DNA of 64,000 bases from positions 135,601-199,600 of the forward strand of contig JBAZJR010000001.1 in NCBI GenBank assembly GCA_041651195.1, in the 5' to 3' direction. Source of the DNA: Patescibacteria group bacterium. GTDB lineage: Bacteria; Patescibacteriota; Patescibacteriia; Patescibacteriales; UBA12465. Below are positions 1-64,000 of the stretch, in pieces. Positions within the stretch are counted from its first letter, which is position 1. Every line of letters starts with the position of its first letter. The translations under genes were made by a program, and so were the position numbers. The notes below the pieces were generated by a model. The model was not told the origin of the DNA. It saw only the letters and a list, made by a program, of their open reading frames with translations, and did not search any database.

Positions 1-1
1 G

Positions 2-148
2 ACGATCGCCCGGGAGACCGATGCTAAGATGCTGCTTTTAAGTGCCGCCCATAATCTGGCTAAAGACCAGTTTGACGCCGGCATGTCATTCTTTGATGTT
101 TTAAATCGCAATTTAGATAATTTAAAGCTCGGTTTAGGATGTGAATAA
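2..148 (+). CDS. 3' end of a metal ABC transporter substrate-binding protein (ZnuA/TroA-like), truncated by the window edge
   Basis: Frame 2 reads through from the window edge: TIARETDAKMLLLSAAHNLAKDQFDAGMSFFDVLNRNLDNLKLGLGCE*, with TAA at 146-148. It overlaps the start of the downstream ATPase. Its position upstream of a znuC/znuB-like pair fits the usual operon. Only 48 aa are visible. Confidence 0.4.
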   Translation, partial: TIARETDAKMLLLSAAHNLAKDQFDAGMSFFDVLNRNLDNLKLGLGCE

Positions 149-899
149 TATGGAGAATGTTCTATCGGTCCAAAAATTATCTTACAGTTATGGCGCAGCG
201 GAAGTTATTTCCGATATTTCTTTCGACGTGAACCGGGGCGATTTTATCGCCCTGGTCGGTCCGAATGGCGCCGGGAAATCGACTTTGATAAGAGTGATCC
301 TGGGTTTAGCCAGCGGATTTTCCGGCCGGGTAAAGCTACTGGGTTCTGATTTGAGCCGATTTTCTGATTGGGGGAAAATCGGCTACCTGCCGCAACGAGT
401 CAATGTTTTCAACCCTTTATTTCCGGCCACCGTCCGGGAAGTAGTCGGCTTAGGGCTCTTGGCCGGCAAACCTTATCCCAAGCGCTTCCATAAAGATGAC
501 CAGGAGCAGGTCAATGATATCTTATCTTTTTTAGGCATTGCCGATTTGCAGGACTGGCCGATCGTGGAGCTTTCCGGCGGGCAGCAGCAACGGGTCTTCT
601 TGGCTCGAGCCCTAGTTTCTCGTCCCGAATTATTGATCATGGACGAACCGAGCACCGCGCTTGATCCGGAGACCAGAGATAATTTTTTTAAATTGATCAG
701 GAGCTTGAATCAAGAGCGGAAAGCGACGATCATTATGATCACCCACGATGCCGGGCAAGTCGGAGAATACGCCGACCAGCTCCTGTACCTGGACAAAAGA
801 GTGATTTTTTACGGGCCGTTCAGCGATTTTTGCCGTTCAGCCGAGATGGAAAAATATTTCGGGCATCTTTCCCATCATTCGATTTGTCATCAGCACTAA
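141..899 (+). CDS. metal (Zn/Mn-type) ABC transporter ATP-binding protein
   Basis: Walker A GPNGAGKST, signature LSGGQQQR and Walker B LLIMDEPSTALD. The His/Cys-rich C-terminal tail SHHSICHQH is typical of ZnuC-like ATPases. The start could be GTG at 141 or ATG at 150. Confidence 0.9.
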   Translation: MNNMENVLSVQKLSYSYGAAEVISDISFDVNRGDFIALVGPNGAGKSTLIRVILGLASGFSGRVKLLGSDLSRFSDWGKIGYLPQRVNVFNPLFPATVREVVGLGLLAGKPYPKRFHKDDQEQVNDILSFLGIADLQDWPIVELSGGQQQRVFLARALVSRPELLIMDEPSTALDPETRDNFFKLIRSLNQERKATIIMITHDAGQVGEYADQLLYLDKRVIFYGPFSDFCRSAEMEKYFGHLSHHSICHQH

Positions 900-900
900 T

Positions 901-1707
901 ATGGCTATTTTTGATTTTCTTAGTTATGAGTTCATCCAGCGGGCCTATTTTGCCGGCGCTTTCATCGCGGTCCTATGCGCGATGCTTGGCCTGATTCTGG
1001 TCTTGCGTAAATTATCCTTGATCGGCGACGGCTTGTCCCATGTCAGCTTTGGCGCGATCGCGCTCGGCCTGTTTTTCGGTATCTATCCGTTTTATGTCGC
1101 CATCCCGATCGTCATCCTGGCTTCTTATTTGGTTCTGAAATTGGCCGAGAAAGCGAAGATCTATGGCGACGCGGCCATCGGCATCGTTTCGGCTGTCGGC
1201 ATTTCCGGCGGCGTGATCTTGGCCAGCTTGTCCCAGGGCTTTAATGTCGACTTGTTCAGTTATCTGTTCGGCAATATCTTGGCGATCAGCAATCAGGAGG
1301 TCTGGCTGTCCGTCGGCTTATCGCTGTTTGTATTAGCGACGATCATTTTTCTTTACCATGATTTGTTTTCGACGACTTTCGATGAGGAGTACGCCAGAGT
1401 TTCCGGCATCAAGACGGATCGGATCAATCTGATCCTGACTTTCTTGACGGCGATCACCGTCGTCTTAGCCATCAAAGTAGTCGGTGTGATGCTCGTCTCG
1501 GCTCTCTTGATCTTGCCGGCGGTCACCGCCTTGCAGGTCGTCAAGGGATTCAAGGCCGCCATGATCGTAGCCGTGGGGCTTTCAGTCTTGTCGGTTATAA
1601 TCGGTATATCACTTTCTTTCTTCGGCGATTTGCCGGCTGGAGCCAGCATCGTGATGGTTAATTTTATCTTGTTCATCTTGTCATTGGTGATCAAGAAGAT
1701 TAAGTAA
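901..1707 (+). CDS. metal ABC transporter permease (ABC-3 family, ZnuB/MntB-like)
   Basis: Polytopic membrane protein that starts 1 nt after the ATPase stop. It resembles ABC-3 permeases (e.g. SALLILPAVTA). Confidence 0.9.
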   Translation: MAIFDFLSYEFIQRAYFAGAFIAVLCAMLGLILVLRKLSLIGDGLSHVSFGAIALGLFFGIYPFYVAIPIVILASYLVLKLAEKAKIYGDAAIGIVSAVGISGGVILASLSQGFNVDLFSYLFGNILAISNQEVWLSVGLSLFVLATIIFLYHDLFSTTFDEEYARVSGIKTDRINLILTFLTAITVVLAIKVVGVMLVSALLILPAVTALQVVKGFKAAMIVAVGLSVLSVIIGISLSFFGDLPAGASIVMVNFILFILSLVIKKIK

Positions 1708-1752
1708 GGGCTACTCTACCGACTGCGCTCGGTCGGGCGGAGCAGCCGACGG

Positions 1753-1776
1753 AATCGCTATTTCGGCGATTTTTTT
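1753..1776 (+). terminator. rho-independent terminator after the permease
   Basis: Short hairpin aatcgc/gcgatt (1753-1758 and 1766-1771) followed by a T-run. A TATAAT-like box follows at 1778-1783. Confidence 0.45.
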
Positions 1777-1802
1777 GTATAATTATTTCGTAAAATCAAT
1801 TT

Positions 1803-2753
1803 ATGGGATCTCGCTCGACTACATTAGTTACCGGTTATGTCAATCCGGATTTGGATGGTTTCGCCAGCGCCGTAGCGTATGCGGAGTTTTTAGAACGCCA
1901 GGGTCGGCCGATCCAAGCCGGGATATTAGGGGCGCCGCACGACGAAGTAAAGTATATCTTAAAGAGATTCGGCCTAGCCGGTCCGGCTGAGATAGCGGGG
2001 ACCGATGATTTTGATGATGTGATACTGGTCGACGCTAGCGACCTCAATGGCTTAGAGGGGAGAGTGTCGCCGGAAAAGGTCATTGAGATTATTGACCACC
2101 GCCTAGTTCATGAGGCCGGCAAATTTCCGCGGGCGAAAGCCCAGATAGAACCAGTCGGCGCGGCGGCAACCTTGGTAGCGGAGAAATTTAAACAAGCCGG
2201 AGATATTATCTCTCAAAGATCAGCCATCTTACTCTATAGCGCTATAATTTCCAATACCCTGAATTTTAAAGCCAGCGTAACGACGGAGCGGGATCGGGAG
2301 ATGGCGAAATGGCTGGAACAGTTTGTTGAGATTCCCGCTGATTATTGGCGAGAGCTGTTTATCGCCAAGTCCGACTTGGCAGGCGATAAGCTGGCGGCGA
2401 GGATCCATGGAGATTTCGCTTGGTTCGTTCTGGGTGATAAGCGAGCGGGCATCGCTCAATTAGAGATCATCGGCGCAGCAGAATTGATTCGGGAAAGAAA
2501 CACAGAGATAGAGGCTGTCCTCAATCAGCTTAAAGCAGATCATAATCTAGATTATATTTTTCAAAATACGATCGACTTGGAACAGGGCCGGAATTTTTTC
2601 ATCGCCCCTGATAGCCAGACGCAGAATCTTTTAGCCCAGGTTTTATCGGTTAATTTTTCCGGCACACTCGCGATCGGCGATCGTTTGCTGATGAGAAAGC
2701 AGATCGTTCCTTTGCTCCGGGCAGAATTAGAGCATCCGCGGCTTAATCTATAA
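1803..2753 (+). CDS. DHH/DHHA2 family phosphoesterase, family II inorganic pyrophosphatase-like with a divergent active site
   Basis: Collinear by eye with Bacillus PpaC (NPDxD motif, VD..., IDH..., SAIISxxLxFK, DHHA2 C-terminal half). Several catalytic positions appear substituted; see findings. Confidence 0.8.
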   Translation: MGSRSTTLVTGYVNPDLDGFASAVAYAEFLERQGRPIQAGILGAPHDEVKYILKRFGLAGPAEIAGTDDFDDVILVDASDLNGLEGRVSPEKVIEIIDHRLVHEAGKFPRAKAQIEPVGAAATLVAEKFKQAGDIISQRSAILLYSAIISNTLNFKASVTTERDREMAKWLEQFVEIPADYWRELFIAKSDLAGDKLAARIHGDFAWFVLGDKRAGIAQLEIIGAAELIRERNTEIEAVLNQLKADHNLDYIFQNTIDLEQGRNFFIAPDSQTQNLLAQVLSVNFSGTLAIGDRLLMRKQIVPLLRAELEHPRLNL

Positions 2754-2767
2754 AATCATTAAAATTT

Positions 2768-3928
2768 ATGTCCGAAAAATCTTTAAATTCTGGTTCCGAC
2801 GTCTATCAAGAATCAGTCGATCTGCATCGCCGTTTCCAGGGGAAGCTGGCGATACAGAGCAAGGTGCCGCTTCTGAATCGCGCCGATTTAAGTCTGGCTT
2901 ATACGCCAGGCGTGGCCGAAGTCTGCCGGGTGATCGCTAAAGACAAGACGCAATCCCGCGCTTTGACCATGAAAGGGAATATGGTCGCGGTCATCAGCGA
3001 CGGCAGCGCGATCTTAGGCTTGGGCAATCTTGGCGCGGCCGCAGCCCTGCCGGTCATGGAAGGGAAATGCGCCCTCTTCAAGGAATTCGCGGGCGTGGAC
3101 GCTTTTCCGATCTGCCTGGACACCCAGGACGAGGAAGAGATCATCAAGACCATTAAATACTTGGCGCCGGTTTTTGGCGGCATCAATCTGGAAGATATAT
3201 CGGCGCCCCGCTGTTTCAAGATCGAAGCCAGACTGAAGGCGGAATTAGACATCCCGGTCATGCATGATGACCAGCACGGCACGGCGACGGTCGTCTTGGC
3301 CGGGCTGATCAACGCGCTCAAGGTTCGCGGTTCTGATAAGGCAGAAGTTAAGATAGTCGTCAGCGGCGCCGGCGCGGCCGGAGTCGCCGTCACTAAATTA
3401 TTATTGTTGTACGGTTTTAAGAATATCATCGTCTGCGATCGTGACGGTGCGATTTACGAAGGGCGCACGGGGTTGAATCCGACTAAACAGGACTTAGCGC
3501 TCCAGACTAATCGTTCTAAGCTTAGCGGCGGCCTGGCTGAAGCCATCAAAGGCGCCGATATCTTCATCGGCGTGAGCGCGCCGGGCATTCTGAGCGGCGA
3601 AATGGTCAGGAGCATGGCCGCCCGGCCGATTGTTTTCGCGCTTGCTAATCCGGTACCTGAGATCATGCCGGCAGACGCGAAACAAGCCGGCGCCTATATT
3701 ATCGCGAGCGGCCGCAGCGACTATCCTAATCAGATCAATAATGTCTTAGTCTTCCCCGGTATTTTCCGGGGCGCTCTTGATAATCAAGTCAGGCAGATTA
3801 CCGACGAGATGCTCCTGAAAGCGGCGGAGAATTTGGCCGCCGTAGTCAAAGAACCGACGCCGGAATTGATCTTGGCCGACCCTTTCAATAAAGAAGTAGC
3901 CAAGGCCGTTGCGGCGGCTATCTATTAA
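2768..3928 (+). CDS. NAD(P)-dependent malic enzyme (short form)
   Basis: Typical malic enzyme blocks are present: LSLAYTPGVA, GSAILGLGNLG, PVMEGK, FGGINLEDI, HDDQHGTA, GAGAAG and ANPVPEI. Confidence 0.92.
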   Translation: MSEKSLNSGSDVYQESVDLHRRFQGKLAIQSKVPLLNRADLSLAYTPGVAEVCRVIAKDKTQSRALTMKGNMVAVISDGSAILGLGNLGAAAALPVMEGKCALFKEFAGVDAFPICLDTQDEEEIIKTIKYLAPVFGGINLEDISAPRCFKIEARLKAELDIPVMHDDQHGTATVVLAGLINALKVRGSDKAEVKIVVSGAGAAGVAVTKLLLLYGFKNIIVCDRDGAIYEGRTGLNPTKQDLALQTNRSKLSGGLAEAIKGADIFIGVSAPGILSGEMVRSMAARPIVFALANPVPEIMPADAKQAGAYIIASGRSDYPNQINNVLVFPGIFRGALDNQVRQITDEMLLKAAENLAAVVKEPTPELILADPFNKEVAKAVAAAIY

Positions 3929-4002
3929 TCAACCAGGGTAGTATTTTTTTTAAAACTCTGCTAATCTGTGGGAGTTATTATTAATTTAATCCGAGAAGGC
4001 GT

Positions 4003-5454
4003 ATGGCGGAAGAAGTGGTCTTAAGATTTGACGAAGTGAAATTTGAATATCTATCCAAGAGGCCGATACTGAATGAAGCCTCTTTTAGCGTGCGGCGCGG
4101 CGCCAAGATTACTTTGATGGGGCAGAATGGCGCCGGGAAAAGCACGATCTTCGGTTTAATTAAGAAAGAATTAGAGCCGCAGGCTGGCCGGATTTCCGTG
4201 GCCAGCGGTGCCACGATCGGTACGGCGCGGCAGACGATCGCCCGGGAGGACTTAGATTTGACAGTGGAGGCTTATTTCGCGACCGCCTTTGATCCTGCCC
4301 CAGCTAATCTCAAGAGCCGTATCGCGAAGGCCTTGGAAGCGGTAAATTTTGAAATTCCGCTGACGCGGATTGTCGGAAAATTATCCGGCGGCCAGCAAGC
4401 CCGCCTCCTCTTGGCTTATTCTTTGATTCAGAACCCCGATATTCTGCTTTTGGATGAGCCGACGAATAATCTGGATAAGGCCGGGATAGACCATCTGATC
4501 ACTTTTTTAGTCATGTATGATAAGACGGTCATCGTCATTTCGCACGACGCCGATTTCTTAAATTGTTTTACCGAAGGCGTCGTCTATCTGAATAACTTCA
4601 CGCATCAGACTGAGATGTACGTCGGCGATTATTATTCGGTCGTGGAAGAGATCGCCCGGCGGGTGGAAAGGGAGCAGCGGGAGAACGCCCAGTTGGAGAA
4701 GCAGATCAAGGATCGCAAAGAAAAAGTAAATTTTTTCGCCCATAAGGGCGGCAAGATGCGCAAGCTGGCGAAGAAATTAAAAGACGAGACGGAAGAATTA
4801 GAAGAGAATAAAGTCGATGTCCGGCGGGAAGACCGGACAATCCGCGATTTCACGATTCCGGTCCAGGAGATCACTGGCGAGATTGTCAGCCTGAAGAAGA
4901 TCAAAGTCATCAAGAATCATGAGCCGATCTTGAAGGATATCGACAAGGTCTTGCGCAAGAAAGACCGCTTGCTGGTCGTGGGGCCGAACGGCATCGGCAA
5001 GAGCACGCTCTTGCGCTCGCTCGTCGCCGGTAAGCAGGAAGGCCAGCAGATCCTAGATGGGGTCCGGGTCGGCTATTATAGCCAGGATTTTTCTACCTTA
5101 GATTTTGACCAGACAGTCTTTGAATCTTTGAAGAACGTTATGGCTGACGATTCAGACGAACAGAAGCTGCGCTCGGTGGCCGCCGGCTTCCTGATCACCG
5201 GAGAGCTGATGGGCCATAAGATCGCCGCCTTGTCCGAGGGGCAGAAAGGCTTATTGTCTTTTGCCCGCCTAGTCTTGATGCAGCCCGGCCTCCTGATTTT
5301 AGACGAACCGACTAACCATATCAATTTCCGCCATATTCCGGTTATTGCCAGCGCTATCAACGATTATGAAGGTGCCGTCATCATGGTGAGCCATATGCCG
5401 GAATTCGTTTCCACGATCAAGATTACCGAAGAGTTAGATTTAGGGAAGCTCTAA
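4003..5454 (+). CDS. ABC-F family ATPase (two ABC domains with a charged linker)
   Basis: Two Walker A sites (GQNGAGKST, GPNGIGKST) and two signature motifs (LSGGQQAR, LSEGQKG). There are no transmembrane segments. A Lys/Glu-rich interdomain linker is present. Confidence 0.9.
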   Translation: MAEEVVLRFDEVKFEYLSKRPILNEASFSVRRGAKITLMGQNGAGKSTIFGLIKKELEPQAGRISVASGATIGTARQTIAREDLDLTVEAYFATAFDPAPANLKSRIAKALEAVNFEIPLTRIVGKLSGGQQARLLLAYSLIQNPDILLLDEPTNNLDKAGIDHLITFLVMYDKTVIVISHDADFLNCFTEGVVYLNNFTHQTEMYVGDYYSVVEEIARRVEREQRENAQLEKQIKDRKEKVNFFAHKGGKMRKLAKKLKDETEELEENKVDVRREDRTIRDFTIPVQEITGEIVSLKKIKVIKNHEPILKDIDKVLRKKDRLLVVGPNGIGKSTLLRSLVAGKQEGQQILDGVRVGYYSQDFSTLDFDQTVFESLKNVMADDSDEQKLRSVAAGFLITGELMGHKIAALSEGQKGLLSFARLVLMQPGLLILDEPTNHINFRHIPVIASAINDYEGAVIMVSHMPEFVSTIKITEELDLGKL

Positions 5455-5477
5455 GACATAAAGGCAGGGGTTCAGAT

Positions 5478-5504
5478 AAACGCCAATAATTTTGGCGTTT
5501 TATT
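5478..5504 (+). terminator. rho-independent terminator
   Basis: Hairpin aaacgccaa / ttggcgttt followed by tatt. Confidence 0.6.
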
Positions 5505-5534
5505 AATGCTTTAGAGAGGTATTAGCCAAAAGAA

Positions 5535-5563
5535 TTGACAAAACCGAATTTTTAGTGTATAGT
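5535..5563 (+). promoter_or_regulatory. sigma70-type promoter
   Basis: TTGACA (5535-5540), a 17-nt spacer, then TATAGT (5558-5563). An AAAGGAG RBS precedes the GTG start at 5636. Confidence 0.5.
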
Positions 5564-5635
5564 GATAAGTTAAATAGTTATTTAAAATTTTAATAAAATT
5601 AGTCAAAAAATCTAAAATAAATCAAAGGAGTCACT

Positions 5636-7243
5636 GTGAAAAAGCTATTAGTATTTATTCTCTTGATGTCTGCCTGGGTCCGGGTTTCGGCCCAAGAAAA
5701 AATTGACCTTAGTTTTACCGATAGTACTGTTACTATCGGTATCACTGGTGAAACCGTTATTACCGGATTTTCGCCGGACAACCATCATGAATTTAAATTG
5801 CCATTCACTAATGCTGGGAATTTTTATCAAGCGGCGTTACCGAATTTCCAAAGAGGCATGTCAGCCGGAAAATTGGGAACTGCGATTATCTATCATCTGC
5901 CAGCTGGCGTCGTGCCGGAAAAGTTATCTGAGCCGTTAAGGATCAAAGTCCGTATTCCCAAGGGCAAGGTTTTACTCTGGGGTTGTGAGATTTGGACTGG
6001 CGAATTAGCGGAAGCAAGTTTTGCTGACTATTTCCAGGCTAGGGAATATCCGATCATCTTGGTCGACGCGGATAAATATCTCGTCAGGATATCTCGATTT
6101 AATAGGATTGATTCTTTGTCGGTAGCGTATATCTGGGCAGACAGTACGACCCAGGCCGCTTTGCCACTCGCTTTTCAGGCAGTAGATACAGCTGCTCTGA
6201 ATTTTGGGTATTTCGCCCCCACCTATCTAGATAAGAATGTTCTGTCGTATGGCCTCGCCGGTCAGAAAAAGTATATGTTGACCTATTTTATCACTAGCCT
6301 TCCGGTCATGACTGGCGCTGAACACTACAATCAGCCGCTCGCAGTTACTCCGCCGCGCTATATCCGGGAAGACGGAATATTCCACACTTTCTTCCATAGC
6401 TTGGTTGGGAAGTCTATAATCCCGAAGGAATATTTGCGCTCCGATGGCCGTTATTGTCCCTCAGACGCCCTGGCGATGTACGAGGGATTGACGACCTATT
6501 TTTCCAATAAGTATATCCATGGTAATTTTGCCGCTAGCTTATCAGCGATGCTATATCGAGCTTGCCTGAGGCCAGACCTTATTGATCTGAGGAAGATAAG
6601 CCTAGATACAGAGAACGAATCGTATTATGCTAAGGCTTATTTGTTCTGGGTATTTATGGAAGCTAATGGACTCAATGTCGAGCTATTCACTAAATGGCTA
6701 TTTTCTATCTACCTCATTAATAAGCCATTTCCAGTGCAGTTCGATTGGGCTGACGTGATTAACTGGATTAGCGCTTATGACCAGCGACTAGGCCAACTAG
6801 CCGCGGCAAGTTCTAGCGGCGCCTATCTAGATATTGCCTTCAAGATATTGGAAGAGAAAGGCTGGGCACCGATTCCGCTAAAAGATATGCCTGAGTGGTA
6901 CGACTTTTATATCGGACCATACTCGGTTGAGCCGGGCGGACGTCAATTGCCGACCGACGAATATCCATCTATAAATTCAGCTCACCCCGTTTATCTATTG
7001 GAAAATGGGCAGAAGCTAAAGATCGAAGCTGATAAAAGTAATCCGGCTTTACGGCGGATCAAAGATAATCCGGATTTGTCTTTCCGCATAGAATTTTCCG
7101 ATGGGCGGATAATAGAGGTAAAAGATCAGTTGATGCTCGGTAGCAGAAATTATTTTATGACCGGCACGATTGATTTTAGCCGAGCTCCGGATTTTTGGTC
7201 TAATTTATTTAAATATTTGGTGGTGCCTGCGCCCACTAAATAG
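5636..7243 (+). CDS. secreted hypothetical protein (signal peptide)
   Basis: 535-aa ORF with N-terminal signal LLVFILLMSAWVRVSAQ, a good RBS and flanking terminators. I recognise no family. Confidence 0.7.
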   Translation: MKKLLVFILLMSAWVRVSAQEKIDLSFTDSTVTIGITGETVITGFSPDNHHEFKLPFTNAGNFYQAALPNFQRGMSAGKLGTAIIYHLPAGVVPEKLSEPLRIKVRIPKGKVLLWGCEIWTGELAEASFADYFQAREYPIILVDADKYLVRISRFNRIDSLSVAYIWADSTTQAALPLAFQAVDTAALNFGYFAPTYLDKNVLSYGLAGQKKYMLTYFITSLPVMTGAEHYNQPLAVTPPRYIREDGIFHTFFHSLVGKSIIPKEYLRSDGRYCPSDALAMYEGLTTYFSNKYIHGNFAASLSAMLYRACLRPDLIDLRKISLDTENESYYAKAYLFWVFMEANGLNVELFTKWLFSIYLINKPFPVQFDWADVINWISAYDQRLGQLAAASSSGAYLDIAFKILEEKGWAPIPLKDMPEWYDFYIGPYSVEPGGRQLPTDEYPSINSAHPVYLLENGQKLKIEADKSNPALRRIKDNPDLSFRIEFSDGRIIEVKDQLMLGSRNYFMTGTIDFSRAPDFWSNLFKYLVVPAPTK

Positions 7244-7254
7244 GAACTTAGCAG

Positions 7255-7286
7255 AACCCCGCATCGCCAGTCGACGGGGTTTTTTA
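7255..7286 (+). terminator. rho-independent terminator
   Basis: Hairpin aaccccg...cggggtt followed by a T-run. Confidence 0.7.
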
Positions 7287-7330
7287 TTCGCGGCATCTGG
7301 CGCGGGGTAATAGAAAAACATCCCGGTTTA

Positions 7331-7339
7331 TGCTATAAT
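7331..7339 (+). promoter_or_regulatory. extended -10 promoter element (TGCTATAAT)
   Basis: TGnTATAAT lies about 45 nt upstream of the 7382 start. The same TGnTATAAT form recurs at 33615, 36602 and 40292. Confidence 0.4.
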
Positions 7340-7381
7340 ATAAGCGTGAGCTTTTATTTATTCAGGAGATTATTTTAAACT

Positions 7382-7795
7382 ATGGATTACCGTAAATTTC
7401 GCGCGCAAAGGTATTGGAAAAACCTTTTGTCAGTGCCTTTTATCTGGTTGCCGCTCATTGCCGTCATTATCTTGGATTTAGCTGTCTCGCTTTATCAGGC
7501 TGTCTGTTTTCCACTATATGGCCTAGAGAAGGTTAAGCGCTCGACTTATATCCTAATCATAGATCGCGCTAAGTTAGCCTATCTTAAGCCTTTAGAGAAA
7601 TTAGACTGCATGTATTGCGGCTATGCCAATGGGTTTCTGCTGTATGCTAAGGAGATCGCCGGCCGGACTGAAAAATATTGGTGCGGCATCATGCATGAAG
7701 GGCGCCCCGGCTTCCAGGTCCAGGCCAGCCAGGTAGAGCAGAATTTTGCCCGTTTCGGCGATGAAGCCGATTTTAAGGATAAGTATGGTGCCTGA
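7382..7795 (+). CDS. hypothetical membrane protein with a CxYCGYANG motif
   Basis: 137-aa ORF with one clear transmembrane segment (FIWLPLIAVIILDLAVSLY). I recognise no family. Confidence 0.6.
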   Translation: MDYRKFRAQRYWKNLLSVPFIWLPLIAVIILDLAVSLYQAVCFPLYGLEKVKRSTYILIIDRAKLAYLKPLEKLDCMYCGYANGFLLYAKEIAGRTEKYWCGIMHEGRPGFQVQASQVEQNFARFGDEADFKDKYGA

Positions 7796-7849
7796 TAGTC
7801 TTAAAAATTTATTTTTTTTAACGTCCGCCGCTAAGAGGACCGTAAAAAT

Positions 7850-8632
7850 ATGAAAAAACTTTTTTCTTTATTCATCCTGATAGCATTCTTATTGTCAGGC
7901 TTAAGCTCCACCGTACCGGCACGGGCGGAGGAGCTAGAGAAGATATTAACGCCGGATCAGATCAAAAATTATCAAGGGGTCATCAAAAAAGGCAATTCTT
8001 TGTATGGCGTCAGGATCGAAAAGATGGAACAGGCGCTTAAAGACCTTAAAACCGAGTTTAAGAATTTGACGGCCGACGCCGCTAATTCTAGCTCTACGCC
8101 GGCCAGTTCGACTGCTCAGAGATTGGAAAAGATCCTGACTCCCGGCCAGATATCCTTGTATGAGAAGATTACGAAAGTCGGGACTTCTCTATGGGGCATC
8201 AAGAAGCGGGTCGTCGAGGCTTTGCGACCAAAGGCGTCTTCGACGCCGGCTGTCATTTCCAACCTTGAATCGGCCTGCGTTGTATCGGCAATCGATATCA
8301 AGGACAAGGCTTTGACAGAGAAGGTGACGGCGGCGGCCACGGGATTGAACGCGGCGATTACGGCGCGGAGCACTTGCCAGCAGGCCGCGGTTCAAACGAC
8401 CGACAATCAGCGGGTAAATTTGGAGGCTTGCATCAAAGCTTTCAAGCTAGCCCACCAAGCAGTCAATGAAACCGCTCGTTTGGCGCAGCAGTCGATCTGG
8501 AAAACCTATCAGGCCAGCCTGAAAGCCTGTCGTCCGGCAACATCGCCTGGAACCGTCGAGACCGAAGAGATCAAGGTCGAAGACGGCGGAGAGGATCTGA
8601 TGGAAACGGTCGTTGACGCTAGCGTCAAATAA
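7850..8632 (+). CDS. secreted hypothetical protein with an internal duplication
   Basis: Signal peptide ending VPARA. The block LEKILTP(D/G)QI..Y...K.G.SL(Y/W)G occurs twice, separated by Ser/Thr-rich linkers. Confidence 0.7.
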   Translation: MKKLFSLFILIAFLLSGLSSTVPARAEELEKILTPDQIKNYQGVIKKGNSLYGVRIEKMEQALKDLKTEFKNLTADAANSSSTPASSTAQRLEKILTPGQISLYEKITKVGTSLWGIKKRVVEALRPKASSTPAVISNLESACVVSAIDIKDKALTEKVTAAATGLNAAITARSTCQQAAVQTTDNQRVNLEACIKAFKLAHQAVNETARLAQQSIWKTYQASLKACRPATSPGTVETEEIKVEDGGEDLMETVVDASVK

Positions 8633-8660
8633 TATTTATAATTAATCAATTAAAATAAAA

Positions 8661-8682
8661 GCCCGCCGCGTGCGGGCTTTTT
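8661..8682 (+). terminator. rho-independent terminator
   Basis: Hairpin gcccgc cgcgt gcgggc followed by ttttt. Confidence 0.7.
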
Positions 8683-8760
8683 AGCAGGGATTTTGGCTTG
8701 TTTTCCAGATTATTTTATGTTAAAGTGTTTTTAGAAAATTTATTCTTGTTGTCGCGTCAA

Positions 8761-8847
8761 GGAGAGGTGCTAGAGTGGTTTAATAGGACAGTCTTGAAAA
8801 CTGTTGTCGATGAAAGTCGACCCAGGGTTCGAATCCCTGCCTCTCCG
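8761..8847 (+). tRNA. tRNA-Ser (anticodon UGA), no encoded CCA
   Basis: Acceptor stem GGAGAGG/CCTCTCC with discriminator G. Anticodon arm ACAGT-CTTGAAA-ACTGT gives anticodon TGA. There is a long variable arm (tgtcgatgaaagtcgacc). T arm is CAGGG-TTCGAAT-CCCTG. Confidence 0.9.
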
Positions 8848-10329
8848 CACTGAATCAAAATCGCTTTTATTTTCAATTTTAGAGAGGACATTATATGGCT
8901 CTTTAAAAGAAATATTAGCGATTTTTTTGTTATCAATAGTAGCGTTCCAAAGTACACCAATTAGAGTATTTCGCTGTTCATCGGGTTTTTGCAATAAAAA
9001 CGCTTTTTGCATTGTTTTAGGCTCTAAAAACGCATTTCTTATACGTTCCAAAGTAATATTATCTTGGCTATGTTTTTTAATTTCTAACTCTTGTAAGTCC
9101 TTATTAATTAAAACCATTTCATTTTCTATTACCTGATTCTTAGCCTTATAGTCGCCCTCTAAAACAACTTTATCTAGATAACCGTCTATCAGAACTTTCT
9201 TGCGCTCATCGAGTGTTTTGAGCCTATTTTGAAGACCGAGGATAGCCTCTTCCAAGTAGGACAAGACATTTCCGCTTTCTTTGAGTTTAGCCCGATAGAC
9301 AAGATTAACGACTTTCTCGTCAAAGATTAGATTATTAAAAACATTATTTAATTCCGTTGAAAGATTTTCTTCCTTGATATAGGCTTTGTGTTCTTCGCAG
9401 ACATTTTTGCCGTTGGTGCAGTAATAATATGTCAGTCGTCCTTTCTTCTTGGTGGCTGTTAGCAGACAGCCACATTTAGCACATCGGAGCATTCCCCTAA
9501 AAGCGAAAGGAATATTTTGTTTTTTGATATGGGATTTTTTAGTTAGCATTTCTTGCACCTCGTCAAATAGTTTCTTGGAAATTAACGGCTCATGTGTGCC
9601 TTGGTATATCGCTCCGTCCTTTTCCATAATTCCACAATAGAAAGAATCGGACAACATTTTATGAATTTTGCTTTTGTGATATTTATTATGTGCCCGACTT
9701 CTAAAGCCCTCTTTAAATAAGGTATCAGAGATTTCCTTAACGCTATATTTCCCAGTCTTATACATTTCAAATATTTTAACGATATATTTTCCTCGTGCTT
9801 TATCAATTATTATTTTGCTGTCTTTATTCAGATAACCGAGAGGAGCCAGATTTGGCCAACCGCCTTTTTCCAGTTTAGCTCTAATTCCTCTTTTTACATT
9901 TTTACTCAAGTCCAAAATATATTGATTAGCCATTCCGCTTTCAACATTAAAGAGTAAAGCATTATCACTAGGCAAGTACTGTCTTTCCATAGTTTGGATA
10001 ATTTTTAATTCGTTCTGTTGTAGGAGCCATTGGATAGTGGCCGAGTCTATCGGATTGCGACTTAGTATGTCTATTTTCCAACAGATAACGCCCTGAATTT
10101 TGCCTCGCTTGATCAAATTGATAAGTTCGGAAAATTGCGGTCTATTATCTGGTTTCTTGGCCGATTTACTTTCTCTAAAAGTAGCCACAATATTTAGCCC
10201 TAGAGTTTCGGCCAACTTCAACATTTCTTTCTCTTGTGAATCTAGAGAAAGAATTTGCCTGCTACTGTCTTCGGTAGACTTTCGGCAGTAGAGGGCATAT
10301 TTAATTGTTTCGTCTTTTTTGTCGTTCAT
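8770..10329 (-). CDS. large serine recombinase (resolvase/invertase N-domain, recombinase domain and zinc ribbon)
   Basis: The N-terminus YALYCRKSTEDSSRQILSLDSQ carries the catalytic Ser context. A Cys cluster CAKCGC...YYYCTNGKNVC is followed by a coiled-coil C-terminal region. The last ~26 codons are antisense to the tRNA-Ser gene. Confidence 0.9.
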   Translation of the reverse strand: MNDKKDETIKYALYCRKSTEDSSRQILSLDSQEKEMLKLAETLGLNIVATFRESKSAKKPDNRPQFSELINLIKRGKIQGVICWKIDILSRNPIDSATIQWLLQQNELKIIQTMERQYLPSDNALLFNVESGMANQYILDLSKNVKRGIRAKLEKGGWPNLAPLGYLNKDSKIIIDKARGKYIVKIFEMYKTGKYSVKEISDTLFKEGFRSRAHNKYHKSKIHKMLSDSFYCGIMEKDGAIYQGTHEPLISKKLFDEVQEMLTKKSHIKKQNIPFAFRGMLRCAKCGCLLTATKKKGRLTYYYCTNGKNVCEEHKAYIKEENLSTELNNVFNNLIFDEKVVNLVYRAKLKESGNVLSYLEEAILGLQNRLKTLDERKKVLIDGYLDKVVLEGDYKAKNQVIENEMVLINKDLQELEIKKHSQDNITLERIRNAFLEPKTMQKAFLLQKPDEQRNTLIGVLWNATIDNKKIANISFKEPYNVLSKIENKSDFDSVRRGRDSNPGSTFIDNSFQDCPIKPL

Positions 10330-10365
10330 ATAATTATTATTTAATAATCAAAAAGGGCAGTCCTG

Positions 10366-10491
10366 ATTCACCCAACATAACAAACTAGCCCAAAGGTTAA
10401 TTTATCGTTTGGCAGAACTGCCCATTTCGAGCGACAAAGGTATTTGTTAAAAAAATACCCTGGGCATGTCTGTTTATTATGTTAGGTGAAT
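10366..10491. repeat. imperfect 20-bp inverted repeat pair between rep and recombinase genes
   Basis: attcacccaacataacaaac (10366-10385) matches the reverse complement of gtttattatgttaggtgaat (10472-10491) at 17/20 positions. Nested gggcagt/actgccc pairing lies inside. Confidence 0.5.
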
Positions 10492-10515
10492 ACTATTAAT
10501 ATACTAAAGAACGGG

Positions 10516-11484
10516 TTAAAAATCAATATCGTCTAAAGAATGACCAGTTAGAATATCTGTGATGTTCTCGTCTAATTCGGGATAGTTTGAAAGGTCGTAT
10601 TGCTGATAATTAAACCAACGCATAAAATTGACTGGCTTGCCTATGGAATCATTTGGGTCGCTATTGTTATATTCCGTTTCGCCGTCATACTTATAGACCA
10701 AGGATTCCGAGGGCAGTTTAGATTCCACGAGCGACACGACTTCAACGAAAGAATTTTCCTGCGGTTTGAGCAATCCTTTACTGGCGATATATTTCTTTTG
10801 CCTCGGACAATTATTTTCAAAGACTGATTTCTGAATATATTTGATAAAGTAGAAAATAATCTTTTGCAGTTGGGCTTGGTTTTTGACCTTGGTAAAATTT
10901 TTGTCTTTTCCGCCGACCATTATCCGACCTTGCCCCCATATCTTATACATTTTCCGATAAACATCTTTAATATAGGGCAGATTAAAAAATATCATATGAT
11001 AATGAATTGCTCCTCGTTTCTGCAGTTCAAAGACGGCCAGATATTTTAAGTTGCTTTGCTTTAAGTCTTTGCCCTCAATGCCATTAGTTTCATAATTTAA
11101 TCTGCGAATGAATTTCGTAAATTCATAATTGGCCTGTTTTAAATTAACGATATTTTCTTTAAAAGTTAGAGTGAGTGTTATTGGCAAATAGGACTGGCCT
11201 TTAGTTTTAAACCATAAAAAGCAATTAGCCATAATTAATCGCTTTATCATTCGCTTGGCTCGCCTGGCAGAAGACTTGAGAATATCCTCGGCACTGGCTT
11301 TAGGCTTGGGGAATTTCTTAGCCTCTTCAATTTCCTCCTCGCTTTTAATATGTTGGATTTTTCTTTCCAAGTGAATATCCCGACCAAACTGATATATTTC
11401 CAGGAGTGAGCCTGATTTAACCAGTTTACGGTTAGATAAGTATTTATTATCTTGTTGTTGCATATAATTATTATTATTAATCAA
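10516..11484 (-). CDS. HUH-superfamily rolling-circle replication initiator (phiX174 gpA-like motif set)
   Basis: Three ordered motifs are present: ITLTLTF (motif 1), AIHYHMIFF (HUH motif 2) and YFIKYIQK (motif 3). In motif 3 the two Tyr are spaced as in gpA YVAKYVNK. Confidence 0.75.
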   Translation of the reverse strand: MINNNNYMQQQDNKYLSNRKLVKSGSLLEIYQFGRDIHLERKIQHIKSEEEIEEAKKFPKPKASAEDILKSSARRAKRMIKRLIMANCFLWFKTKGQSYLPITLTLTFKENIVNLKQANYEFTKFIRRLNYETNGIEGKDLKQSNLKYLAVFELQKRGAIHYHMIFFNLPYIKDVYRKMYKIWGQGRIMVGGKDKNFTKVKNQAQLQKIIFYFIKYIQKSVFENNCPRQKKYIASKGLLKPQENSFVEVVSLVESKLPSESLVYKYDGETEYNNSDPNDSIGKPVNFMRWFNYQQYDLSNYPELDENITDILTGHSLDDIDF

Positions 11485-11508
11485 GTTCTAATTAGAAGTT
11501 CTCTTAAC

Positions 11509-11577
11509 AAGGATAACTTTTTCTTTTCGGCTCCCCCTACGGGGGAACCGCCGAAAAGAAAAAAAGAGTTATTCCTT
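11509..11577. repeat. long imperfect inverted repeat / stem-loop immediately upstream of rep (candidate origin or terminator)
   Basis: The arm aaggataactttttcttttcggctccccc and the arm gggggaaccgccgaaaagaaaaaaagagttattcctt flank a tac loop. The GC-rich tip is tccccc/ggggga. Confidence 0.55.
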
Positions 11578-11712
11578 ATTAAAGAGAGAGTTATATAAAT
11601 TAACGAGAGATGTAAGAAAAGAATCAGCCTCGTCAGGAGTAATTGCTCGCCCATACAGTCCGCTAAAATATTCTTGGGCGTCAGATATCAGTTGGTTGTC
11701 ATATTTAGTCAT
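11569..11712 (-). CDS. possible small ORF (47 aa)
   Basis: Hand-translated as MTKYDNQLISDAQEYFSGLYGRAITPDEADSFLTSLVNLYNSLFNKE*. It is below the ORF-track cutoff and has no recognisable family. Confidence 0.3.
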   Translation of the reverse strand: MTKYDNQLISDAQEYFSGLYGRAITPDEADSFLTSLVNLYNSLFNKE

Positions 11713-11724
11713 GACTACAGTTTA

Positions 11725-11762
11725 CAAAAAGAGCCCCGCACCATTGTGAGTGCAGGGCTCTT
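11725..11762 (-). terminator. rho-independent terminator (minus strand)
   Basis: Hairpin gagccccgca...tgcagggctc, with a T-run on the minus strand directly after the 11781 stop. Confidence 0.6.
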
Positions 11763-11780
11763 TGCTCTGTTTAGTTATTT

Positions 11781-12722
11781 TTACAGGTATTTATGATTGA
11801 TTTGGCACCAACCGTTCTTTTCTGTCGTATAGAATATAAAGTCATTAATTTTATTGCTAGTAGCTTTTGAGATTTTACGATTTAGTTTATCGCAAGCATG
11901 GCGAAATCTTTGCCGATTACCCTCGTAGTCTTCTTTTAAATAATCTTCTGAGATTTCCACGAAGTCCGTTTGGTCATTTAGGTCTTTAGCAAAGACAGCC
12001 TCAAGAATATAATGATCTATCGGCTTTTCGCTTTTAAGTGCGATTTTTATCTCTTGGCCTCGGATATAGAGGATACTATCTTTTGAATCAAAACTAATGG
12101 GCGGTTTTGGTTTCAGACTTTCTAAAAAGGCTTGTGAATCTATTTTATCTATTATGTGTTTATTAATTAATTCCATTGAGGAATCTAAGAATTGAGCCGA
12201 GGTGATAACTTTCTCTGGCGCATTTTTAACATTATGGGCAGGCATAATAGCGAAAGATTCGTCTTTAGCTATCTCTATTAATTCATCGGCTCGTTTAATA
12301 TCTCCCGATTTTTGACAGTCCTTTATCTCCTGCATGCCGTTAGCCACTAAAATAAGGCTCATTAAATTTATGGATAGCAGTTCTTTAAAAGCCAGGTCTT
12401 CTTTGTTTTCTATGGCCTTTTGCCAACCCTTAAATTCTTGATTAAAAACAGGCATTTCCGAAAAGTTAGAGGGGTTAAGCACATCTAAACTTATATTATC
12501 CATAGCTTGGCTTTTCTCTGGATTTTTAACAATCTCGGTCATTAGGCCTATTTGCTTATTAGTATAGTCAACGATAGGGGCTAATAAGTCTTTCAAATAA
12601 GGCTCGGAATTAAGAAAACTGATATAATCAAAAATCACTTCAAAGCTCTTAAAATGGCCTGAATTTTTCTTGAATTGACGGTTAAAGTCGATTAATTGGT
12701 CTTTGATTTTATCGGTAGTCAT
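11781..12722 (-). CDS. hypothetical protein (element-borne)
   Basis: 313-aa AT-rich ORF with its own terminator. I recognise no family. Confidence 0.65.
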   Translation of the reverse strand: MTTDKIKDQLIDFNRQFKKNSGHFKSFEVIFDYISFLNSEPYLKDLLAPIVDYTNKQIGLMTEIVKNPEKSQAMDNISLDVLNPSNFSEMPVFNQEFKGWQKAIENKEDLAFKELLSINLMSLILVANGMQEIKDCQKSGDIKRADELIEIAKDESFAIMPAHNVKNAPEKVITSAQFLDSSMELINKHIIDKIDSQAFLESLKPKPPISFDSKDSILYIRGQEIKIALKSEKPIDHYILEAVFAKDLNDQTDFVEISEDYLKEDYEGNRQRFRHACDKLNRKISKATSNKINDFIFYTTEKNGWCQINHKYL

Positions 12723-12821
12723 AGAGTTATTTTGGCACTCAAAACGGCGATAGTCAAATCAGTCTGTTTTGTTGATTTTTTAGGGTTTTTGTGATAATTT
12801 AGGAGTATATAAAAAATTTAA

Positions 12822-14336
12822 ATGGATAAATTGAAACATTTACTTTCTAAATATTCAAATGAGCTGTATCTGAGCGGAATTCTATTTTTATCCGCTTTTT
12901 TGAGATTAGACCATACATCACTTAGGCCATTATGGCTAGATGAAGCAGATATAGCTAATTTACTATCCGTACCTCTGGCTAACTCTTGGTCGGTATTAGT
13001 TAATTCTGCCCAAAATGCAACATATTTTTATGTCTTAAGGACTTGGTCTTTATGCTTCGGTAATTCCGAAATGGGCATCCGTTCTTTGTCTGTTTTTTTT
13101 AGCCTGTTGTCTATTATAGTAATATATAAATTTGGAGTTCGTTTAAATGGAAAAAAAACAGGTCTTTGGGCATCATTTTTGTTATCAGTTAATTACTTTA
13201 GTATTTTTTATGCTATTCAAGCTAGACAATATTCTCTAGTAATATTATTAAGTATACTATCTTATTATTATTTCTACGGCCTCTTAAATGATTTTAATTA
13301 TAAAAAATTAACCGCATATATTTTTTTTACTGTTTTTGGGGTCTATTCTCATCCTTGGTTTATTTTAATATTGGGTTCTCAATTTATTTGTTTATTATTT
13401 AATAGTGGACATAAAAAGGTAGAAGTTATTTTTAGCCAGGTTTTAATTTTTATTTTATCCGTCCCCTGGTTAATAATTTTATGGAATCATAAAATAGATG
13501 GAGCAAACAACTGGATTGGATTAACAAAAATAAGCACATTATTTAGCACCTTTCATTACTTTATGTATGGTGCAACGGGGGTATTTATTATTGGCGGGAT
13601 AATTGCCTGTTTTTTTGTCCTTGGGCGCGTTGAAGAAACTGAAACGATGATTAATTATAGGTTTAATTATTTTAATTATCATCAAATTAGCTCAAAAATA
13701 TATTTACTTTTCAGTTATTTGTTTTTCCCATTATTCATAGCTATTGCCATAGGACATTTTATTCCTTTTTACGAGCCTGGCCGCTATGAAGCCGTAGTTT
13801 TGCCAGCGTTTATTTTGCTGTTTGCTTCGCTTTGGTCAAAAATAAAATCAAATTGTTTTGCCTCGGTTTTGATTTTATTATTGATTATTTTTAGTTATCA
13901 AGAAGTGCTCAATGAAAAAAAAGACATTCAGAATCAAAAAATAGATAATCGCACAACTACTATAGACTTTTTAGCAAATTCTCAAAATGGCGATTGGGTA
14001 GTTTTTACAGGTCTATCTAGACCGCCAATTGATTATTATTTAACTCGCTTCAACTCAGAAAATAAAATTTTTAAAGAAGTATCTTTTCCGGCTGATATTA
14101 CAGAGCATCAAGCCTATCAAAATAATGAAAAGATAAACAAAAATCTTAATCAGATTAAAATATCATCCGAGACTCTTATTGGAGAAATTAAAAAATCTTC
14201 CCATGGAAGAGTATGGCTAGTATTTACTCAAGATAATCCAATAGGTCCTTTATTGGAAAAAAAATTTCAAGAAAATTTTACATTAGATAGTTATTTACCT
14301 GGGCCTTCCTTTGCACTGATATTATATAAGTTTTAG
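12822..14336 (+). CDS. polytopic membrane glycosyltransferase, GT39/ArnT/PMT_2-like
   Basis: About 11-12 predicted transmembrane segments. The first periplasmic-loop motif LRPLWLDEAD is of the type seen in ArnT/PMT-like enzymes. The C-terminal domain is soluble. Confidence 0.65.
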   Translation: MDKLKHLLSKYSNELYLSGILFLSAFLRLDHTSLRPLWLDEADIANLLSVPLANSWSVLVNSAQNATYFYVLRTWSLCFGNSEMGIRSLSVFFSLLSIIVIYKFGVRLNGKKTGLWASFLLSVNYFSIFYAIQARQYSLVILLSILSYYYFYGLLNDFNYKKLTAYIFFTVFGVYSHPWFILILGSQFICLLFNSGHKKVEVIFSQVLIFILSVPWLIILWNHKIDGANNWIGLTKISTLFSTFHYFMYGATGVFIIGGIIACFFVLGRVEETETMINYRFNYFNYHQISSKIYLLFSYLFFPLFIAIAIGHFIPFYEPGRYEAVVLPAFILLFASLWSKIKSNCFASVLILLLIIFSYQEVLNEKKDIQNQKIDNRTTTIDFLANSQNGDWVVFTGLSRPPIDYYLTRFNSENKIFKEVSFPADITEHQAYQNNEKINKNLNQIKISSETLIGEIKKSSHGRVWLVFTQDNPIGPLLEKKFQENFTLDSYLPGPSFALILYKF

Positions 14337-14364
14337 GATTATTTTTAAGAAAGTTAATCTAAAG

Positions 14365-14393
14365 CCGTTCCAACTACGTCCCACCCTCTCCGC
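14365..14393 (+). repeat. att-like remnant (copy B)
   Basis: ccgttccaactacgtcccaccctctccgc is about 80 percent identical to 15953-15981. It shares cctctccgc with the tRNA-Ser acceptor end. Confidence 0.5.
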
Positions 14394-14394
14394 T

Positions 14395-14432
14395 AACAAA
14401 ATAAACCTGCCCTGCGGCAGGTTTATTTTGTT
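14395..14432 (+). terminator. perfect 17-bp hairpin
   Basis: aacaaaataaacctgcc ctgc ggcaggtttattttgtt, with T-rich sequence on both sides. Confidence 0.6.
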
Positions 14433-14504
14433 AATATTGAAGTCCGGGAGGGATTCGAAAGGCGAGGCGATGCGCACTTGCGCGCCGCCGAGCCCGGGTA
14501 GTGT

Positions 14505-14522
14505 AATCCCTGCCTCTCCGCA
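14505..14522 (+). repeat. attR-like core, an exact copy of the tRNA-Ser 3' end
   Basis: aatccctgcctctccgca is identical to 8832-8849. Upstream, cccgggtagtgtaatccctg is a degenerate T-arm look-alike. Confidence 0.6.
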
Positions 14523-14729
14523 GTAAGCAAAAAATAAGGTCAATGCTTTTTTTAGTGTCGAAAAGTTCCAAAGTTAGATAGGGATTAAGTAAAAAATTTA
14601 CTTAGTGATGATATGTTTTAGCTAATATTTATGTATAAAATAGTCATTCCAAAGTTAATCAATTTTGTTGATTTTTGAGGTATTTTGTGCTATTTTCTTA
14701 ATAAGAATAAACAATTAATGTTAAAATAT

Positions 14730-15542
14730 ATGTCAGAAAATGTTTTTGAAACAATTAAGAGAATTGATGATAATGGCAAGGAGTATTGGTCTTCAAGAGA
14801 TTTGTCAAAAGTATTGGAATATACTGATTATCGTAATTTTCTTGGTGTGATAGAAAAGGCAAAAATAGCCTGTGAAAACAGCGAAGAAATTATCCACAAC
14901 CATTTCGTTGAAGCCAACGAAATGGTTGAAATCGGTTCAGGCGCGGAAAAACCTGTTGATACCATTTATCTTTCCAGATATGCCTGCTATTTAATAGTGC
15001 AAAATTCAAACCCCACAAAAGTAGTGGTGGCGAAGGGACAGACCTACTTTGCAATTCAGACTAGAAGACAAGAAAATAAAGATAGTTTAATTGAAGACAA
15101 TAACCGTGTTTTTTTGCGTGCCGAAATGAAAAAACATAATACTTCATTAACAAAAACTGCTTCGCTGGCCGGCGTTGAAAATTATGCTATTTTTCAGAAT
15201 TATGGTTATAAGGGTTTGTATGGCGGTCTGACAATGCAGGATATTCATATTAGAAAACGATTAACAAAATCCCAAAAAATTCTTGATCATATGAATAGTG
15301 AGGAGCTAGCTGCTAATCTGTTCCGTGCTACCCAAACTGATGCAAAAATAAAGCGGGATAATATTAAGGGTCAGATGAACGCGAATTTAGCGCACTACGA
15401 GGTTGGTCAAAAAGTTCGCAATACCATTGCTACTCTTGGTGGTACTATGCCGGAAGAACTTCCCACGCCCGACGCGATCGGAAAGGCAAGCACGAGAATA
15501 AAAAAATCAAAAAAGGTTAAAAAGATCGAATTAACTAAATAA
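14730..15542 (+). CDS. DinD-like DNA damage-inducible protein
   Basis: Collinear by eye with E. coli DinD (FE.IKRI.DNG.EYWS.R.L...L.Y, LSRYACYL.VQN, GQTYFAIQTR). I prefer the ATG at 14730 over the track's GTG at 14685. Confidence 0.7.
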   Translation: MSENVFETIKRIDDNGKEYWSSRDLSKVLEYTDYRNFLGVIEKAKIACENSEEIIHNHFVEANEMVEIGSGAEKPVDTIYLSRYACYLIVQNSNPTKVVVAKGQTYFAIQTRRQENKDSLIEDNNRVFLRAEMKKHNTSLTKTASLAGVENYAIFQNYGYKGLYGGLTMQDIHIRKRLTKSQKILDHMNSEELAANLFRATQTDAKIKRDNIKGQMNANLAHYEVGQKVRNTIATLGGTMPEELPTPDAIGKASTRIKKSKKVKKIELTK

Positions 15543-15543
15543 T

Positions 15544-15891
15544 ATGTTTTCTAAGAAAAATATCAACTCTATCCCAGTCGAAGAAACCCCTCACTCCACG
15601 GGTTCTCGAAAGATGATCGCTGGTAAGTCAGATGTACCATCACCATACTTTGAGGCCATAACTCATGGATATCTGTCAGCTAATGAGAAGTGGGGACTCC
15701 ATCAGCATGAAGATATTATTGAAATATGCATTGTAATTAAAGGGACTGGCGTTGTCAGAGATCAGCAGAAGAACGAAGAAACATTTGAACCAGGTGATAG
15801 ATTCATATTCCCCGCAAATATATTTCATGAAATTGAAAATATTTCAAAAGGTACCGACGAGTTTTATTTTATTAGATTGAAATCAAAGTAA
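15544..15891 (+). CDS. cupin domain protein
   Basis: Cupin motifs HQHEDIIEICIVIKGTG and PANIFHEIEN. The start is 1 nt after the upstream stop. Confidence 0.65.
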   Translation: MFSKKNINSIPVEETPHSTGSRKMIAGKSDVPSPYFEAITHGYLSANEKWGLHQHEDIIEICIVIKGTGVVRDQQKNEETFEPGDRFIFPANIFHEIENISKGTDEFYFIRLKSK

Positions 15892-15952
15892 ATACGACAA
15901 ACGAATTTACCCTTATTTGGCTAGTCACGAATATATAATATTTTGCTCAGTG

Positions 15953-16026
15953 CCATTCCAAGTGCGTCCCACCCTCTCCGCAGAACGGGACGATGCGAGT
16001 CTAAAAGCTCATCTCGTCCTTTTTTA
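15953..16026 (+). repeat. att-like remnant (copy D) plus a diverged duplicate of the tRNA downstream flank/terminator
   Basis: The segment reads ccattccaagtgcgtcccaccctctccgca then gaacgggacgatgcgagtctaaaagctcatctcgtcctttttt. The second part is about 85-90 percent identical to 17125-17166. Confidence 0.55.
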
Positions 16027-16099
16027 TTGGGCTTTTTGAAAGCTCGAGTCAAAATTGCATATTTTTAGAATTTAGATATCTATGGTAGAATAATTTTGT

Positions 16100-16612
16100 A
16101 TGGATAAAAACACCAAAAACAATTACGCCTTTATTGATAGTCAGAATTTGAATTTAGGCATTAATAAATTAAACTGGAAACTTGATTTCAAGAAGTTTCG
16201 CATTTATCTCAAAGAGAAGTATAAAGTTTCTCAGGCATTTTTGTTTATTGGATTTATTCCGGAAAATCAGGACTTATATTCTTCCTTGCAAAAAGACGGT
16301 TATATCTTAATTTTTAAACCAGTTTTGTTTAATGGCGAAAGACAGCTAAAAGGAAATGTTGACGCCGATTTAGTTTTACAGACAATGATTGAGTTAAATA
16401 ATTTTGACCAAGCCGTTATTGTTTCTAGCGATGGCGATTTTTATTGTTTGGTTAAATATTTGTATGAAAAAGGGAAATTAGCTAGAGTTATTAGCCCGGA
16501 TGTAAAAAACTGTTCAAAATTATTGAAAAAGACCGCTAAAGAAAAAATAGTCTTTATGGATAACTTAAAAAATAAGCTTGAATATATAGCTAAAGAAAAA
16601 AGCACCGCTTAA
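16100..16612 (+). CDS. NYN domain (LabA-like) putative ribonuclease
   Basis: FIDSQNL at the N-terminus, then GNVDADL and SSDGDF, matches the NYN/PIN-like acidic residue pattern. Confidence 0.8.
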   Translation: MDKNTKNNYAFIDSQNLNLGINKLNWKLDFKKFRIYLKEKYKVSQAFLFIGFIPENQDLYSSLQKDGYILIFKPVLFNGERQLKGNVDADLVLQTMIELNNFDQAVIVSSDGDFYCLVKYLYEKGKLARVISPDVKNCSKLLKKTAKEKIVFMDNLKNKLEYIAKEKSTA

Positions 16613-16711
16613 AGACGAAACTTTAAGAGGTGCTTTTTAATAGAAATTCTATTGTTAATATAGCATAGATAAACCAACAAAGCAATAGTTTTGAATATAG
16701 CGTCAAATCAT

Positions 16712-17059
16712 ATGAAAACTACTAAAAATGAGGCAATTACTAAGTCAAAATTTGGAATTAATCTTTGGGTTTATAAGACTAATACCAAAGAAGCTGGTTT
16801 CGTTTATACTGAAGTTGCTGAAGGACATTTTGAAGAGTTTTACCATAAAGTGAGCACTTTTATCTACTATGTGTTAGAAGGGGAGGGAAAATTCTTTTTA
16901 GATGGTGTTGAAACGCCCGTCAAAGCAACTGATTTAATTGTTATTCCTCCAAATACTAAAATTTACTATTTAGGGAACATGAAGCTCAATTTAATAACTG
17001 TTCCCGCTTGGTCGCCAGAGAATGAAGTGCATGTTAGAGATATCAGTGTTACCCTATAA
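16712..17059 (+). CDS. cupin-fold protein
   Basis: YYVLEGEGKFFLDG....ATDLIVIPPNTKIYYLG is a typical cupin beta-barrel core. I prefer the ATG at 16712 over the track start at 16691. Confidence 0.6.
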   Translation: MKTTKNEAITKSKFGINLWVYKTNTKEAGFVYTEVAEGHFEEFYHKVSTFIYYVLEGEGKFFLDGVETPVKATDLIVIPPNTKIYYLGNMKLNLITVPAWSPENEVHVRDISVTL

Positions 17060-17117
17060 TATTGCTTTTAATTTATTGGCTTTTCCTCTCATTTCAGTTC
17101 GGATATAGTACCTAACA

Positions 17118-17166
17118 CTCCGCAGAACGGGACGAAGCGAGCCTAAAAGCTCGCCTCGTTTTTTAT
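17118..17166 (+). repeat. probable native tRNA-Ser downstream flank (copy E) with terminator
   Basis: ctccgca is followed by gaacgggacgaagcgagcctaaaagctcgcctcgtttttt. The hairpin gacgaagcgagc/gctcgcctcgtt is followed by a T-run. Backbone composition resumes after this point. Confidence 0.55.
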
Positions 17167-17296
17167 GGAGCGTTCTAGCCCAAGTCAGGCTATTCCGTCA
17201 TTATGTAGCTATATTTAGTCTATTTCGGAGCAGTCTTTTATTTTGATAATATATCGAAATAGCCTATACTTAATATAGGTAATCAAATAACCATAT

Positions 17297-18502
17297 ATGA
17301 TAGAAAATAGCATTGTCTATCGAGATTTTAAGGGAAAATATGAATATCTCCCCCTATCAAGAGCTGAGGGTTCTTTAATCTGGGATAAGGACGGGAAAAG
17401 ATACATTGATTTTTCTTCAGCTTGGAATGTCACTAATTTAGGCTGGAATAATCCAGAGGTAAGTAGCGCAATAATTGAACAGGCTAAGAAAAATGTGCAA
17501 GGCCTTCTTTGGGGCTCTGATCCGATCCAGGAAGAATATGCCAAAGCCCTGACCGGGGCGTTGCCGAAAGAACTGGATGCTTGTATTAAAGAAACTAGCG
17601 GAACTGAATCAGTCGAAGTGGCGATTAAAGTCGCTCGCGTTTACACAGAAAGAAAAAAAGTTATCGGTTTTAATGCTCATTATCATGGCCAGTTATTCGC
17701 CGCGCTAGCTATCGGTTATCCCAGAGATTCACATACGAAACTCGAGCCTTTAGTCCCGGAGATTTCACCAATCGCTTTTCCTCATAATAAAATTAGTGAA
17801 GCTGATTGGCAAAAGTTTCTTGGAGATTTTGAAGAAATACTTTCTAAAAAAGATGTCGCCGCCGTTGTGGCGGAACCGGGGGTCATTACCGGTTGGGGGT
17901 CGACACTTATCGCTTATCCTGGTTTCTTGGCGAAACTTCGGGAGCTTACTTCCAAATACGGAACACTTCTTATAATCGATGAAGTCGGGACAGGGTTTTC
18001 GCGTACCGGAAAACTTTTCGGGATACAACATGAAAATGTTGTTCCTGATATGATCGCTCTGGCGAAAGGGATGTCTAACGGCGCATCTGCTATTGGGGCA
18101 GTCGTTGGGAAAACAGAAATATTTGAGAAAGCGTTTTCCGAAGCAATTTTAGTTTCAACTCTGGGCTGGACTCCGCTCGCCTGCGCCGCGTCTTTGAAGG
18201 TCTTGCAAATTCATTTAAGAGACAGGATCTGGGAAGCGGCGGAGAAAAAAGGGATTTATGTAAAAGAAAAATTAAGAGCTCATATCGGAGGGATTCTGGT
18301 CGATGTGCGAGGAATGGGCTTAGAGATTGGCGTCCAATTTAAAGACGCCGAGACTTGTTCTGGGATCCAAAAAGCTTGTTTTGCCGATGGCCTCCATGTT
18401 GTAGTCGGCAGCGGCAATAATATGCAAATCATGCCGCCCCTTAATATTCCGCAAGAGTTATTAGATGAGGGACTGGATATTTTGATGAGAAATTTAAAAT
18501 AG
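17297..18502 (+). CDS. class-III (aspartate aminotransferase family) PLP-dependent aminotransferase
   Basis: IIDEVGTGFSRTGKLFG and PDMIALAKGMSNG (PLP lysine) place it in the acetylornithine/GABA aminotransferase-like group. Confidence 0.9.
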   Translation: MIENSIVYRDFKGKYEYLPLSRAEGSLIWDKDGKRYIDFSSAWNVTNLGWNNPEVSSAIIEQAKKNVQGLLWGSDPIQEEYAKALTGALPKELDACIKETSGTESVEVAIKVARVYTERKKVIGFNAHYHGQLFAALAIGYPRDSHTKLEPLVPEISPIAFPHNKISEADWQKFLGDFEEILSKKDVAAVVAEPGVITGWGSTLIAYPGFLAKLRELTSKYGTLLIIDEVGTGFSRTGKLFGIQHENVVPDMIALAKGMSNGASAIGAVVGKTEIFEKAFSEAILVSTLGWTPLACAASLKVLQIHLRDRIWEAAEKKGIYVKEKLRAHIGGILVDVRGMGLEIGVQFKDAETCSGIQKACFADGLHVVVGSGNNMQIMPPLNIPQELLDEGLDILMRNLK

Positions 18503-18561
18503 TAATAGATTGATCCAAGGTTATCGGGGCTTTTATTAATTTTCGTTCGGATATAAACTCT

Positions 18562-19065
18562 ATGATCAGATATTTCCGTTTTATCTTTATGGCTCCCGGC
18601 GTGATCGTCCATGAATTGGCGCACGCTTTTTTCTGTTGGCTATTTGGCGTTAAGATCTATAATATCAATCTCCTGCGTTTTAACCGGATCGCCGGCTATG
18701 TCACTCACGCTGAGCCGGCCGGATTCTTTTCTAGCTTTTTTATCTCTTTCGGCCCCTTGATCATAAATTCCGCTCTGGCTATCTGGCTTTTTGCCCAAGT
18801 CGGCTGGGTCTATGATTGGCGGACTTTATTATACCTCTGGCTCGGCATCGCCCTGGGTTTCCAGGCGATACCGTCTACCGGCGACGCGCAATCCTTATGG
18901 CAGAATGCTAATCATAATTTTCTGCGCCGCCCGCTCGTGATCTTATTTTATCCTTTGGTCTTATTGCTCTATATCTTGAATTTTTTAAAGCGTTTCTATA
19001 TCGATTTGATTTTCGTCTTAGCCCTGCTCTATGTGGCGCAGAAATATTTTTCGCAAATTTTATGA
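18562..19065 (+). CDS. membrane protein with an HExxH motif (putative zinc metalloprotease)
   Basis: VIVHELAHAFFC near the N-terminus, followed by about 4 transmembrane segments. Confidence 0.5.
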   Translation: MIRYFRFIFMAPGVIVHELAHAFFCWLFGVKIYNINLLRFNRIAGYVTHAEPAGFFSSFFISFGPLIINSALAIWLFAQVGWVYDWRTLLYLWLGIALGFQAIPSTGDAQSLWQNANHNFLRRPLVILFYPLVLLLYILNFLKRFYIDLIFVLALLYVAQKYFSQIL

Positions 19066-19691
19066 TGAAAGCGGTAATTTTTGACATTGACGGCGTCCTT
19101 TTGGATTCTTTCGAGGCTAATTTAAAATTTTTTCAAGACCTCTTGTCCCAAGCGGGCTATGAGCCGCCGACGCGCGAAGAATTGCGCCCGATTTTCCATT
19201 ACAGCATGATTGATACGATCAAAGCGCTCACTCAGTCGCGGGAAGAAGAGGAAATATGTCGGCTCTGGGAAATAGGCAGGCGGCAGGAGGGAGTCAAATA
19301 TGATTTGGGATTATTGACAATGCCGACCGGAACAGCCGCCGTGATCAAGACGCTTAGTGAAAATTATTCCTTAGGCATCGTCACGAGCCGGGTTAAGAAT
19401 AGTATTTACGAACTTCCTCTGCTGGCTGGTTTGCGAGACTATTTCCGAGCGACGGTTGCTTATGAAGATACAAAACAGCATAAACCAGATCCGGAGCCGC
19501 TCTTATTGGCGGCGTCTCAATTAGGAGCGGCGCCAGCGACTTGCGTCTATATAGGAGACGTGGAGAATGATCTTCAAGCCGCTCGCGCGGCCGGGATGAA
19601 AGCCATAATCTATTCGCCAAGTGCGCTTAGCCAAGCGGACGCCAACACCGCCGACTTTACTAAACTACCGGAATTGATCGCGTCCCTGTAG
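19062..19691 (+). CDS. HAD family hydrolase (phosphoglycolate phosphatase-like)
   Basis: Motif I FDIDGVLLDS, motif II IVTS and motif IV GDVENDLQAA. It overlaps the upstream gene by 4 nt. Confidence 0.85.
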   Translation: MMKAVIFDIDGVLLDSFEANLKFFQDLLSQAGYEPPTREELRPIFHYSMIDTIKALTQSREEEEICRLWEIGRRQEGVKYDLGLLTMPTGTAAVIKTLSENYSLGIVTSRVKNSIYELPLLAGLRDYFRATVAYEDTKQHKPDPEPLLLAASQLGAAPATCVYIGDVENDLQAARAAGMKAIIYSPSALSQADANTADFTKLPELIASL

Positions 19692-19783
19692 CCGCCCCCA
19701 TGGCTTGAATCTAATTAGGGGATCAGATCATCATTTGGCAATTTCTTAAAAATTTAGCATGAGCAGTTTATGAATACTTATTT

Positions 19784-20572
19784 ATGGCTATCGATAAGAC
19801 TATATTAAATATCGATCCCTCCCGCTATACGGTTTATCAGATGCTGGACTATCTCAAGGAAACGCGCGGCATAGCTTTGCGGCAAGAGAAATCTGAGAAG
19901 CTGTATCTGTTCAAGACGGAACCCTATATCGACTCTTTATATAATTATGCCCACGCATTGTCGGCCGATCTGACAGCCGCTGATATTCGGGAAATAAGAA
20001 ATTTTTTCGGCGCTGACCCATTTCGGATAAGCGCGCCGGCCAGCGATGATTTAAAGATATTTTTGTTAGCGCAAGGCCTTAAGTTCCGGGATAGCGGCTA
20101 TATCATGCGGGCGGATAATTTTTATATTCCGGCCGGATTGCCGGAGCAGCCTGGCAATGTCACCATCCGACCGGTTGATACGCCTCAAGCTTTAGCCGAT
20201 TTTAAATCGGTCTTTGCCCTGTCTTTCGATCGGAGCCCGGCCGAAACTGAACAGAAGTTCGGCTTCTTGGATCGGACAATCATCGATGCGGCCGATAGTC
20301 ATATCAAGACATTCGTCTTGTCTGTGGGCGGCGTACCGGCGGCGACCGGCTCTTATTACGCCTTTGACGAATTTTCGGTAGAAGGCATCGGGACCAAGCC
20401 GGAATTCCGCGGTCGCGGCTACGCCCAGTTGATCATGGCTCGTTTAGCTCAGGCGGCGATCGGGCTAGGCTATCGGTCAGCCTGTTTGGACGCTTCGGCA
20501 GCCGGAGCGCCGGTCTATCAGAAATTCGGCTTTCGGGTCTTAGCCGCGACGGATACTTTTATTTCCCAATAA
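19784..20572 (+). CDS. GNAT family N-acetyltransferase (C-terminal domain)
   Basis: Acetyl-CoA binding block GIGTKPEFRGRGYAQLIMARL. Confidence 0.7.
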   Translation: MAIDKTILNIDPSRYTVYQMLDYLKETRGIALRQEKSEKLYLFKTEPYIDSLYNYAHALSADLTAADIREIRNFFGADPFRISAPASDDLKIFLLAQGLKFRDSGYIMRADNFYIPAGLPEQPGNVTIRPVDTPQALADFKSVFALSFDRSPAETEQKFGFLDRTIIDAADSHIKTFVLSVGGVPAATGSYYAFDEFSVEGIGTKPEFRGRGYAQLIMARLAQAAIGLGYRSACLDASAAGAPVYQKFGFRVLAATDTFISQ

Positions 20573-20670
20573 TCAGGGGCAGATTTTTAAATTCGTGGTT
20601 TTTTGTTATACTTTAATCACGATTTATATAAGGTTGAAGATTTTTAAACTAGCTTAATCCGTTTCGGCCT

Positions 20671-21168
20671 ATGTCTAAGATCAGCCTACGCTACCGACAA
20701 CTAAAAGACGCCAGGAGATTCCTGGAGATTTTGCTTAACCCTAATTTTAAGTATGTGACCGTCAAGGCTAAGACGCTCCGAGATGAGGAAAGATGGCTGC
20801 GCGGCTGTCCGGCCAAGCGGCGGAAGAACCAGGAATGGAATTATGCTATCCTGCTGGATGGCTTGGTTGTCGGCGCCATCGGCATCAAGATCAACCAATT
20901 CCGGAAGCATATCGGGGAAATCGGCTACTTTGTGGCTGAGGAATATTGGGGGCGCGGTATCACGACGCGAGCAGTCAGGCTCGTGGAAAAGGAAGCTTTT
21001 AAAAAATTAGGGATCACGCGCCTAGAGATCGTGATGCGGCCGGAAAATCTGGCTAGCGAGCGGGTGGCGGTCAAGAGTGGCTACCGGAAGGAAGGCCGGC
21101 TGAAAAAGTTTGATCGCGACAAAAAGGGCCGGCTACGGGATTTTTGGCTCTACGCCAAGACCCTTTAA
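20671..21168 (+). CDS. GNAT family N-acetyltransferase (RimJ/RimL-like)
   Basis: EIGYFVAEEYWGRGITTRAV...LEIVMRPENLASERVAVKSGYRKEG. Confidence 0.85.
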   Translation: MSKISLRYRQLKDARRFLEILLNPNFKYVTVKAKTLRDEERWLRGCPAKRRKNQEWNYAILLDGLVVGAIGIKINQFRKHIGEIGYFVAEEYWGRGITTRAVRLVEKEAFKKLGITRLEIVMRPENLASERVAVKSGYRKEGRLKKFDRDKKGRLRDFWLYAKTL

Positions 21169-21195
21169 ATAGTCAATATAGTCCGCCTGAATAAT

Positions 21196-21432
21196 ATGGA
21201 ACAAGTCATCGGCATCATCCTACTCCTGTCTTACATCAGCTATATCCTCGGGAAGGAAGGCCGTTTTTTGAGCTTTTCCGAGCGCTTAGGTAAGCGCCTC
21301 CATTCGCGGCGGCGGATTTCCCGTCATGAATATATCGAGAAGGTCGTGGCCGGCGCTAACCAAAAGCATTGGGCGGAAAAAAGGTTGGCGGAAGACCGGG
21401 AGCGGGTTAAGAAGAATTTTTTAGGACGTTAA
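21196..21432 (+). CDS. small hypothetical protein with an N-terminal transmembrane segment
   Basis: 78-aa ORF in an otherwise empty gap with no recognisable motif. Confidence 0.35.
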   Translation: MEQVIGIILLLSYISYILGKEGRFLSFSERLGKRLHSRRRISRHEYIEKVVAGANQKHWAEKRLAEDRERVKKNFLGR

Positions 21433-21450
21433 GATTAAGGCATCAAGGTT

Positions 21451-22125
21451 ATGACTAAATATTATAAAATTTTTGCCGGCCTATTAGGAGGCATCTTCTT
21501 ATCTGTCGGGGTTGGCCAGATGAGCGCCGCCAGTCTGCCGGAAAATATCGATATCGCCGTGCCGTTTACAGCGCAGGCGCCCTTAGGCGAATGGCGCGAT
21601 GTCCGGCAGCAAGACGGTTGCGAGGAAGCGGTCGCCGCGATGGCTATGGCCTGGGTCGGCGGCGAAAAAGATATCGCCAAGGCTGATTGGCGCTTGCGGA
21701 TCTTGATCCTTTCCACTTTTGAAAATAAGAAATACGGCGAGTATCGGGATGTCGCCCTCGCGGATATGGTCGCTTGGCTATTCAATGATTATTTTCGTTA
21801 TCAAAAAGTAGCGGTCAAGACGGTCGCGAGCGCGGCGGATATTATTAAGGAATTGGAGAAAGGGAATCTTGTCTTGACGCCGATGGATGGGCGCCTCTTG
21901 AAAAATCCCTACTATACCGAGCCCGGGCCGGAGCGGCACATGATCCTGATCAAGGGGTATGATTATAAGGCTAAGCAATTCATCACTAATGATCCGGGTA
22001 CGCGGCGGGGAGAGGGCTATCGCTACAAAGAAGAAGTCTTATTCCGGGCGATCCGCGATTACCAGACTGGCCATAAATTACCTTTCGGATCTTTGACTAG
22101 GAGCATGATCGTCGTCAGCAAATGA
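21451..22125 (+). CDS. secreted peptidase C39-like (Peptidase_C39_2-type) protein
   Basis: Signal peptide, then VPFTAQAPLGEWRDVRQQDGCEEA (candidate catalytic Cys context) and a later HMILIKGYD block. Confidence 0.55.
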   Translation: MTKYYKIFAGLLGGIFLSVGVGQMSAASLPENIDIAVPFTAQAPLGEWRDVRQQDGCEEAVAAMAMAWVGGEKDIAKADWRLRILILSTFENKKYGEYRDVALADMVAWLFNDYFRYQKVAVKTVASAADIIKELEKGNLVLTPMDGRLLKNPYYTEPGPERHMILIKGYDYKAKQFITNDPGTRRGEGYRYKEEVLFRAIRDYQTGHKLPFGSLTRSMIVVSK

Positions 22126-22154
22126 TTAGCGGCGGATGTTTCGTCTAAATTATT

Positions 22155-22181
22155 AAAAAGGCTGTCCGCGGACAGTCTTTT
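22155..22181. terminator. bidirectional terminator between convergent genes
   Basis: Palindrome ctgtccg/cggacag flanked by an A-run and a T-run. Confidence 0.5.
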
Positions 22182-22240
22182 GAGAACGGGAAAGAGGCGA
22201 TTACATTGAGTAGCAGGCTTATTCGATTGAGCGACCTTCT

Positions 22241-22762
22241 TCATTCAATGCAGCAGTCTATCACTTTTTTGACCAGGGCGCCGAGGCGTCCGGCCAAGCC
22301 TTTCTTTTCGGTGTTGATAGCGTCATCATCGATTTTTTTCACTTCGCCCAGATCGATCAGCTTCATATTCAGCCCCCAAAACAGGGAATATAGGTCATAA
22401 GCTTTCTTGAACATCTCTTGAGCTTCTTCTTTGTTCCCTTTGCCCTGCGCCTTGGTCCCGACTTCCATCAAGCGGTAGGAAGCGGCCAGAAGATGTTTGG
22501 AAATGCACCAGACCTCTCCTTCGTATTCTTTAATTATTTTTTTCAAGAGGGATTTGCGCATCTCCCGCACTTCGCCGAGGAGATCGTAGTATTTGGGATT
22601 GCCGGTCTTCGCCCCCGTGAAGAAAAAATGCTCTTCGATGCTCACCAGATTCATGATCGCGATCGAAAGATCCTGGTCGGAAGACAAGTCCAGGACATTG
22701 TCTTTTTTCAGCTTATCAACTTTCTCGATCATCTCATTGAGACTTAAGATATTTTCGGACAT
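22241..22762 (-). CDS. hypothetical cytoplasmic protein (ends ...DCCIE)
   Basis: 173-aa ORF that starts 9 nt downstream of the upstream gene's stop on the minus strand. I recognise no family. Confidence 0.6.
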   Translation of the reverse strand: MSENILSLNEMIEKVDKLKKDNVLDLSSDQDLSIAIMNLVSIEEHFFFTGAKTGNPKYYDLLGEVREMRKSLLKKIIKEYEGEVWCISKHLLAASYRLMEVGTKAQGKGNKEEAQEMFKKAYDLYSLFWGLNMKLIDLGEVKKIDDDAINTEKKGLAGRLGALVKKVIDCCIE

Positions 22763-22770
22763 ATATTTTT

Positions 22771-23277
22771 TTATCTAGTTAGGAAATAAAAAACGCCGCT
22801 TAAGATAATTAAGGCGCCGACCGGCATGACCACTTTTTCGAAAGGGAAGTGGGCATGGCCGCGCCGCTCTTTGATATTGTTATACCAGAGCGTCATAGCC
22901 AGGAAGGCTAGGCTGCCGATAATCGCGCCGAAGACGACCTTGTCGACACCCCAGATCCGGCTCGCCGGGTGGCCGATCAAGTCCTGCGCCCACAAGGGCC
23001 AGAAGGTCAGCCCGTAATATAAGACGGCGATAATCAGATCGCGTAAATCCTTATTTCCAAAGAGCCAATTCTTTTTATTCAGCCAGTTGATGGTCCAGAT
23101 GGTGATAGAGACCAAAAGCCCGCCGATCCAGAGGCCGGCGATCGTATTGTCGATGCCTAGGTATTCGCTCAGACCCAGGCCGGCGCCGACTGCGACTACG
23201 CAGACCGGGCAGACCGCGGCCGCGGGCAGAGCCGCAAAAGCGCCGATCGGTATGCTCAGATATAATAATCTTTTCAT
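22771..23277 (-). CDS. integral membrane protein with an N-terminal CPVC motif
   Basis: About 5 transmembrane segments. Its only two Cys form a CxxC (AAVCPVCVVAVG). Confidence 0.65.
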   Translation of the reverse strand: MKRLLYLSIPIGAFAALPAAAVCPVCVVAVGAGLGLSEYLGIDNTIAGLWIGGLLVSITIWTINWLNKKNWLFGNKDLRDLIIAVLYYGLTFWPLWAQDLIGHPASRIWGVDKVVFGAIIGSLAFLAMTLWYNNIKERRGHAHFPFEKVVMPVGALIILSGVFYFLTR

Positions 23278-23314
23278 ATATGATAGTAGAGTTCCCGTCG
23301 GGCGGGAAGCTCGG

Positions 23315-23662
23315 TTATTTTTTAAAATAATCGATGATGTCCTGGTCGCCCATCAGGCATTTTTCGCCGTCGAAAAAGAAGGGCACGCCGAGACCCTGGG
23401 CCGTATCTAGGTCGCATTGGCGAGCCTTCCTTTCTAATAAGGTAGCATTCGCTTGGCTGCGCGATACTTCTAATTCTTGGAACTTGAATCTTTCGCGGAT
23501 GCCGTTTTGGTCGATATACTCCGCGACCACCTGGCAATGCGGGCAAGAATCGCTATAGAAGAGGATCATTCTCGGCTGTTGGGTGGCAAGGAGCCAGATG
23601 CCCGCGGCCGCGAGAGCTAAGATTATTATGATGACTATATAATGCGGCTTGATATGTTTCAT
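23315..23662 (-). CDS. membrane-anchored thioredoxin/glutaredoxin-fold protein (CPHC)
   Basis: N-terminal transmembrane segment, then FYSDSCPHCQ, then a cis-Pro-like GVPFFF block. Confidence 0.75.
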   Translation of the reverse strand: MKHIKPHYIVIIIILALAAAGIWLLATQQPRMILFYSDSCPHCQVVAEYIDQNGIRERFKFQELEVSRSQANATLLERKARQCDLDTAQGLGVPFFFDGEKCLMGDQDIIDYFKK

Positions 23663-23739
23663 ATATTGATTTCATAAATTTTAAATTATGCCATCATCAT
23701 AGCATTTTTTTTGCCGCATAGTCTATATTAAGGCTAGGA

Positions 23740-25545
23740 TTATTGGCGTTTTCTGATTTTTTCCTGCACTTCAGCGATAAAATCATCCGGCGCGATCTCC
23801 CGCGTCTCTTGGGCGCCGCGGTCGCGGACGTTTAAGACCGGCGCGTTCATTTCCTTGTCGCCGATGACCAGCATATAGGGGACTTTTTCATTGACAGCTT
23901 TCCGGATCTTATTGCCCACGGTTTCGTTCGCCTCGTCCACTTCTACCCGGATGCCAGCCGCGCGCAGGCGGTCGGCTAGTTTTTTACAGGCCGGGATATG
24001 GGCCTCGCCGACGGAGACGATCTTCGACTGGACCGGCGAGAACCAAACCGGGAAGGCACCGGCGTAATTTTCAATCAGGACGCCGATGAATCTCTCGAAG
24101 GAGCCGAAGAGCGCGCGATGGAGCATATAAGGCCGCTCTTTTTCGCCTTGGGCGTTCGTGAAGTTCATATCGAAGCGTTCCGGCAGGTTGAAGTCGAATT
24201 GTAGGGTCGAGCATTGCCATTCCCGTCCGAGCGCGTCTTTGACTTTAAAATCCAGTTTCGGCCCATAGAAAACCGCGCCGCCGATATCCTTCTGATAAGA
24301 CAGTTTCTTGTCCTGGGCGACTTTTTCCAAAACTTTTTCCGTAAAATCCCAGCCGGCGTCGCTGCCCGCGTATTTGGTATTTTCCGGATCGCGGACCGAG
24401 AGGTAGACCTTGACATCCGAAGCCGGGAAGCCGAACGAAGCATAGATGAAGAGGATAAAATCAACGACCCGGCCCAACTCTTCTTCTACCTGGTCGGCGC
24501 GGCAGATAATATGAGCGTCATCCTGCGTAAAGCCGCGTACGCGGGTCAGTCCAGAGAGTTCGCCTTTCTTTTCAAAACGGTAGACCGTGCCGCATTCCGC
24601 CCAACGCAAAGGGAAGTCGCGATAGGAGTGTAAGCTATTCTTATAGATCCGGACATGGAAAGGGCAATTCATCGGTTTCAAAAGATAGGATTCCGGCTCT
24701 TTTACTTTTTCTTGGCTCTGGCTGTCCGATAAGCTCTGGCCGGCTTCAAGCGGCGGATACATGCTGTCGTTATAAAAGCCCCAATGCCCGGAAGTTTCCC
24801 AGAGCGCCTTATTGCCGATATGGGGGGAGCGGACCAGCTCATAGCCGGCTTTTTCATGTTCCTGATACCAGAAATCTTCGATGATCCGCCAGAGCTTGGC
24901 GCCTTTCGGATGCCAGAGCGGGAGGCCGAGGCCGACCATCTCGTCGATATGGAAGAGGTCTAGCTCCTTGCCTAATTTACGGTGGTCTCTTTTTTCCGCT
25001 TCGACTAGCAGTTTCAGGTGAGCGTCGAGCTCTTCCTTAGTGTCGAAGGCTAGGCCGTAAATACGGGTCAGCATTTTGTTCTTTTCATCGCCGCGCCAAT
25101 AAGCGCCAGCCAGCTTATGCAATTTGAAACTGCCGGGCTTAATCTGGTTGGTATTATCGACGTGCGGCCCGCGGCAGAGATCCGTGAATTTGCCGACCGT
25201 GTAATAGCTGACGACGCTTTCGCCTTGCGCCTGCAAATCGGCGATCAATTCGGCTTTGTAGGTATCATCGGCGGCCTGAGCCTCTTTTAATGCCGTCGCG
25301 ATCGGTTTTTCGTCCCGGGCGAATCCCAGATTCTGCTTGGCGAGATGCGCCATTTTTTTTTCGATCTCTTTCAGGTCGCTTTCGCTGATCTTGGTATCGC
25401 CGAAATCGATATCATAATAGAAGCCGTTTTCGATCGCCGGACCGATGGATAGCTTGGCCGCCGGCCATAGCTCTTTGACGGCGTAAGCCAGGAGATGCGA
25501 CAGGGAATGGCGCTTAACTTCGATGCTTATTTCTTCTTTTTTCAT
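23740..25545 (-). CDS. thrS: threonine--tRNA ligase (no N-terminal TGS domain)
   Basis: It starts at the editing-domain motif HSLSHLLAYAVKELWP...GFYYD. Class II catalytic motifs and a C-terminal anticodon-binding domain are collinear with bacterial ThrRS. Confidence 0.95.
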   Translation of the reverse strand: MKKEEISIEVKRHSLSHLLAYAVKELWPAAKLSIGPAIENGFYYDIDFGDTKISESDLKEIEKKMAHLAKQNLGFARDEKPIATALKEAQAADDTYKAELIADLQAQGESVVSYYTVGKFTDLCRGPHVDNTNQIKPGSFKLHKLAGAYWRGDEKNKMLTRIYGLAFDTKEELDAHLKLLVEAEKRDHRKLGKELDLFHIDEMVGLGLPLWHPKGAKLWRIIEDFWYQEHEKAGYELVRSPHIGNKALWETSGHWGFYNDSMYPPLEAGQSLSDSQSQEKVKEPESYLLKPMNCPFHVRIYKNSLHSYRDFPLRWAECGTVYRFEKKGELSGLTRVRGFTQDDAHIICRADQVEEELGRVVDFILFIYASFGFPASDVKVYLSVRDPENTKYAGSDAGWDFTEKVLEKVAQDKKLSYQKDIGGAVFYGPKLDFKVKDALGREWQCSTLQFDFNLPERFDMNFTNAQGEKERPYMLHRALFGSFERFIGVLIENYAGAFPVWFSPVQSKIVSVGEAHIPACKKLADRLRAAGIRVEVDEANETVGNKIRKAVNEKVPYMLVIGDKEMNAPVLNVRDRGAQETREIAPDDFIAEVQEKIRKRQ

Positions 25546-25795
25546 ATGGTTGTTAGCGGAGAGCCTTGGTTAGGCTGTCCGGATATTTATGATTTAAAAA
25601 AGTCCCCTCCTCGCAAAAATAGTCAAAGACTATCTTTGCCAGGACGGGACTTTCAGGCTTTTGCGCCCGCGGTCTCGCGGTTCCACCCGGCTTTTTCCGC
25701 CTGAGCGGCGGAAACTCTCTTTTTCCAGCAGCACCTTAGGAGTCGCCTCTCAAGCTTTTGGCCCGACCGCGCCTGGTAAACGCGGCAATCAGTGC
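25546..25795 (-). promoter_or_regulatory. T-box riboswitch leader with an intrinsic terminator, upstream of thrS
   Basis: The minus strand carries the T-box core GGGUGGAACCGCG (plus coordinates 25676-25688). Downstream is a roughly 24-bp terminator hairpin (25602-25650) followed by U6. The terminator 5' strand (CCUGGC) can alternatively pair with GCCGGG next to the T-box core. Confidence 0.75.
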
Positions 25796-25801
25796 AAAGA
25801 C

Positions 25802-25830
25802 ATTATATAATAGGAGGATAATTTTGTAAA
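25802..25830 (-). promoter_or_regulatory. sigma70-type promoter for the thrS leader
   Basis: On the minus strand: TTTACA, a 17-nt spacer, then TATAAT. Confidence 0.55.
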
Positions 25831-25833
25831 TAT

Positions 25834-26499
25834 CTAGCCTTTTGCCAGGACTAAGCCGTAAATCGCGCCGGCGCCGGCCGTCTTTAAAATCCGCGCGGCT
25901 TCATTCAGGGTCGCGCCGGTCGTAGCCACGTCATCTATTAAGATTATCGTCCGTCCGCCCAAGCTTGTGCCGGTCCAGGCGAAAGAATCAGCTATATTAT
26001 TTAGGCGTTCGGCTCCGTTCAAGTCAGCCTGCGGCCAGGCATGTTTTATCCGTTTCAAGTCCTGATTCAGAGGATAGGCGAAGGCCGCGGCTAGTTCCCG
26101 CGCCAATAGCTCCGCCTGGTTGAAGCCGCGCCAGCGGAGGCGCTTTTTAGAGAGGGGGATAGGGATCAGGGTTGTGTCCGTTAGCTTATTATTCGACATG
26201 AGCGCTAATTGCCCTTGCCAAAATAAGGTTAAGAATCGTCCTAGTGTGGGGCTCAGCCCGGCCAAGAAATTATATTTTAGTTTTTTGATCAGGGATGCCA
26301 AGAGCGGATCATCGTAATCGCCGGCGATGAATATCCCGGCGAGAGCCGGCGTCTTTAAGCTCGCTGTCAACGCCGCCGTCTGCGCCGCGCCGTTAAATTT
26401 TAATTTTTTAAAACAGTGATCGCAGAGATAAGCGCCTTCTCGGCCGCAGCCCAGGCATTCCGGCGGGAATAATAGATTGAGGAATAATGATTTCAGCAT
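25834..26499 (-). CDS. comFC: ComF family protein (ComFC-type phosphoribosyltransferase-like)
   Basis: N-terminal double CxxC zinc finger (CLGCG...CDHC) and C-terminal PRT motif IILIDDVATTGATL. Confidence 0.85.
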   Translation of the reverse strand: MLKSLFLNLLFPPECLGCGREGAYLCDHCFKKLKFNGAAQTAALTASLKTPALAGIFIAGDYDDPLLASLIKKLKYNFLAGLSPTLGRFLTLFWQGQLALMSNNKLTDTTLIPIPLSKKRLRWRGFNQAELLARELAAAFAYPLNQDLKRIKHAWPQADLNGAERLNNIADSFAWTGTSLGGRTIILIDDVATTGATLNEAARILKTAGAGAIYGLVLAKG

Positions 26500-26507
26500 C
26501 CGGATTA

Positions 26508-27740
26508 TCAGCGCAATTTGACCGTATAGAGCTGGCCGGTCTTCTTATCAGTAAAATATAAGACGTCGTTCGCGGCCGGCACGAGGATCTGCGAGATATT
26601 GTAAGCGCCGTCTGGTACCGCGATTAGTTCCTTGATTCCGGTCTCCAGGTTGATCCGGTAAAGATCATCCTTAGTCTTATCGGCTAATTCCGGGAATAGG
26701 CCCGCGCCTTTTTCTAAGTTTTCCGGCACGGCGCAATAGACTTCCGTATTGGAAGCGAAGGTGCATTTATCCGCCCAGGTGTTCAGATCGATGCTGCGCC
26801 GATTCTGCCCGATCGTGTCGCCGCTTGCGTCAACGATCCAGAGTTTCGGATTGAGATTAGTGTCCGTGCTGTAGACGCTATAGAGCAGGCGGTCGCCCGC
26901 CGTTGACCATTGGGATTGGAGGCCGCGGCCCTCGATGATCGTCGATTTGAAGTTCTCTCCGTTCTGCCCGACGAAATAGATTTCCTGGCGGTTAAAGTCC
27001 AGACCTTTCGTATAAGTCGCGATGATCTGCTGGTTCGGCGACCAGTCCGGATAGACAGTCTTATCGTTCGTGCCGATATTTTCTATGGCGCGCGCTTGCG
27101 AACCGTCGTCGTTCGCGATTACTAGCCAGCGGTTTCCCGGATCCAGGCCTAGGCTTTTGGAAACGATCTGGCCGCTCGTCGGCGAGAAAGAAAAATCTTC
27201 CCAATGCGCCGGCAGGCTGACCTGCTGTTTGGCCTCGAAATTATAAAGGATCTTCTTGCCGTCGGGATATTCGATGATCGCCTTGTCTTTAGTCGGCGCC
27301 CAGACGACATCTTTGACATTATAGAAGACCTTGTCCGCCATCATGACGATGTCACCGTCTTGATCGATCCGGTAAAAACGTCCGTCATTCCGGTTATAAT
27401 ATTGGACCGCGCCGCCTTTGGATAAGGTCGGAGAGCTGACTGGCGAGTCGGTCAAAGCCGCGGTTTCCGTTACGCCGCCGACGGCTACCGGGCTCGGTTC
27501 GTTCGGGCCAGCGCCCTCTGTCGCGCCGGGCAAGAGTCCGGTACCGGTCGGAGTTCCCGGGATTGCGCCGCCTGATCCGGCGATCGGCAAGCCGCCGCCC
27601 GTTCCGGGAGGGACAGTTTCGCTCGGGAGTTGGCTCGGCGCGCGGAAGAACAGGAACCAGATAAAATAGCCGATCAGGGCGACAAGGATCAGGAAGCCGA
27701 TGATGAAAAAGATTTTTTTATAGCGGCTGAAGAAGTTCAT
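26508..27740 (-). CDS. membrane-anchored protein with a TolB-like (PD40) beta-propeller
   Basis: N-terminal transmembrane segment, a Gly/Pro-rich linker, and repeated D..V...WSP / YPDWSPN-type blades. Confidence 0.55.
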   Translation of the reverse strand: MNFFSRYKKIFFIIGFLILVALIGYFIWFLFFRAPSQLPSETVPPGTGGGLPIAGSGGAIPGTPTGTGLLPGATEGAGPNEPSPVAVGGVTETAALTDSPVSSPTLSKGGAVQYYNRNDGRFYRIDQDGDIVMMADKVFYNVKDVVWAPTKDKAIIEYPDGKKILYNFEAKQQVSLPAHWEDFSFSPTSGQIVSKSLGLDPGNRWLVIANDDGSQARAIENIGTNDKTVYPDWSPNQQIIATYTKGLDFNRQEIYFVGQNGENFKSTIIEGRGLQSQWSTAGDRLLYSVYSTDTNLNPKLWIVDASGDTIGQNRRSIDLNTWADKCTFASNTEVYCAVPENLEKGAGLFPELADKTKDDLYRINLETGIKELIAVPDGAYNISQILVPAANDVLYFTDKKTGQLYTVKLR

Positions 27741-27848
27741 ATCGCTTGTTTAATGTTTTTAGATATTGTATACTTTATTATATACTAAGCGGAGAGATAA
27801 TTCAATTTAAATCCGGCTTTTTGGTGTATTAAGTTTAGCGATAAGTCT

Positions 27849-28901
27849 ATGAGCTTGTTTTCATTTGGCGGCGATAATCTGTTCTTAGGGGTTGATATCG
27901 GCGACTCTTCTTTGAAGATGGTCGAGTTGAAGAAGAAGAACCGCCGGATCTATCTTTCCAATTACGCTTTTAGCGAGAATGTGTCTGAAGTGAACTTCAT
28001 GAAGATGGACGATGTTAATTATCTGGCGCGGGCGATCAGCAAGGTCAAGACCGAAGCCGGCATCATGGCTACTAAAGTGACCGCATCGCTGCCGACTTTC
28101 GCCGTCTTCTCTTCAATCATCAATATTAATGGCAACGATAAGAAAAGGATCGCAGAGGAGGTCAATGAAGAGGCGAAAAAAGTCATCCCCTTGCCCCTGG
28201 AAGAGATGACCCTGGACTGGAAGGTCATCCCGGATGGCGGCGCCAAGGGCGGCCATAAAGGCGATATGCAGATTTTTTTGACCGGCAGCCCGAAGAAATT
28301 GGTGCGTAAATATATCGATATTTTCAACGCGGCCAAACTGGAATTAGCGAGCTTGGAAACGGAAACTTTTTCCCTGGTCCGCTCTCTCGTCGGCGACGAT
28401 AAGTCGACAGTGATGATCGTGGAAATCGGCGCTAATAGCACGGACATCTCTATCGTCAAGGAAAGCATCCCGGTCTTGAACCGCAGCCTCGCGGTCTGCG
28501 GCTCTACCGTTACGAAGGCTTTGGCCGAGAAATTGGGCGTGTCTTTCGTCCAGGCGGAACAATTCAAATTCGACCTCAGCGTGTCTTTGCATAATGATAA
28601 CCGGGAAGAGTTGCCGCAGCTCGTGATCCAGACGCTGGAACCGATCGTGACCGAAATCCAGTATATGTTAGATTTTTTCCGTTCCCAGGCGAACGGGGAA
28701 GTAGAGAAGATCATCTTATCCGGCGGCAGCGCCCTGCTTTTGAATCTCAGCGAATATCTGGCCAAGCGCTTGAACCTCCAGGTCATTATCGGCGACCCTT
28801 GGAACCGTATCCATTACCCGGCGGAATTGAAGCCGGTCTTAAGCGAAGTCGGGCCGCGCCTGGCCGTTGCCATCGGCTTGGCGATGCGGGAAATCGAATA
28901 A
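27849..28901 (+). CDS. pilM: type IV pilus assembly protein PilM (actin-like ATPase fold)
   Basis: Typical PilM N-terminus (LGVDIGDSSLKMVEL) and length. It is the first gene of a pilMNO-like block. Confidence 0.9.
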   Translation: MSLFSFGGDNLFLGVDIGDSSLKMVELKKKNRRIYLSNYAFSENVSEVNFMKMDDVNYLARAISKVKTEAGIMATKVTASLPTFAVFSSIININGNDKKRIAEEVNEEAKKVIPLPLEEMTLDWKVIPDGGAKGGHKGDMQIFLTGSPKKLVRKYIDIFNAAKLELASLETETFSLVRSLVGDDKSTVMIVEIGANSTDISIVKESIPVLNRSLAVCGSTVTKALAEKLGVSFVQAEQFKFDLSVSLHNDNREELPQLVIQTLEPIVTEIQYMLDFFRSQANGEVEKIILSGGSALLLNLSEYLAKRLNLQVIIGDPWNRIHYPAELKPVLSEVGPRLAVAIGLAMREIE

Positions 28902-28908
28902 GAAAAGC

Positions 28909-29538
28909 ATGTTTTTACTGAAGAGAAAACCGAACAAGACAGAAGGACGAGCCGGCGGTTTTTTGCAGAATCCGAAAATTTTAGACGTGAACCTGGTCAA
29001 AGACGAGGTCCAGATATCTTTTGATTGGCGTAAGAATGGATTGACCTTGTTCTTAGTCTTGGCTATCGCCGCCTTATTCGTCGGCGAAATATATTTCGGC
29101 CTGGACCAATGGGAAAAGCAGGAGGCACGCCGCACCCAGATCCTGGAGGAACAAGTCGCTTTGACGAACGCGGAAATCAGTAAGTTAAAGAATCAGATCG
29201 GCGCGGCCCTGGCCTATAAGGAAAAATCAGCGGCTTTCAGCGATCTCTTGGATAACCACGTCTATTGGACTAATTTTTTCAGTTGGCTGGAAAAAAACAC
29301 CCTGAGCTCCGTCAAATATGAGCAGTTTTCCGGGGGCTTGGACGGCCTTTATGTCCTGAACGCGACCGCTAAGACTTACGCTGACGTCTCTTGGCAGGTG
29401 CGCTCTTTCTTGAAAGATCCCTTAGTTGAAAAAGCGACCGTGGCGAGCGCGGAAGCGACTAGCGAGGGAGAGGATCTGACCGGCGACCTTAATTTTACGA
29501 TCACTTTGCAGGTCAAGCCGGAAATTTTTAAAAAATGA
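28909..29538 (+). CDS. PilN-like bitopic pilus assembly protein
   Basis: Short cytoplasmic N-terminus, a single transmembrane segment (LTLFLVLAIAALFVGEIYF), then a coiled coil. I prefer the ATG at 28909; the track start at 28867 overlaps pilM. Confidence 0.6.
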   Translation: MFLLKRKPNKTEGRAGGFLQNPKILDVNLVKDEVQISFDWRKNGLTLFLVLAIAALFVGEIYFGLDQWEKQEARRTQILEEQVALTNAEISKLKNQIGAALAYKEKSAAFSDLLDNHVYWTNFFSWLEKNTLSSVKYEQFSGGLDGLYVLNATAKTYADVSWQVRSFLKDPLVEKATVASAEATSEGEDLTGDLNFTITLQVKPEIFKK

Positions 29539-30173
29539 TTATGGCTAATCCGCGCAACCAAAAGAATAAGAATGCCCTCAATCTTTTCTTAAGGAATTAT
29601 TTTCCGGCGCTTATCGCGGCCGCCTTGGTCTTGTTCCTTGGTCTGGCTTATTTCTTTTTCCTGGGGCCGAAATTTTCCGCGGCGCAAGCCAGCATCCGCG
29701 CTAATCTAGACAGCGAGCAGAGACTCTACCTCAATAGCTTGAAAAAATTAGCGAGCTATCGGTCGATCGAAGAGCTTTATAGGAAGATTGACGCGAAAGA
29801 TCTGCAGCGCTTTAACGGCGTCTTGCCTGATAATTACGTGCCGGAAAGACTTTTTGGCGAAATTGAAGAGATGGTCGCGCAGGGCGGCTGGCTGATCGGC
29901 AGTCTGACGATCAGCGCGCCCGGAGAAGACCGAGCCGGAGATACGGTTGAAGGCGAAGTCGCCGCCCCGGACCTTGTTTCGGCTGGCCAGAATCTTGGCC
30001 TTTATAACATCAACCTCTCTATCGCCTCCATCGATTATGCCGGCCTGAAGAAGCTCTTGAAGATTTTTGAAAATAATCTACGCCTGTTTGATGTCACAAC
30101 CGTCAATTTTTCACCGGGCGATGACAGCGCGGAGATTGTCCTGAGCACTTATTATTATAAAATCGCTCCCTGA
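29535..30173 (+). CDS. PilO-like bitopic pilus assembly protein
   Basis: Single transmembrane segment, a coiled coil and a C-terminal alpha/beta domain. It overlaps the upstream gene by 4 nt. Confidence 0.55.
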   Translation: MIMANPRNQKNKNALNLFLRNYFPALIAAALVLFLGLAYFFFLGPKFSAAQASIRANLDSEQRLYLNSLKKLASYRSIEELYRKIDAKDLQRFNGVLPDNYVPERLFGEIEEMVAQGGWLIGSLTISAPGEDRAGDTVEGEVAAPDLVSAGQNLGLYNINLSIASIDYAGLKKLLKIFENNLRLFDVTTVNFSPGDDSAEIVLSTYYYKIAP

Positions 30174-30175
30174 TT

Positions 30176-30598
30176 ATGATGAGGCAAGGTTATAACATCA
30201 TTCTGTATTCCTTGGTCGGCCTCCTATTGGCGGCAGGTCTTTTATTATTCTTATTCCAGGCGCGTATTTTTGATTATTTATTGGCGGGCATGGATCTCGG
30301 CGACCCGTTAGCGACGAGCACGATTACCGTGCCGGCCCGCGATACTTTGGATCCCGAGGTTTTGCAGGCGCCGCGCTTTACCGCTCTGACTAATTACGTT
30401 GTTAATTTCGATTTTGATAATATCTGCTGGCGTCCGGATGCCACGCCGAATCGGCTGATCGCCCGAACGCCGGCCAGCGTCGCGACCGGCACGGAAATCG
30501 CGACCGGCACAGAAAGCGCCGTCGGCGCAGCCGCTGTCCCAGCGACCCTGGATTGCCGGATCGGAAATGATCTGCCCTTCCAGGCTAAGAAGGAATAG
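30176..30598 (+). CDS. small bitopic membrane protein of the pilus operon (unknown role)
   Basis: N-terminal transmembrane segment. Its position between the pilO-like gene and pilB is the only functional clue. Confidence 0.5.
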   Translation: MMRQGYNIILYSLVGLLLAAGLLLFLFQARIFDYLLAGMDLGDPLATSTITVPARDTLDPEVLQAPRFTALTNYVVNFDFDNICWRPDATPNRLIARTPASVATGTEIATGTESAVGAAAVPATLDCRIGNDLPFQAKKE

Positions 30599-30602
30599 CC
30601 CT

Positions 30603-32360
30603 ATGGATAAGACCGAACAACTGCTCGGACTGCTGACGGCGCGCCAGTTGCTGGATGCCACCCGGGCGGACGAGATAAAAAAATTGATCCTGAAGGAAAA
30701 GGCCGATCTCGGCGCCTATCTGATCAGCCAGAAGATAGTAGACGAAGAGCAGCTGACTGAATTGAGGTCGGCTCTTTATAATTTGCCTTATATTAATCTG
30801 AGCAGCACGGAGGTGCCGGAGGCGATTCTGACTTTCTTGCCGGAAGAGATCGCTAAGACCTATAAGATCGTCTGCTTCGGCCGGGATAACCGGTCGCTCA
30901 AAGTCGGTTTAGTTGAGCCGAATCTCAAGGCGATGGAGGCGGTTAATTTCTTGGCGACGGATGAAAAGCTGCAGGCGCAGTATTTTTTGATTTCGGCGTC
31001 GAGCTGGCAGAAGATCTTCAAGCAGTATCAGAAGATCGAGGAAGAGGTTTCCAGCGCTTTGGAGGTCAAAGCTAAGGAAGAAGGGGAAGACCTGGTCGCG
31101 GTCAAGACGGACGCGGAAGACCTGAACAGCGACGAGATCAATTCCGCGCCGGTTTCGCGTATCGTTTCCGTCATCATCCGGCACGCGGTGGAGGCGCGCG
31201 CCTCCGATATCCATATCGAGCCATATGCGCAGGAGAGCCGGGTACGTTATCGGATCGACGGTATTCTCCATACTTCCTTGACCCTGCCGAAAAGCATTCA
31301 TAAGGCGATCATCGCCCGTATCAAGGTTTTAGCTAAACTGAAATTGGACGAGACGCGTATCCCGCAAGACGGCCGTATCCGTCTCGTCGTCAATGGCCAA
31401 GAGATAGATTTTCGCGTTTCTACCTTGCCGCTCGCTAGCAATGAAAAGGTGGTGATGCGTATTTTAGATGTCTCCAAAGGCGCGCCCGGCCTGGAAGAGC
31501 TGGGTTTCAATAAATTAGCCCTGCGCCGGATCGCTTCCGGCAGCGCGAAAACCAGTGGCATCTTCCTGGTTACCGGTCCGACCGGGAGCGGTAAATCAAC
31601 GACCTTATACGCGATGCTTAATATATTGAATAAGGAGGGAGTCAATATCTCTACCCTGGAAGATCCGATCGAATACGAAATCAAGGGGATCAACCAGTCC
31701 CAGGTCCGGCCAAAGATCGGCTTCTCTTTCGCTAACGGCTTACGCTCTCTATTGCGCCAAGATCCGAATATCATCATGGTCGGCGAAATCCGCGACGAAG
31801 AGACCGCGGAATTGTCTATCAACGCCGCTTTGACCGGGCACCTCGTCCTATCAACCCTGCATACCAATGACGCCTTAGGCGCGGTTTTCCGTTTATTAGA
31901 TATGAAGATTGAACGGTTCCTGCTATCCTCTACTTTGAAGACGGTCGTTGCCCAGCGCCTCGCCCGTCGCCTCTGCGAGCATTGCAAGCAAGAGACCAAG
32001 CTGACTGCGGAAGCGGTCGAGGAGATCGTCGCGGAACTTAAAACGACGCCGCCGGCAGTCTTGAAAGAAGAGCTGCCGCAACTCGCGGCGTCGGAATCAC
32101 CACTCGCTAATTATAAAGCTTATAAGGCGGTTGGTTGCGCCCGCTGCGAGAACACCGGCTATCTTGGCCGCGTAGCGATCGCGGAAGTGATCGAAATAGA
32201 CGATCGGCTCCGCGAGATGATCGATAGCGGTGAAAAGAATCTGAATCTTGAGACTGTCCGGTCGGTGGAAGATTTCTGCACGATCAAGCAGGATGGGATC
32301 ATCAAGGTCTTGCAGGGCAAGACGACGATGGAAGAGGTCCTGCGCGTTATTGAAAGTTAA
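30603..32360 (+). CDS. pilB: type IV pilus assembly ATPase PilB (GspE family)
   Basis: N-terminal T2SSE_N/MshEN-like domain, Walker A GPTGSGKST, Asp and His boxes, and a tetracysteine cluster CEHC...CARC. I prefer the ATG at 30603 (MDKTEQ...). Confidence 0.9.
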   Translation: MDKTEQLLGLLTARQLLDATRADEIKKLILKEKADLGAYLISQKIVDEEQLTELRSALYNLPYINLSSTEVPEAILTFLPEEIAKTYKIVCFGRDNRSLKVGLVEPNLKAMEAVNFLATDEKLQAQYFLISASSWQKIFKQYQKIEEEVSSALEVKAKEEGEDLVAVKTDAEDLNSDEINSAPVSRIVSVIIRHAVEARASDIHIEPYAQESRVRYRIDGILHTSLTLPKSIHKAIIARIKVLAKLKLDETRIPQDGRIRLVVNGQEIDFRVSTLPLASNEKVVMRILDVSKGAPGLEELGFNKLALRRIASGSAKTSGIFLVTGPTGSGKSTTLYAMLNILNKEGVNISTLEDPIEYEIKGINQSQVRPKIGFSFANGLRSLLRQDPNIIMVGEIRDEETAELSINAALTGHLVLSTLHTNDALGAVFRLLDMKIERFLLSSTLKTVVAQRLARRLCEHCKQETKLTAEAVEEIVAELKTTPPAVLKEELPQLAASESPLANYKAYKAVGCARCENTGYLGRVAIAEVIEIDDRLREMIDSGEKNLNLETVRSVEDFCTIKQDGIIKVLQGKTTMEEVLRVIES

Positions 32361-32371
32361 AGCCAGACATT

Positions 32372-33577
32372 ATGCCTATTTTTAAATATCAAGCGGAAGA
32401 CACGAGCGGCCGGAAGAAGCGCGGCCAGATCGTCGGCCTCTCCGAAGCTGAGGTCGTCTCGAAATTGCGCAAGAAGGATCTGAACGTTTTGAATATCCAG
32501 GATGTGACTTCGACCGGGCTGAATAAATTTTCTCGGTTGATCGCGCCGGTCCGCGGCAAAGATCTTGTGATCTTTTCCCGCCAATTTTCCGTCATGATCT
32601 CTTCTAACGTGCCGGTCGTGGAATCGCTCCTCGTGTTGATCGACCAGACGGACAACATTTCCCTGAAGAACCTGATCGCGGATATCGCTTATGACGTCAA
32701 TGCCGGCGCCTTCCTCTCTGACGCGCTGGCGAAATATCCGAAGATCTTTTCGGAATTTTTTATCAATATCGTCCGCTCCGGCGAGACTTCCGGCAAATTA
32801 GACGAAGTCTTGAATTATCTGGCCGATGAGATGGAAAAGAATTATGATATGGTCTCCAAGATCCGCGGCGCGATGATCTATCCGGCCTTCATCATCACCG
32901 CTCTCTTCGGGGTCGGCATCGTCCTGATGGTCTATGTCATCCCGAATCTGACCGCGATCCTGACCGAGACCGGTGCCGCCCTCCCGCTCTCTACCCGCCT
33001 AGTCATCGGCGCTTCTAATTTTATGGTCAATTACGCGATTTTACTCGTTATCGCCATCATCGCTCTGGCCGTCCTTTTGCGCCTTTACCTGAAGACCTAT
33101 GCCGGCCGGCGTCAATTAGATATTTTGAAATTGCGCCTGCCGATTTTCGGACCATTATTTAAATATATCTATCTGATGCGTTTTTCCCGTTCCTTGTCGA
33201 CGCTCCTTAAAGGCGGCGTGACGATCACCCGCAGCCTGGAGATCGTGGCTGAAGTCGTCGGTAACAGCATTTATCGCGAACTTATCCTAGATACCCTGGA
33301 ATCGATCAATGACGGGAATCCTTTTTCCACGGTTTTCGAAGCGAGCGACTATGTCCCGAAGATGGTGCCGCAGATGATCGCGGTCGGCGAAAAGACCGGC
33401 AAGATCGACGCAGTTTTGGATCGCGTCACCAGTTTCTATACGCGGGAGAGCAGTAACATGCTGGATAATCTGAGCAAGTTGATGGAACCTTTGATCATGG
33501 TGATCATGGGTATCGGCGTCGGCGTCATGGTCGCGGCCGTCCTTTTGCCGATGTATAATCTGGCTAGCCAGTTCTGA
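32372..33577 (+). CDS. pilC: type IV pilus platform protein PilC (T2SS F family)
   Basis: Duplicated T2SF domain architecture with 3 transmembrane regions and the expected length and position after pilB. Confidence 0.9.
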   Translation: MPIFKYQAEDTSGRKKRGQIVGLSEAEVVSKLRKKDLNVLNIQDVTSTGLNKFSRLIAPVRGKDLVIFSRQFSVMISSNVPVVESLLVLIDQTDNISLKNLIADIAYDVNAGAFLSDALAKYPKIFSEFFINIVRSGETSGKLDEVLNYLADEMEKNYDMVSKIRGAMIYPAFIITALFGVGIVLMVYVIPNLTAILTETGAALPLSTRLVIGASNFMVNYAILLVIAIIALAVLLRLYLKTYAGRRQLDILKLRLPIFGPLFKYIYLMRFSRSLSTLLKGGVTITRSLEIVAEVVGNSIYRELILDTLESINDGNPFSTVFEASDYVPKMVPQMIAVGEKTGKIDAVLDRVTSFYTRESSNMLDNLSKLMEPLIMVIMGIGVGVMVAAVLLPMYNLASQF

Positions 33578-33594
33578 GTCCGGCGCGCCGGATA

Positions 33595-33623
33595 TTGCGG
33601 CTGTGGCGGGGAAATGCTATAAT
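33595..33623 (+). promoter_or_regulatory. promoter with an extended -10 upstream of pilin 1
   Basis: TTGCGG, a 17-nt spacer, then TATAAT preceded by TGc. It shares gcgggGAAATGcTATAATTTA with 40282-40303. Confidence 0.5.
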
Positions 33624-33672
33624 TTACGCAGACGATAATTAGATAATAATTAATCATCGAATAAAAAATCGT

Positions 33673-34104
33673 ATGGCCACTAATCACAAAGGCTTTACTT
33701 TGATCGAGCTCTTGGTAGTCATCGCCATCATCGGCTTGCTATCGACTCTTTCGATCCTAGCCTTGAACACGGCGCGCGCTCGCGCCCGCGATGCTAAGCG
33801 CGTCGCTGACGTCAAGCAGATCCAGACCGCCCTGGAGATGTATTACAATGATGTCGGCAGCTATCCGGCGGCTGGCTCGGTTACTCCTGGCGTCGCGATC
33901 AAAAGCGCGAACGGGACTTTCTTGGCCGCTGTGCCGACTCCGCCGACTCCGGCTGACGGCAGCTGCGGCGCGCAGCCCGCTTATACGTATGCTATCTCCG
34001 GCTCAGCTCCGTATTCTACTTACCAGATCAGCTACTGCTTGGGCGCCCAGACCGGCGGCGTGAGCGCCGGCGCTAAGACCGCTACTCCGGCCGGCATCCA
34101 GTAA
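33673..34104 (+). CDS. type IV major pilin (prepilin), paralog 1
   Basis: Class III signal MATNHKG|FTLIELLVVIAIIGLL and a C-terminal Cys pair (GSCG...YCLG). Confidence 0.9.
   Translation: MATNHKGFTLIELLVVIAIIGLLSTLSILALNTARARARDAKRVADVKQIQTALEMYYNDVGSYPAAGSVTPGVAIKSANGTFLAAVPTPPTPADGSCGAQPAYTYAISGSAPYSTYQISYCLGAQTGGVSAGAKTATPAGIQ
33682..33857 (+). repeat. 176-bp block identical to 34253-34428 (pilin 5' region)
   Basis: Compared base by base by eye, the block covers the leader, hydrophobic helix and first ~60 codons with no mismatch. Confidence 0.85.
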
Positions 34105-34243
34105 GCCTTACCGCTATTGTCCTTTCCCATAGGTATGGTATAATTTTATTAAGATATTTTTTTTGGCGGTTTAAGACAACATTTAATTTTTCAATTAGCG
34201 GCGTTGCCCTTGCTGCTCCGCGGTTGAGATAAATCATATATTT

Positions 34244-34678
34244 ATGAAAAGAAATCACAAAGGCTTTACTTTGATCGAGCTCTTGGTAGTCATCGCCATC
34301 ATCGGCTTGCTATCGACTCTTTCGATCCTAGCCTTGAACACGGCGCGCGCTCGCGCCCGCGATGCTAAGCGCGTCGCTGACGTCAAGCAGATCCAGACCG
34401 CCCTGGAGATGTATTACAATGATGTCGGGACTTATCCGGCAACGGCCTCAATCACGGCCGGCGGCGCGATTGCCAGCCCGAATGGAACTTTCTTGGCCGC
34501 TGTGCCGACTCCGCCGACTCCGTTTGATTTCGTGACTGGAGATTGCGTCGGCCAGCCCGCCTATACCTATACGAGCGCTTCTCCATTCACTACTTACCAG
34601 ATCAACTACTGCTTAGGCGCCCAGACCGGCGGCGTGAGCGCTGGCGCTAAGACTGCTACCCCGGCTGGCATCCAGTAA
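34244..34678 (+). CDS. type IV major pilin (prepilin), paralog 2
   Basis: MKRNHKG|FTLIELLVV... Its central region differs from paralog 1, while the C-terminal ~30 codons are near-identical. Confidence 0.9.
   Translation: MKRNHKGFTLIELLVVIAIIGLLSTLSILALNTARARARDAKRVADVKQIQTALEMYYNDVGTYPATASITAGGAIASPNGTFLAAVPTPPTPFDFVTGDCVGQPAYTYTSASPFTTYQINYCLGAQTGGVSAGAKTATPAGIQ
34253..34428 (+). repeat. 176-bp block identical to 33682-33857
   Basis: See 33682-33857. Confidence 0.85.
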
Positions 34679-34776
34679 ACTCAGGGATATTTCAGATTTT
34701 TTTACTCAAGCCCGTCGCACCACGTCGGTGTCGGCGGGCTTTTTTAGTTGTTTGGTTTCTATGATATACTGGCAGT

Positions 34777-35802
34777 ATGGAAATATTTTATTTTACAGCT
34801 CAGGCAGAGCTTGATAGCTTTATCACCAGCGTTTCCGGCGGATTAAATGGTGATCAAGCGGCCAGCCAAATCAATAGCTATGGCGCGGAATATCTGCAAG
34901 CCTGGTTCTGGGGGGATATCTGCGTTGCGGAGGGAGCGGAAATCTGTCGGCTCGGCGCGCGCGATCAAAAGGGAATAGCGGCCGCCCTGACTCTGACCAA
35001 GGCTCGTTTAGCTGGCGGCTATTCTTATTGGTACGCGCCGCGCGGGCCGATACTCAGGAGCGATATCAGAGGCGACGCGATCCAGACTGCCTCCTGTTTA
35101 GATCTTTTTAGCCGGGAATTGCGGCGCTCTGATTCGCGCGTCGTTTTCTGGCGCTTGGAGCCGGCCGTTCTTCCGGCACGGACGGAGCAACCGTTAGCCA
35201 AGACTCTAGATCGGCAACCGGCCCGGACTCTGATCTTGGATTTAGGGCGGAATGAGGCGGAGTTGCTCGCGGGGATGCATCCGAAGACGCGCTATAATAT
35301 CCATTTGGCGGAGAAGAAAGGCGTAACTACCCGCGTCGGCCGCGCGGCCGACCAACCGGATTTCTGGCGTCTCTTGCGTTTGACCGGCGAGCGGGACGGC
35401 TTCCGGATCCATGACGCCCGGCATTATGAAAAGCTCTTAGCCGCGCCCGACGAAACGATCAAGCTGCTCTTGGCCGAGTACGGCGGACGCGTGATCGCTG
35501 CCGGTCTCTTCTGTTTCTGGGGCGGCCGCGCGACTTATCTCCACGGCGCTTCTGATAACGAATACCGCAACGCGATGGCGCCCTATCTCCTGCAGTGGAC
35601 GGCGATCCGCGCCGCCAAAGACCGGGGTTGCCGCTCTTATGATTTTTACGGGATCGACGAGAAGAAGTGGCCGGGCGTTACGCGTTTCAAGCTAGGTTTC
35701 GGCGGTGAACAGGTCAACTATCCGGGCACCTACGATTTAATTTTAAACCCGGCGCTTTATCGAGTTTACAGCTGGCTGAGGCGCCTGAGGAGGTTGATAT
35801 AA
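34777..35802 (+). CDS. FemAB family peptidoglycan interpeptide-bridge transferase
   Basis: KTRYNI..AEKKG, GFRIHD..YEKL and YLHGASDNEYRNAMAPYLLQW..I..A...G...YDFYGI are collinear with FemX/FemAB proteins. Confidence 0.8.
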   Translation: MEIFYFTAQAELDSFITSVSGGLNGDQAASQINSYGAEYLQAWFWGDICVAEGAEICRLGARDQKGIAAALTLTKARLAGGYSYWYAPRGPILRSDIRGDAIQTASCLDLFSRELRRSDSRVVFWRLEPAVLPARTEQPLAKTLDRQPARTLILDLGRNEAELLAGMHPKTRYNIHLAEKKGVTTRVGRAADQPDFWRLLRLTGERDGFRIHDARHYEKLLAAPDETIKLLLAEYGGRVIAAGLFCFWGGRATYLHGASDNEYRNAMAPYLLQWTAIRAAKDRGCRSYDFYGIDEKKWPGVTRFKLGFGGEQVNYPGTYDLILNPALYRVYSWLRRLRRLI

Positions 35803-35809
35803 TAAAAAA

Positions 35810-35833
35810 TCTCCCCGGAGGGGGAGACTTTTA
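35810..35833 (+). terminator. rho-independent terminator
   Basis: tctcccc ggag ggggaga followed by cttttat. Confidence 0.7.
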
Positions 35834-35845
35834 TGATTCCGTTGT

Positions 35846-36011
35846 GGCCTTAAATATTGGAACCGAACTTGACATTAATATAATTATAGCATAAATATTT
35901 TTTTGGTCAAGACCGATATTTGGTGATTTTCCGGGTGTGGACCCGCGGAGAGTTGAGCTCCGGGAACCAAATGTCAAGTTCGGTTCCGAAGGCCGCTTCC
36001 GGGCCCACACC
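35846..36011. repeat. highly structured intergenic element (perfect 18-bp inverted repeats plus a competing helix)
   Basis: ggaaccgaacttgacatt (35859-35876) and aatgtcaagttcggttcc (35970-35987) are perfect reverse complements, extended by ggcctt/aaggcc. In addition, gggtgtggacccg (35933-35945) can pair with cgggcccacacc (36000-36011). Confidence 0.5.
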
Positions 36012-36082
36012 ATCAGTCAATATAACAAACTAAAGTTTAAAAATATCTTAAATTTTTCTAAACTCAATCCACACCTTAATTT

Positions 36083-36598
36083 ATGTTAGCTGTTAACAAT
36101 ACTACCAAGTACCAGATTAATCTTAAAAAGATCAGCGGACTGGCGGAAAAATTTTTGCGCGCTTATAAAAAAACCGACCGCGAAATTTCTCTAGCAATCA
36201 TCGGCGATGCTCGGATGAAACGGCTGAACCGAGAATATCGAGGTATCAATAAAACGACTGATGTCCTATCTTTCGGGGCGGAAAAAAGAGGTCAGGAGAA
36301 AGCGCGTCCCGCCGAGCCGGCCAGGAGTAAATATCTGGGCGAGATCATCATCAATATCCAGGAAGCGCGGCGAGTAGCTAAATATCAAGGAATGTTCGCT
36401 GAATTAGGCCTGATAGATCCGGCCGACAAAATTAACGCCAAAATTAAAAAGATTAGCTCAATACGTATCCAGGATTATCTTTTTTACTTCTTATTGATCC
36501 ACGGCCTCTTGCATCTAATCGGCTATGACGACGCGACGGTCCAGGGCCGGCGGGAGATGCTGGAAAGAGGACAGAAATTCCTAAGCAAAAATTTATAA
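36083..36598 (+). CDS. ybeY: rRNA maturation endoribonuclease YbeY
   Basis: Zinc motif HGLLHLIGYDD and the TDVLSF block, with an internal insertion relative to typical ~150-aa YbeY. Confidence 0.85.
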   Translation: MLAVNNTTKYQINLKKISGLAEKFLRAYKKTDREISLAIIGDARMKRLNREYRGINKTTDVLSFGAEKRGQEKARPAEPARSKYLGEIIINIQEARRVAKYQGMFAELGLIDPADKINAKIKKISSIRIQDYLFYFLLIHGLLHLIGYDDATVQGRREMLERGQKFLSKNL

Positions 36599-36601
36599 AA
36601 G

Positions 36602-36610
36602 TGCTATAAT
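36602..36610 (+). promoter_or_regulatory. extended -10 promoter element (TGCTATAAT)
   Basis: It lies about 90 nt upstream of the 36697 start and may drive the minor-pilin operon. Confidence 0.4.
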
Positions 36611-36696
36611 TAAATCAGAAATAAAGGTTCCGGCGGCCTGGTTAAGAGACTTTAGCCGCCGAGTTTAAAGACTCGGGTAACCGAGCTAAATAGCGG

Positions 36697-38130
36697 ATGT
36701 TGAAGCAGATAAAAAATCCGATTTTGCTAGCGGCGTTTTGCCTCGCCGCGGTTTTGGCTATGGCCAAAGACGTCCAGGCGGTTTCCTATATCCACGGCGC
36801 GGCCTGGTGGGGGGATGAGACGCAATATGTCTATATGGACTGTTTAGATGATGTCACCGGCGACCAGCTGGACGCGCCAGGCAATCTGACCGTTCCGCCC
36901 GGCTTCCGTTTTTATTCCGTGCCCTGCACGAATTTGGTTCACCACGTCTCGATCGATGATAACGGCAATTTTGCCGGCGAGGCCTGGAATTATTCCAAGG
37001 GGCTCATCACTTTCGCGGCCACGAGCACGCCGCCCGATAATTATGCTTTTAACGCGAACTGCCTTAATACTTGTAATCTGAGTAATAGCTGTTCGGCTTG
37101 CTATAATGAAACGACCCAGAGAGTTTACGGCTGGGCGCGTGTCCTAGGGGACGGAACCTGGATCAAGTTAGATAGCGCCGCGTCCGCGACCCGGACACCG
37201 ACGGCGATCCAATCCTGGAACTTAAGCAATCCGGTTTTCCCCGGTCACGGGATCCAGCCGGGCGATTTTGTCGGTTCCGCGACGACCACTAGCGACGCGC
37301 TCAGCTTCAATTGCGAAAGCGAATGGAACGGAACTGATTTCGGCACTTGCGCGACGCGGAATTATAAGGCGTACGTCAGCAATCTGGAAATCGGCCATCT
37401 TTCCGCGCCGCATTGGAGCTATAGCGACGCCTGCGATTTCGGCGCGCGGAAAGCGGTCTTGAAATGGCTCCTGTCGAGCGGTACGCAGACAGCTTACCGC
37501 ATCATCATCAATACCGCGAACTCCACTTCCAGCCCGGTTTTTGACAGCGGCAAACAGGTTACCGCCGACACCCGCCAGCTCACTTGTCCGAGCGCGCTGT
37601 GCGTCAACGCCCTGGATTCTTCTCTCTGGACCCCGGCTTACGGCACGAATTATTATTGGTGGATCCAGCTCTGGGACGAGCAGGATCTGCCGACGACCTG
37701 GTATCAATTCGGCGTCATCGATGGCCACGGCGGCAATCTTGATGAGCAGACCGACGGCAATCCGGACGGCGATAACCGGACCTTCACCACCTACGCGCAC
37801 GAGTTTCCTAATCCTTTTTTCACCTGGGAGCCAGCCGAAGTCTTAGTCGGCACTTCCACGCTTTTCATCAGCAACTACGCGAGCGGCGACCCTTTGCCGC
37901 GCAGCTGCTATGGCGACTGCACCTATCTGTGGACAACGAGCGACATCAAGAATATCATCAGCGATCCTTTCGGGGCGACGACTTCCATCAATTTCTTCCG
38001 CCGTTCGACCAATACCGTCGTCACCTTGCGCGTGACCGACGCGAATAATTATTATTGCACCAAGTCTTCGACCCTGACGATCAATTACGGCCTGCCGATC
38101 TGGCGGGAAGTCAAGGCGGAAGAATATTAA
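36697..38130 (+). CDS. secreted Cys-containing hypothetical protein, first gene of the minor-pilin operon
   Basis: Signal peptide (LAAFCLAAVLAMAKDVQA). 477 aa with many Cys, Trp and Asn. Its stop is 16 nt before the first pseudopilin gene. Confidence 0.7.
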   Translation: MLKQIKNPILLAAFCLAAVLAMAKDVQAVSYIHGAAWWGDETQYVYMDCLDDVTGDQLDAPGNLTVPPGFRFYSVPCTNLVHHVSIDDNGNFAGEAWNYSKGLITFAATSTPPDNYAFNANCLNTCNLSNSCSACYNETTQRVYGWARVLGDGTWIKLDSAASATRTPTAIQSWNLSNPVFPGHGIQPGDFVGSATTTSDALSFNCESEWNGTDFGTCATRNYKAYVSNLEIGHLSAPHWSYSDACDFGARKAVLKWLLSSGTQTAYRIIINTANSTSSPVFDSGKQVTADTRQLTCPSALCVNALDSSLWTPAYGTNYYWWIQLWDEQDLPTTWYQFGVIDGHGGNLDEQTDGNPDGDNRTFTTYAHEFPNPFFTWEPAEVLVGTSTLFISNYASGDPLPRSCYGDCTYLWTTSDIKNIISDPFGATTSINFFRRSTNTVVTLRVTDANNYYCTKSSTLTINYGLPIWREVKAEEY

Positions 38131-38146
38131 CGGACTGATCAGGCCT

Positions 38147-38749
38147 ATGAATAAGCATATGAAAACCAGAGGCTTTACCTTGATTGAGATGGTTATCAGC
38201 ATCTCGATCATTTTGATGATCACCGTCTTATTCATCGTCAACTATCATTCCACAGATAAGCGGTCCGACCTGGTGATGGCCGCCCAGAATCTGGTCGCCG
38301 ATCTGCACTTGGCACAGAATAATACCTTGGGCCTGGTGAAATATAATGGCGATGCCGGCGGCGTGCCGCCCGGCGGCTGGGGGATAAGCTTCGATACCGG
38401 CAACAACGCCTATACGCTGTTCGCCGACCTAGACCGGCCGCCCGCGCCCGGCAGTCCTAGCCCGGGCTATATGAAATATGATCCGAGTTCGGAAGGGAAT
38501 ATCCGTTACGGCGCCCGCGTGACGCAGCTACCGTCCCAGATCGAAATCATGGAGCTCCGGACCGGCGGCGGCTTGCTTAATCCGCGCGTCAACGTGAGCT
38601 TTCTCCCGCCGGATCCGCAGACTAACATTTATCGGGTCGATACGGCCGCGACTTCGACCGTCCTAGAGATCAAGCTGCGCGAAACGCAGAGTAATTCTAC
38701 TAAGACCGTCCGGGTTAATTTCCTGGGCTTAGCTGAGGTCGTCGATTAA
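38147..38749 (+). CDS. prepilin-type minor pilin / pseudopilin
   Basis: MNKHMKTRG|FTLIEMVISISIILMI is a class III signal. Confidence 0.8.
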   Translation: MNKHMKTRGFTLIEMVISISIILMITVLFIVNYHSTDKRSDLVMAAQNLVADLHLAQNNTLGLVKYNGDAGGVPPGGWGISFDTGNNAYTLFADLDRPPAPGSPSPGYMKYDPSSEGNIRYGARVTQLPSQIEIMELRTGGGLLNPRVNVSFLPPDPQTNIYRVDTAATSTVLEIKLRETQSNSTKTVRVNFLGLAEVVD

Positions 38750-38753
38750 ATTT

Positions 38754-39242
38754 ATGAAAAGAGGCTTTTCCCTCGTGGAAATAATCACTATCCTATTTAT
38801 CATTTCATTGGGCCTGGTCGGCATCCTCTCTCTTCTGATTCAGAATATCCAGAGCCAGGGCTATAATAAGAATAACCTGATCGCCTACCAGCTGGCGCAG
38901 GAGGGAGTAGAATTGATCCGGAAAGTCAGGGATTCTAATTGGCGCACGGCGAACGAACCCCTGGACGAATTATTTACGGCCGGGCAATACTATATGGATT
39001 ATCTGGATAGCGAGCCGCAGCCGTATTCGGGTTCGCCCGCGCAGCTGGTCTTGAAGCAGGATGCGGCCGGTTTTTATTTCCACGATCTGGCGTCCACCGC
39101 GACAAGCAGCATCTTTTCGCGCCTCATCGTCTTACAAAATGTCAGCGCCGCTTCGGTCCGAGTCATCGTCCGGGTTTCCTGGGAGGATCGGGAGCGCAAT
39201 TACGCTTATGATTTGGAAACAATGCTCTACAATTGGCGCTAG
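38754..39242 (+). CDS. prepilin-type minor pilin / pseudopilin
   Basis: MKRG|FSLVEIITILFIISLG is a class III signal. The gap from the upstream gene is 4 nt. Confidence 0.8.
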   Translation: MKRGFSLVEIITILFIISLGLVGILSLLIQNIQSQGYNKNNLIAYQLAQEGVELIRKVRDSNWRTANEPLDELFTAGQYYMDYLDSEPQPYSGSPAQLVLKQDAAGFYFHDLASTATSSIFSRLIVLQNVSAASVRVIVRVSWEDRERNYAYDLETMLYNWR

Positions 39243-39297
39243 GCGTCCGGCTAAGGTCCGGGCGCGATTTCTCCGGAAGCGGGCCGATTCCTCCGCG

Positions 39298-39831
39298 ATG
39301 TCCGGTTTTTCTCTGATGGAAGTCGTGGTTTCCGTCTCGCTTTTCGTCGTGATCATCCTTTCGTCTACGGAAATCTTCAAATTGGTCATCGATAGCCAAA
39401 GGAGCGCGCTCGCGGCGCAGAATGTCCAGGAGAGCTTGAAATATTTTTTGGAAGTGATCGGCAAGGAGATCCGGATGGCCCAGGTCAATAAGGGGGTCTG
39501 CCCGCTCATTCCGCCCAGCAAGGTCTTCTTAGTGACCAGCGGGACTCTGGGCGACACGCTTTCTTTCAAGAATTATTATAACCAATGCGTGACCTACTCG
39601 CTGGTGGCCGACGGCTCTAACCAGCGTTTCCAGATCGCCCGCAATACCGCCGTTGATTTTATTTCGCCGCTCAAAGTCCAGATCGATAATCTCAACTTTA
39701 CTTTGAACGGAGGCGTCGGATCACAGTCGATGGTAACAGTCAATCTGCGGGCGCACGCGCTCGATGAAGCGAAATCCAAGTCGGATATGGTCATCCAGAC
39801 CAGCCTGACTTCGCGGTATTATAAGGAATAA
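39298..39831 (+). CDS. prepilin-type minor pilin / pseudopilin
   Basis: MSG|FSLMEVVVSVSLFVVI at the internal ATG 39298. The track ORF start at 39061 would overlap the previous gene out of frame. Confidence 0.7.
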   Translation: MSGFSLMEVVVSVSLFVVIILSSTEIFKLVIDSQRSALAAQNVQESLKYFLEVIGKEIRMAQVNKGVCPLIPPSKVFLVTSGTLGDTLSFKNYYNQCVTYSLVADGSNQRFQIARNTAVDFISPLKVQIDNLNFTLNGGVGSQSMVTVNLRAHALDEAKSKSDMVIQTSLTSRYYKE

Positions 39832-39835
39832 GATT

Positions 39836-40237
39836 ATGATGAGAATTGACCAGCTCCGTAAATATAGCCAAAAATATAGCCGAAAAGACAGGCCCGCCAG
39901 CGCGATGATCTTGACGATGTTTATCTTGTCCGGCATGCTGATCGTCGCGATGAGCGGCGCCTATGTCGTTTGGCTGGGCATCAAGGCCGGCGGCATCCAG
40001 GCGCAGTCGACCAAAGCCTACTACGCGGCCGAAGCCGGCGCGGAACGCCTGCTCTATGAATTGAATTATGGCGCCTTCGTTTATGAAGATCCGTCCACGG
40101 CCGTGATTTTCAGCGACACCCTGAATTCCGGCGCCGTTTATAATGATTATTTTATCTCTTCGCCGCCTCTGGTTTTCCAGGCAATCGGCGATTACCAGAG
40201 CACGAAACGGAGCGTAGAAATCCGTTTCGGAGATTGA
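39836..40237 (+). CDS. PilX-N-like minor pilus protein
   Basis: Basic N-terminus, a transmembrane helix (ILTMFILSGMLIVAMSGAYVVWL), then AYYAAEAGAERLLYEL as in PilX N-terminal domains. Confidence 0.55.
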   Translation: MMRIDQLRKYSQKYSRKDRPASAMILTMFILSGMLIVAMSGAYVVWLGIKAGGIQAQSTKAYYAAEAGAERLLYELNYGAFVYEDPSTAVIFSDTLNSGAVYNDYFISSPPLVFQAIGDYQSTKRSVEIRFGD

Positions 40238-40271
40238 TTTATTATTAGCTCTTTTTTAAGGGCTTTTTTGC

Positions 40272-40300
40272 TTGGCAAGCCGGGCGGGAAATGGTATAAT
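40272..40300 (+). promoter_or_regulatory. promoter with an extended -10 upstream of the first giant gene
   Basis: TTGGCA, a 17-nt spacer, then TATAAT preceded by TGg. Confidence 0.5.
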
Positions 40301-40338
40301 TTAAGCAAGTAAAAAAAGTTGTAAAACTTTAGTTTTTA

Positions 40339-43300
40339 ATGCCTCGATTTCATAGGTGGCAATCAAAAATTATCATAGCCGTTTTATTATTAAGCGGTAG
40401 TTTTTTGTTATTCTCTGACGCAGAAAACGCGCAGGCCTATCACGCTACTTCCAGCTATAATAAAGCTTTTAATGATACCCTGACTTCTGAGAATTGGAAC
40501 GACCTGTTCAGCGATTTCGTTAATACCTGGCTCCCGGTTTCTCTGAACGGTCCGGTCGGCATCGCGACACCCGCGCCAGCGGCCGGGCTTAGCGTCAACG
40601 GACCGATTAATGCCACCAGATTATTTACGACCAGCAACGTCGGCATAGGGACGACAAATCCCGGCTCCAACTTGCATATTATCGGCAGCCTGGACGCGAC
40701 CGGCACGGTCAACGGCACCGGCCTTTGTATCGCCGGCGTCTGTAAGACCGATTGGAGCGTCGTCGGCGCGACAAGCGGCTGGACAATCAACGGGACGACG
40801 GTCTATAAGACTGATATTAATGGCAATGTCGGGATTGGGACGACTAATCCAGCCAATAAATTAACTATTGTTGGCTCTCCAGCCAGTACATGGGAAACAG
40901 CAACACTACGAGTCAACGGATCTGCAACCGAAGGGCTATGGTTCGGTTATAATACGACGAATGATGTCGGTTTGATCGGAGCGGCTGAAGATAATATTGC
41001 TCATAGAAATTTGTCCTTAGCGCCTACCGGCGGCAATGTTGGCGTCGGGACGACAGCGCCGACGCATAAATTAGAGGTCAATGGGAACATATCTATCAGC
41101 GGCTCCAGTCCGCAGACGCTTAGGATGGGGGCCGCAGCTACGCTTACTCGTGATACGACGACTGGCCTTACTACGCTGGCCACAAATAACTCTCATATCG
41201 CCCTCATGCCGGTAAATGGCAACGTCGGGGTGGGGACGACTGCGCCTAGTAGTAAGTTGCATGTTAATTTAGGAAGTACTGGTGCGTTAGGTTTTAACTC
41301 TGGACTTTGGATACAAAATAATTTTGGCGATGTAGCGACTAATCGTGGCGCAGGTATTACAATGCAAAATCACGATGTTTATGTAGGTGGTATTTATGCA
41401 ATCAGACCAGTTTCCAGTTGGAGGGGTGATTTGGCATTTTATACCCATAATGATAGCAGCGGAAATACTTTTGGAACCACTTTTACGGAAAAAATGCGGA
41501 TTCAATACGATGGCAACGTTGGGATTGGTATAACCAATCCGAGGGCGAAGTTGCAGGTTCTGGGAACCATACAGTCTGATGTGACTGAAGGCGGTAGCGC
41601 GTTTATAGCTAGAAATTCATCCGGAGTAAACCGGTTTGCCTTGAATACTATTTTAACCGGAGGATGGACCATGTATGACTTTGGCGGTAGCGCTTGGAAC
41701 GCCGGAATCTCTCAAGTAAATGGCAACGTCGGTATCGCCAAGACCAATCCCACCGCTACTTTAGATGTCACCGGCTCCATCAACGCTTCCGGCACGGTCA
41801 ACGGCACTGGCCTTTGTATTGCTGGTGATTGCAAGGTTTCCTGGCCGTCCATCGTCTCGGCTGGCGGCGGCAATCTCTGGAACGGCACGACGACCGGCGC
41901 GATCTGGAATGCTAATGGTGTTAACAATGTCGGGATCGGTAAAACTAATCCAGAAAATTTGCTTGACGTCGCTGGCGCGACAAAAGCTTATAATTATTTT
42001 ACCAATTCAAACAATGCAGGCTTTTTCGCAAGCGGGAACAATGATTACGGAACAGGCTTAATCAGTGATGCGTCTGATAATCTGTATTTGAGGGCCGGAG
42101 CGTCAAGTAATGGCAAGTTTACTTTATTAACTACCGGCAACGTCGGAATTGGGACGACAACCCCTATCCGTAATTTAGAAGTTAATTCCGGCAGCAGTGG
42201 AGTGGTGGCCCAATTTACTTCCAGTAATACTTCTAATAATTATTCTTTAGTTGACTTATATAATGCTAGTACTGGAAAATATTTTAGATTAGGTTTATTT
42301 GATAGTGGAGTCGCCGGTATCGGGGAGGGGTCCAGTATTATTCCTGATATTTCTATTAATTCATCCGGCAACGTCGGAATTGGGACGACTACGCCTTCTA
42401 ACAAGCTACATGTTTATGGTACATCTGGAAGACTTGCGGTTTTTGGTGATGTCGGAGTTTCTACCCCAACCGCGACTCCTGTTAATATTTCTTTCGGTTC
42501 AACATATGGAAATAGTACTCCAGGCAGTGTTAATAATTTAAAATGGGATTTGTTTTCCAGTAGTTCGTCTGGTAGTAGGTATGGTATAGGTATGTCGGCC
42601 AATTTAATGGAATTTCAGTCCGGTCCAAGTGGAGGATTGGGTTTCTTTGTAAACCAGGGAAGTGAAGCGATGAGGATTATTTCAAATGGCAACGTCGGCA
42701 TCTCTAAAACTAACCCCGGCGCCACTCTAGACGTCACTGGCTCCATCAACGCTTCCGGCACGGTGAACGGCACCGGCCTTTGTATCGCCGGTGACTGCAA
42801 AGTCTCCTGGCCGTCTATCGTCTCGGCCGGTGGAGGTAACTTATGGAACGGCACGACGACCGGCGCGATCTGGAACGCTAATGGCGCTAATAACGTGGGT
42901 ATCGGGACGACCGCGCCGGGAGCGAAGTTGGAAGTGAAAGACGGAGATGTCAAAATAAATAGTGGAAAACCAGTGGTAGATTTACGGGAATCTGACCAAA
43001 CATTGCCTGCTGGATTATGGCGGATTCAGACACAAAATAATCAGATGGGTTTTGTTCGTAATACGGCTGTGGCAGGAGATTTTTCTTCTGGTTTCACGCC
43101 TTTGTACTTTGATGCAAATAATTATGCGATTTTTAATGCAGGCAACGTCGGTATTGGGACGACTGCACCAGAAGCGAAGTTGGAAGTTGCAGGAAACATT
43201 AAAACGACAGGGGCAATATATAATTCTTATAAACAGTTTATATTTGACCCAGGTGCAGTTTCTACAAAATATACTCAATATCTTGGAACATTTAGTATTT

Positions 43301-46300
43301 CAAATGGAGTAGTTGAAATTATTATAGAAGATAGCGGAAATTCTCACGGTGCAAGTAGCTTTTTTAGAGTAACCCGTCACTATGACAGAACCCCTATTGT
43401 CCAAATCCAAAACAATGGACTAATGGGAGTTAATTATCAAATATACTATAGAAATTTGACACCAAATAATTATGAGTTATTTTTTGTTGATGGGAGAGCG
43501 AGTAATGGCAATAATGTCACATATAATGTATATACAAGACAACAAGGAGCTATTATCAGTGAAAGCATAAGTGCAGCTAATGACACCGGTATCAATTTGG
43601 CTAATATAGGAGTAGTAGTATCAGAATCCGGCAACGTCGGAATTGGGACGACGGGACCGAGTGAGAAATTGCATGTAAATGGTGGTAATATTCAGGTAAC
43701 AGGAGCTACTGATTCTGCTTATTTCAAAGCGCTTGACACCAGTAATGGAGTTCAGACTTGGTTTGGGGTCTCCTCGGCAGCAAGAGGTTTTATAGGGACA
43801 ATTACTAATCATGCTCTTGGTTTTAGAACAAATAATGCCGACAGACTGCTAATAGATGCTTCTGGCAACGTCGGTATCATGAAAACAAATCCCGGTACGA
43901 CCCTAGATATCGTCGGCGGCATCAACGCCTCCGGCACAGTGAATGGCACCGGCCTTTGTATCGCTGGAGTCTGCAAAACCGATTGGGGCGGCGTTGGCGC
44001 GACAAGCGGCTGGACGGTCAACGGCACGACGGTCTATAAGACTGATGTAAATGGGAATGTCGGGATTGGAGCGGTCGGCCCGGAATCTAAGCTAGAGATT
44101 TATGAGGCAACTCCGCTTGGCGGGACATTAGGAAATTATCAGATTTTAACAACGCTTCGAAGTCCGGGCGGATCAGGCGGTAATAATGTATATAATCGAA
44201 CGTGGTCACTTAGAGATGCTGCTGGAACGACTTGGACGACTTGGCGAGAGCATAACGGTCTAGGAATAGACACCTCATATGCTACCCCGTTGACGGATCG
44301 TGTATGGTGGGAAAGAGACCCGTATAATCAGATTCAGTCATGGGGCTCAGAGAGTTCTGCTTGGCTTACTATTAATAATGGCAACGTCGGCATCGGGACG
44401 ACTAATCCTCGGGCTCCTTTAGAAATTTATAAAGATGGCGCTGCTAACATTGGAAGTTTTTTGTTAGACCAGCCGACTATCCCTACTGGTTCAACTAGCA
44501 AAGGCCCACATTTTTTCTTTAAATCAGGTGGTATCGATAGGGGTTGGTTTGGTTTTTTTGACAACTCTGCTCATGGAAATGGTACGGCCCTGAATCTGCG
44601 TTCGGCAGGCGATGTTAGACTGGGCGCATCTATCGCCAATGCTCCAGATATGATTATAAAAGTAGGCGGCAACGTCGGTATCTCTAAAACTAACCCCGCT
44701 GCGACTCTAGACGTCACCGGCTCTATCAACGCTTCTGGCACAGTTAACGGCACCGGCTTATGCATCGGCGGCGACTGCAAGGTCTCCTGGCCGTCCATCG
44801 TCTCCGCCGGCGGCGGGAACCTTTGGAACGGCACGACCACTGGGGCGATCTGGAACGCGAATGGGACGAATAATGTGGGCATCGGGACGACGAATCCGGA
44901 TTATAAATTGGTAGTTAATGGCGGAAATTTGAGAATTAATGACGCTGGTTATTTGATGTTGACAAATGATGCTGAGGATTCACATATATATTTTCAAAAC
45001 ACGGGTACTTCGGCACAAAGACAGTTGGAAATTAAATATACTGGAGCAGGGACTCCAGTTATGGTCATAAATAATGCAGGCAACGTCGGCATCGGAACAA
45101 CAGCTCCGACCGAAAGACTGCAGGTCGCGGGCACTTTCGAAGCCCAGCAGTATAAATTGCCTAAGCAGTTTTATGGCCAGTATAATGATCTCTCAAACAG
45201 GATAGTCAGCACCGCGGCTTTTCAGGGTTGGTCTGACGCCTTTCAATCTAAGCCGATCAGCGATGTGGAATATTGGAACGGTAGCAGCTGGGTGGCTTGG
45301 ACGGATAAGGATATGACACCCTTGTTTAGCGGCAATCGGAGCACCTCCGTCCCTATCCCGGTAGACCGTTCCCGATTCCGCCTGACAGTCCAGGCTGGAT
45401 CTTGGTTCGGCGGCGGATTGCTTAATATTTATGAAGAATGGACCAGCGCGCATACCGGATATTCCTTCATCGTCGAAAGGAGCACCGATAAAGTTTCGTG
45501 GACGACGATAGACACCGGCACCGTTCCTAACGGCACTTATCAGGCCTATATCGCTAATTTGCCGCATGTCGTTGATGGTTATTTCAGAATCACTTTAGAT
45601 TTTGGGACGCTATCAGTCCCTCAGACCCTGGTTTGGATAAGAGCCCTGACTTCGAGGTTATCATACGGCGTCCAGCAGGGGTTGCCTCTCTCCACCTCCT
45701 ATAACAAAACCATAACTATGCAGGGTGGGCTAGTCGTACAAGGGACCAGCAATTCTTCAGTCGCTGGTAATTTAGGTATTGCCAAGACTAATCCAGGCAC
45801 GACCTTAGATGTTACCGGCTCCATCAACGCTTCCGGCACCGTGAACGGCACCGGCCTCTGTATCGCTGGCGATTGCAAGGTTTCCTGGCCAGCGATCATC
45901 GCGGCTGGCGGCGGCAACCTCTGGAGCGGCACGACGACCGGCGCGATCTGGAACGCGAATGGGACGAATAATGTGGGTGTCGGGACGACGGCACCGGGGG
46001 CTCGTTTGGAAGTCAAAGATGGTGGTACGGCCGGCTCCGTAGTTGCCTCTATACGACAAGATGATGACAGTACCTATGGGTTGGTTATTAATAATGGATC
46101 CTGGTCAGGGACCCTCACCAATGGTTTAAGGCAGTACGTTAATTTAGCGGGAACTTATGCCGCGATTGACCACTATGAGGCAGGGGGGGCAAAATTAATT
46201 TTGAATCCTAGCGGCGGCAACGTCGGCATCGGCACCACCGCACCCGTATATAAATTAGACGTCAACGGTCCAATAAGAAGCAACGCCACGGTTTTTGTGC

Positions 46301-47157
46301 CGTCTTTAACCGCCGATACCAGCGGCTATGGGCTTCGGGTAGGAAGCAGCTATGCCACCCAATTAGCTATGTCGTCTAATATGGGAGCTGATTTTGAAAT
46401 GATGCACAATACCTTAATTGAAAGAAATGCTGCGAATTCATCTGTTTATAAATGGGTAACCAGCCACGCATCCTTCGGTAGTCGAGGCATCCGTTTCGAT
46501 TATGGTGGGGCTGGGTCCGGCATCGTTTTTTTTGCTGATAGCGTTACTACAACCGCGGGCACCGCCTTTACTCCTACCCAGAGAATGATTATTCAGAATG
46601 ACGGCAATGTCGGTATAAATAAACTTTATCCTGGCACGACCCTTGACGTCACCGGCTCCATCAACGCTTCCGGCACGGTGAACGGCACTGGCCTCTGCAT
46701 CGGCGGCGACTGCAAGGTCTCTTGGCCATCTATCGTCTCGGCTGGCGGCGGCAATCTCTGGAACGGCACGACGACCGGCGCGATCTGGAATGCTAATGGG
46801 GTTAATAATGTCGGAATTGGGACAACGGCGCCGCTCGCGGCCCTGCATGTCAACGGCGGCTTGATCTTGAAGCGGACAACGGTTGCGGATACGGATTATA
46901 CCGCTCAAGCTACGGATTATATCATCGGCTATAGTTCGCTCAGCACGAACCGGACCGTCACTTTGCCTGACGCCTTATGCACGCCGGGACGTTTCTTCGT
47001 TGTCTTAGATGAGAGCGGCAGCGCCTCTAACGCCGTCAAGATCATCATCAATCCGGAAGGCGCGACGCCGATCGTCGGGCAGGCGAGCTTTTCCTTGTCC
47101 GGTCCTTATAATTCCGTCTATGTTTTCTGTGGCAGTTCGGCCTGGTATGTGTTATAA
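40339..47157 (+). CDS. giant secreted repeat protein (2272 aa), tail-fibre-like [10 protein letters not shown] repeats plus Cys-loop modules
   Basis: Uninterrupted 6.8-kb ORF with signal peptide ending AQA|Y. By eye there are about 24 copies of (G/N)NVGIGTTxPxxKL(E/D/H)V and 7 copies of the [10 protein letters not shown](A/G)G(D/V)CK module. It also has a jelly-roll-like insert and a unique C-terminal domain. Confidence 0.92.
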   Translation: MPRFHRWQSKIIIAVLLLSGSFLLFSDAENAQAYHATSSYNKAFNDTLTSENWNDLFSDFVNTWLPVSLNGPVGIATPAPAAGLSVNGPINATRLFTTSNVGIGTTNPGSNLHIIGSLDATGTVNGTGLCIAGVCKTDWSVVGATSGWTINGTTVYKTDINGNVGIGTTNPANKLTIVGSPASTWETATLRVNGSATEGLWFGYNTTNDVGLIGAAEDNIAHRNLSLAPTGGNVGVGTTAPTHKLEVNGNISISGSSPQTLRMGAAATLTRDTTTGLTTLATNNSHIALMPVNGNVGVGTTAPSSKLHVNLGSTGALGFNSGLWIQNNFGDVATNRGAGITMQNHDVYVGGIYAIRPVSSWRGDLAFYTHNDSSGNTFGTTFTEKMRIQYDGNVGIGITNPRAKLQVLGTIQSDVTEGGSAFIARNSSGVNRFALNTILTGGWTMYDFGGSAWNAGISQVNGNVGIAKTNPTATLDVTGSINASGTVNGTGLCIAGDCKVSWPSIVSAGGGNLWNGTTTGAIWNANGVNNVGIGKTNPENLLDVAGATKAYNYFTNSNNAGFFASGNNDYGTGLISDASDNLYLRAGASSNGKFTLLTTGNVGIGTTTPIRNLEVNSGSSGVVAQFTSSNTSNNYSLVDLYNASTGKYFRLGLFDSGVAGIGEGSSIIPDISINSSGNVGIGTTTPSNKLHVYGTSGRLAVFGDVGVSTPTATPVNISFGSTYGNSTPGSVNNLKWDLFSSSSSGSRYGIGMSANLMEFQSGPSGGLGFFVNQGSEAMRIISNGNVGISKTNPGATLDVTGSINASGTVNGTGLCIAGDCKVSWPSIVSAGGGNLWNGTTTGAIWNANGANNVGIGTTAPGAKLEVKDGDVKINSGKPVVDLRESDQTLPAGLWRIQTQNNQMGFVRNTAVAGDFSSGFTPLYFDANNYAIFNAGNVGIGTTAPEAKLEVAGNIKTTGAIYNSYKQFIFDPGAVSTKYTQYLGTFSISNGVVEIIIEDSGNSHGASSFFRVTRHYDRTPIVQIQNNGLMGVNYQIYYRNLTPNNYELFFVDGRASNGNNVTYNVYTRQQGAIISESISAANDTGINLANIGVVVSESGNVGIGTTGPSEKLHVNGGNIQVTGATDSAYFKALDTSNGVQTWFGVSSAARGFIGTITNHALGFRTNNADRLLIDASGNVGIMKTNPGTTLDIVGGINASGTVNGTGLCIAGVCKTDWGGVGATSGWTVNGTTVYKTDVNGNVGIGAVGPESKLEIYEATPLGGTLGNYQILTTLRSPGGSGGNNVYNRTWSLRDAAGTTWTTWREHNGLGIDTSYATPLTDRVWWERDPYNQIQSWGSESSAWLTINNGNVGIGTTNPRAPLEIYKDGAANIGSFLLDQPTIPTGSTSKGPHFFFKSGGIDRGWFGFFDNSAHGNGTALNLRSAGDVRLGASIANAPDMIIKVGGNVGISKTNPAATLDVTGSINASGTVNGTGLCIGGDCKVSWPSIVSAGGGNLWNGTTTGAIWNANGTNNVGIGTTNPDYKLVVNGGNLRINDAGYLMLTNDAEDSHIYFQNTGTSAQRQLEIKYTGAGTPVMVINNAGNVGIGTTAPTERLQVAGTFEAQQYKLPKQFYGQYNDLSNRIVSTAAFQGWSDAFQSKPISDVEYWNGSSWVAWTDKDMTPLFSGNRSTSVPIPVDRSRFRLTVQAGSWFGGGLLNIYEEWTSAHTGYSFIVERSTDKVSWTTIDTGTVPNGTYQAYIANLPHVVDGYFRITLDFGTLSVPQTLVWIRALTSRLSYGVQQGLPLSTSYNKTITMQGGLVVQGTSNSSVAGNLGIAKTNPGTTLDVTGSINASGTVNGTGLCIAGDCKVSWPAIIAAGGGNLWSGTTTGAIWNANGTNNVGVGTTAPGARLEVKDGGTAGSVVASIRQDDDSTYGLVINNGSWSGTLTNGLRQYVNLAGTYAAIDHYEAGGAKLILNPSGGNVGIGTTAPVYKLDVNGPIRSNATVFVPSLTADTSGYGLRVGSSYATQLAMSSNMGADFEMMHNTLIERNAANSSVYKWVTSHASFGSRGIRFDYGGAGSGIVFFADSVTTTAGTAFTPTQRMIIQNDGNVGINKLYPGTTLDVTGSINASGTVNGTGLCIGGDCKVSWPSIVSAGGGNLWNGTTTGAIWNANGVNNVGIGTTAPLAALHVNGGLILKRTTVADTDYTAQATDYIIGYSSLSTNRTVTLPDALCTPGRFFVVLDESGSASNAVKIIINPEGATPIVGQASFSLSGPYNSVYVFCGSSAWYVL
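40690..40850 (+). repeat. Cys-loop module, type B copy (…[31 protein letters not shown])
   Basis: It recurs at 43903-44070, 49204-49320, 50224-50400 and 50926-51105 (approximate bounds). Confidence 0.75.
41761..41939 (+). repeat. Cys-loop module, type A copy ([54 protein letters not shown])
   Basis: The protein sequence is nearly invariant across copies at 42727-42905, 44707-44885, 45805-45984 and 46642-46820. The DNA differs mostly at third codon positions. Confidence 0.85.
42727..42905 (+). repeat. Cys-loop module, type A copy
   Basis: See 41761-41939. Confidence 0.85.
43903..44070 (+). repeat. Cys-loop module, type B copy
   Basis: See 40690-40850. Confidence 0.75.
44707..44885 (+). repeat. 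Cys-loop module, type A copy
   Basis: See 41761-41939. Confidence 0.85.
45805..45984 (+). repeat. Cys-loop module, type A copy
   Basis: See 41761-41939. Confidence 0.85.
46642..46820 (+). repeat. Cys-loop module, type A copy
   Basis: See 41761-41939. Confidence 0.85.
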
Positions 47158-47202
47158 TCATAGTAATAATAAAGCGGACGGGAAATCCGCGCGGGTTATA
47201 TT

Positions 47203-50200
47203 ATGAAGTTTAGAATCATAAATTTAAAGAGAGCGGCAGTCCTCAGTTTTTTTGGTATCCTCAGCCTCTTTTTCGGCCTGTCTGGCGCCGAAGCCGCTTT
47301 CATAACTTCCGGCGGTTCGCAATGGACCGATGTCTCCGGGGGGATCTATTATAATAGTAATGTGGGTATTGGGACGACTAGTCCGGGAAGTGGGAAGTTG
47401 CAGGTTTTGTCCAGTGTTAATTCTTTGTATCCGACAATAGGATATTTTGAATGGAACGGCACGACAGGACTCCCCCATTTTGTGTTAAGGAATAATTCTG
47501 CGAGCACCAGCACTAACAGCATGGTATTGCAAATATGGGGGAACAATAGTTCTGGTGTGGCTAAATTTAATAATATTGTTTTTAATGCAGATAATTTATC
47601 ATATAGCTTCAACGGTAACGCTACGCAGTATAGTTTTGCCAGCAACGTCGGCATCGGAAAGACTAATCCCGGCACTACTTTAGACGTCACCGGCGGCATC
47701 AGCGCTTCCGGCACGCTTAACGGCACTGGTCTCTGTATCGGCGGCGATTGCAAGGTCAGCTGGACCTCTATCGTCGCGGCGGGCGGCCTGCCTGTTGGCA
47801 CGAACGGCCAGACGATCGCAAACAGTAGCGGTTCCTGGGTAGCCAGCTCCAATCTTTTTAATAATGGCACGAATGTCGGTATCGGGACGACGAATCCGAG
47901 GCAGAAATTAGAAGTTAATGGAAACATCAGTTTAGGTATGCAATCTACCACTGGCGCTGGGACTCCATATGAAAAGTTTATTGGAACGGTGAATTTGGAT
48001 GGTAATCCAGGCGCTGGTGGAATGTTTATTGAGCAAGATGCCAATGGAAATAACTATTTAAAGTTTCGGGTTTTAGAAGCAGGAGTTGCATATCGTGATC
48101 CTGTAACCATTAATTACACGGGCAACGTCGGTATTATGAAAACCAATCCCAGCACGACCCTAGATGTCGTCGGCGGGATCAGCGCTTCCGGCGCGGTGAA
48201 TGGCACCGGCTTATGCATCGGCGGGGACTGTAAGACAACTTGGCCGACAATCGTCCAGGCCGGCATGCCGACTGGCACGGCCGGACAGACTTTGCGGAGC
48301 GACGGGACGCAATGGCTGACTAGTTCCACGATATTTAATAATGGCACGAATGTGGGGATCGGGACGACTAATCCGGGACAAAAATTGGATGTTGTCGGGA
48401 CTGGCAAATTTTCTACTAACGTTGAAGCGCAAGTCGCCGTAAAAGCGAAGGATTATTTACTAATCGATAGCGATGGAGATTTTACTGGCAGTAATTATTG
48501 GACATTTAGCCAAGATTCCAGTACTCGCCATCTAGAATTCGATTACGGAGGAGTGGGCTCGAGCGAAAAGGTAGTATTTACGAGCAGCGGAAACGTCGGT
48601 ATACAAACTATCGGTCCTCGCGCGCCGTTAGAAGTAGACGCTAACGATGGGAGTGGTGTTAGCATTCTGGCATCTAATATTATAGAAATAGCCGGGTATA
48701 GAGATGTTGCTCAATCATCATCGGTCACTGTCAGTAGCGGGAATTTAATGTATGGCGGACCAACAGCAAAAAATGGCAAGGGATATTGGCAAATCTCATC
48801 TTTTCCGGCTACGATTACTTTAGATACTCGTGGTTGGTGGTCTTATCCCGGCATATCGTTTACTGCCGAGAATGTCCATAATTATCCAAGCGGGGGAGGG
48901 AGAAAATTACCAGCCAGCTTTTTAGTAGAAATGAGTAATGACGGATCGAATTGGTGGACTGTTGATGACGTAACTAACCAGACTTCCGCTTTATATTATA
49001 AAAGTGAACAAAGTGGTTCCGGGAAATATGTTAGAATAACCGCGAGGGCGCCGCAGTCGGGTGAAACGTCAAGCAGTATTGCTAATATACAATTATTTCA
49101 AACTTATAGAGCTGGCAAGGGCCCATTTACGGTATCGCCAGAAGGGAATGCCGTTTTCATAGGCGGCAATGTTGGTATAGGAAAGCAAATTCCTATGGCT
49201 ACTTTAGATGTCGTTGGTGGCGGCAACTTTACTGGCACGGTGAACGGCACCGGCCTCTGTATCGCCGGCGTCTGTAAGACCGACTGGAGCGGCGTCGGCG
49301 CGACGAGCGGTTGGAGCAGTGATGCCGCAGCTATCTACGCCGCTGATACTACCGATAATGTCGGAGTGGGGACGACTAATCCGGTCGGAAAATTTGATGT
49401 CCGGACTTATGGCGGCGATGCCAGGATCACTTTTTCTAGCACCGATGATGAATATCCGCGGATGTATCTAGGCGGAGATAGCGCCAGCATCGCCGGAGTG
49501 ATCAATCGCAAGTCTAACGCGACGCTTTATTTCGGTGAAGAATCTGATACCGGCGGCTATGTTTTCCGGGGAACCGGTGGCTACTCTTTCGCTGGCAGCC
49601 GGCTATCCCTATCTTCCGGTGGCAACGTCGGCGTCGGCACTACGAATCCCTTATCTAAATTTGAGACTTATAATGGCAACATCGGCGTTGCTAATAATGT
49701 CGCCTCCGGCGCTAACGCGAGCGGGCTTATTTTCTATCATACCGCCGGCTTAGGCAGCAATTGGTACTCCGGCCTGGTCCCGTATGTGACGACCAGCTAC
49801 GACCGGGTCGGTTTGAAATTCTTGACCGCGAATTCGGGCGCGGCTACGGAGAAGATGGCGATTACGCCGGATGGGAATGTGGGGATTGGGACGACGGCAC
49901 CGGGGGCGAAACTTGAAGTTTTAGGAGATCACCAAGCAATCCGCGCGCGAGGGACAGCTACTAGTACAAATTGGTCGGGCAGAATTATCGCGGGTGGTCC
50001 CAATGTCGCATTTTTAATGGGTGAATATAACACTATGGCGTGGCTTGGAGCTCATAACGCAGCTCTTAGTGCTTGGTCGGATTTTTATATTAATCCAGAC
50101 GGAAGTAATAAATTGTATCTCGGTGGTACTGGCGATGGTAATCCGGCTACGCTTAATCCAATCGTAACTGTTAATAACGCAACCGGTAACGTGGGCATCG

Positions 50201-52506
50201 CCAAAACTAGTCCCGCCGCGACTCTGGACGTCACTGGCTCTATCAACGCCTCCGGCACGGTCAACGGTACCGGCCTCTGCATCGCTGGCGTCTGTAAGAC
50301 GGACTGGGGCGGCGTCGGCGCGACAAGCGGCTGGACGATCAACGGGACGACGGTCTATAAGACTGATACAGCGGGAAATGTGGGGATTGGGACGACGAAT
50401 CCGACAGCAAAGATGGAGTTAGTTTCCAATGATGCAAATCCTAGCTTGTATATAAATACTGGTGCAAGTCAAACCGGCAATTTGATTTCTGGAAAAGTAA
50501 ATGGAGATCAAAGATTTTATTTCAATTCGGATGGAGATCTGTATTTTTCAAAAGGTTCGGCTGCGCATATTTATAATGATGCATCGGGCGGTCTTGGACT
50601 AAGTGGAAGGAGCACACTAAGTGATATATATCTTAATGGTACGGGCAACGTCGGGATCGGCACGACCACGCCAACGTATAAATTAGATGTTAACGGCACT
50701 TCTCGTTTCCGGTCTACAGGTTTATTTGACGGCAATTTAACTACTTATGGCACGTTAACAACCGCCTCAAACCTCATTGCTAATTTTGGAGCGACTATTA
50801 ATAATAATGGCGGCGCTACTGCCTCTTATGATTTTGGCGTCAAGAATGGTCTGAGTGGATATTCTTTGTATGCGCAAGCTTCATCTGGCAATGTCGGCAT
50901 TGCCAAAACTAATCCCACCGCTACTTTAGACGTTACTGGCAGTATCAACGCTTCCGGCACGGTTAATGGCACCGGTTTATGCATTGGCGGAGTATGTAAG
51001 ACCGACTGGGGTGGCGTGGGCGCGACGAGCGGCTGGACGATCAATGGGACGACGGTCTATAAGACTGATACGGCTGGGAATGTCGGGATTGGGACGACGG
51101 ATCCAAGCTCAAAGTTTCATGTTGTCGGGAATTCATACTTAAATGGGACATTGAATGTTTCAGGGAATACTTCATTTTCTGGCAATACGCATAATTTTTA
51201 TCAGTCGGTAAGCCCTTATAGTACTCTTAATATTGGAAGATCTGGTATGCAGCGTTTTTCCATGACAGTAAATGATATGACTGGAACCATGACATCCTAT
51301 CAACAAGATGAGACCACGGGCGATCATATTTGGGCTTTTGATATTGTCTCTTCGACTTCCGGCCGCCAAGACTACAGGTTTAGAAATAATGGTTCTGAAC
51401 TTTTTGCCATTGATAAAGTTGGCAACGTCGGCATCGGCAAGACTAACCCCGGTTCGAACCTCGACGTCACCGGTAGTGTCGCTGCTTCTGGCACCGTGAG
51501 CGGCACGAGCCTTTGTATCGCCGCTGATTGCCGGGCGGCCTGGCCTACCGGTGGTGATGGCGGGATAACCTCTATTAACGGCTTGACCGATTTGACCCAG
51601 ACTTTTGCGACCGGCACTTCGGGCACGGATTTTGGGATTTCTTCTTCCGGAACAATCCATACTTTCAACCTGCCTTCCGCTTCCGCCGCTAACCGCGGCC
51701 TCTTGACCGCTGCGGACTGGAGCAGTTTTAATGCTAAAGTCTCCAGCCAATGGACGACTAACGCTTCCGGCATCTACTATAGTTCCGGTAACGTCGGCAT
51801 CGGGAAGACCAATCCCGCCGCGAACCTGGACGTTGTCAGCAGCATCAACGCTTCCGGCACGGTGAACGGCACGAGCCTCTGTATCGGCGGCGATTGTAAA
51901 GCGAGCTGGGCGGCTTGGACCAATAGTGGCGTTAATATGTACAGCAGTAATTCTGGCAACGTCGGCATCGGTATAACCAATCCGGCCGCGAAATTGGATG
52001 TGGGCGGCGTGGTTAACGCGACCGGCGCTTCCTTGTCCGGCGATTTGAATATGAACGGCTATGATATTACCAATATTGATAAACTCTATGTCGGCACGAT
52101 CGACCCGCTCTATAAGTTAAATGGCGTCAATTACGCGACCTATGCCGCCTCTGTCGCCGGCGGCGTCAAGGAAGAATATACCGGTCGGATCAAGCTGAGC
52201 CGTCAGAACGCGGCTGGAGAATATGAGGCGGCTATTGATTTTACCGCCGTAGCCGAGGGCGGCGATCTCTGGGTTTGGCGGCGGATTGTTGACTTTGATC
52301 GGGACAACATCGAGGTCTTGATCAGCCCCTATGGCCGATTAGCCCAGATTTATTATATAATAGAAGGAGAGAAGATTATCTTCCGATCCAATCGTCCGGT
52401 TGAAGCTTCCTATCGTCTGACTGGCAAACGCTTTGACTGGCGCGACTGGCCGACTCGCCCTGCGGATCAGACGCTGCAAGGCCGGGAGGTCGAATTACCG
52501 AACTAA
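47203..52506 (+). CDS. giant secreted repeat protein (1767 aa), paralogous architecture with an F5/8-type-C-like insert
   Basis: 5.3-kb ORF that starts 45 nt after the first giant, with signal peptide ending AEA|A. By eye there are about 18 [10 protein letters not shown] motifs and 7 Cys-loop modules (at about 47680, 48160, 49204, 50224, 50926, 51460 and 51825). A discoidin-like block lies at about 48700-49105. Confidence 0.92.
49204..49320 (+). repeat. Cys-loop module, type B copy
   Basis: See 40690-40850. Confidence 0.7.
50224..50400 (+). repeat. Cys-loop module, type B copy
   Basis: See 40690-40850. Confidence 0.75.
50926..51105 (+). repeat. Cys-loop module, type B copy
   Basis: See 40690-40850. 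Confidence 0.75.
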
Positions 52507-52570
52507 GGGATGGAATGGCCACATTAAATTATTTAGAGATTAATAAATTTATATATTAATAATTAAAATT

Positions 52571-53263
52571 ATGGACAACAAACCAATGGACAGCAAGCCA
52601 GCGGAGAGTAGCGCCAAGAAGATTTGGATCCTCTTGGGTGCGCTGGTCGTGATCGTGATCATTATCATTATTGCGGCTACTCAGGGGAAGAAGGCCCCAG
52701 CCCCGACGGAAAACACGCCGGCGGCCGGAGGTGAGACAACGGAAACCGGAGAGACGACGCCGGGGGCCGCTGAGACCGGTGCCGAAGCGCCGGTTCAGAA
52801 TCTGGAAGACAGCAAGGTCTATAGCCTCGATAACGCTCAGGCAGCCATCCCGGGCGCGAGCTTAGTCACGGCGGGAGAGAACAAGGTCGTGACGCCGGAA
52901 GGCAAGGCCGTCAAGAATGACGCTATCCCGAATAGTCCGGAGGCGCCGAAGCCGGTCTTAGTCGCTAAGGATCAATTGCCGGCGACCAGCATCAAGCTGG
53001 ACATCGGCAATGGGAAGATTACTCCGAGCTCGTTTACGGTGACTTCCGGCCAGGTCGTTAATCTGGCGGTTTCTTCGACGGACGGCCAGGTGCACGTCTT
53101 CATCTTCACTAATTCCGCGGTCGGCGCGATCGCGATGGGCGTCGGCGGCGGCGAAACCAAGGCCATTACTTTTAACGCTCCAGCAGCCGGCACTTACGAG
53201 TTCCGCTGCGATGTCCCCGGACACAAGGAAAAGGGCGAAGTCGGGACGATGATCGTCAAATAA
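52571..53263 (+). CDS. membrane-anchored cupredoxin-domain protein
   Basis: N-terminal transmembrane segment, a Pro/Glu/Thr/Ala linker, and a C-terminal block GQVHVFIF...AGTYEFRCDVPGHKEKGEVGTMIVK. This resembles the Cupredoxin_1 pattern (H ... YxFxCxxPGH...G). Confidence 0.7.
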   Translation: MDNKPMDSKPAESSAKKIWILLGALVVIVIIIIIAATQGKKAPAPTENTPAAGGETTETGETTPGAAETGAEAPVQNLEDSKVYSLDNAQAAIPGASLVTAGENKVVTPEGKAVKNDAIPNSPEAPKPVLVAKDQLPATSIKLDIGNGKITPSSFTVTSGQVVNLAVSSTDGQVHVFIFTNSAVGAIAMGVGGGETKAITFNAPAAGTYEFRCDVPGHKEKGEVGTMIVK

Positions 53264-53287
53264 CAATAGAGATTTCCGCAAAGATAA

Positions 53288-53315
53288 AACATCCGCTTTC
53301 GGGCGGATGTTTTTA
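53288..53315 (+). terminator. rho-independent terminator
   Basis: aacatccgc tttcgg gcggatgtt followed by ttt. This is the first convincing terminator after the promoter at 40272. Confidence 0.65.
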
Positions 53316-53373
53316 TATAGGAAAATATGCTATGATTACCATATATATACGCTAGCCATAATATAAGCTAGCC

Positions 53374-54870
53374 ATGCTTATGCCTCATTTTCCGTCGCTC
53401 GCGCGCAAATTATTTTTTATCTTCATCATCGTCATCGTTTTTGCTATCCCGCTGTCGCTCAGCGTCCTTGATTGCGCGCCGTCGCCCGTCCTTGATCAAT
53501 CGCCTTCGCTGACCGCGACCGCCGACTCGGTCAACTCGGCTGATCCGGTTAACTCGATTAATCCGGTGGGGCCCTCCGTCACGATTGGATCGTCCGCCAC
53601 AATCGAATCAGTCGCATCGTCAGCGTCGTCATCGGTGTTCGTATCGCCCGCATCGTCAGAACCGGCCGGATCGTCTGAAACAGATGAGCCGCAATATTTC
53701 AGTTCATTCGCTTATAGCTCGGTCAATTTTTATTTGGAAGATAGCGCCATCCGTTTTGATAACGATCTGCGCGGCCTGTCTTTCTATCCTGATGTCGAGA
53801 CCCGCGCCGCCGCGAGCCGGGAATTGGACGCTGCCGCCAAGAAATATTTGTCCGAATTCAAGTTGAATCCCATAGACGGGTCATTTTCTGATCGCCGCTG
53901 TCTGGGCGATAATTGCTTAGAACAAGAGGGACCTGCGTTATCCTATAATGGAGAGCCGCTGGCTCTGCCAGCCGGGGTCAAAGAGGCGGATATCGCTGTC
54001 GTTTCTATCGCCGCTCTTAAGAAGATCTGGCTGATCGGCTTTACTTTGCAAGACGGTGAAAATTACCGCGGCCGCGCTTTCAGTTTTGACGGACGAACTA
54101 TGGCTGAGATAATCCTGCCCGCGCCAGTCACTTCGCGCTACCGGGGGATCTTCGGTTTCGGCGGCGAAGATAATGATTTTTTAGTGCTTTACAGCGCGGA
54201 CCAGGGAACCGCCTACCGGATCAAGACCGGCCAGTTTACCGAAGCGATAAATATCAGCCGTTTTTTCAATATCCGGGGGCAGAGCGCTTCTTTCAAGGCG
54301 GAGGCGATCAAAGTCGCTAGCGGCCGCGAGGTCGATTGGTATATTTTCAGTTCGACCTTGTCCCGTCCGCGGCTCTTGAAGTTATGGCAGAACCGCACAA
54401 CGGAAATCGTCGGCGCGATTTCTTTTGAAAATTTTCCCGGCAGCCAGGGAACATCAGCTGTCTTTAAGAAGCTGTCATTCGGATCGGGTGAGATAAGATT
54501 AGCCGCCCTGGTCCGGGACGGGAGCGGCCGGGATGATTGGCAGATCTTTGCCGACCGGGGATTTAAGAATAATAGTTCTGCTTCGCTTCTGACCGTGCCG
54601 CTCGGCTCGCTGGCCGAGGGCGGACAGTTCCGGATCGTCAGCATCGCGCATAGCGCGCTGGAGGTCGATGCTTCCGGGCGCGCCGCGGTCAAATGGCTTT
54701 TTTCTTCGGATCACGATAATTGGCGGGCCGTGCCCTTGGGTCGGAATCTTGAGTTCGAAATTCCGCTGACCGGCTCTTATTTTTTCCGCCTGGATTTTTC
54801 CGCCGCGTCGGATAAATTTTTTTCTCCTTTCATCGGAGCGATTTTCTTTGATTATTATTTTCAGAAGTGA
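53374..54870 (+). CDS. membrane-anchored hypothetical protein with a Ser-rich linker
   Basis: 498-aa ORF with an N-terminal transmembrane segment, a low-complexity (D/S)(S/P)VNS and Ser-rich stretch, and a large C-terminal domain of unknown family. Confidence 0.65.
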   Translation: MLMPHFPSLARKLFFIFIIVIVFAIPLSLSVLDCAPSPVLDQSPSLTATADSVNSADPVNSINPVGPSVTIGSSATIESVASSASSSVFVSPASSEPAGSSETDEPQYFSSFAYSSVNFYLEDSAIRFDNDLRGLSFYPDVETRAAASRELDAAAKKYLSEFKLNPIDGSFSDRRCLGDNCLEQEGPALSYNGEPLALPAGVKEADIAVVSIAALKKIWLIGFTLQDGENYRGRAFSFDGRTMAEIILPAPVTSRYRGIFGFGGEDNDFLVLYSADQGTAYRIKTGQFTEAINISRFFNIRGQSASFKAEAIKVASGREVDWYIFSSTLSRPRLLKLWQNRTTEIVGAISFENFPGSQGTSAVFKKLSFGSGEIRLAALVRDGSGRDDWQIFADRGFKNNSSASLLTVPLGSLAEGGQFRIVSIAHSALEVDASGRAAVKWLFSSDHDNWRAVPLGRNLEFEIPLTGSYFFRLDFSAASDKFFSPFIGAIFFDYYFQK

Positions 54871-54944
54871 TATAATTAGCTTAGCCTGTAAATAGGTCTA
54901 AATTTAGTTAAATAAATATAAAATTTAAAAATAACCTCATTATT

Positions 54945-55445
54945 ATGAGCAAAAAAACTTATCTTTGGCTGGGAGTGGCGATCATCATCGTCATCGCGGC
55001 CGTCTATGTTTTAGCCTCGCTGAACTACCCGGGCGCTAACGGCCAATACGGGAGTCAGGAGCCAGGCGCTAAGACCGGGGTCAATCCCGCGGCCTTAAAC
55101 GCCGAGAACGCCGCGGCTCTCAAGAAGAGCGAAGTCTTGCCAGGTTACGCGACGGAAAGCGCTTCAATCGAACAGGCGCCGATGATCATCGTCGTGGATG
55201 AAAAATCTTTCAGCCCGAAAAATCTGAAAGCCAAGATCAACTCCAAGGTCACTTTCGTCCTTGAAGCTTCAGATGAAGAGACTCATTCTTTGTCTTTCTC
55301 GGATAAGGTCTACGCCTATATCAAGGATGTTGAGTTCTCTAAAGAGGGCGGCCGGAAATCCATAACTTTCCCGGCTAACGTCAAAGGAGTTTATAATTTC
55401 TATATCGATCAGGAGAGCAATAAGGGAACTTTGGCAGTCGAGTAG
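54945..55445 (+). CDS. membrane-anchored cupredoxin-like protein lacking Cys/His copper ligands
   Basis: It aligns by eye with the C-terminal domain of 52571-53263 (THSLSFSD..., KGVYNFYIDQESNKGTLAVE). The Cys and the PGH His are replaced. Confidence 0.5.
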   Translation: MSKKTYLWLGVAIIIVIAAVYVLASLNYPGANGQYGSQEPGAKTGVNPAALNAENAAALKKSEVLPGYATESASIEQAPMIIVVDEKSFSPKNLKAKINSKVTFVLEASDEETHSLSFSDKVYAYIKDVEFSKEGGRKSITFPANVKGVYNFYIDQESNKGTLAVE

Positions 55446-55469
55446 CGTTTAATTTTTTAAAATACCCTT

Positions 55470-58400
55470 ATGAATTTTAAAAAACTCAGACTAGGCAAAT
55501 TATCCTTTTTTGCTCTAGTCTTTACCGTCGTAGCCCTGGCCGGCGCTTTCTTGGCCTGGCGGGGAGCTGGACCGTCAGCTTCGGCGGCCAGCGATTGCCG
55601 GCTGAACGTTACGGCGAGCGGCAACGTCTCGGTCGCGCCAGTATCGGGCAATAACTGTTCGATCAGCAACGATACGATTGAAGGAGTGGATGGCGGCGAC
55701 CTGACTATCCCGACCGGCCGGACAGTGACGATCGAACCAGGCGCCCAATTGGTCATCAACCCGGGCAAGCAGATATTCATGACTAACGAAGATACTCAGA
55801 TCATCCTCGGCAAATCCGGCGGCCGGAGCGGCGCGATCGTCAAAGGCTATCTCTGCGCGGTCGATTCGGACGGCGACGGTTATGCCGATAAGGTCGGCAA
55901 TAGTTCCGAGCCCGTTTATCAATATTCTTCTTCTCCTACTTGTCCAGCGCTCACGGTCCGCAAGGCGAATATCGTGAATATCGCGCAACTGGACTGCGTG
56001 GCCGGCGCTGGCCAGAAGGTAAACGCGACTTGTTCGCCGAAATTAGGCTCTTGGGAGCGTGTTGGTTCGTGCGGTGAGTATGAGCCCGGTATCCAGTATA
56101 TGAAAATGGATTGGACGCGGACGACCCTGACTCCGGCGGGATGCGGCGGTAATGATTGTGTCGCTTCCGGGACTGACTATGATTATACTTTAGATTGCGA
56201 ATGTAATCCTAATGATACAAAATATATTTCTTGCGGTGATGGCAATTGCGCCCGGACATCGGAGTTGTTAGTTTGTGATAGTTCTGGACATTGGCCGACA
56301 AATATTTCTTGCACTCCCGGCACTCCGGGCACTTGCGCTTCTTTAGGCTATGATTGCGGCAACAATATGGATGACGGTTGCGGCGGGACGATCGATTGCG
56401 GCGATGATAACGGATCTCAGAGCTGTTCAGTCGGCGTGGGCGGTTGCGTCCGCACCGGTACGCAATGGAAAACTTGTTCTAGCGGTTCTTGGAGCGTCTG
56501 GGGGGCTTGTTCCGCGACCCCGGGGACGCCAGGCACGGAGAGTTGCAACGGCGTTGATGATGATTGCGATGGTTCGACTGATGAAGAAATAACTCCTCTT
56601 ACCCAGAGCTGTACAGTCGGTTATGGTATCTGCCAGCGCACCGGGACGCAAACCAAGACTTGTTCTGACGGGTCTTGGAGCGCTTGGAGCGCTTGTTCTG
56701 CGACAGCGGGCACGCCGACGGCGGAAATTTGTAACGGCCTTAATGATGATTGCGATCAAGATGGTTCAGTTGATGAAGGCCTAACCGCCCCGTCCCAGAG
56801 CTGCACAGCCGGCACGGGTGATTGCGAGCGCACCGGCACGCAGGTCAAGACCTGCAACGGCGCTTCCGGCTGGAGCGCTTGGGGCGCTTGCTCCGCGACA
56901 GCGGGAACGCCGACGAAGACTTGTGCGAATCAAGGCGATAAAAATTGTGATTATATTTCTGACGGTTGTGGCAGTAGTATATATTGTGGAGCATGTACCG
57001 CGCCAGACACATGTGGAGGGACGGGGATTGCTAATGTCTGTGGTAAAGCTTGCACCTCTGGCTATATTGATTTAGATGGAGATGGCTATGGCAATCCGGC
57101 TCAATATAATTGTTGGGGCAGTGAAACCCCCAGTAGTAATATTTCCAGTAACGGTTATGATTGTGAAGATTCTAACAGTCTCATAACTACCTATGGTCAG
57201 AAGAATCATACCCCGCCTACGTGCGACCCAAACGCCTACTGTGAGGGCCTGTATACACAGGATATTTGTCAAAATGGCGACTGGAATGAGGGAACGTGTG
57301 CCTATCTTATACCACGGACCTCACAGTGGTGCACCGATAACAATAAATGCGGCAATGTCGCAGCCTGCCATGATTTGTGCAGCACCAGCACTATGCCATG
57401 CACCGCTTTCACGAAATACAATATGCCGCCGCATTGGATAGATTGCGGTTCTTCTACGTCATACTCTTGTGATAGTAACGGTGACGGCATGTCTTGCGGC
57501 ACAGTGAGCTGTGTGCCGGATTGGCCCGGCTTTGCTAACGGCGGGACTTGGAGTTCTTGTACCGGCGATACGGTTCAGGTTTATTATGTTGATCGTGATG
57601 GCGATGGTTATGGTAATCCTGATGAAATGACTTATGCTTGTCCCGGGAATCCGCCCGGTTACCTGGCCTATGTAACTAATAATTACGATTGTAATGATAA
57701 TGATGATAGTATAGGGAATTCGTATAGCACCGGGGGTTGGTGCTACGCTGGCGTTGGCGCTTGTATGCGTCAAGGCTCACAAGGACAGACCTGCACAAAT
57801 GGCGTTTGGGGAGCTTTGAGTGCTTGTTCCGCTACTACAGGCACACCAACCACGGAAACCTGTAATGGCATTGATGATGATTGCGACGGATCAACGGATG
57901 AAGGTTTGAATTATTCCCAATCTTGTTCGGTCGGCACCGGCGCCTGCTATCGTACCGGTACCCAGTCGGTAAACTGTTCTGGCGGCTCTTGGAGCTATGG
58001 CTCATGTTCCGCTTCAGCCGGTTCGCCTTCTTCAGAGAGTTGTAACGGCGTTGATGATGATTGCGACGGATCAACGGATGAAGGCTTGAGTCAGTCCCAG
58101 AGCTGTACGGTCGGCGTCGGCTTATGCGCTAATTCCGGCACTCAGAGTCGGTCTTGTTCCGGCGGTTCTTGGAGCGGCTGGAGTTCCTGTTCGGCCACAG
58201 CTTTTTCGCCCCCACCCTGCGCCTACTTCGGCTATGTCTGCGGCAGCAGCGTGTCCAACGGCTGCGGCGGATATATGAATTGCGGCGCGAACTCTGAGTC
58301 CACGAGTTGTTCGGTCGGCACCGGCGCCTGTTATCGCACCGGCACCAAGACTAGATCGTGCTCGGGCGGTTCCTGGGGTAGTTATGGGGCATGCTCCGCT

Positions 58401-58784
58401 ACAGCTGGCTCGCCAGGGACGGAAAGCTGCAACGGCGTCGATGACGATTGTGACGGCTCAACCGACGAGGGAACGAATTATAACCAATCTTGTACCAATG
58501 GTCAGTCTGGCAGCTGTTACCGGACAGGCACCTATTATATGGCCTGTAATAACGGATCATATATCCAAACCACTTCTTGTAACGCGCCATACGTTGCGCC
58601 CGGCACCTGTTCTTCTTTAGGCTATTCTTGCGGCAGCAGCATGTCTAACGGCTGCGGCGGCTATATAAACTGCGGCGCTAATTCGCGCACTAGGTCTTGC
58701 ACGGTTGGCGGCAGCCCCGGCTACTACTATGATACCTGCTCCGGCGGGAGCTGGTCGAATGGGACGACCTGCTATAAGAGTTAA
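55470..58784 (+). CDS. giant Cys-rich secreted repeat protein (CNGxDDDCDG / DxDGDGYG putative metal-binding repeats)
   Basis: 1104 aa with an N-terminal signal/anchor. It has about 9 modules of SC(S/T)VGxGxCxRTGTQxxxCSxGSWSxWxxCSA, 5 CNGxDDDCDGSTDE motifs and 3 DxDGDGY(G/A) motifs. Confidence 0.85.
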   Translation: MNFKKLRLGKLSFFALVFTVVALAGAFLAWRGAGPSASAASDCRLNVTASGNVSVAPVSGNNCSISNDTIEGVDGGDLTIPTGRTVTIEPGAQLVINPGKQIFMTNEDTQIILGKSGGRSGAIVKGYLCAVDSDGDGYADKVGNSSEPVYQYSSSPTCPALTVRKANIVNIAQLDCVAGAGQKVNATCSPKLGSWERVGSCGEYEPGIQYMKMDWTRTTLTPAGCGGNDCVASGTDYDYTLDCECNPNDTKYISCGDGNCARTSELLVCDSSGHWPTNISCTPGTPGTCASLGYDCGNNMDDGCGGTIDCGDDNGSQSCSVGVGGCVRTGTQWKTCSSGSWSVWGACSATPGTPGTESCNGVDDDCDGSTDEEITPLTQSCTVGYGICQRTGTQTKTCSDGSWSAWSACSATAGTPTAEICNGLNDDCDQDGSVDEGLTAPSQSCTAGTGDCERTGTQVKTCNGASGWSAWGACSATAGTPTKTCANQGDKNCDYISDGCGSSIYCGACTAPDTCGGTGIANVCGKACTSGYIDLDGDGYGNPAQYNCWGSETPSSNISSNGYDCEDSNSLITTYGQKNHTPPTCDPNAYCEGLYTQDICQNGDWNEGTCAYLIPRTSQWCTDNNKCGNVAACHDLCSTSTMPCTAFTKYNMPPHWIDCGSSTSYSCDSNGDGMSCGTVSCVPDWPGFANGGTWSSCTGDTVQVYYVDRDGDGYGNPDEMTYACPGNPPGYLAYVTNNYDCNDNDDSIGNSYSTGGWCYAGVGACMRQGSQGQTCTNGVWGALSACSATTGTPTTETCNGIDDDCDGSTDEGLNYSQSCSVGTGACYRTGTQSVNCSGGSWSYGSCSASAGSPSSESCNGVDDDCDGSTDEGLSQSQSCTVGVGLCANSGTQSRSCSGGSWSGWSSCSATAFSPPPCAYFGYVCGSSVSNGCGGYMNCGANSESTSCSVGTGACYRTGTKTRSCSGGSWGSYGACSATAGSPGTESCNGVDDDCDGSTDEGTNYNQSCTNGQSGSCYRTGTYYMACNNGSYIQTTSCNAPYVAPGTCSSLGYSCGSSMSNGCGGYINCGANSRTRSCTVGGSPGYYYDTCSGGSWSNGTTCYKS

Positions 58785-58804
58785 GGTAAATTTAGATAAA
58801 GAAC

Positions 58805-58831
58805 AAAAAAGCACCTTAAGGTGCTTTTTTG
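58805..58831 (+). terminator. rho-independent terminator
   Basis: gcacc ttaa ggtgc followed by tttttt. Confidence 0.75.
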
Positions 58832-58882
58832 CTTTTATTAGCAAAATATTTTTATCAAATTTGACAAAAATTAGTAAAAATA

Positions 58883-58911
58883 TTGACAAAAGATGAAATG
58901 TATAGTATAAT
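58883..58911 (+). promoter_or_regulatory. consensus sigma70 promoter
   Basis: TTGACA, a 17-nt spacer, then TATAAT. An AAGGAGGA RBS precedes the ATG at 59006. Confidence 0.55.
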
Positions 58912-59005
58912 ATAATTAATTAATGAAGTGTGTCGGGCGCTAGTTAAAGCCCTTTAAAAATTGAATAAAAAACAAAAAAATAAATAATTATCCAAGGAGG
59001 ATAAG

Positions 59006-61111
59006 ATGAAAAAGTTAATAGTGTTCTTATTTTTACTTGTTCCGCTGTTTGTCAGCGGCCAAGTAAAAAATGAAAAGAATTTCGGTTACCCTCTGATGAA
59101 GTTAGAGGCTATAGCCGAAGAATTACCGGCCGGTAATTATCTGCGCCAGGTCGAGAGATTAGCCAAAACAACCGTTGTTCCGTCAGTCGACTATTCTCAC
59201 CTAGTTACTGTCCGAGACCAGTTGAATGGTAATACCTGCGTCAGCTTTGTTACCGTTGGAGCAATGGAGCTTTCCTATAACTTGAAGTTCGGGAGCAAAG
59301 TATCGCCTTTATCTAGCCCGGGTTTCATATATAATCTTGTGAATTTGAATAATTCAGGTAGTGCCTTTGGCATGACCTTGAATTTGTTGCAAGATTTAGG
59401 CTGCCCCGAGGAAAATAAATTTCCTTATAATCCTGATGCCTATAAAATTTTACCAGATTTTTCTATTATGGAGGCAGGGCTGTCTAATAGGATAAATTCT
59501 TGGGACTGGTGGTTCGTAGGTGATACCTTGCCTAGACCTAGCCCCGGTTCAGTACCAATATCAACTCCCGGCTACCTAGGAGTAAATATAATGAAAGAGC
59601 AGTTAGCAGCAGGGAAGCCAGTTATGATAGAATTTTCTACCACCGTAGGGTTTGGTGGAAATTTAGCGAATGATAATTGGATTTACTCCTATGACGCCTA
59701 TGGTCAAGCGCCTTTCACTGGCGGTCACTCCTTGTTGGCCGTTGGTTACGATGATAATAAGCCGACACGAGACGGCCCAGGAGCAATACGGTTCTTGAAT
59801 TCTTGGGGAAACCTGATGGATAATGGGTTTGTCTGGATTTCTTATAAGGCGCTTGCTTTACAGCAGTTTAATTCCCGCGCTTATGTGTTAGAATTGCGCG
59901 ATAATTATAAACCAACATTAGTACTGGAAATGACCGTTGATGGTTTAAATGGCGCGCAGTTCAGGAATCAGGATTGCGGATTAGTAATTGATGGAGCGAC
60001 AAGCTCCCAAAAATTTCTTAGGTTTATTGGCAGCTATGTTAACCCCACTCAAATACTGATTGATTTAACAGACCTTAATTCGTCTATGTTTAACTCGGCT
60101 AGTTTTTTCATTAGAGTAAGAAATCCAGAAGGCACATCGCAAAATTTGATTATCAAATCTTTACATTTTGTTGATGCCTCCCGTGACATAGATTACTATT
60201 TTGCAGCCAATCAACAGCTTAACGGAGGGGAAGTAGATGTCGAATGGAATTTTCGGTCGACGGATTTCAGCTTGTCAATTCAACCGTCCGACTCCGTGAT
60301 GGTTAAGGAGAAAAGCCAACTGTTAGTAAAAGTTGGTGTTGATCCCGGAAAGCCTTTGAGTTACAGCCTGACTACAATCCCGGTTATTGAGGGGCTGAAG
60401 ATAGACACGGCTGGAAATATCTCTTGGGTCCCTGATTACAATCAGGCCGGGGTCTATAAGTTTGTAATAAAAGGGACAGACACGGAAGGTGCAAGTTCTA
60501 CTACGGAAGCTACTATTACCGTTCTCCACACCAATCGTTCTCCAGTCTTTTCGGAAGTCCTTACAAGCCAGACTGTTCTTGTCCATAACATTGGACAACA
60601 GCCATTCCAGTTTAGTTATTCGGCTGTCGATCCGGATAACGACCAAGTTACTTTTACCTTATCTGAAGGTCCGATTGGCAGCTCTATTAGTACTAGCGGC
60701 CAATTCACTTGGCTGCCGTCCCCGGAACAAGCTGGTCAAGCTTTTCCAGTCGTGGTTTATGTCACGGATGGGGAATTGGTTGATTCAACCAGCGCCATCC
60801 TCACCGGCTCGACTCTCGTCGGCGTTGAAGATTTGGCCGGTATCCCGACAGAATACGCCTTGAGTCAGAACTATCCCAACCCATTCAACCCCGCTACCAC
60901 TATTCGCTTTGCCTTACCGAAAAGCGGGCGTGTTACTTTGGTAGTATACAATCTTCTTGGCCAAGAAGTTAGCACCTTGGTCAACGAAGAGTTGAGTCTT
61001 GGAAGTCACGAAGTAAAATTTGATGCTAACAATTTAGCCAGCGGCATCTACATCTATCGCATTAGCACCGCTGATTTCACAGCCAGCAAAAAAATGCTTC
61101 TCACTAAGTAG
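59006..61111 (+). CDS. papain-like (C1) cysteine peptidase with Ig-like domains and a T9SS-type C-terminal sorting domain
   Basis: Signal peptide. Catalytic Cys context QLNGNTCVSF, His context GGHSLLAVGYDD, and NSWG...GFVWISY. Two He_PIG-like Ig repeats are present (AGNISWVPDYNQAGVY, SGQFTWLPSPEQAGQ). The C-terminus QNYPNPFNPATTIRFALP...VYNLLGQEV...SGIYIYRI...KKMLLTK matches the Por secretion tail pattern. Confidence 0.85.
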   Translation: MKKLIVFLFLLVPLFVSGQVKNEKNFGYPLMKLEAIAEELPAGNYLRQVERLAKTTVVPSVDYSHLVTVRDQLNGNTCVSFVTVGAMELSYNLKFGSKVSPLSSPGFIYNLVNLNNSGSAFGMTLNLLQDLGCPEENKFPYNPDAYKILPDFSIMEAGLSNRINSWDWWFVGDTLPRPSPGSVPISTPGYLGVNIMKEQLAAGKPVMIEFSTTVGFGGNLANDNWIYSYDAYGQAPFTGGHSLLAVGYDDNKPTRDGPGAIRFLNSWGNLMDNGFVWISYKALALQQFNSRAYVLELRDNYKPTLVLEMTVDGLNGAQFRNQDCGLVIDGATSSQKFLRFIGSYVNPTQILIDLTDLNSSMFNSASFFIRVRNPEGTSQNLIIKSLHFVDASRDIDYYFAANQQLNGGEVDVEWNFRSTDFSLSIQPSDSVMVKEKSQLLVKVGVDPGKPLSYSLTTIPVIEGLKIDTAGNISWVPDYNQAGVYKFVIKGTDTEGASSTTEATITVLHTNRSPVFSEVLTSQTVLVHNIGQQPFQFSYSAVDPDNDQVTFTLSEGPIGSSISTSGQFTWLPSPEQAGQAFPVVVYVTDGELVDSTSAILTGSTLVGVEDLAGIPTEYALSQNYPNPFNPATTIRFALPKSGRVTLVVYNLLGQEVSTLVNEELSLGSHEVKFDANNLASGIYIYRISTADFTASKKMLLTK

Positions 61112-61130
61112 GAGCCAATATAAACGTTTA

Positions 61131-61165
61131 ACCCCCTCTGTTTTTTAAAGCAGAGGGTTTTTTAT
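61131..61165 (+). terminator. rho-independent terminator
   Basis: ccctctg...cagaggg followed by tttttt. Confidence 0.7.
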
Positions 61166-61169
61166 TTTC

Positions 61170-61207
61170 TTGACATCAAGGTTATCTTTTGTTAAACTAT
61201 AGTTAAC
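61170..61207 (+). promoter_or_regulatory. promoter overlapped by a near-palindromic operator-like site
   Basis: TTGACA, a 17-nt spacer, then TAAACT. The near-palindrome GTTAAaCTATAGTTAAC spans the -10 region. Confidence 0.4.
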
Positions 61208-61230
61208 CTTATTTATTAAATAAAAAATAT

Positions 61231-61446
61231 ATGGAAAGCCTGATTGCTTTAAAAGATTTACGGCTTAATATGGATAAATATGCCACCGCAGTCAAGTCCG
61301 GTAAATCTTTTATTGTTTTGAAACAGAGCAAGCCTATCTTCAAGCTGACCCCCGTAGATGAAGATGATAGCTGGGAAGAAGTCGTCAACTTCGCCAAGAT
61401 TAAAAAGGGCGGTGTTAATATTGACGAACTTTTAGCCGCTTTGTAG
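61231..61446 (+). CDS. type II antitoxin (Phd/YefM-like)
   Basis: 71 aa of the appropriate size. The N-terminus (KDLRLNMDKYATAVKSGKSFIVLKQSKPIFKLTPV) resembles Phd/YefM-type antitoxins. It sits 14 nt upstream of a RelE/ParE-like gene. Confidence 0.6.
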   Translation: MESLIALKDLRLNMDKYATAVKSGKSFIVLKQSKPIFKLTPVDEDDSWEEVVNFAKIKKGGVNIDELLAAL

Positions 61447-61460
61447 CTAATGTCAAAGAT

Positions 61461-61730
61461 ATGGATAAAGTTGCTAAAGCGTTGCAGAACTTATCTGTTA
61501 AGGAAAAGGAAATGATTAAGATTATTCTTTTCAGAATAAAGAGTAATTCTTTATCCGGGCTTGATTTAAAAAAACTAAAGAATCGTGATGATATTTTTCG
61601 TATTAGAAAAGGAAAGTTGCGGATTATTTTTAGAAAGCAAAAAGATGGTCGATACTTTATCTTAGCCATCGAAAGGAGGTCGGATAAAACTTATAATAAC
61701 GTTAAAAGGCTTAGGCCAGTAAAACTTTAA
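61461..61730 (+). CDS. type II toxin, RelE/ParE superfamily
   Basis: 89 aa with FRIRKGKLRIIF....YFILAIERRSDKTY, a typical RelE/ParE core. Confidence 0.7.
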   Translation: MDKVAKALQNLSVKEKEMIKIILFRIKSNSLSGLDLKKLKNRDDIFRIRKGKLRIIFRKQKDGRYFILAIERRSDKTYNNVKRLRPVKL

Positions 61731-61827
61731 TTAAGTATTAATTATGAGATCTGCCGGAATCTGGATATTTGGCCTCTTGACAATTTTTAACCTTGTGTTA
61801 ATATGTTAATACATTAATACAAAAGAT

Positions 61828-62163
61828 ATGACCGAGTTTAAATTTAACGATCGGACGACCAGCCTGTTTGAAGCTATTTTAAGCCTGAAATCGCGACGTG
61901 AAGCCGAGGCTTTTTTCCGTGATTTATGCACCGCTGAAGAGCTAAAAGAGATGTCTGACCGCTGGCAGATGGCGCGCCTAGTCGCGGCCGGCGAGCCCTA
62001 TCGCCAGATCGCGGCCGAGTTGAAGACCAGCACGACTACCGTCAGCCGTGTCGCCAGCTGGCTGAATAACGGACTCGGCGGGTACCGTTTGGCCTTGGCC
62101 CGGCTGGATAAAAAGACTGAGACTGCCCATCATCACGCTTCTTTTTCTAAAAAGAGATCGTGA
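61828..62163 (+). CDS. YerC/YecD (TrpR-like) family DNA-binding protein
   Basis: LCTAEELKEMSDRWQMARLV..G.PYRQIAAELKTSTTTVSRVA is the characteristic TrpR-like helix-turn-helix. Confidence 0.85.
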   Translation: MTEFKFNDRTTSLFEAILSLKSRREAEAFFRDLCTAEELKEMSDRWQMARLVAAGEPYRQIAAELKTSTTTVSRVASWLNNGLGGYRLALARLDKKTETAHHHASFSKKRS

Positions 62164-62256
62164 TGTTATTTTATTAGCCTAATTATAGATAGCGCCCCGA
62201 TCCCTTTTTAGAAAAAAAGGGATTTTTTTATGTGGCGGGATTTAAGCTATTAATTT

Positions 62257-62907
62257 ATGAAAACGATTATTTTTGATCTAGATGGCACGCTCTATCGGTT
62301 TGGGAACGGCTCGTATCATGGTTCGCGCCTAGAACGCGTCGTCCTGAAAAAAGCGGAAAAATATATTGGAGCCAGATTGTCGAAGGCTCCGGACGCGGCG
62401 CGCCTTATCCTCCAGGAGATTATTGGTAAATATCGGGAGGAGATCAGTCTGGGCCTGGAAACAGAGTTCGGCCTCAATCGTGATGATTATTTCCGGACGG
62501 TTTGGGATATTCCGGCTCGCGGTCTGGTCAGGAGAGAAAAAGCTCTGCGGGAGACACTTTTGAAATTGCAAGAAAAGTATCGTCTGGTTTTGCTTTCGGA
62601 CTCGGCGACGGCCTGGATCCTTAATGTTCTGCGTTTTCTCGAAGTCCAGGACATTTTTCAGAGCCATATTTTTTCTGGTGAGAAAGATGTCAGTAAGAGT
62701 TTATTGAATGCTTTTCCGGAGATTGTCAGGCGGTTACGGACAGCGCCGGCAGACTGTATCGTCGTCGGGGATCAGGAGGCAACCGATATCATTCCCGCGC
62801 GCTCTATCGGCATGAAGACGGTTTTTATCCATCCGGTCCGTGAATCTCGCGTGGCTGATCTGAATATTACCGCGGTCCGTGACCTGTTGCGCCACGATTT
62901 AGGCTGA
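62257..62907 (+). CDS. HAD family hydrolase
   Basis: Motif I IFDLDGTLY, motif II LLSDS and motif IV VGDQEATDI. Confidence 0.8.
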   Translation: MKTIIFDLDGTLYRFGNGSYHGSRLERVVLKKAEKYIGARLSKAPDAARLILQEIIGKYREEISLGLETEFGLNRDDYFRTVWDIPARGLVRREKALRETLLKLQEKYRLVLLSDSATAWILNVLRFLEVQDIFQSHIFSGEKDVSKSLLNAFPEIVRRLRTAPADCIVVGDQEATDIIPARSIGMKTVFIHPVRESRVADLNITAVRDLLRHDLG

Positions 62908-62950
62908 TTTATTTCCATAGTTCTTTATAAACTAAAAAAAGGAGGAGCTG

Positions 62951-63826
62951 ATGCTACCTTATGTCGTTTCCGCAGACATCTATCTGCTTTTAGCCGCCTG
63001 GGCTCAGGCAAAAGGCTTTATCTTGCCGGATGATAGTTTTTTTCTAGCCTTTAGAGAAAAATTCGTCGATCAATTAATAAAAATATTCTCGCAAGTCGAT
63101 CTCTTAGCAGAGATGGATTTACTATTTTCCCTCAGGACTTGGCTCGCCGGCAATCGATTGCCCATCGTATCTTTAGACCGAGTTTATCTGCCCAGCCTCT
63201 GTGCGGCCTATCACCCTCTGGAATTAACCAGAGCGGTGGGTCAGGCTAATCAGGATTTAGGCCTCCGACCCCGGGCCGGAGCGCCAAACCTTATCCAGCA
63301 ACTCGCGTCTTTATCGGTTAGCGGCCAGACGGAGGTCGCTCTGGTCGATGATGTTATCTTTTCCGGCGACCTACTATTCAAAGTAATTACGGTCTTGGAG
63401 CGACGAGGAATCAGGGTCGGCGGAATTTATGCGGGAGTCGGTATCGCCGAAGGTCTGGAGAAGATTGCCCGTCTCAATGTCCCAGTTTCTTGCGCTTTCG
63501 TTTATGACCAAGTCGTAGATGAGGTCTGCGAGCGGGATTTCTATCCCGGCGTGCCTTTGGCTGGCCGTCTTTTAGTCGGCAGCAATAATGTCGGCATTCC
63601 CTATATCCTACCCGACGGGCAGCCTGGCCGCTGGGCCTCTATCCCAGAGGAGCGCCAAAGTTCTTTCTCAAAATTTTGTTGGCAACAAACCAGCGACTTA
63701 TTCTCGGCGATCGAGGAATGCTCGGGATGGCCGGTCCTGATCCGCGATCTGGGCCGCTCGATCTCTAGTTGTCCCGTCCCGAACGCCCGCTTCAGCCGGC
63801 TGATTCAGGAGAAGACTATCTTTTGA
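62951..63826 (+). CDS. phosphoribosyltransferase-like protein
   Basis: A PRPP-loop-like VALVDDVIFSGDL sits in the middle of a 291-aa ORF. The remainder is unrecognised. Confidence 0.45.
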   Translation: MLPYVVSADIYLLLAAWAQAKGFILPDDSFFLAFREKFVDQLIKIFSQVDLLAEMDLLFSLRTWLAGNRLPIVSLDRVYLPSLCAAYHPLELTRAVGQANQDLGLRPRAGAPNLIQQLASLSVSGQTEVALVDDVIFSGDLLFKVITVLERRGIRVGGIYAGVGIAEGLEKIARLNVPVSCAFVYDQVVDEVCERDFYPGVPLAGRLLVGSNNVGIPYILPDGQPGRWASIPEERQSSFSKFCWQQTSDLFSAIEECSGWPVLIRDLGRSISSCPVPNARFSRLIQEKTIF

Positions 63827-63906
63827 TAGTCTTCTCCTGAAATCTATCATTAAAATATTATTCAAACATTATTCAAAACAATTTTATTATTTAAACTAAA
63901 ATCATT

Positions 63907-64000
63907 ATGAAAAAAATTAAAAGAAGATTGCAAATCGGAGTCATGGGTTCGGACGCGGATTTAAACTATTCCGCCGACCTGGAGAAGCGGGCTTTTGCGG
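63907..64000 (+). CDS. 5' end of a TIGR00725/LOG-like Rossmann-fold protein, truncated by the window edge
   Basis: Hand-translated as MKKIKRRLQIGVMGSDADLNYSADLEKRAFA... The IGVMGS start is typical of this family, but only 31 aa are visible. Confidence 0.35.
   Translation, partial: MKKIKRRLQIGVMGSDADLNYSADLEKRAFA

Follow-up and report, generated by a model that had tools for sequence, protein, structure and literature searches.

Sec-exported MAT-like giant proteins encoded behind type IV minor pilins are candidate host-recognition fibres in one Patescibacteria lineage

The pilus-tip adhesins PilY1/PilC are encoded after pilX in fimU-pilVWXY1 operons, and in Neisseria the pilC gene lies apart from the minor-pilin genes. 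Fibres of a different kind, the MAT (mosaic adhesive trimer) superfamily of Bdellovibrio bacteriovorus, were described in 2024 and include the non-S74 members Bd2133, Bd1334, Bd2439, Bd2734 and Bd2740 (Caulton et al. 2024, PMC10769870). MAT fibres carry the capping-loop consensus V-G-G/N-pi-x-x-P-x-x-x-L, bind prey glycans and were shown on the cell surface with no pilus dependence reported; a possible interplay with type IV pili was nevertheless raised by their authors (PMC10769870). In Saccharibacteria (TM7x), the minor pilins PilX1 and PilX2 are themselves adhesive through a fused module, and the corresponding model also invokes further close-range surface adhesins (PMC11623550). An earlier note, made from the letters of the DNA analysed here, had stated that no described system couples minor pilins to giant tail-fibre-like proteins. 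The fibre family itself proved to be a described one, namely MAT, and for the link between MAT-type fibres and pilins no description was found in the literature.

The window, i.e. the whole 64-kb stretch of DNA that was analysed, carries type IV pilus machinery at 27849–34678, comprising PilM (PilM_2, 3e-42), three small genes in the PilN/PilO position, PilB (T2SSE, 2e-127), PilC (T2SSF, 4e-57) and two major pilins starting at 33673 and 34244 (N_methyl, 1.5e-8 and 9e-10); this as well as all features named below lies on the + strand. The order of these upstream genes is syntenic across all related loci. A strict prepilin pattern applied to the whole window returned exactly five N-termini, those of the two major pilins and of the three minor pilins for which class III signals had been claimed at 38147, 38754 and 39298, each with HMM support. 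Minor pilin A (38147–38749, RGFTLIEM) is GspH/FimU/ComGD-like (N_methyl E = 1e-5; GspH, ComGD and ComGE E = 1e-6 to 5e-5, under cut-offs), minor pilin B (38754–39242, RGFSLVEI) is PilV/GspI-like (TIGR02523 PilV E = 2e-7 over the full length, under cut-off; N_methyl 4e-3) and minor pilin C (39298–39831, SGFSLMEV) is PilW/GspJ/PpdC-like (PRK10557 E = 5e-6; GspJ 0.07; N_methyl 0.04), with the best NCBIfam models for all three remaining below their curated cut-offs.

The block opens with sec477 (36697–38130), a 477-aa protein with a signal peptide, a Cys-rich N-terminal part and tandem Ig/FnIII-like domains, which agrees with its earlier description as a secreted Cys-containing protein; its 13 Cys residues are invariant across the 66 homologs compared. 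Its AF2 model (pLDDT 86) matched tandem FnIII and rhamnosidase Ig domains in Foldseek, with no beta-propeller among the matches. A total of 169 homologs was obtained, and among the matches listed identities ranged from 41 to 81% and all those with a source name were Patescibacteria or Falkowbacteria. The block closes with a PilX/GspK-like minor pilin (39836–40237, 133 aa) that has no Glu at position 5. The window's own copy gave no Pfam match; the PilX-N-like label proposed earlier holds via its orthologs, seven of eight of which are matched over their full length by PF14341 PilX_N (E = 3e-4 to 0.1). As in TM7x, a Patescibacterium would combine host attachment with type IV pili and minor pilins (PMC11623550), but the PilX-like protein is small and bare here, lacking an adhesin module, with the large candidate adhesins encoded apart from it as Sec-exported fibres. 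Domain searches and the structure comparison of sec477 revealed no PilY1-like protein in the pilus gene cluster. From 38130 on, the genes from sec477 to the PilX-like gene are separated by 16, 4, 55 and 4 nt; genes within the pilin operon are thus spaced by 4–55 nt or overlap.

After a gap of 101 nt follows giant 1 (40339–47157, 2272 aa) and, 45 nt further on, giant 2 (47203–52506, 1767 aa), so that the open reading frames and gap sizes are as originally reported. Inspection of the two protein sequences showed Sec-type rather than prepilin signals (..AQA|YH and ..AEA|AF), which are conserved in orthologs. The claim of dozens of repeated motifs was likewise confirmed: the pattern NVGIGTTxPxxKL matches giant 1 at 25 sites, of which that at aa 1306 is chance-like, and giant 2 at 16 sites, leaving at least 24 and at least 16 real copies, respectively. 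This motif corresponds to the published MAT capping-loop consensus (PMC10769870). In addition, the two giants have in common a Cys-loop module, some 85 aa long and highly conserved, that is repeated seven times in each of them (14 copies in all), the DNA copies being 63–88% identical. The recognition of the motif as tail-fibre-like was borne out by PHROG 9942 'tail fiber protein' (E = 7e-57 for giant 1 and 2.6e-28 for giant 2) and PHROG 18345 (3.5e-27 and 8e-16), and phmmer matched both giants to PDB 8OND, the solved Bd2133 shaft of a Bdellovibrio MAT fibre (3.4e-8 and 1.8e-4). The MAT structures 8OJN and 8OML were hit as well, and the alignment spans two shaft repeats. Pfam and NCBIfam gave no match for giant 1, no adhesin domain above curated threshold in either giant, and the Pfam search no PilY1, vWA or propeller domain. 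Of the HMM searches that had been proposed for tail fibre, PilY1 and discoidin domains, the first was hence positive, the second negative and the third weak and under cut-off.

The relationship to phage fibres and tailspikes extends from homologous shaft repeats to the fold of the giant 1 tip, which resembles that of T4 gp9/gp10, and these matches could be taken to indicate a prophage or tailocin remnant whose tail-fibre genes lie beside the pilus cluster by chance. Unlike phage fibres, however, the giants are encoded by cellular genes, carry Sec signal peptides, occupy the same chromosomal position throughout the lineage and occur several times per genome, and the genes adjoining them are pilin, cupredoxin and MopE-like genes rather than phage-type genes; an origin of this kind is therefore effectively refuted. 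The S74 chaperone domain, which phage proteins like the T5 L-shaped fibre and the K1F endosialidase carry, is also missing from the giants. The closest resemblance is to the Bdellovibrio MAT fibres, with which they share the signal peptide, the homologous beta-helix shaft (8OND, E = 3.4e-8), the capping-loop motif, a conserved N-terminal end, mosaic C-terminal tips, several paralogs per genome and an organism that lives on other bacteria. They differ in length, as Bdellovibrio MAT proteins of about 1000 aa are exceeded two- to fourfold (1767–2272 aa, relatives up to more than 4000 aa), in the extra Cys-loop modules, in the head, in the reported lack of an outer membrane in the Patescibacterium, and in the fixed position behind type IV pilus minor pilins with an own conserved promoter.

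This promoter bears directly on the original proposal that the minor-pilin operon feeds directly into the giants, which did not survive comparison with related loci. A sigma-70-type promoter predicted at 40272–40300 (TTGGCA-17-TATAAT, TG upstream, 38 nt before the ATG) is the best such match in the scanned region 35700–55500, and a -35-like hexamer followed after about 17 nt by TGnTATAAT, an extended -10, lies in the gap that precedes the first giant in all but one of the 29 distinct loci checked (28 of 29). Just past the stop codon of the PilX-like gene is a weak terminator-like hairpin with a T-run (40247–40264, -7.4 kcal/mol, z = -2.4); hairpins of -7 kcal/mol or stronger with a T-run are present in 8 of 20 related loci, several of them reaching -11 to -18 kcal/mol, and where found they are located just 5' of the promoter. 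In five loci, moreover, the gap has received an insertion of Abi-type or nucleotidyltransferase/HEPN (toxin-antitoxin) modules, in some cases present as remnants. These features suggest that the giants are probably transcribed separately from the pilin operon. The last gene of the fibre unit encodes a membrane-anchored cupredoxin-like protein (52571–53263; Cupredoxin_1 4e-10, Copper-bind 7e-5) with a hydrophobic helix at its N-terminus and a C..H..M pattern, and a gene of this type comes after the giants in almost every locus, including those in which synteny is lost further downstream. An intrinsic terminator at 53288–53313 (12-bp stem, -16.3 kcal/mol, z = -5.7, followed by a T-run) closes the unit beyond the cupredoxin gene, as the earlier note had recognised.

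Conservation within the giants is concentrated at the N-terminus. A head of roughly 65 aa (aa 34–98 of giant 1, 40438–40632), the candidate anchoring end, is kept by the first giant at every related locus, the remainder being 25–40% identical and 600 to more than 4000 aa long. With 1.84 billion proteins searched, the full-length head occurred only at about residue 30, in a few dozen representative proteins among the matches listed; it appears to be lineage-specific, Bdellovibrio MATs having a domain of roughly 130 aa. The AF2 model of a shaft monomer reached a pLDDT of around 50 and that of the C-terminal tip of giant 1 (aa 2174–2272, 46858–47154) about 90, and Foldseek identified the latter as a phage gp9/gp10-like beta-sandwich. 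Its PDB matches include T4 gp9, aligned over 77 columns at an rmsd of 1.7 A, as well as CBA120 TSP4 and the Solidus tailspike, and 170 viral models match it at E<=1e-3, some of them named tail fiber or Gp9/Gp10. The tip of giant 2 is of a different type that recurs in other giants, and at least five tip types are shuffled among the homologs. Giant 2 further contains a discoidin-like (F5/8 type C) insert (48874–49083), a candidate carbohydrate-binding domain with weak Pfam matches under the gathering cut-off (PF00754 E = 2e-4, PF22633 9e-3). Together with the PHROG and Bd2133 shaft homologies, the gp9/gp10-like tip and this weak match support the fibre-like, adhesin-like nature of the giants that had been put forward.

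An abundant surface coat or structural fibre, S-layer-like or forming a spacing layer, would do without specific host recognition and would owe its position to frozen synteny. The strong, conserved promoter and the lack of adhesin domains above threshold would be in line with such a role, as would the fact that the 30-kb region is syntenic as a whole within the lineage, the housekeeping genes FemAB and YbeY included. We nevertheless consider it improbable, because a conserved head followed by extremely divergent sequence and by swappable mosaic tips is the hallmark of receptor-binding fibres, the fold at the tip of giant 1 is a receptor-binding or adaptor fold of phages, giant 2 contains the discoidin-like insert, and prey glycans are bound by the homologous MAT fibres (PMC10769870). 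The giants are probably surface fibres that grip a host cell.

How closely these fibres are tied to the pilus was addressed by comparing relatives. The idea that the homologs might usually be unlinked to pilin genes was not borne out among orthologs, as a giant follows next after the minor-pilin genes in 30 of 30 distinct related loci extending far enough, down to 63% PilB identity; the PilX-like gene lies directly 5' of promoter and giant in all loci examined except one (L005), where minor pilin C takes this place. For motif-bearing proteins of other Patescibacteria and other phyla, no prepilin genes were found within the 4–9 kb upstream, either side counted, so that the conserved linkage envisaged in the earlier note is specific to one lineage of Patescibacteria, whose named members are labelled Falkowbacteria. 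Since housekeeping genes share in the synteny of the 30-kb region, adjacency alone argues only weakly for a functional link of any kind, and this applies to the cooperation proposed below as well. The adjacency has survived rearrangement in one genome (contig CAYYDR010000002.1), in which the block is split into a YbeY-PilX-like half and a half where sec477 travels with minor pilins A–C, and in which a promoter and a head-bearing giant follow each half. Furthermore, the N-terminal head evolves at the same rate as the pilin-operon proteins, and its distances track those of sec477 (r = 0.69) and the PilX-like protein (r = 0.66) better than those of minor pilins A and B, a weak mirror-tree signal. 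Both observations hint at a tie to the pilus genes closer than mere co-location.

The strongest form of such a tie would be a fibre at the pilus tip, with the head of giant 1 docking on the PilX/GspK-like cap or on sec477, a proposal based on gene position, so that each pilus presents an extendable and retractable phage-like fibre that functionally replaces PilY1. Like PilY1/PilC, the giants are large, non-pilin, Sec-exported and presumed adhesive, and they occupy the PilY1 slot directly after an H-I-J-K-ordered minor-pilin set in every locus compared and behind both halves of the split block. The bare PilX-like protein, the lack of a PilY1-like protein in the cluster and the best correlation of head distances with sec477 and PilX-like would fit as well, a docked head would give a Sec-secreted fibre a means of retention on a cell that has no outer membrane, and interplay with type IV pili had been considered for MAT fibres (PMC10769870). 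Against this reading, which we regard as unlikely though less so than a surface coat, stand the conserved terminator and promoter and the repeated insertion of mobile modules between giants and pilin operon, the repeat-fibre architecture without PilY1 C-terminal propeller or vWA domain, the absence of the head from giant 2 and the weakness of the mirror-tree signal. A strong dedicated promoter would be more in keeping with a surface protein made in large amounts than with a tip factor needed once per pilus, and a trimeric fibre would be mismatched in symmetry with an asymmetric 1:1:1:1 tip complex. The Sec signals resemble those of free-standing MAT fibres, which occur on the cell surface with no reported pilus dependence (PMC10769870). 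Separate transcription by itself would be compatible with a PilY1-like role, as the separately encoded PilC of Neisseria illustrates.

Overall, the reading we favour, with some confidence, is that the giants are lineage-specific, MAT-like, non-S74 host-recognition fibres, transcribed separately from and co-located with the pilus genes. According to this proposal, the giants and the membrane cupredoxin would be transcribed from the promoter at 40272–40300 to the terminator at 53288, as a fibre unit beginning past the end of the FemAB-YbeY-sec477-minor-pilin operon. Exported by Sec, the giants would assemble, judging by homology, into long trimeric beta-helical fibres of roughly 70–90 nm per protein, as extrapolated from the 142 A of a 370-residue Bd2133 fragment, and would stand on the surface of a host-dependent Patescibacterium without an outer membrane. 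The head of giant 1 (about 65 aa) may be the end retained on the cell, and the fast-evolving shaft, lectin-like inserts and interchangeable C-terminal tips may recognise host-cell surfaces. Pilus and fibres would thereby form two co-located arms of one host-contact apparatus, in which the pilus would reach and retract and the fibres would bind, without the fibre being a pilus subunit.

In this metagenome-assembled Patescibacteria genome, the giants are located where a complete type IV pilus cluster devoid of a secretin ends. According to the annotation of the window, PilM, three small genes, PilB, PilC and two major pilins (27849-34678) are followed by FemAB and YbeY and then by a block composed of a secreted Cys-rich protein (sec477, 36697-38130), minor pilins A, B and C (38147, 38754 and 39298) and a PilX-like gene (39836-40237). 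Re-reading the open reading frames returned the same coordinates, gaps and sizes as the earlier note, with intergenic distances of 16, 4, 55, 4, 101 and 45 nt along the block through giant 1 (40339-47157, 2272 aa) and giant 2 (47203-52506, 1767 aa). A strict prepilin pattern applied to the entire 64 kb retrieved five N-termini, namely those of the two major pilins and of all three minor pilins for which prepilin signals had been proposed; these three carry a class III signal (G|F-x-x-x-E), and the fourth, PilX-like protein lacks Glu5. HMM searches matched the three minor pilins, in gene order, to GspH/ComGD-like, PilV/GspI-like and GspJ/PpdC-like families, weakly and under the curated cut-offs, while orthologs of the PilX-like protein gave full-length matches to PilX_N (E=3e-4 to 0.1), which upholds the PilX-N-like label of this gene. 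Owing to this HMM order and the PilX_N matches of the orthologs, the four genes resemble the core H-I-J-K tip set (GspH/I/J/K - FimU/PilV/PilW/PilX). A ComFC-like gene encoding a double zinc ribbon and a phosphoribosyltransferase (25834-26499, minus strand) lies two genes ahead of PilM, and its synteny is kept in relatives, so the pilus cluster may additionally serve DNA uptake.

Both giants are annotated as 'hypothetical' (WC456_00830 and WC456_00835). Pfam and NCBIfam had no match for giant 1, and a discoidin-like insert below threshold was their single match for giant 2; the identification was made instead through PHROGs and a PDB sequence search. PHROG 'tail fiber protein' families matched giant 1 (E=7e-57) as well as giant 2 (E=3e-28), with PHROG 9942, 18345 and 3269 each matching both, in agreement with the resemblance to tail fibres noticed previously. 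In the PDB, fibre proteins of Bdellovibrio were the only matches: giant 1 aligned with two consecutive shaft repeats of the solved shaft Bd2133 (8OND; phmmer E=3.4e-8), and 8OJN and its relatives were matched by both giants. Bdellovibrio mosaic adhesive trimer (MAT) proteins carry a signal peptide and are displayed on the surface as trimeric beta-helix fibres, which combine a conserved N-terminal domain with adhesive tips of diverse kinds (PMC10769870), and the MAT capping-loop consensus V-G-G/N-pi-x-x-P-x-x-x-L (PMC10769870) is reproduced by the NVGIGTTxPxxKL motif, which is repeated along the shafts of both giants in at least 24 (giant 1) and at least 16 copies (giant 2). Signal peptides were read from the sequence for both giants, and a conserved head of ~65 aa is found on giant 1 and none on giant 2. 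MAT fibres are intertwined surface homotrimers, a state that the giants may share. Judged by these features, the giants appear to be new members of the MAT / tail-fibre-like world that are very long and of the non-S74 kind, the S74 domain (PF13884) being absent from both in the Pfam search; among the organisms in the MAT supplement are Omnitrophica and further predators, but no Patescibacteria.

Similarity in sequence or fold to tail fibre families is equally what a prophage or tailocin remnant would display. However, a phage structural gene cluster is absent here, and the giants are instead surrounded by pilus, cupredoxin and MopE-like genes. We rejected a remnant of this kind, given that the giants carry Sec signals, that their neighbours are not of phage type and that synteny extends across the lineage. 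Both giants also share a Cys-loop module of ~85 aa, present in 14 copies. These modules are near-identical as protein within and between the giants, with DNA copies that are 63-88% identical, and could act as recombination or gene-conversion substrates that reshuffle the fibres.

Structure prediction, proposed in the earlier note as a check on the giants, was informative for the tip of giant 1. AF2 confidence at its C-terminus was restricted to the last ~100 residues, which adopt a phage gp9/gp10-like sandwich matching T4 gp9 (rmsd 1.7 Å over 77 columns), CBA120 TSP4 and other tailspikes in the PDB; against BFVD, 170 predicted viral proteins were retrieved at E<=1e-3, some of them named tail fiber or Gp9/Gp10. 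The last shaft module modelled as a monomer reached a pLDDT of only ~50, a value that would fit a chain folding solely as a trimer. Giant 2 ends in a tip unlike that of giant 1 and of a type seen again in other giants. At least five tip types, S74 chaperones included, are shuffled among 120 homologs, many of which carry PF13884, so that the C-termini form the mosaic of S74 chaperones or independent adhesive domains that characterizes MAT proteins. First giants, i.e. those directly after the minor-pilin block, that bear the gp9/gp10-like tip (46858-47154 in the window; loci L002 and L084) are followed by a second giant with a different N-terminus in 3/3 loci, and those with other complete tips (L003, L007, L090, L102, L116, L117) directly by the cupredoxin gene in 6/6 loci. 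In this small sample, the pattern suggests a fibre that may be assembled end to end from two proteins, as in the T4 long tail fibre.

Across the related loci, flanking proteins are 40-90% identical, whereas the giants share only 25-40% identity and range from ~600 to >4000 aa in length. In contrast to this variability, the first ~65 residues past the signal peptide of the first giant (aa 34-98 in giant 1) are conserved throughout and read ..Y-x-K..NGTL..EWNxL..DFVNTW.P..GPxGI. A homolog search with the head alignment yielded three short fragments and missed known members, and was superseded by a search run exhaustively over 1.84 billion representative proteins; among the 150 matches listed, the full head occurs in a few dozen proteins only, and in all but one of the listed proteins it is positioned at about residue 30. 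The exception, protein P0258 with an internal head at aa 1113-1172, may be explained by a fusion or by an erroneous start call. The combination of a conserved head with a variable remainder follows the logic of MAT proteins, in which a conserved end serves retention and a diversified one binding; their N-terminal retention domain in Bdellovibrio comprises ~130 aa versus ~65 aa for the head, a comparison of size only.

The neighbourhoods of homologs, which the earlier note had suggested surveying, were examined from two sides, starting from the fibre module (one genome per species) and from sec477 (metagenomes). Motif-bearing proteins were found in Patescibacteria, Bacteroidota, Verrucomicrobiota, Omnitrophota, Halobacteriovorax and even archaea. 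Prepilin genes within ~6 kb upstream were detected at the five loci with the closest module (L005-L009) and at two weaker matches (L028, L062), and the remaining motif-bearing loci with 4-9 kb of upstream sequence had no prepilin gene on either side. The metagenome scan with sec477 gave 34 loci, with a giant next in all 18 that extend past the PilX-like gene. The close loci from the genome scan likewise have a giant next, as do nine giants that were looked up directly, one of them in the complete genome AP029158.1; in the most distant of these nine loci, PilB is 63-67% and the PilX-like protein 32-39% identical. After removal of duplicates, the giant follows the block in 30 distinct related loci, so the proposed linkage to pilin genes stands for this lineage and was not seen for the remaining motif-bearing proteins with 4-9 kb of upstream sequence. 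On contig CAYYDR010000002.1 the block is split into a first part with YbeY, the PilX-like gene, the promoter described below, a giant and the cupredoxin gene, and a second part ~24 kb further on with He_PIG, sec477, minor pilins A-C, the promoter and another head-bearing giant, no PilX-like gene lying in between; by their gene order, both halves thus still adjoin a giant. The record of this contig (L005/L007/L012) names an 'uncultured Gammaproteobacteria', but the contig matches the present Patescibacteria lineage in the genes it carries and in their arrangement and is probably a mislabelled bin.

The 101-nt gap between the PilX-like gene and giant 1 contains a weak hairpin with a T-run as well as the promoter-like site that scored best in the scanned region. 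TTGGCA-17-TGnTATAAT or a near variant is found in the gap before the first giant at 28 of the 29 distinct loci checked, usually ~36 nt before the ATG; the exception, L090, retains the TGCTATAAT part alone with a poor -35 before it. Just 5' of the promoter, a hairpin at least as strong as -7 kcal/mol with a T-run is present in 8/20 loci. Five loci carry AbiEi/AbiEii pairs, a nucleotidyltransferase/HEPN pair or remnants thereof in the gap (L002, 9000-9935; L085, 5919-7459; L098, 6234-6783; L100, 12950-13420; L116, 6735-8001). The gap is thus a repeated landing site, with the insert upstream of the conserved promoter in some loci and downstream in others. In contrast, genes of the pilin operon are no more than 55 nt apart or overlap, and in several genomes the operon is fused on to YbeY. 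The idea that the pilin operon feeds directly into the giants was abandoned on account of this gap promoter, the hairpins with T-runs and the inserts, as opposed to the tight pilin operon, and adjacency as proof of co-transcription was ruled out by the conserved promoter and terminator together with the toxin-antitoxin insertions. The terminator noted at 53288, beyond the cupredoxin gene, proved strong on folding (-16.3 kcal/mol, z=-5.7). Sequence features hence mark the junction as a predicted transcription-unit boundary, with the giants presumably transcribed on their own together with the membrane cupredoxin.

This membrane-anchored cupredoxin (52571-53263), which has a Cys/His/Met pattern, stays attached to the fibre genes even where synteny beyond it breaks off (L118). 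It opens a copper-protein-like run (52571-58784) that continues with a 498-aa protein lacking any family match, a second cupredoxin and a 1104-aa protein with MopE-type metal-binding motifs. Further downstream, a 701-aa protein (59006-61111) combines He_PIG and Big_9 Ig domains with a Por_Secre_tail domain. The latter serves as C-terminal sorting signal for type IX secretion in Bacteroidota and would not be expected in a Patescibacterium. At the other side of the window, a low-GC stretch (8761-17000; 0.32-0.41 versus ~0.51 elsewhere) starts at a tRNA-Ser (8761-8848) and is probably an integrated mobile element. Its minus strand carries genes for a serine recombinase (8770-10329) and an ORF2/G2P-type Rep protein (10516-11484), and the stretch also encodes a Bro-N protein and an NYN nuclease.

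The sec477 family comprises 169 members, and every source-named one derives from Patescibacteria or Falkowbacteria. Its homologs share 13 invariant Cys residues and a near-invariant C-terminal ..LPxWxEVKAE motif; sec477 invariably opens the minor-pilin block and changes place together with it. The confident AF2 model (pLDDT 86) consists of a Cys-rich N-terminal part, for which no clear structural match was obtained, followed by tandem Ig/FnIII-like sandwiches. With neither a propeller nor a vWA domain, sec477 was rejected in fold as a true PilY1 analogue.

The giants most likely function in host-cell recognition, as surface fibres working alongside the pilus. Alternatively, a giant could be displayed on the minor-pilin tip complex, a possibility we consider rather unlikely. 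Giant 1 shares with PilY1/PilC the position directly after the core minor pilins (H-, I/PilV-, J/PilW-, PilX-like, giant), which is kept in all related loci; in the split block, each half still adjoins a giant; no PilY1-like protein is present at the locus, sec477 included; and the PilX-like protein is devoid of an adhesin module such as PilX1 and PilX2 carry in Saccharibacteria (PMC11623550). Over 24 loci, head distances track sec477 (r=0.69) and the PilX-like protein (r=0.66) best and minor pilins A and B worst (0.46 and 0.47), which provides a weak hint at a physical association with the tip complex, a trait of PilY1/PilC adhesins together with a role in pilus priming. However, the case for pilus-tip display is one of position, and adjacency alone is weak evidence for any functional link, as the whole region is syntenic, housekeeping genes included. 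The C-terminal beta-propeller of PilY1/PilC is moreover not found in the giants, the C-terminus of giant 1 being the gp9/gp10-like sandwich. Separate transcription is compatible with a PilY1-like role, since PilC of Neisseria is likewise encoded apart from its minor pilins. A full version of pilus-tip display, which we regard as improbable, would turn the type IV pilus into an arm that delivers a receptor-binding fibre of phage type: the head would dock on the PilX/GspK-like cap or on sec477, the retractable pilus would carry an exchangeable MAT-like fibre of ~90 nm, a second fibre would be attached to the end of the first giant where this terminates in a gp9/gp10-like adaptor, and host range would be re-tuned by tip swaps and Cys-loop recombination.

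Our literature search retrieved no description of MAT-like fibres in Patescibacteria or of their linkage to minor pilins. The giants are distinguished by their lineage-specific head and their fixed position behind pilus-tip genes. The MAT concept, introduced in 2024 for the predator Bdellovibrio, is here extended to proteins two to four times longer and to organisms in which an outer membrane is reportedly lacking. To our knowledge, how uncultivated Patescibacteria find and hold their hosts is largely unknown outside Saccharibacteria. The locus provides a testable host-attachment candidate for one large environmental lineage, consisting of phage-like fibres that are hypervariable apart from a conserved, putatively anchoring head and that keep a fixed address beside pilus-tip genes. 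Head and promoter are simple markers for such genes in metagenomes, and tip types could then predict host range. If it is true that the fibre rides on the pilus, type IV pili could be armed in a manner not recognized before.

Follow-up and report, generated by a model that had tools for sequence, protein, structure and literature searches.

A newly recognized Cys-hairpin unit, present in 14 copies in two adjacent giant genes (A and B) of an uncultured CPR (Patescibacteria) bacterium, is a real, selected and hitherto undescribed building block within a known kind of adhesive fibre. With moderate confidence, we interpret the repeats as a constrained joint unit, likely disulfide-stapled, of two Sec-exported mosaic adhesin fibres. 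In this architecture, A and B would be chains of about 24 and 18 β-helical units, respectively, each unit opening with a capping loop (GNVGIG...P...L.V) and each fibre ending in an exchangeable tip at the C-terminus. Every three to five units the Cys unit recurs, probably as an unvarying joint or frame of the structure. It is built from the capping loop, a short β segment, a tight β-hairpin and a short tail; in the hairpin (G-L-C-I-x-G-D-C-[KR]-x-S-W), two cysteines would face each other across the strands. The hypervariable, compositionally foreign units between the joints probably carry binding specificity. Purifying selection keeps the Cys unit nearly invariant at the protein level while its synonymous sites drift. 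Being dispersed and directly repeated, the unit also offers a target for short conversion events now and then, and for unequal crossover that duplicates entire blocks.

Both genes lie in the window, i.e. the whole 64 000 nt stretch of DNA that was analysed. A motif scan of the translations of the two plus-strand open reading frames found exactly 14 copies, seven per protein, which were placed in 198 nt registers (Table 1). The first-pass annotation had arrived at the same number; its copy positions fall inside these registers, mostly at the L of 'LDV', and its type A and type B tails and four variants were seen in the scan and the alignment. Its C-x-x-x-C spacing of the loop was a miscount, as the consensus is C-x4-C (C-I-[AG]-[GA]-[DV]-C, e.g. 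CIAGDC), with Val in type B copies where type A has Asp. Likewise, its ∼55 aa module is a genuine recurrent unit, but the natural unit, delimited by successive GNVGI capping motifs, is 63–67 aa long in most copies. The aligned copies have 13 invariant columns and a mean column identity of 63%. They are dispersed, 120–390 aa apart, and their loops hold 14 of the 14 cysteines of B and 14 of the 16 of A. The capping motif is not specific to the Cys module: the motif scan counted 24 in A and 18 in B. A variant of the B1438 type is also present in Halobacteriovorax sp. CON-3.

Table 1. Features of the fibre locus (positions counted from the first nucleotide of the window).
Feature	Position	Strand	Remarks
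Four minor-pilin-like genes	38147..40237	+	directly 5′ of A; Pfam N_methyl, NCBIfam prepilin-type
PilX-like ORF	39836-40237	+	133 aa; fourth minor-pilin-like gene (translation)
Terminator-like hairpin	40247-40264		5′ of promoter match before gene A
Sigma-70-like promoter match	40272..40300	+	TTGGCA-17-TATAAT with TG; best of the region; consensus match only
Giant fibre gene A	40339..47157	+	2272 aa (ORF, translation); Sec-type signal peptide, 24 capping-loop units, 7 Cys-hairpin units, C-terminal tip domain
Cys-hairpin unit A130	40633..40830	+	type B tail; loop CIAGVC
Cys-hairpin unit A493	41722..41919	+	type A; loop CIAGDC
Cys-hairpin unit A815	42688..42885	+	type A
Cys-hairpin unit A1207	43864..44061	+	type B
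Cys-hairpin unit A1475	44668..44865	+	type A; loop CIGGDC
Cys-hairpin unit A1841	45766..45963	+	type A
Cys-hairpin unit A2120	46603..46800	+	type A
C-terminal tip domain of A	46834..47154	+	aa 2166-2272
Second promoter-like match	47129-47158		5′ of gene B; consensus match only
Giant fibre gene B	47203..52506	+	1767 aa (ORF, translation); signal peptide, 18 capping-loop units, 7 Cys-hairpin units, weak discoidin-like insert, different C-terminal tip domain
Cys-hairpin unit B178	47641..47838	+	variant tail
Cys-hairpin unit B338	48121..48318	+	variant tail
Cys-hairpin unit B686	49165..49362	+	diverged type B
Cys-hairpin unit B1026	50185..50382	+	type B
Cys-hairpin unit B1260	50887..51084	+	type B
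Cys-hairpin unit B1438	51421..51618	+	variant
Cys-hairpin unit B1560	51787..51984	+	short variant
C-terminal tip domain of B	51973..52503	+	aa 1591-1767; second tip type

Protein A is the NCBI MAG protein WC456_00830 (Patescibacteria group bacterium; 100% identity over 99% of its length), B is identical to P0004/WC456_00835, and an ENA contig matching B also encodes a 2272 aa protein immediately upstream. Given these matches, and since the longest exact run among type A or type B copies is only 68 nt, assembly error is an unlikely source of the repeats. Signal-peptide-like N-termini were seen in both translations, that of A (aa 1–110) being conserved at 68–78% with other Patescibacteria fibres. 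Protein A returned no family match from Pfam or NCBIfam, and B no above-threshold match covering the Cys modules; a weak F5/8 type C match at aa 558–627 of B was below the Pfam cut-off.

To quantify divergence, dN and dS between copies were computed by the Nei–Gojobori method. Type A pairs showed 86–97% amino acid and 79–86% nucleotide identity (97% and 85–86% for A815 versus A1475 and A493), with dS of 0.53–1.20, dN of 0.028–0.090 and dN/dS of 0.02–0.17; type B pairs gave dN/dS values of 0.05–0.24. B338 and its positional orthologue L96b341 had an amino acid identity of 0.88 and a dN/dS of 0.10. Mean dN among type A paralogues (0.056) was lower than for the single-copy orthologues that flank the locus in a related genome (0.15–0.34), at a dS (0.83) similar to or somewhat below theirs (0.9–2.6). 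Purifying selection on the protein sequence of the Cys unit thus holds. The claim of a conserved protein with diverged synonymous sites was borne out; neither near-identical DNA nor a dN/dS near 1, which the first-pass annotation had named as contrary outcomes, was found.

The Cys units also differ from their surroundings in composition. Their GC3 is about 0.68 (range 0.59–0.76), i.e. native codon usage, as housekeeping genes within the window have a GC3 of 0.65–0.70. The variable units between them have a GC3 of 0.07–0.58 and few similarities outside; in a contrast of unit types, internal units other than Cys units ranged from 0.23 to 0.68, all but one being ≤ 0.58. The low GC3 of the variable units could reflect relaxed codon selection instead of foreign origin. 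Best external matches reached 89–92% for the ten type A/B copies and 39–75% for the four variants, and best paralogues 77–97% and 63–75% respectively. For the other internal units, external matches were mostly 26–47% and paralogues 28–55% (matches covering at least 45% of the unit). When the window was compared with the syntenic locus L096, the flanks of the fibre locus were 70–77% identical, and the alignable fibre-gene DNA consisted mostly of Cys modules and gene ends, along with an internal block of B (49346–49896).

Mosaic genes of this kind, with native-GC3 modules amid low-GC3 units, would also fit a role of the module as a recombination cassette joint, kept mainly as dispersed homology for shuffling, duplicating and importing variable units, much like the conserved His-box motifs of T-even gp37, with any role at the protein level being secondary. 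In a sister lineage, P0151 equals P0007 plus an exact 560 aa block, a tandem duplication whose crossover maps to a stretch of 14 identical nt where a type A module has its 3′ end. A493 and A2120 have a conversion-like 68 nt exact tract in common, with 16 concordant polymorphic sites (permutation P < 0.001), and isolated units have counterparts at 65–74% identity (ungapped) in the otherwise unrelated fibres P0161, P0174 and P0166. Nevertheless, we regard this explanation as unlikely: if homology of the DNA were under selection, synonymous sites would be kept, yet dS is 0.5–1.2 and exact runs are mostly 19–35 nt; the boundaries of shared units follow the generic GNVGIG capping motif, not Cys units specifically; and the strict co-occurrence of the Cys pair and a Trp across phyla is a protein-level signature.

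That signature is evident from homologous units, of which 218 have both cysteines, seven have one and 207 have neither; the two cysteines co-vary, and the pair is essentially invariant. Trp is found at +4 in 209 of the 218 units with both. The loop occurs in Patescibacteria, Acidobacteriota, Halobacteriovorax and one DPANN archaeon, and is absent from INPHARED phages and the examined IMG/VR hits. An AF2 monomer model of the module (pLDDT 71.6, and 63–75 around the loop, i.e. moderate confidence), analysed with DSSP, predicts Cys40 and Cys45 on strands 39–41 and 44–46 of a hairpin whose turn consists of two residues, A-G, the facing antiparallel arrangement of a disulfide-stapled β-hairpin. In Foldseek searches, the first ∼31 residues of the module superposed on the MAT structures 8onf and 8ol4 at 1.2 Å, although no hit was globally significant, and the Cys hairpin had no significant structural neighbour. 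The position of the loop in the fibre is uncertain, because two HMMER alignments to Bd2133 disagree, one placing it on a β-helix rung and the other on the linear stalk before the tip. On the model, a cross-strand disulfide is favoured, though not decisively, over a metal/ligand site or a trimerization node, and is the most likely state of the pair. No Dsb or VKOR gene was found in the 64 kb window. In anoxic water, the habitat of many Patescibacteria, disulfides outside the cell are less certain to form.

It is quite improbable that each loop, or three loops on the fibre axis, instead binds a metal (e.g. Cu or Fe) or a host-surface ligand, which would give the fibre seven identical binding nodes. 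The invariant paired cysteines do have a conserved Asp and Trp next to them, and phage fibres, which hold axial metal ions (Fe in T4 gp37, Zn in gp12), offer a precedent. Downstream of the fibre genes, the window and L096 both encode cupredoxin and MopE-type copper-motif proteins, and L095 encodes a cupredoxin, but this link is one of neighbourhood only. Moreover, each chain supplies just two thiols, a conserved His is lacking, the i/i+5 cross-strand geometry predicted for the hairpin fits a disulfide, the Asp is replaced by Val in type B copies, and there is no likeness to any Pfam or NCBIfam metal-binding family.

Concerted evolution, in which the copies would owe their similarity to continuing gene conversion or a recent duplication and not to purifying selection acting on each of them, is very improbable and, as the main cause, largely refuted by the pairwise divergence: per 66 codons, copies differ by 20–31 synonymous versus 4–12 non-synonymous changes, whereas conversion would homogenize synonymous sites as well; codons agree as often between the window and L002 (0.55) as they do within the window (0.56); and the first module, A130, is closest to its positional orthologue in L096 (nucleotide identity 0.86), not to its paralogues. 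However, type A and type B copies do show mosaic tracts (P 0.0008 and 0.006, respectively, by global permutation), copies from one genome resemble each other slightly more than copies from different genomes do (type A nucleotide identity 0.79–0.86 within and 0.73–0.81 between genomes), and identical codons at conserved sites (52–70%) exceed the random expectation of 34–43%, so that synonymous sites are unsaturated. Hence, of the earlier proposal that each copy is under selection and not subject to conversion, selection stands and wholesale recent conversion is excluded, but the copies have not evolved fully independently, as seen from the shared 68 nt tract, the closeness of paralogues, the unsaturated synonymous sites and the recent block duplication by crossover in the sister lineage.

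Upstream of A, prepilin motifs were found at 38171, 38763 and 39304 (motif scan). The succession of four minor-pilin-like genes and fibre genes is seen in the window and in L096; L095 has the same gene order (order alone was compared, not pilin motifs), and in L001, L004 and L007 the giant gene comes after one to three genes with a prepilin motif. Pilin–fibre synteny is conserved across Patescibacteria. Neighbours of the fibre genes include pilins, FemAB, YbeY, cupredoxins and ThrRS. A virion tail fibre was rejected, as there is no phage or prophage structural module and the chromosomal synteny extends to L095 and L096. As in type IV pilus tip adhesins (PilY1/PilC-like), a large Sec-dependent non-pilin protein is encoded with minor pilins; no Pfam or NCBIfam match to the C-terminal β-propeller domain of PilY1/PilC was obtained in A or B.

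Judged by sequence, A and B fall into one broad class with the MAT ('mosaic adhesive trimer') fibres of Bdellovibrio and the S74-type tail fibres of phages, with which they share the repeated capping-loop motif, significant similarity to solved fibre regions and a variable, independently folding C-terminal tip of two types. Among PDB sequences, A matched the MAT fibres 8ond (Bd2133; E 3.4e-8, 176 residues) and 8ojn (Bd3182; E 3.8e-4). PHROG searches returned tail fiber phrog_9942 for A (E 6.8e-57) and a tail fiber for B (E 2.6e-28), and many homologues contain Peptidase_S74 and bear the name 'tail fiber domain-containing protein'. The C-terminal Peptidase_S74 chaperone (PF13884) was not detected by Pfam in A or B and is present in 3 of 17 loop-bearing homologues; both proteins would fall in a non-S74 subgroup. 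The tip of A, which holds its only two cysteines outside the loops, lies at the extreme C-terminus in 18 of 18 homologous fibres. Its AF2 model (pLDDT 90.9) resembles phage tailspike and baseplate attachment domains in Foldseek, namely Solidus gp83 (E 6.7e-4), the N-terminal region of CBA120 TSP4, and T4 gp9 and gp10. In 11 of 16 homologues (up to 73% identity), the B-type tip reaches the C-terminus or stops no more than ∼10 residues short of it; the five weakest matches are internal. A and B are probably homotrimeric, a state suggested solely by homology of the generic parts since no viral Cys-loop unit was found.

Bdellovibrio MAT fibres (Bd2133, Bd3182; Caulton et al., 2024) are trimeric β-helices with the capping motif V-G-G/N-pi-x-x-P-x-x-x-L (PMC10769870). 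Besides significant sequence similarity and the repeated motif (V-G-x-G-x-x-P-x-x-x-L), A and B have in common with them a signal peptide, a long fibre of β-helical units with interchangeable tip domains, mosaic evolution and an organism living on other bacteria. A and B may function as adhesins in host attachment. In contrast to the MAT proteins, A and B are about twice as long, have no S74 chaperone, adjoin minor-pilin genes and come from a monoderm-like CPR bacterium, and A has a different tip (gp9/gp10/TSP4-like fold). The MAT authors raised a possible interplay with type IV pili; their text mentions a disulphide only for the Bd1334 tip and reports no Cys-hairpin unit (PMC10769870).

Phage S74-type tail fibres and tailspikes (K1F endosialidase stalk, T5 pb1) are linked to A and B by profile matches to PHROG 9942, 18345 and 3269, by the capping motif, which also occurs in viral contigs, and by the tailspike- and baseplate-like tip of A. 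Unlike them, A and B are chromosomal, with no phage genes nearby and no S74 domain, and carry the Cys-hairpin unit that INPHARED phages and the examined IMG/VR hits lack.

The gp37 distal tail fibres of T-even phages reportedly contain His-box motifs, short conserved motifs that, like the Cys units, alternate with variable fibre segments. His-boxes are both structural elements and recombination sites that reshuffle the fibre. They are HxH iron sites with no sequence relationship to the C-x4-C hairpin, for which a recombination role is seen in one duplication in a relative only. Another parallel comes from a CPR surface protein of Gracilibacteria, whose PTD tripeptide repeat conserves its amino acids while its nucleotides vary synonymously, variants suggested by the authors to suppress slippage (PMC6851277). 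That repeat, however, is a tandem 9 nt microsatellite-like array within a coil, whereas the Cys units are dispersed folded units of 63–67 aa.

A motif scan of the two giant fibre proteins A and B, whose N-termini are both Sec-type signal-peptide-like as judged from sequence, recovered exactly 14 C-x4-C loops, seven in each. Every one of the 14 Cys in B belongs to such a loop, as do 14 of the 16 in A. Each loop sits inside a conserved module much as the first-pass annotation had described, and the module positions listed there fall within the 14 found here; its C-x-x-x-C spacing was wrong, since four residues rather than three separate the Cys of the loop (C-I-[AG]-[GA]-[DV]-C). Alignment of the 14 copies gave 13 invariant columns and a mean column identity of 63%. 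The module N-terminus, GNVGIxKTNPxxxLDV, is a specialized version of the generic capping motif (GNVGIG type), of which the scan found 24 instances in A and 18 in B. Both proteins are thus chains of units running from motif to motif, and the Cys unit, mostly 63-67 aa long, is one recurrent unit type among them. N-x-S/T sequons are nearly invariant in the modules (INAS and VNGT, with WNGT or INGT in the tails; e.g. 41722-41919); they could be glycosylation sites or a mere reflection of the N/T/S/G-rich composition of the fibres, and distant homologues lack them. Antisense ORFs overlie seven of the modules. We judged these unlikely to be genes, because the substitutions obey the codon structure of the plus frame; most likely they are a by-product of the GC-rich third codon positions of the modules.

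Coordinates of features in and around the fibre locus of the window
Feature	Position	Strand	Remarks
Low-GC island	~8700-18500		core genes GC 0.30-0.36, GC3 0.23-0.39
Conserved flanks of fibre genes	33643-40237 and 52571-58784		
Major-pilin gene 1	33643-34101		
Major-pilin gene 2	34199-34675		
Fibre gene A	40339-47157	+	ORF of 2272 aa
Tip domain of A	46834-47154	+	aa 2166-2272; model pLDDT 90.9
Fibre gene B	47203-52506	+	ORF of 1767 aa; adjoins A
F5/8 type C (discoidin, galactose-binding-like), weak sub-threshold match	48874-49083		B aa 558-627, within a 192-aa unit
Antisense ORFs over seven Cys modules	40455-40790, 42615-42953, 44571-44882, 45699-46016, 46438-46908, 47349-48044, 51372-51773	-	100-230 aa
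701-aa protein	59006-61111		He_PIG and Big_9 Ig-like domains; Por_Secre_tail (T9SS C-terminal sorting, E 2.7e-11)

The claim that each copy is held by purifying selection was borne out by Nei-Gojobori estimates. Pairs of type A modules, one of the two subtypes distinguished by their tails, shared 79-86% of their nucleotides and 86-97% of their amino acids, with dS of 0.53-1.20, dN of 0.028-0.090 and dN/dS of 0.02-0.17; for type B pairs, dN/dS was 0.05-0.24. The copies are therefore not near-identical in DNA, nor is dN/dS near 1. Synonymous saturation or active diversification could be dismissed, as codons were identical at 52-70% of conserved sites compared with a random expectation of 34-43%, i.e. 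synonymous sites are unsaturated. For calibration we used the single-copy genes flanking the fibre locus, compared between the window and its syntenic relative L096. These orthologues gave dS of 0.9-2.6 and dN of 0.15-0.34, and the type A paralogues of the window averaged 0.83 and 0.056 respectively; by this measure the Cys unit is under the strongest constraint anywhere in the locus and, set against species divergence, its copies are old.

To what is this constraint directed? A survey of 432 units that cover the loop columns, from 151 proteins, found both Cys in 218, neither in 207 and only one in 7. Trp stands at +4 in 209 of the two-Cys units, and the consensus reads G-L-C-I-[GAS]-G-D-C-[KR]-x-S-W. 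An AlphaFold2 model of the module, built from an alignment of 55 copies (pLDDT 71.6), shows two strands, 39-41 and 44-46, and so places Cys40 opposite Cys45 across a two-residue A-G turn, in what we take to be a non-hydrogen-bonded cross-strand pair. Such pairs in hairpins are favoured disulfide sites, and from the model we infer a putative Cys40-Cys45 disulfide. The window ORFs that we scanned included no Dsb or VKOR gene. Taxonomically, the loop is spread over several lineages of Patescibacteria, two MAGs of Acidobacteriota, one of Aenigmatarchaeota and the cultured predator Halobacteriovorax sp. CON-3; it is present in 58 of the best 150 representatives and in 65 of 241 in a set of homologous proteins. 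A search with a 46-aa loop profile, which is too short, gave no significant match, a tblastn search with the module found none among INPHARED phages, and all 18 loci from an IMG/VR scan carried the generic capping motif only, without the Cys loop.

The Cys units also stand apart in composition. Their GC3 (0.59-0.76, ~0.68) is like that of housekeeping genes of the window (0.65-0.70; the genes compared include 23740-25545 and 30567-33577), whereas other internal units range from 0.23 to 0.68, many at 0.2-0.45 and a single one above 0.58, and local 30-codon windows between Cys units fall as low as 0.07 (e.g. A aa 870-1170); native codons are thus found in the Cys units and not in the others. Conservation was assessed by unit-wise and ungapped searches in place of a gapped BLAST profile of A and B, which yielded no useful information since its long gapped HSPs smooth over local identity. 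The ten type A/B copies had best external matches of 89-92%, as against 39-75% in the four variants and mostly 26-47% in the other internal units; best paralogues were at 77-97%, 63-75% and, among matches with coverage of at least 45%, 28-55% respectively. The flanks of the locus share 70-77% nucleotide identity with L096; within the fibre genes, alignable DNA is mostly confined to the 5′ end, the modules and the 3′ ends, along with one internal block of B (49346-49896). Single non-Cys units are nevertheless common to otherwise dissimilar fibres, namely A279-429 with P0161, A672-806 with P0174 and A1094-1193 with P0166, at 65-74% identity in ungapped alignment. That the Cys units specifically delimit these shared cassettes was rejected, as the borders fall at generic GNVGIG caps.

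Low GC3 suggests that the intervening units are imported or differently evolving cassettes. Relaxed codon selection, rather than import, may lie behind the low GC3 of the variable units. Import of these units is made plausible by the presence of foreign low-GC3 DNA in at least one place of the genome: a low-GC island, probably an integrated mobile element, directly adjoins tRNA-Ser(TGA) at 8761-8848 and carries genes for a large serine recombinase, a rolling-circle/pSAM2-type Rep, a Bro-N protein, a PMT_2 glycosyltransferase and an NYN nuclease.

The copies are not fully independent of one another. Modules A493 and A2120 (41722-41919 and 46603-46800) are identical over a 68-nt tract that takes in 16 polymorphic sites (permutation P < 0.001), and nucleotide identity among type A modules is a little higher within a genome (0.79-0.86) than between genomes (0.73-0.81), while the first module pairs with its positional orthologue (0.86). 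In a sister strain, fibre protein P0151 (locus L002, JBAZJV010000001.1) equals P0007 (locus L096, ERZ27247363 k141_2537534) plus an exact tandem block of 560 aa (1680 bp). At the DNA level, its middle type A module matches the downstream copy exactly until the 14-nt TGGAATGCGAATTC at the module 3′ end, and past it matches the upstream copy exactly; this switch of identity is the signature of unequal crossover within the type A module. The longest exact run common to the two parental modules is ≤ 20 nt, which makes a de Bruijn assembly artefact unlikely. The earlier statement that duplication and conversion were not recent thus holds in part: recent conversion on a wholesale scale is excluded, but conversion does take place occasionally, as does unequal crossover mediated by the module, and the crossover mapped inside the unit provides one concrete route by which fibre genes change length between strains.

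The locus is chromosomal, and its gene neighbourhood ties the fibres to type IV pilus minor pilins. Gene order in the window is pilM, pilB, pilC, two major-pilin genes, FemAB, YbeY, a 477-aa protein, four minor-pilin-like genes, A, B, two cupredoxin-domain proteins and a MopE-motif protein. The related loci L095 and L096 repeat the order FemAB, YbeY, ~480-aa protein, four small (minor-pilin-sized) genes, giant fibre genes and cupredoxin, and three further loci (L001, L004 and L007) have one to three prepilin-motif genes ahead of the giant gene; in the conserved order of these Patescibacteria loci, major pilins come first and the giant fibre genes number two to five. The copper-motif MopE protein lies beside the cupredoxins in both the window and L096. 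Promoter-like sites, consensus matches only, precede A and B. From this PilY1-like position, the fibres may act together with the type IV pilus. Several features of these neighbourhoods are recorded in passing. The N-terminal segments of the tandem major pilins are identical, KGFTLIELLVVIAIIGLLSTLSILALN, and recur in pilin genes of locus L003; in L096 the minor-pilin genes are separated from the first fibre gene by an inserted AbiEii-like toxin gene plus an ORF of 83 aa (5790-6401); and the 701-aa protein is atypical in composition (GC3 0.44), its T9SS sorting signal being unexpected for a Patescibacteria genome.

Both fibres have counterparts among NCBI MAG proteins of a 'Patescibacteria group bacterium': A agrees with WC456_00830 at 100% identity across 99% of its length, and B equals WC456_00835. 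A had no Pfam or NCBIfam match and B only the F5/8 type C one, which would fit a carbohydrate-binding insert of an adhesin. Many of the 1152 homologues carry the Peptidase_S74 chaperone domain (S74) or are titled 'tail fiber domain-containing protein'; a Pfam search found no S74 in A or B. That Cys units substitute for this chaperone was unsupported, S74 being present in 3/17 loop-bearing homologues versus 38/103 (Fisher P = 0.17). The C-terminal domains of A and B differ from each other; the A-type tip is the extreme C-terminus in 18/18 homologues and the B-type tip lies at or near it in 11/16. The only two non-loop Cys of A sit in its tip and are nearly invariant among homologues.

The reading that fits the module best is that of a conserved structural joint, probably stapled by a disulfide, within giant mosaic fibre adhesins. 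No curated Pfam or NCBIfam family describes it, and we found no account of it in the literature, which was searched for the motif strings and for tail-fibre-like adhesins of Patescibacteria. A bolder proposal, which we consider rather improbable, is that the Cys hairpins are periodic covalent 'rivets' and also the constant linkers of a cassette-exchange system. Three hairpins per trimer node would then form a disulfide ring or staple, locking a fibre of > 2000 residues in register in the absence of an S74 chaperone, and the native-composition modules and capping loops would supply homology by which episymbiotic Patescibacteria duplicate and import foreign binding cassettes, of a kind also found in predatory and DPANN lineages; if true, this would be a pilus-linked, phage-like locus that diversifies host range. 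The locus bears on how ultrasmall episymbiotic Patescibacteria recognize and hold their hosts: it shows that they have giant phage-tail-fibre-like mosaic fibres, conserved in position beside minor-pilin genes and resting on a strictly conserved Cys-hairpin unit outside every curated family. The motif G-L-C-I-x-G-D-C-[KR]-x-S-W after a GNVGIG cap gives a sequence handle on such fibres, by which their variable, presumably specificity-bearing cassettes can be delimited and structural or binding constructs designed.

By sequence, the module-bearing adhesins are related to phage tail fibres and to the mosaic adhesive trimer (MAT) fibres of Bdellovibrio. Tail-fibre-annotated PHROG profiles match strongly (E 7e-57 for A, 3e-28 for B), and the tip model of A resembles attachment domains of phage tailspikes and baseplates (Acinetobacter phage Solidus gp83, the CBA120 TSP4 N-terminal region, T4 gp9 and gp10). 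A Foldseek search of the module model against the PDB gave nothing at E < 0.1; what did appear were local matches of the capping loop to MAT fibres. Among PDB sequences, the fibres have relatives only in Bdellovibrio bacteriovorus Bd2133 (8ond, E 3.4e-8) and Bd3182 (8ojn), described in the paper that defines the MAT family of trimeric beta-helical fibres; the family is divided into S74 and non-S74 subgroups, its tips are swappable, and its capping-loop consensus is V-G-G/N-pi-x-x-P-x-x-x-L (PMC10769870). The generic capping motif of A and B agrees with this consensus.
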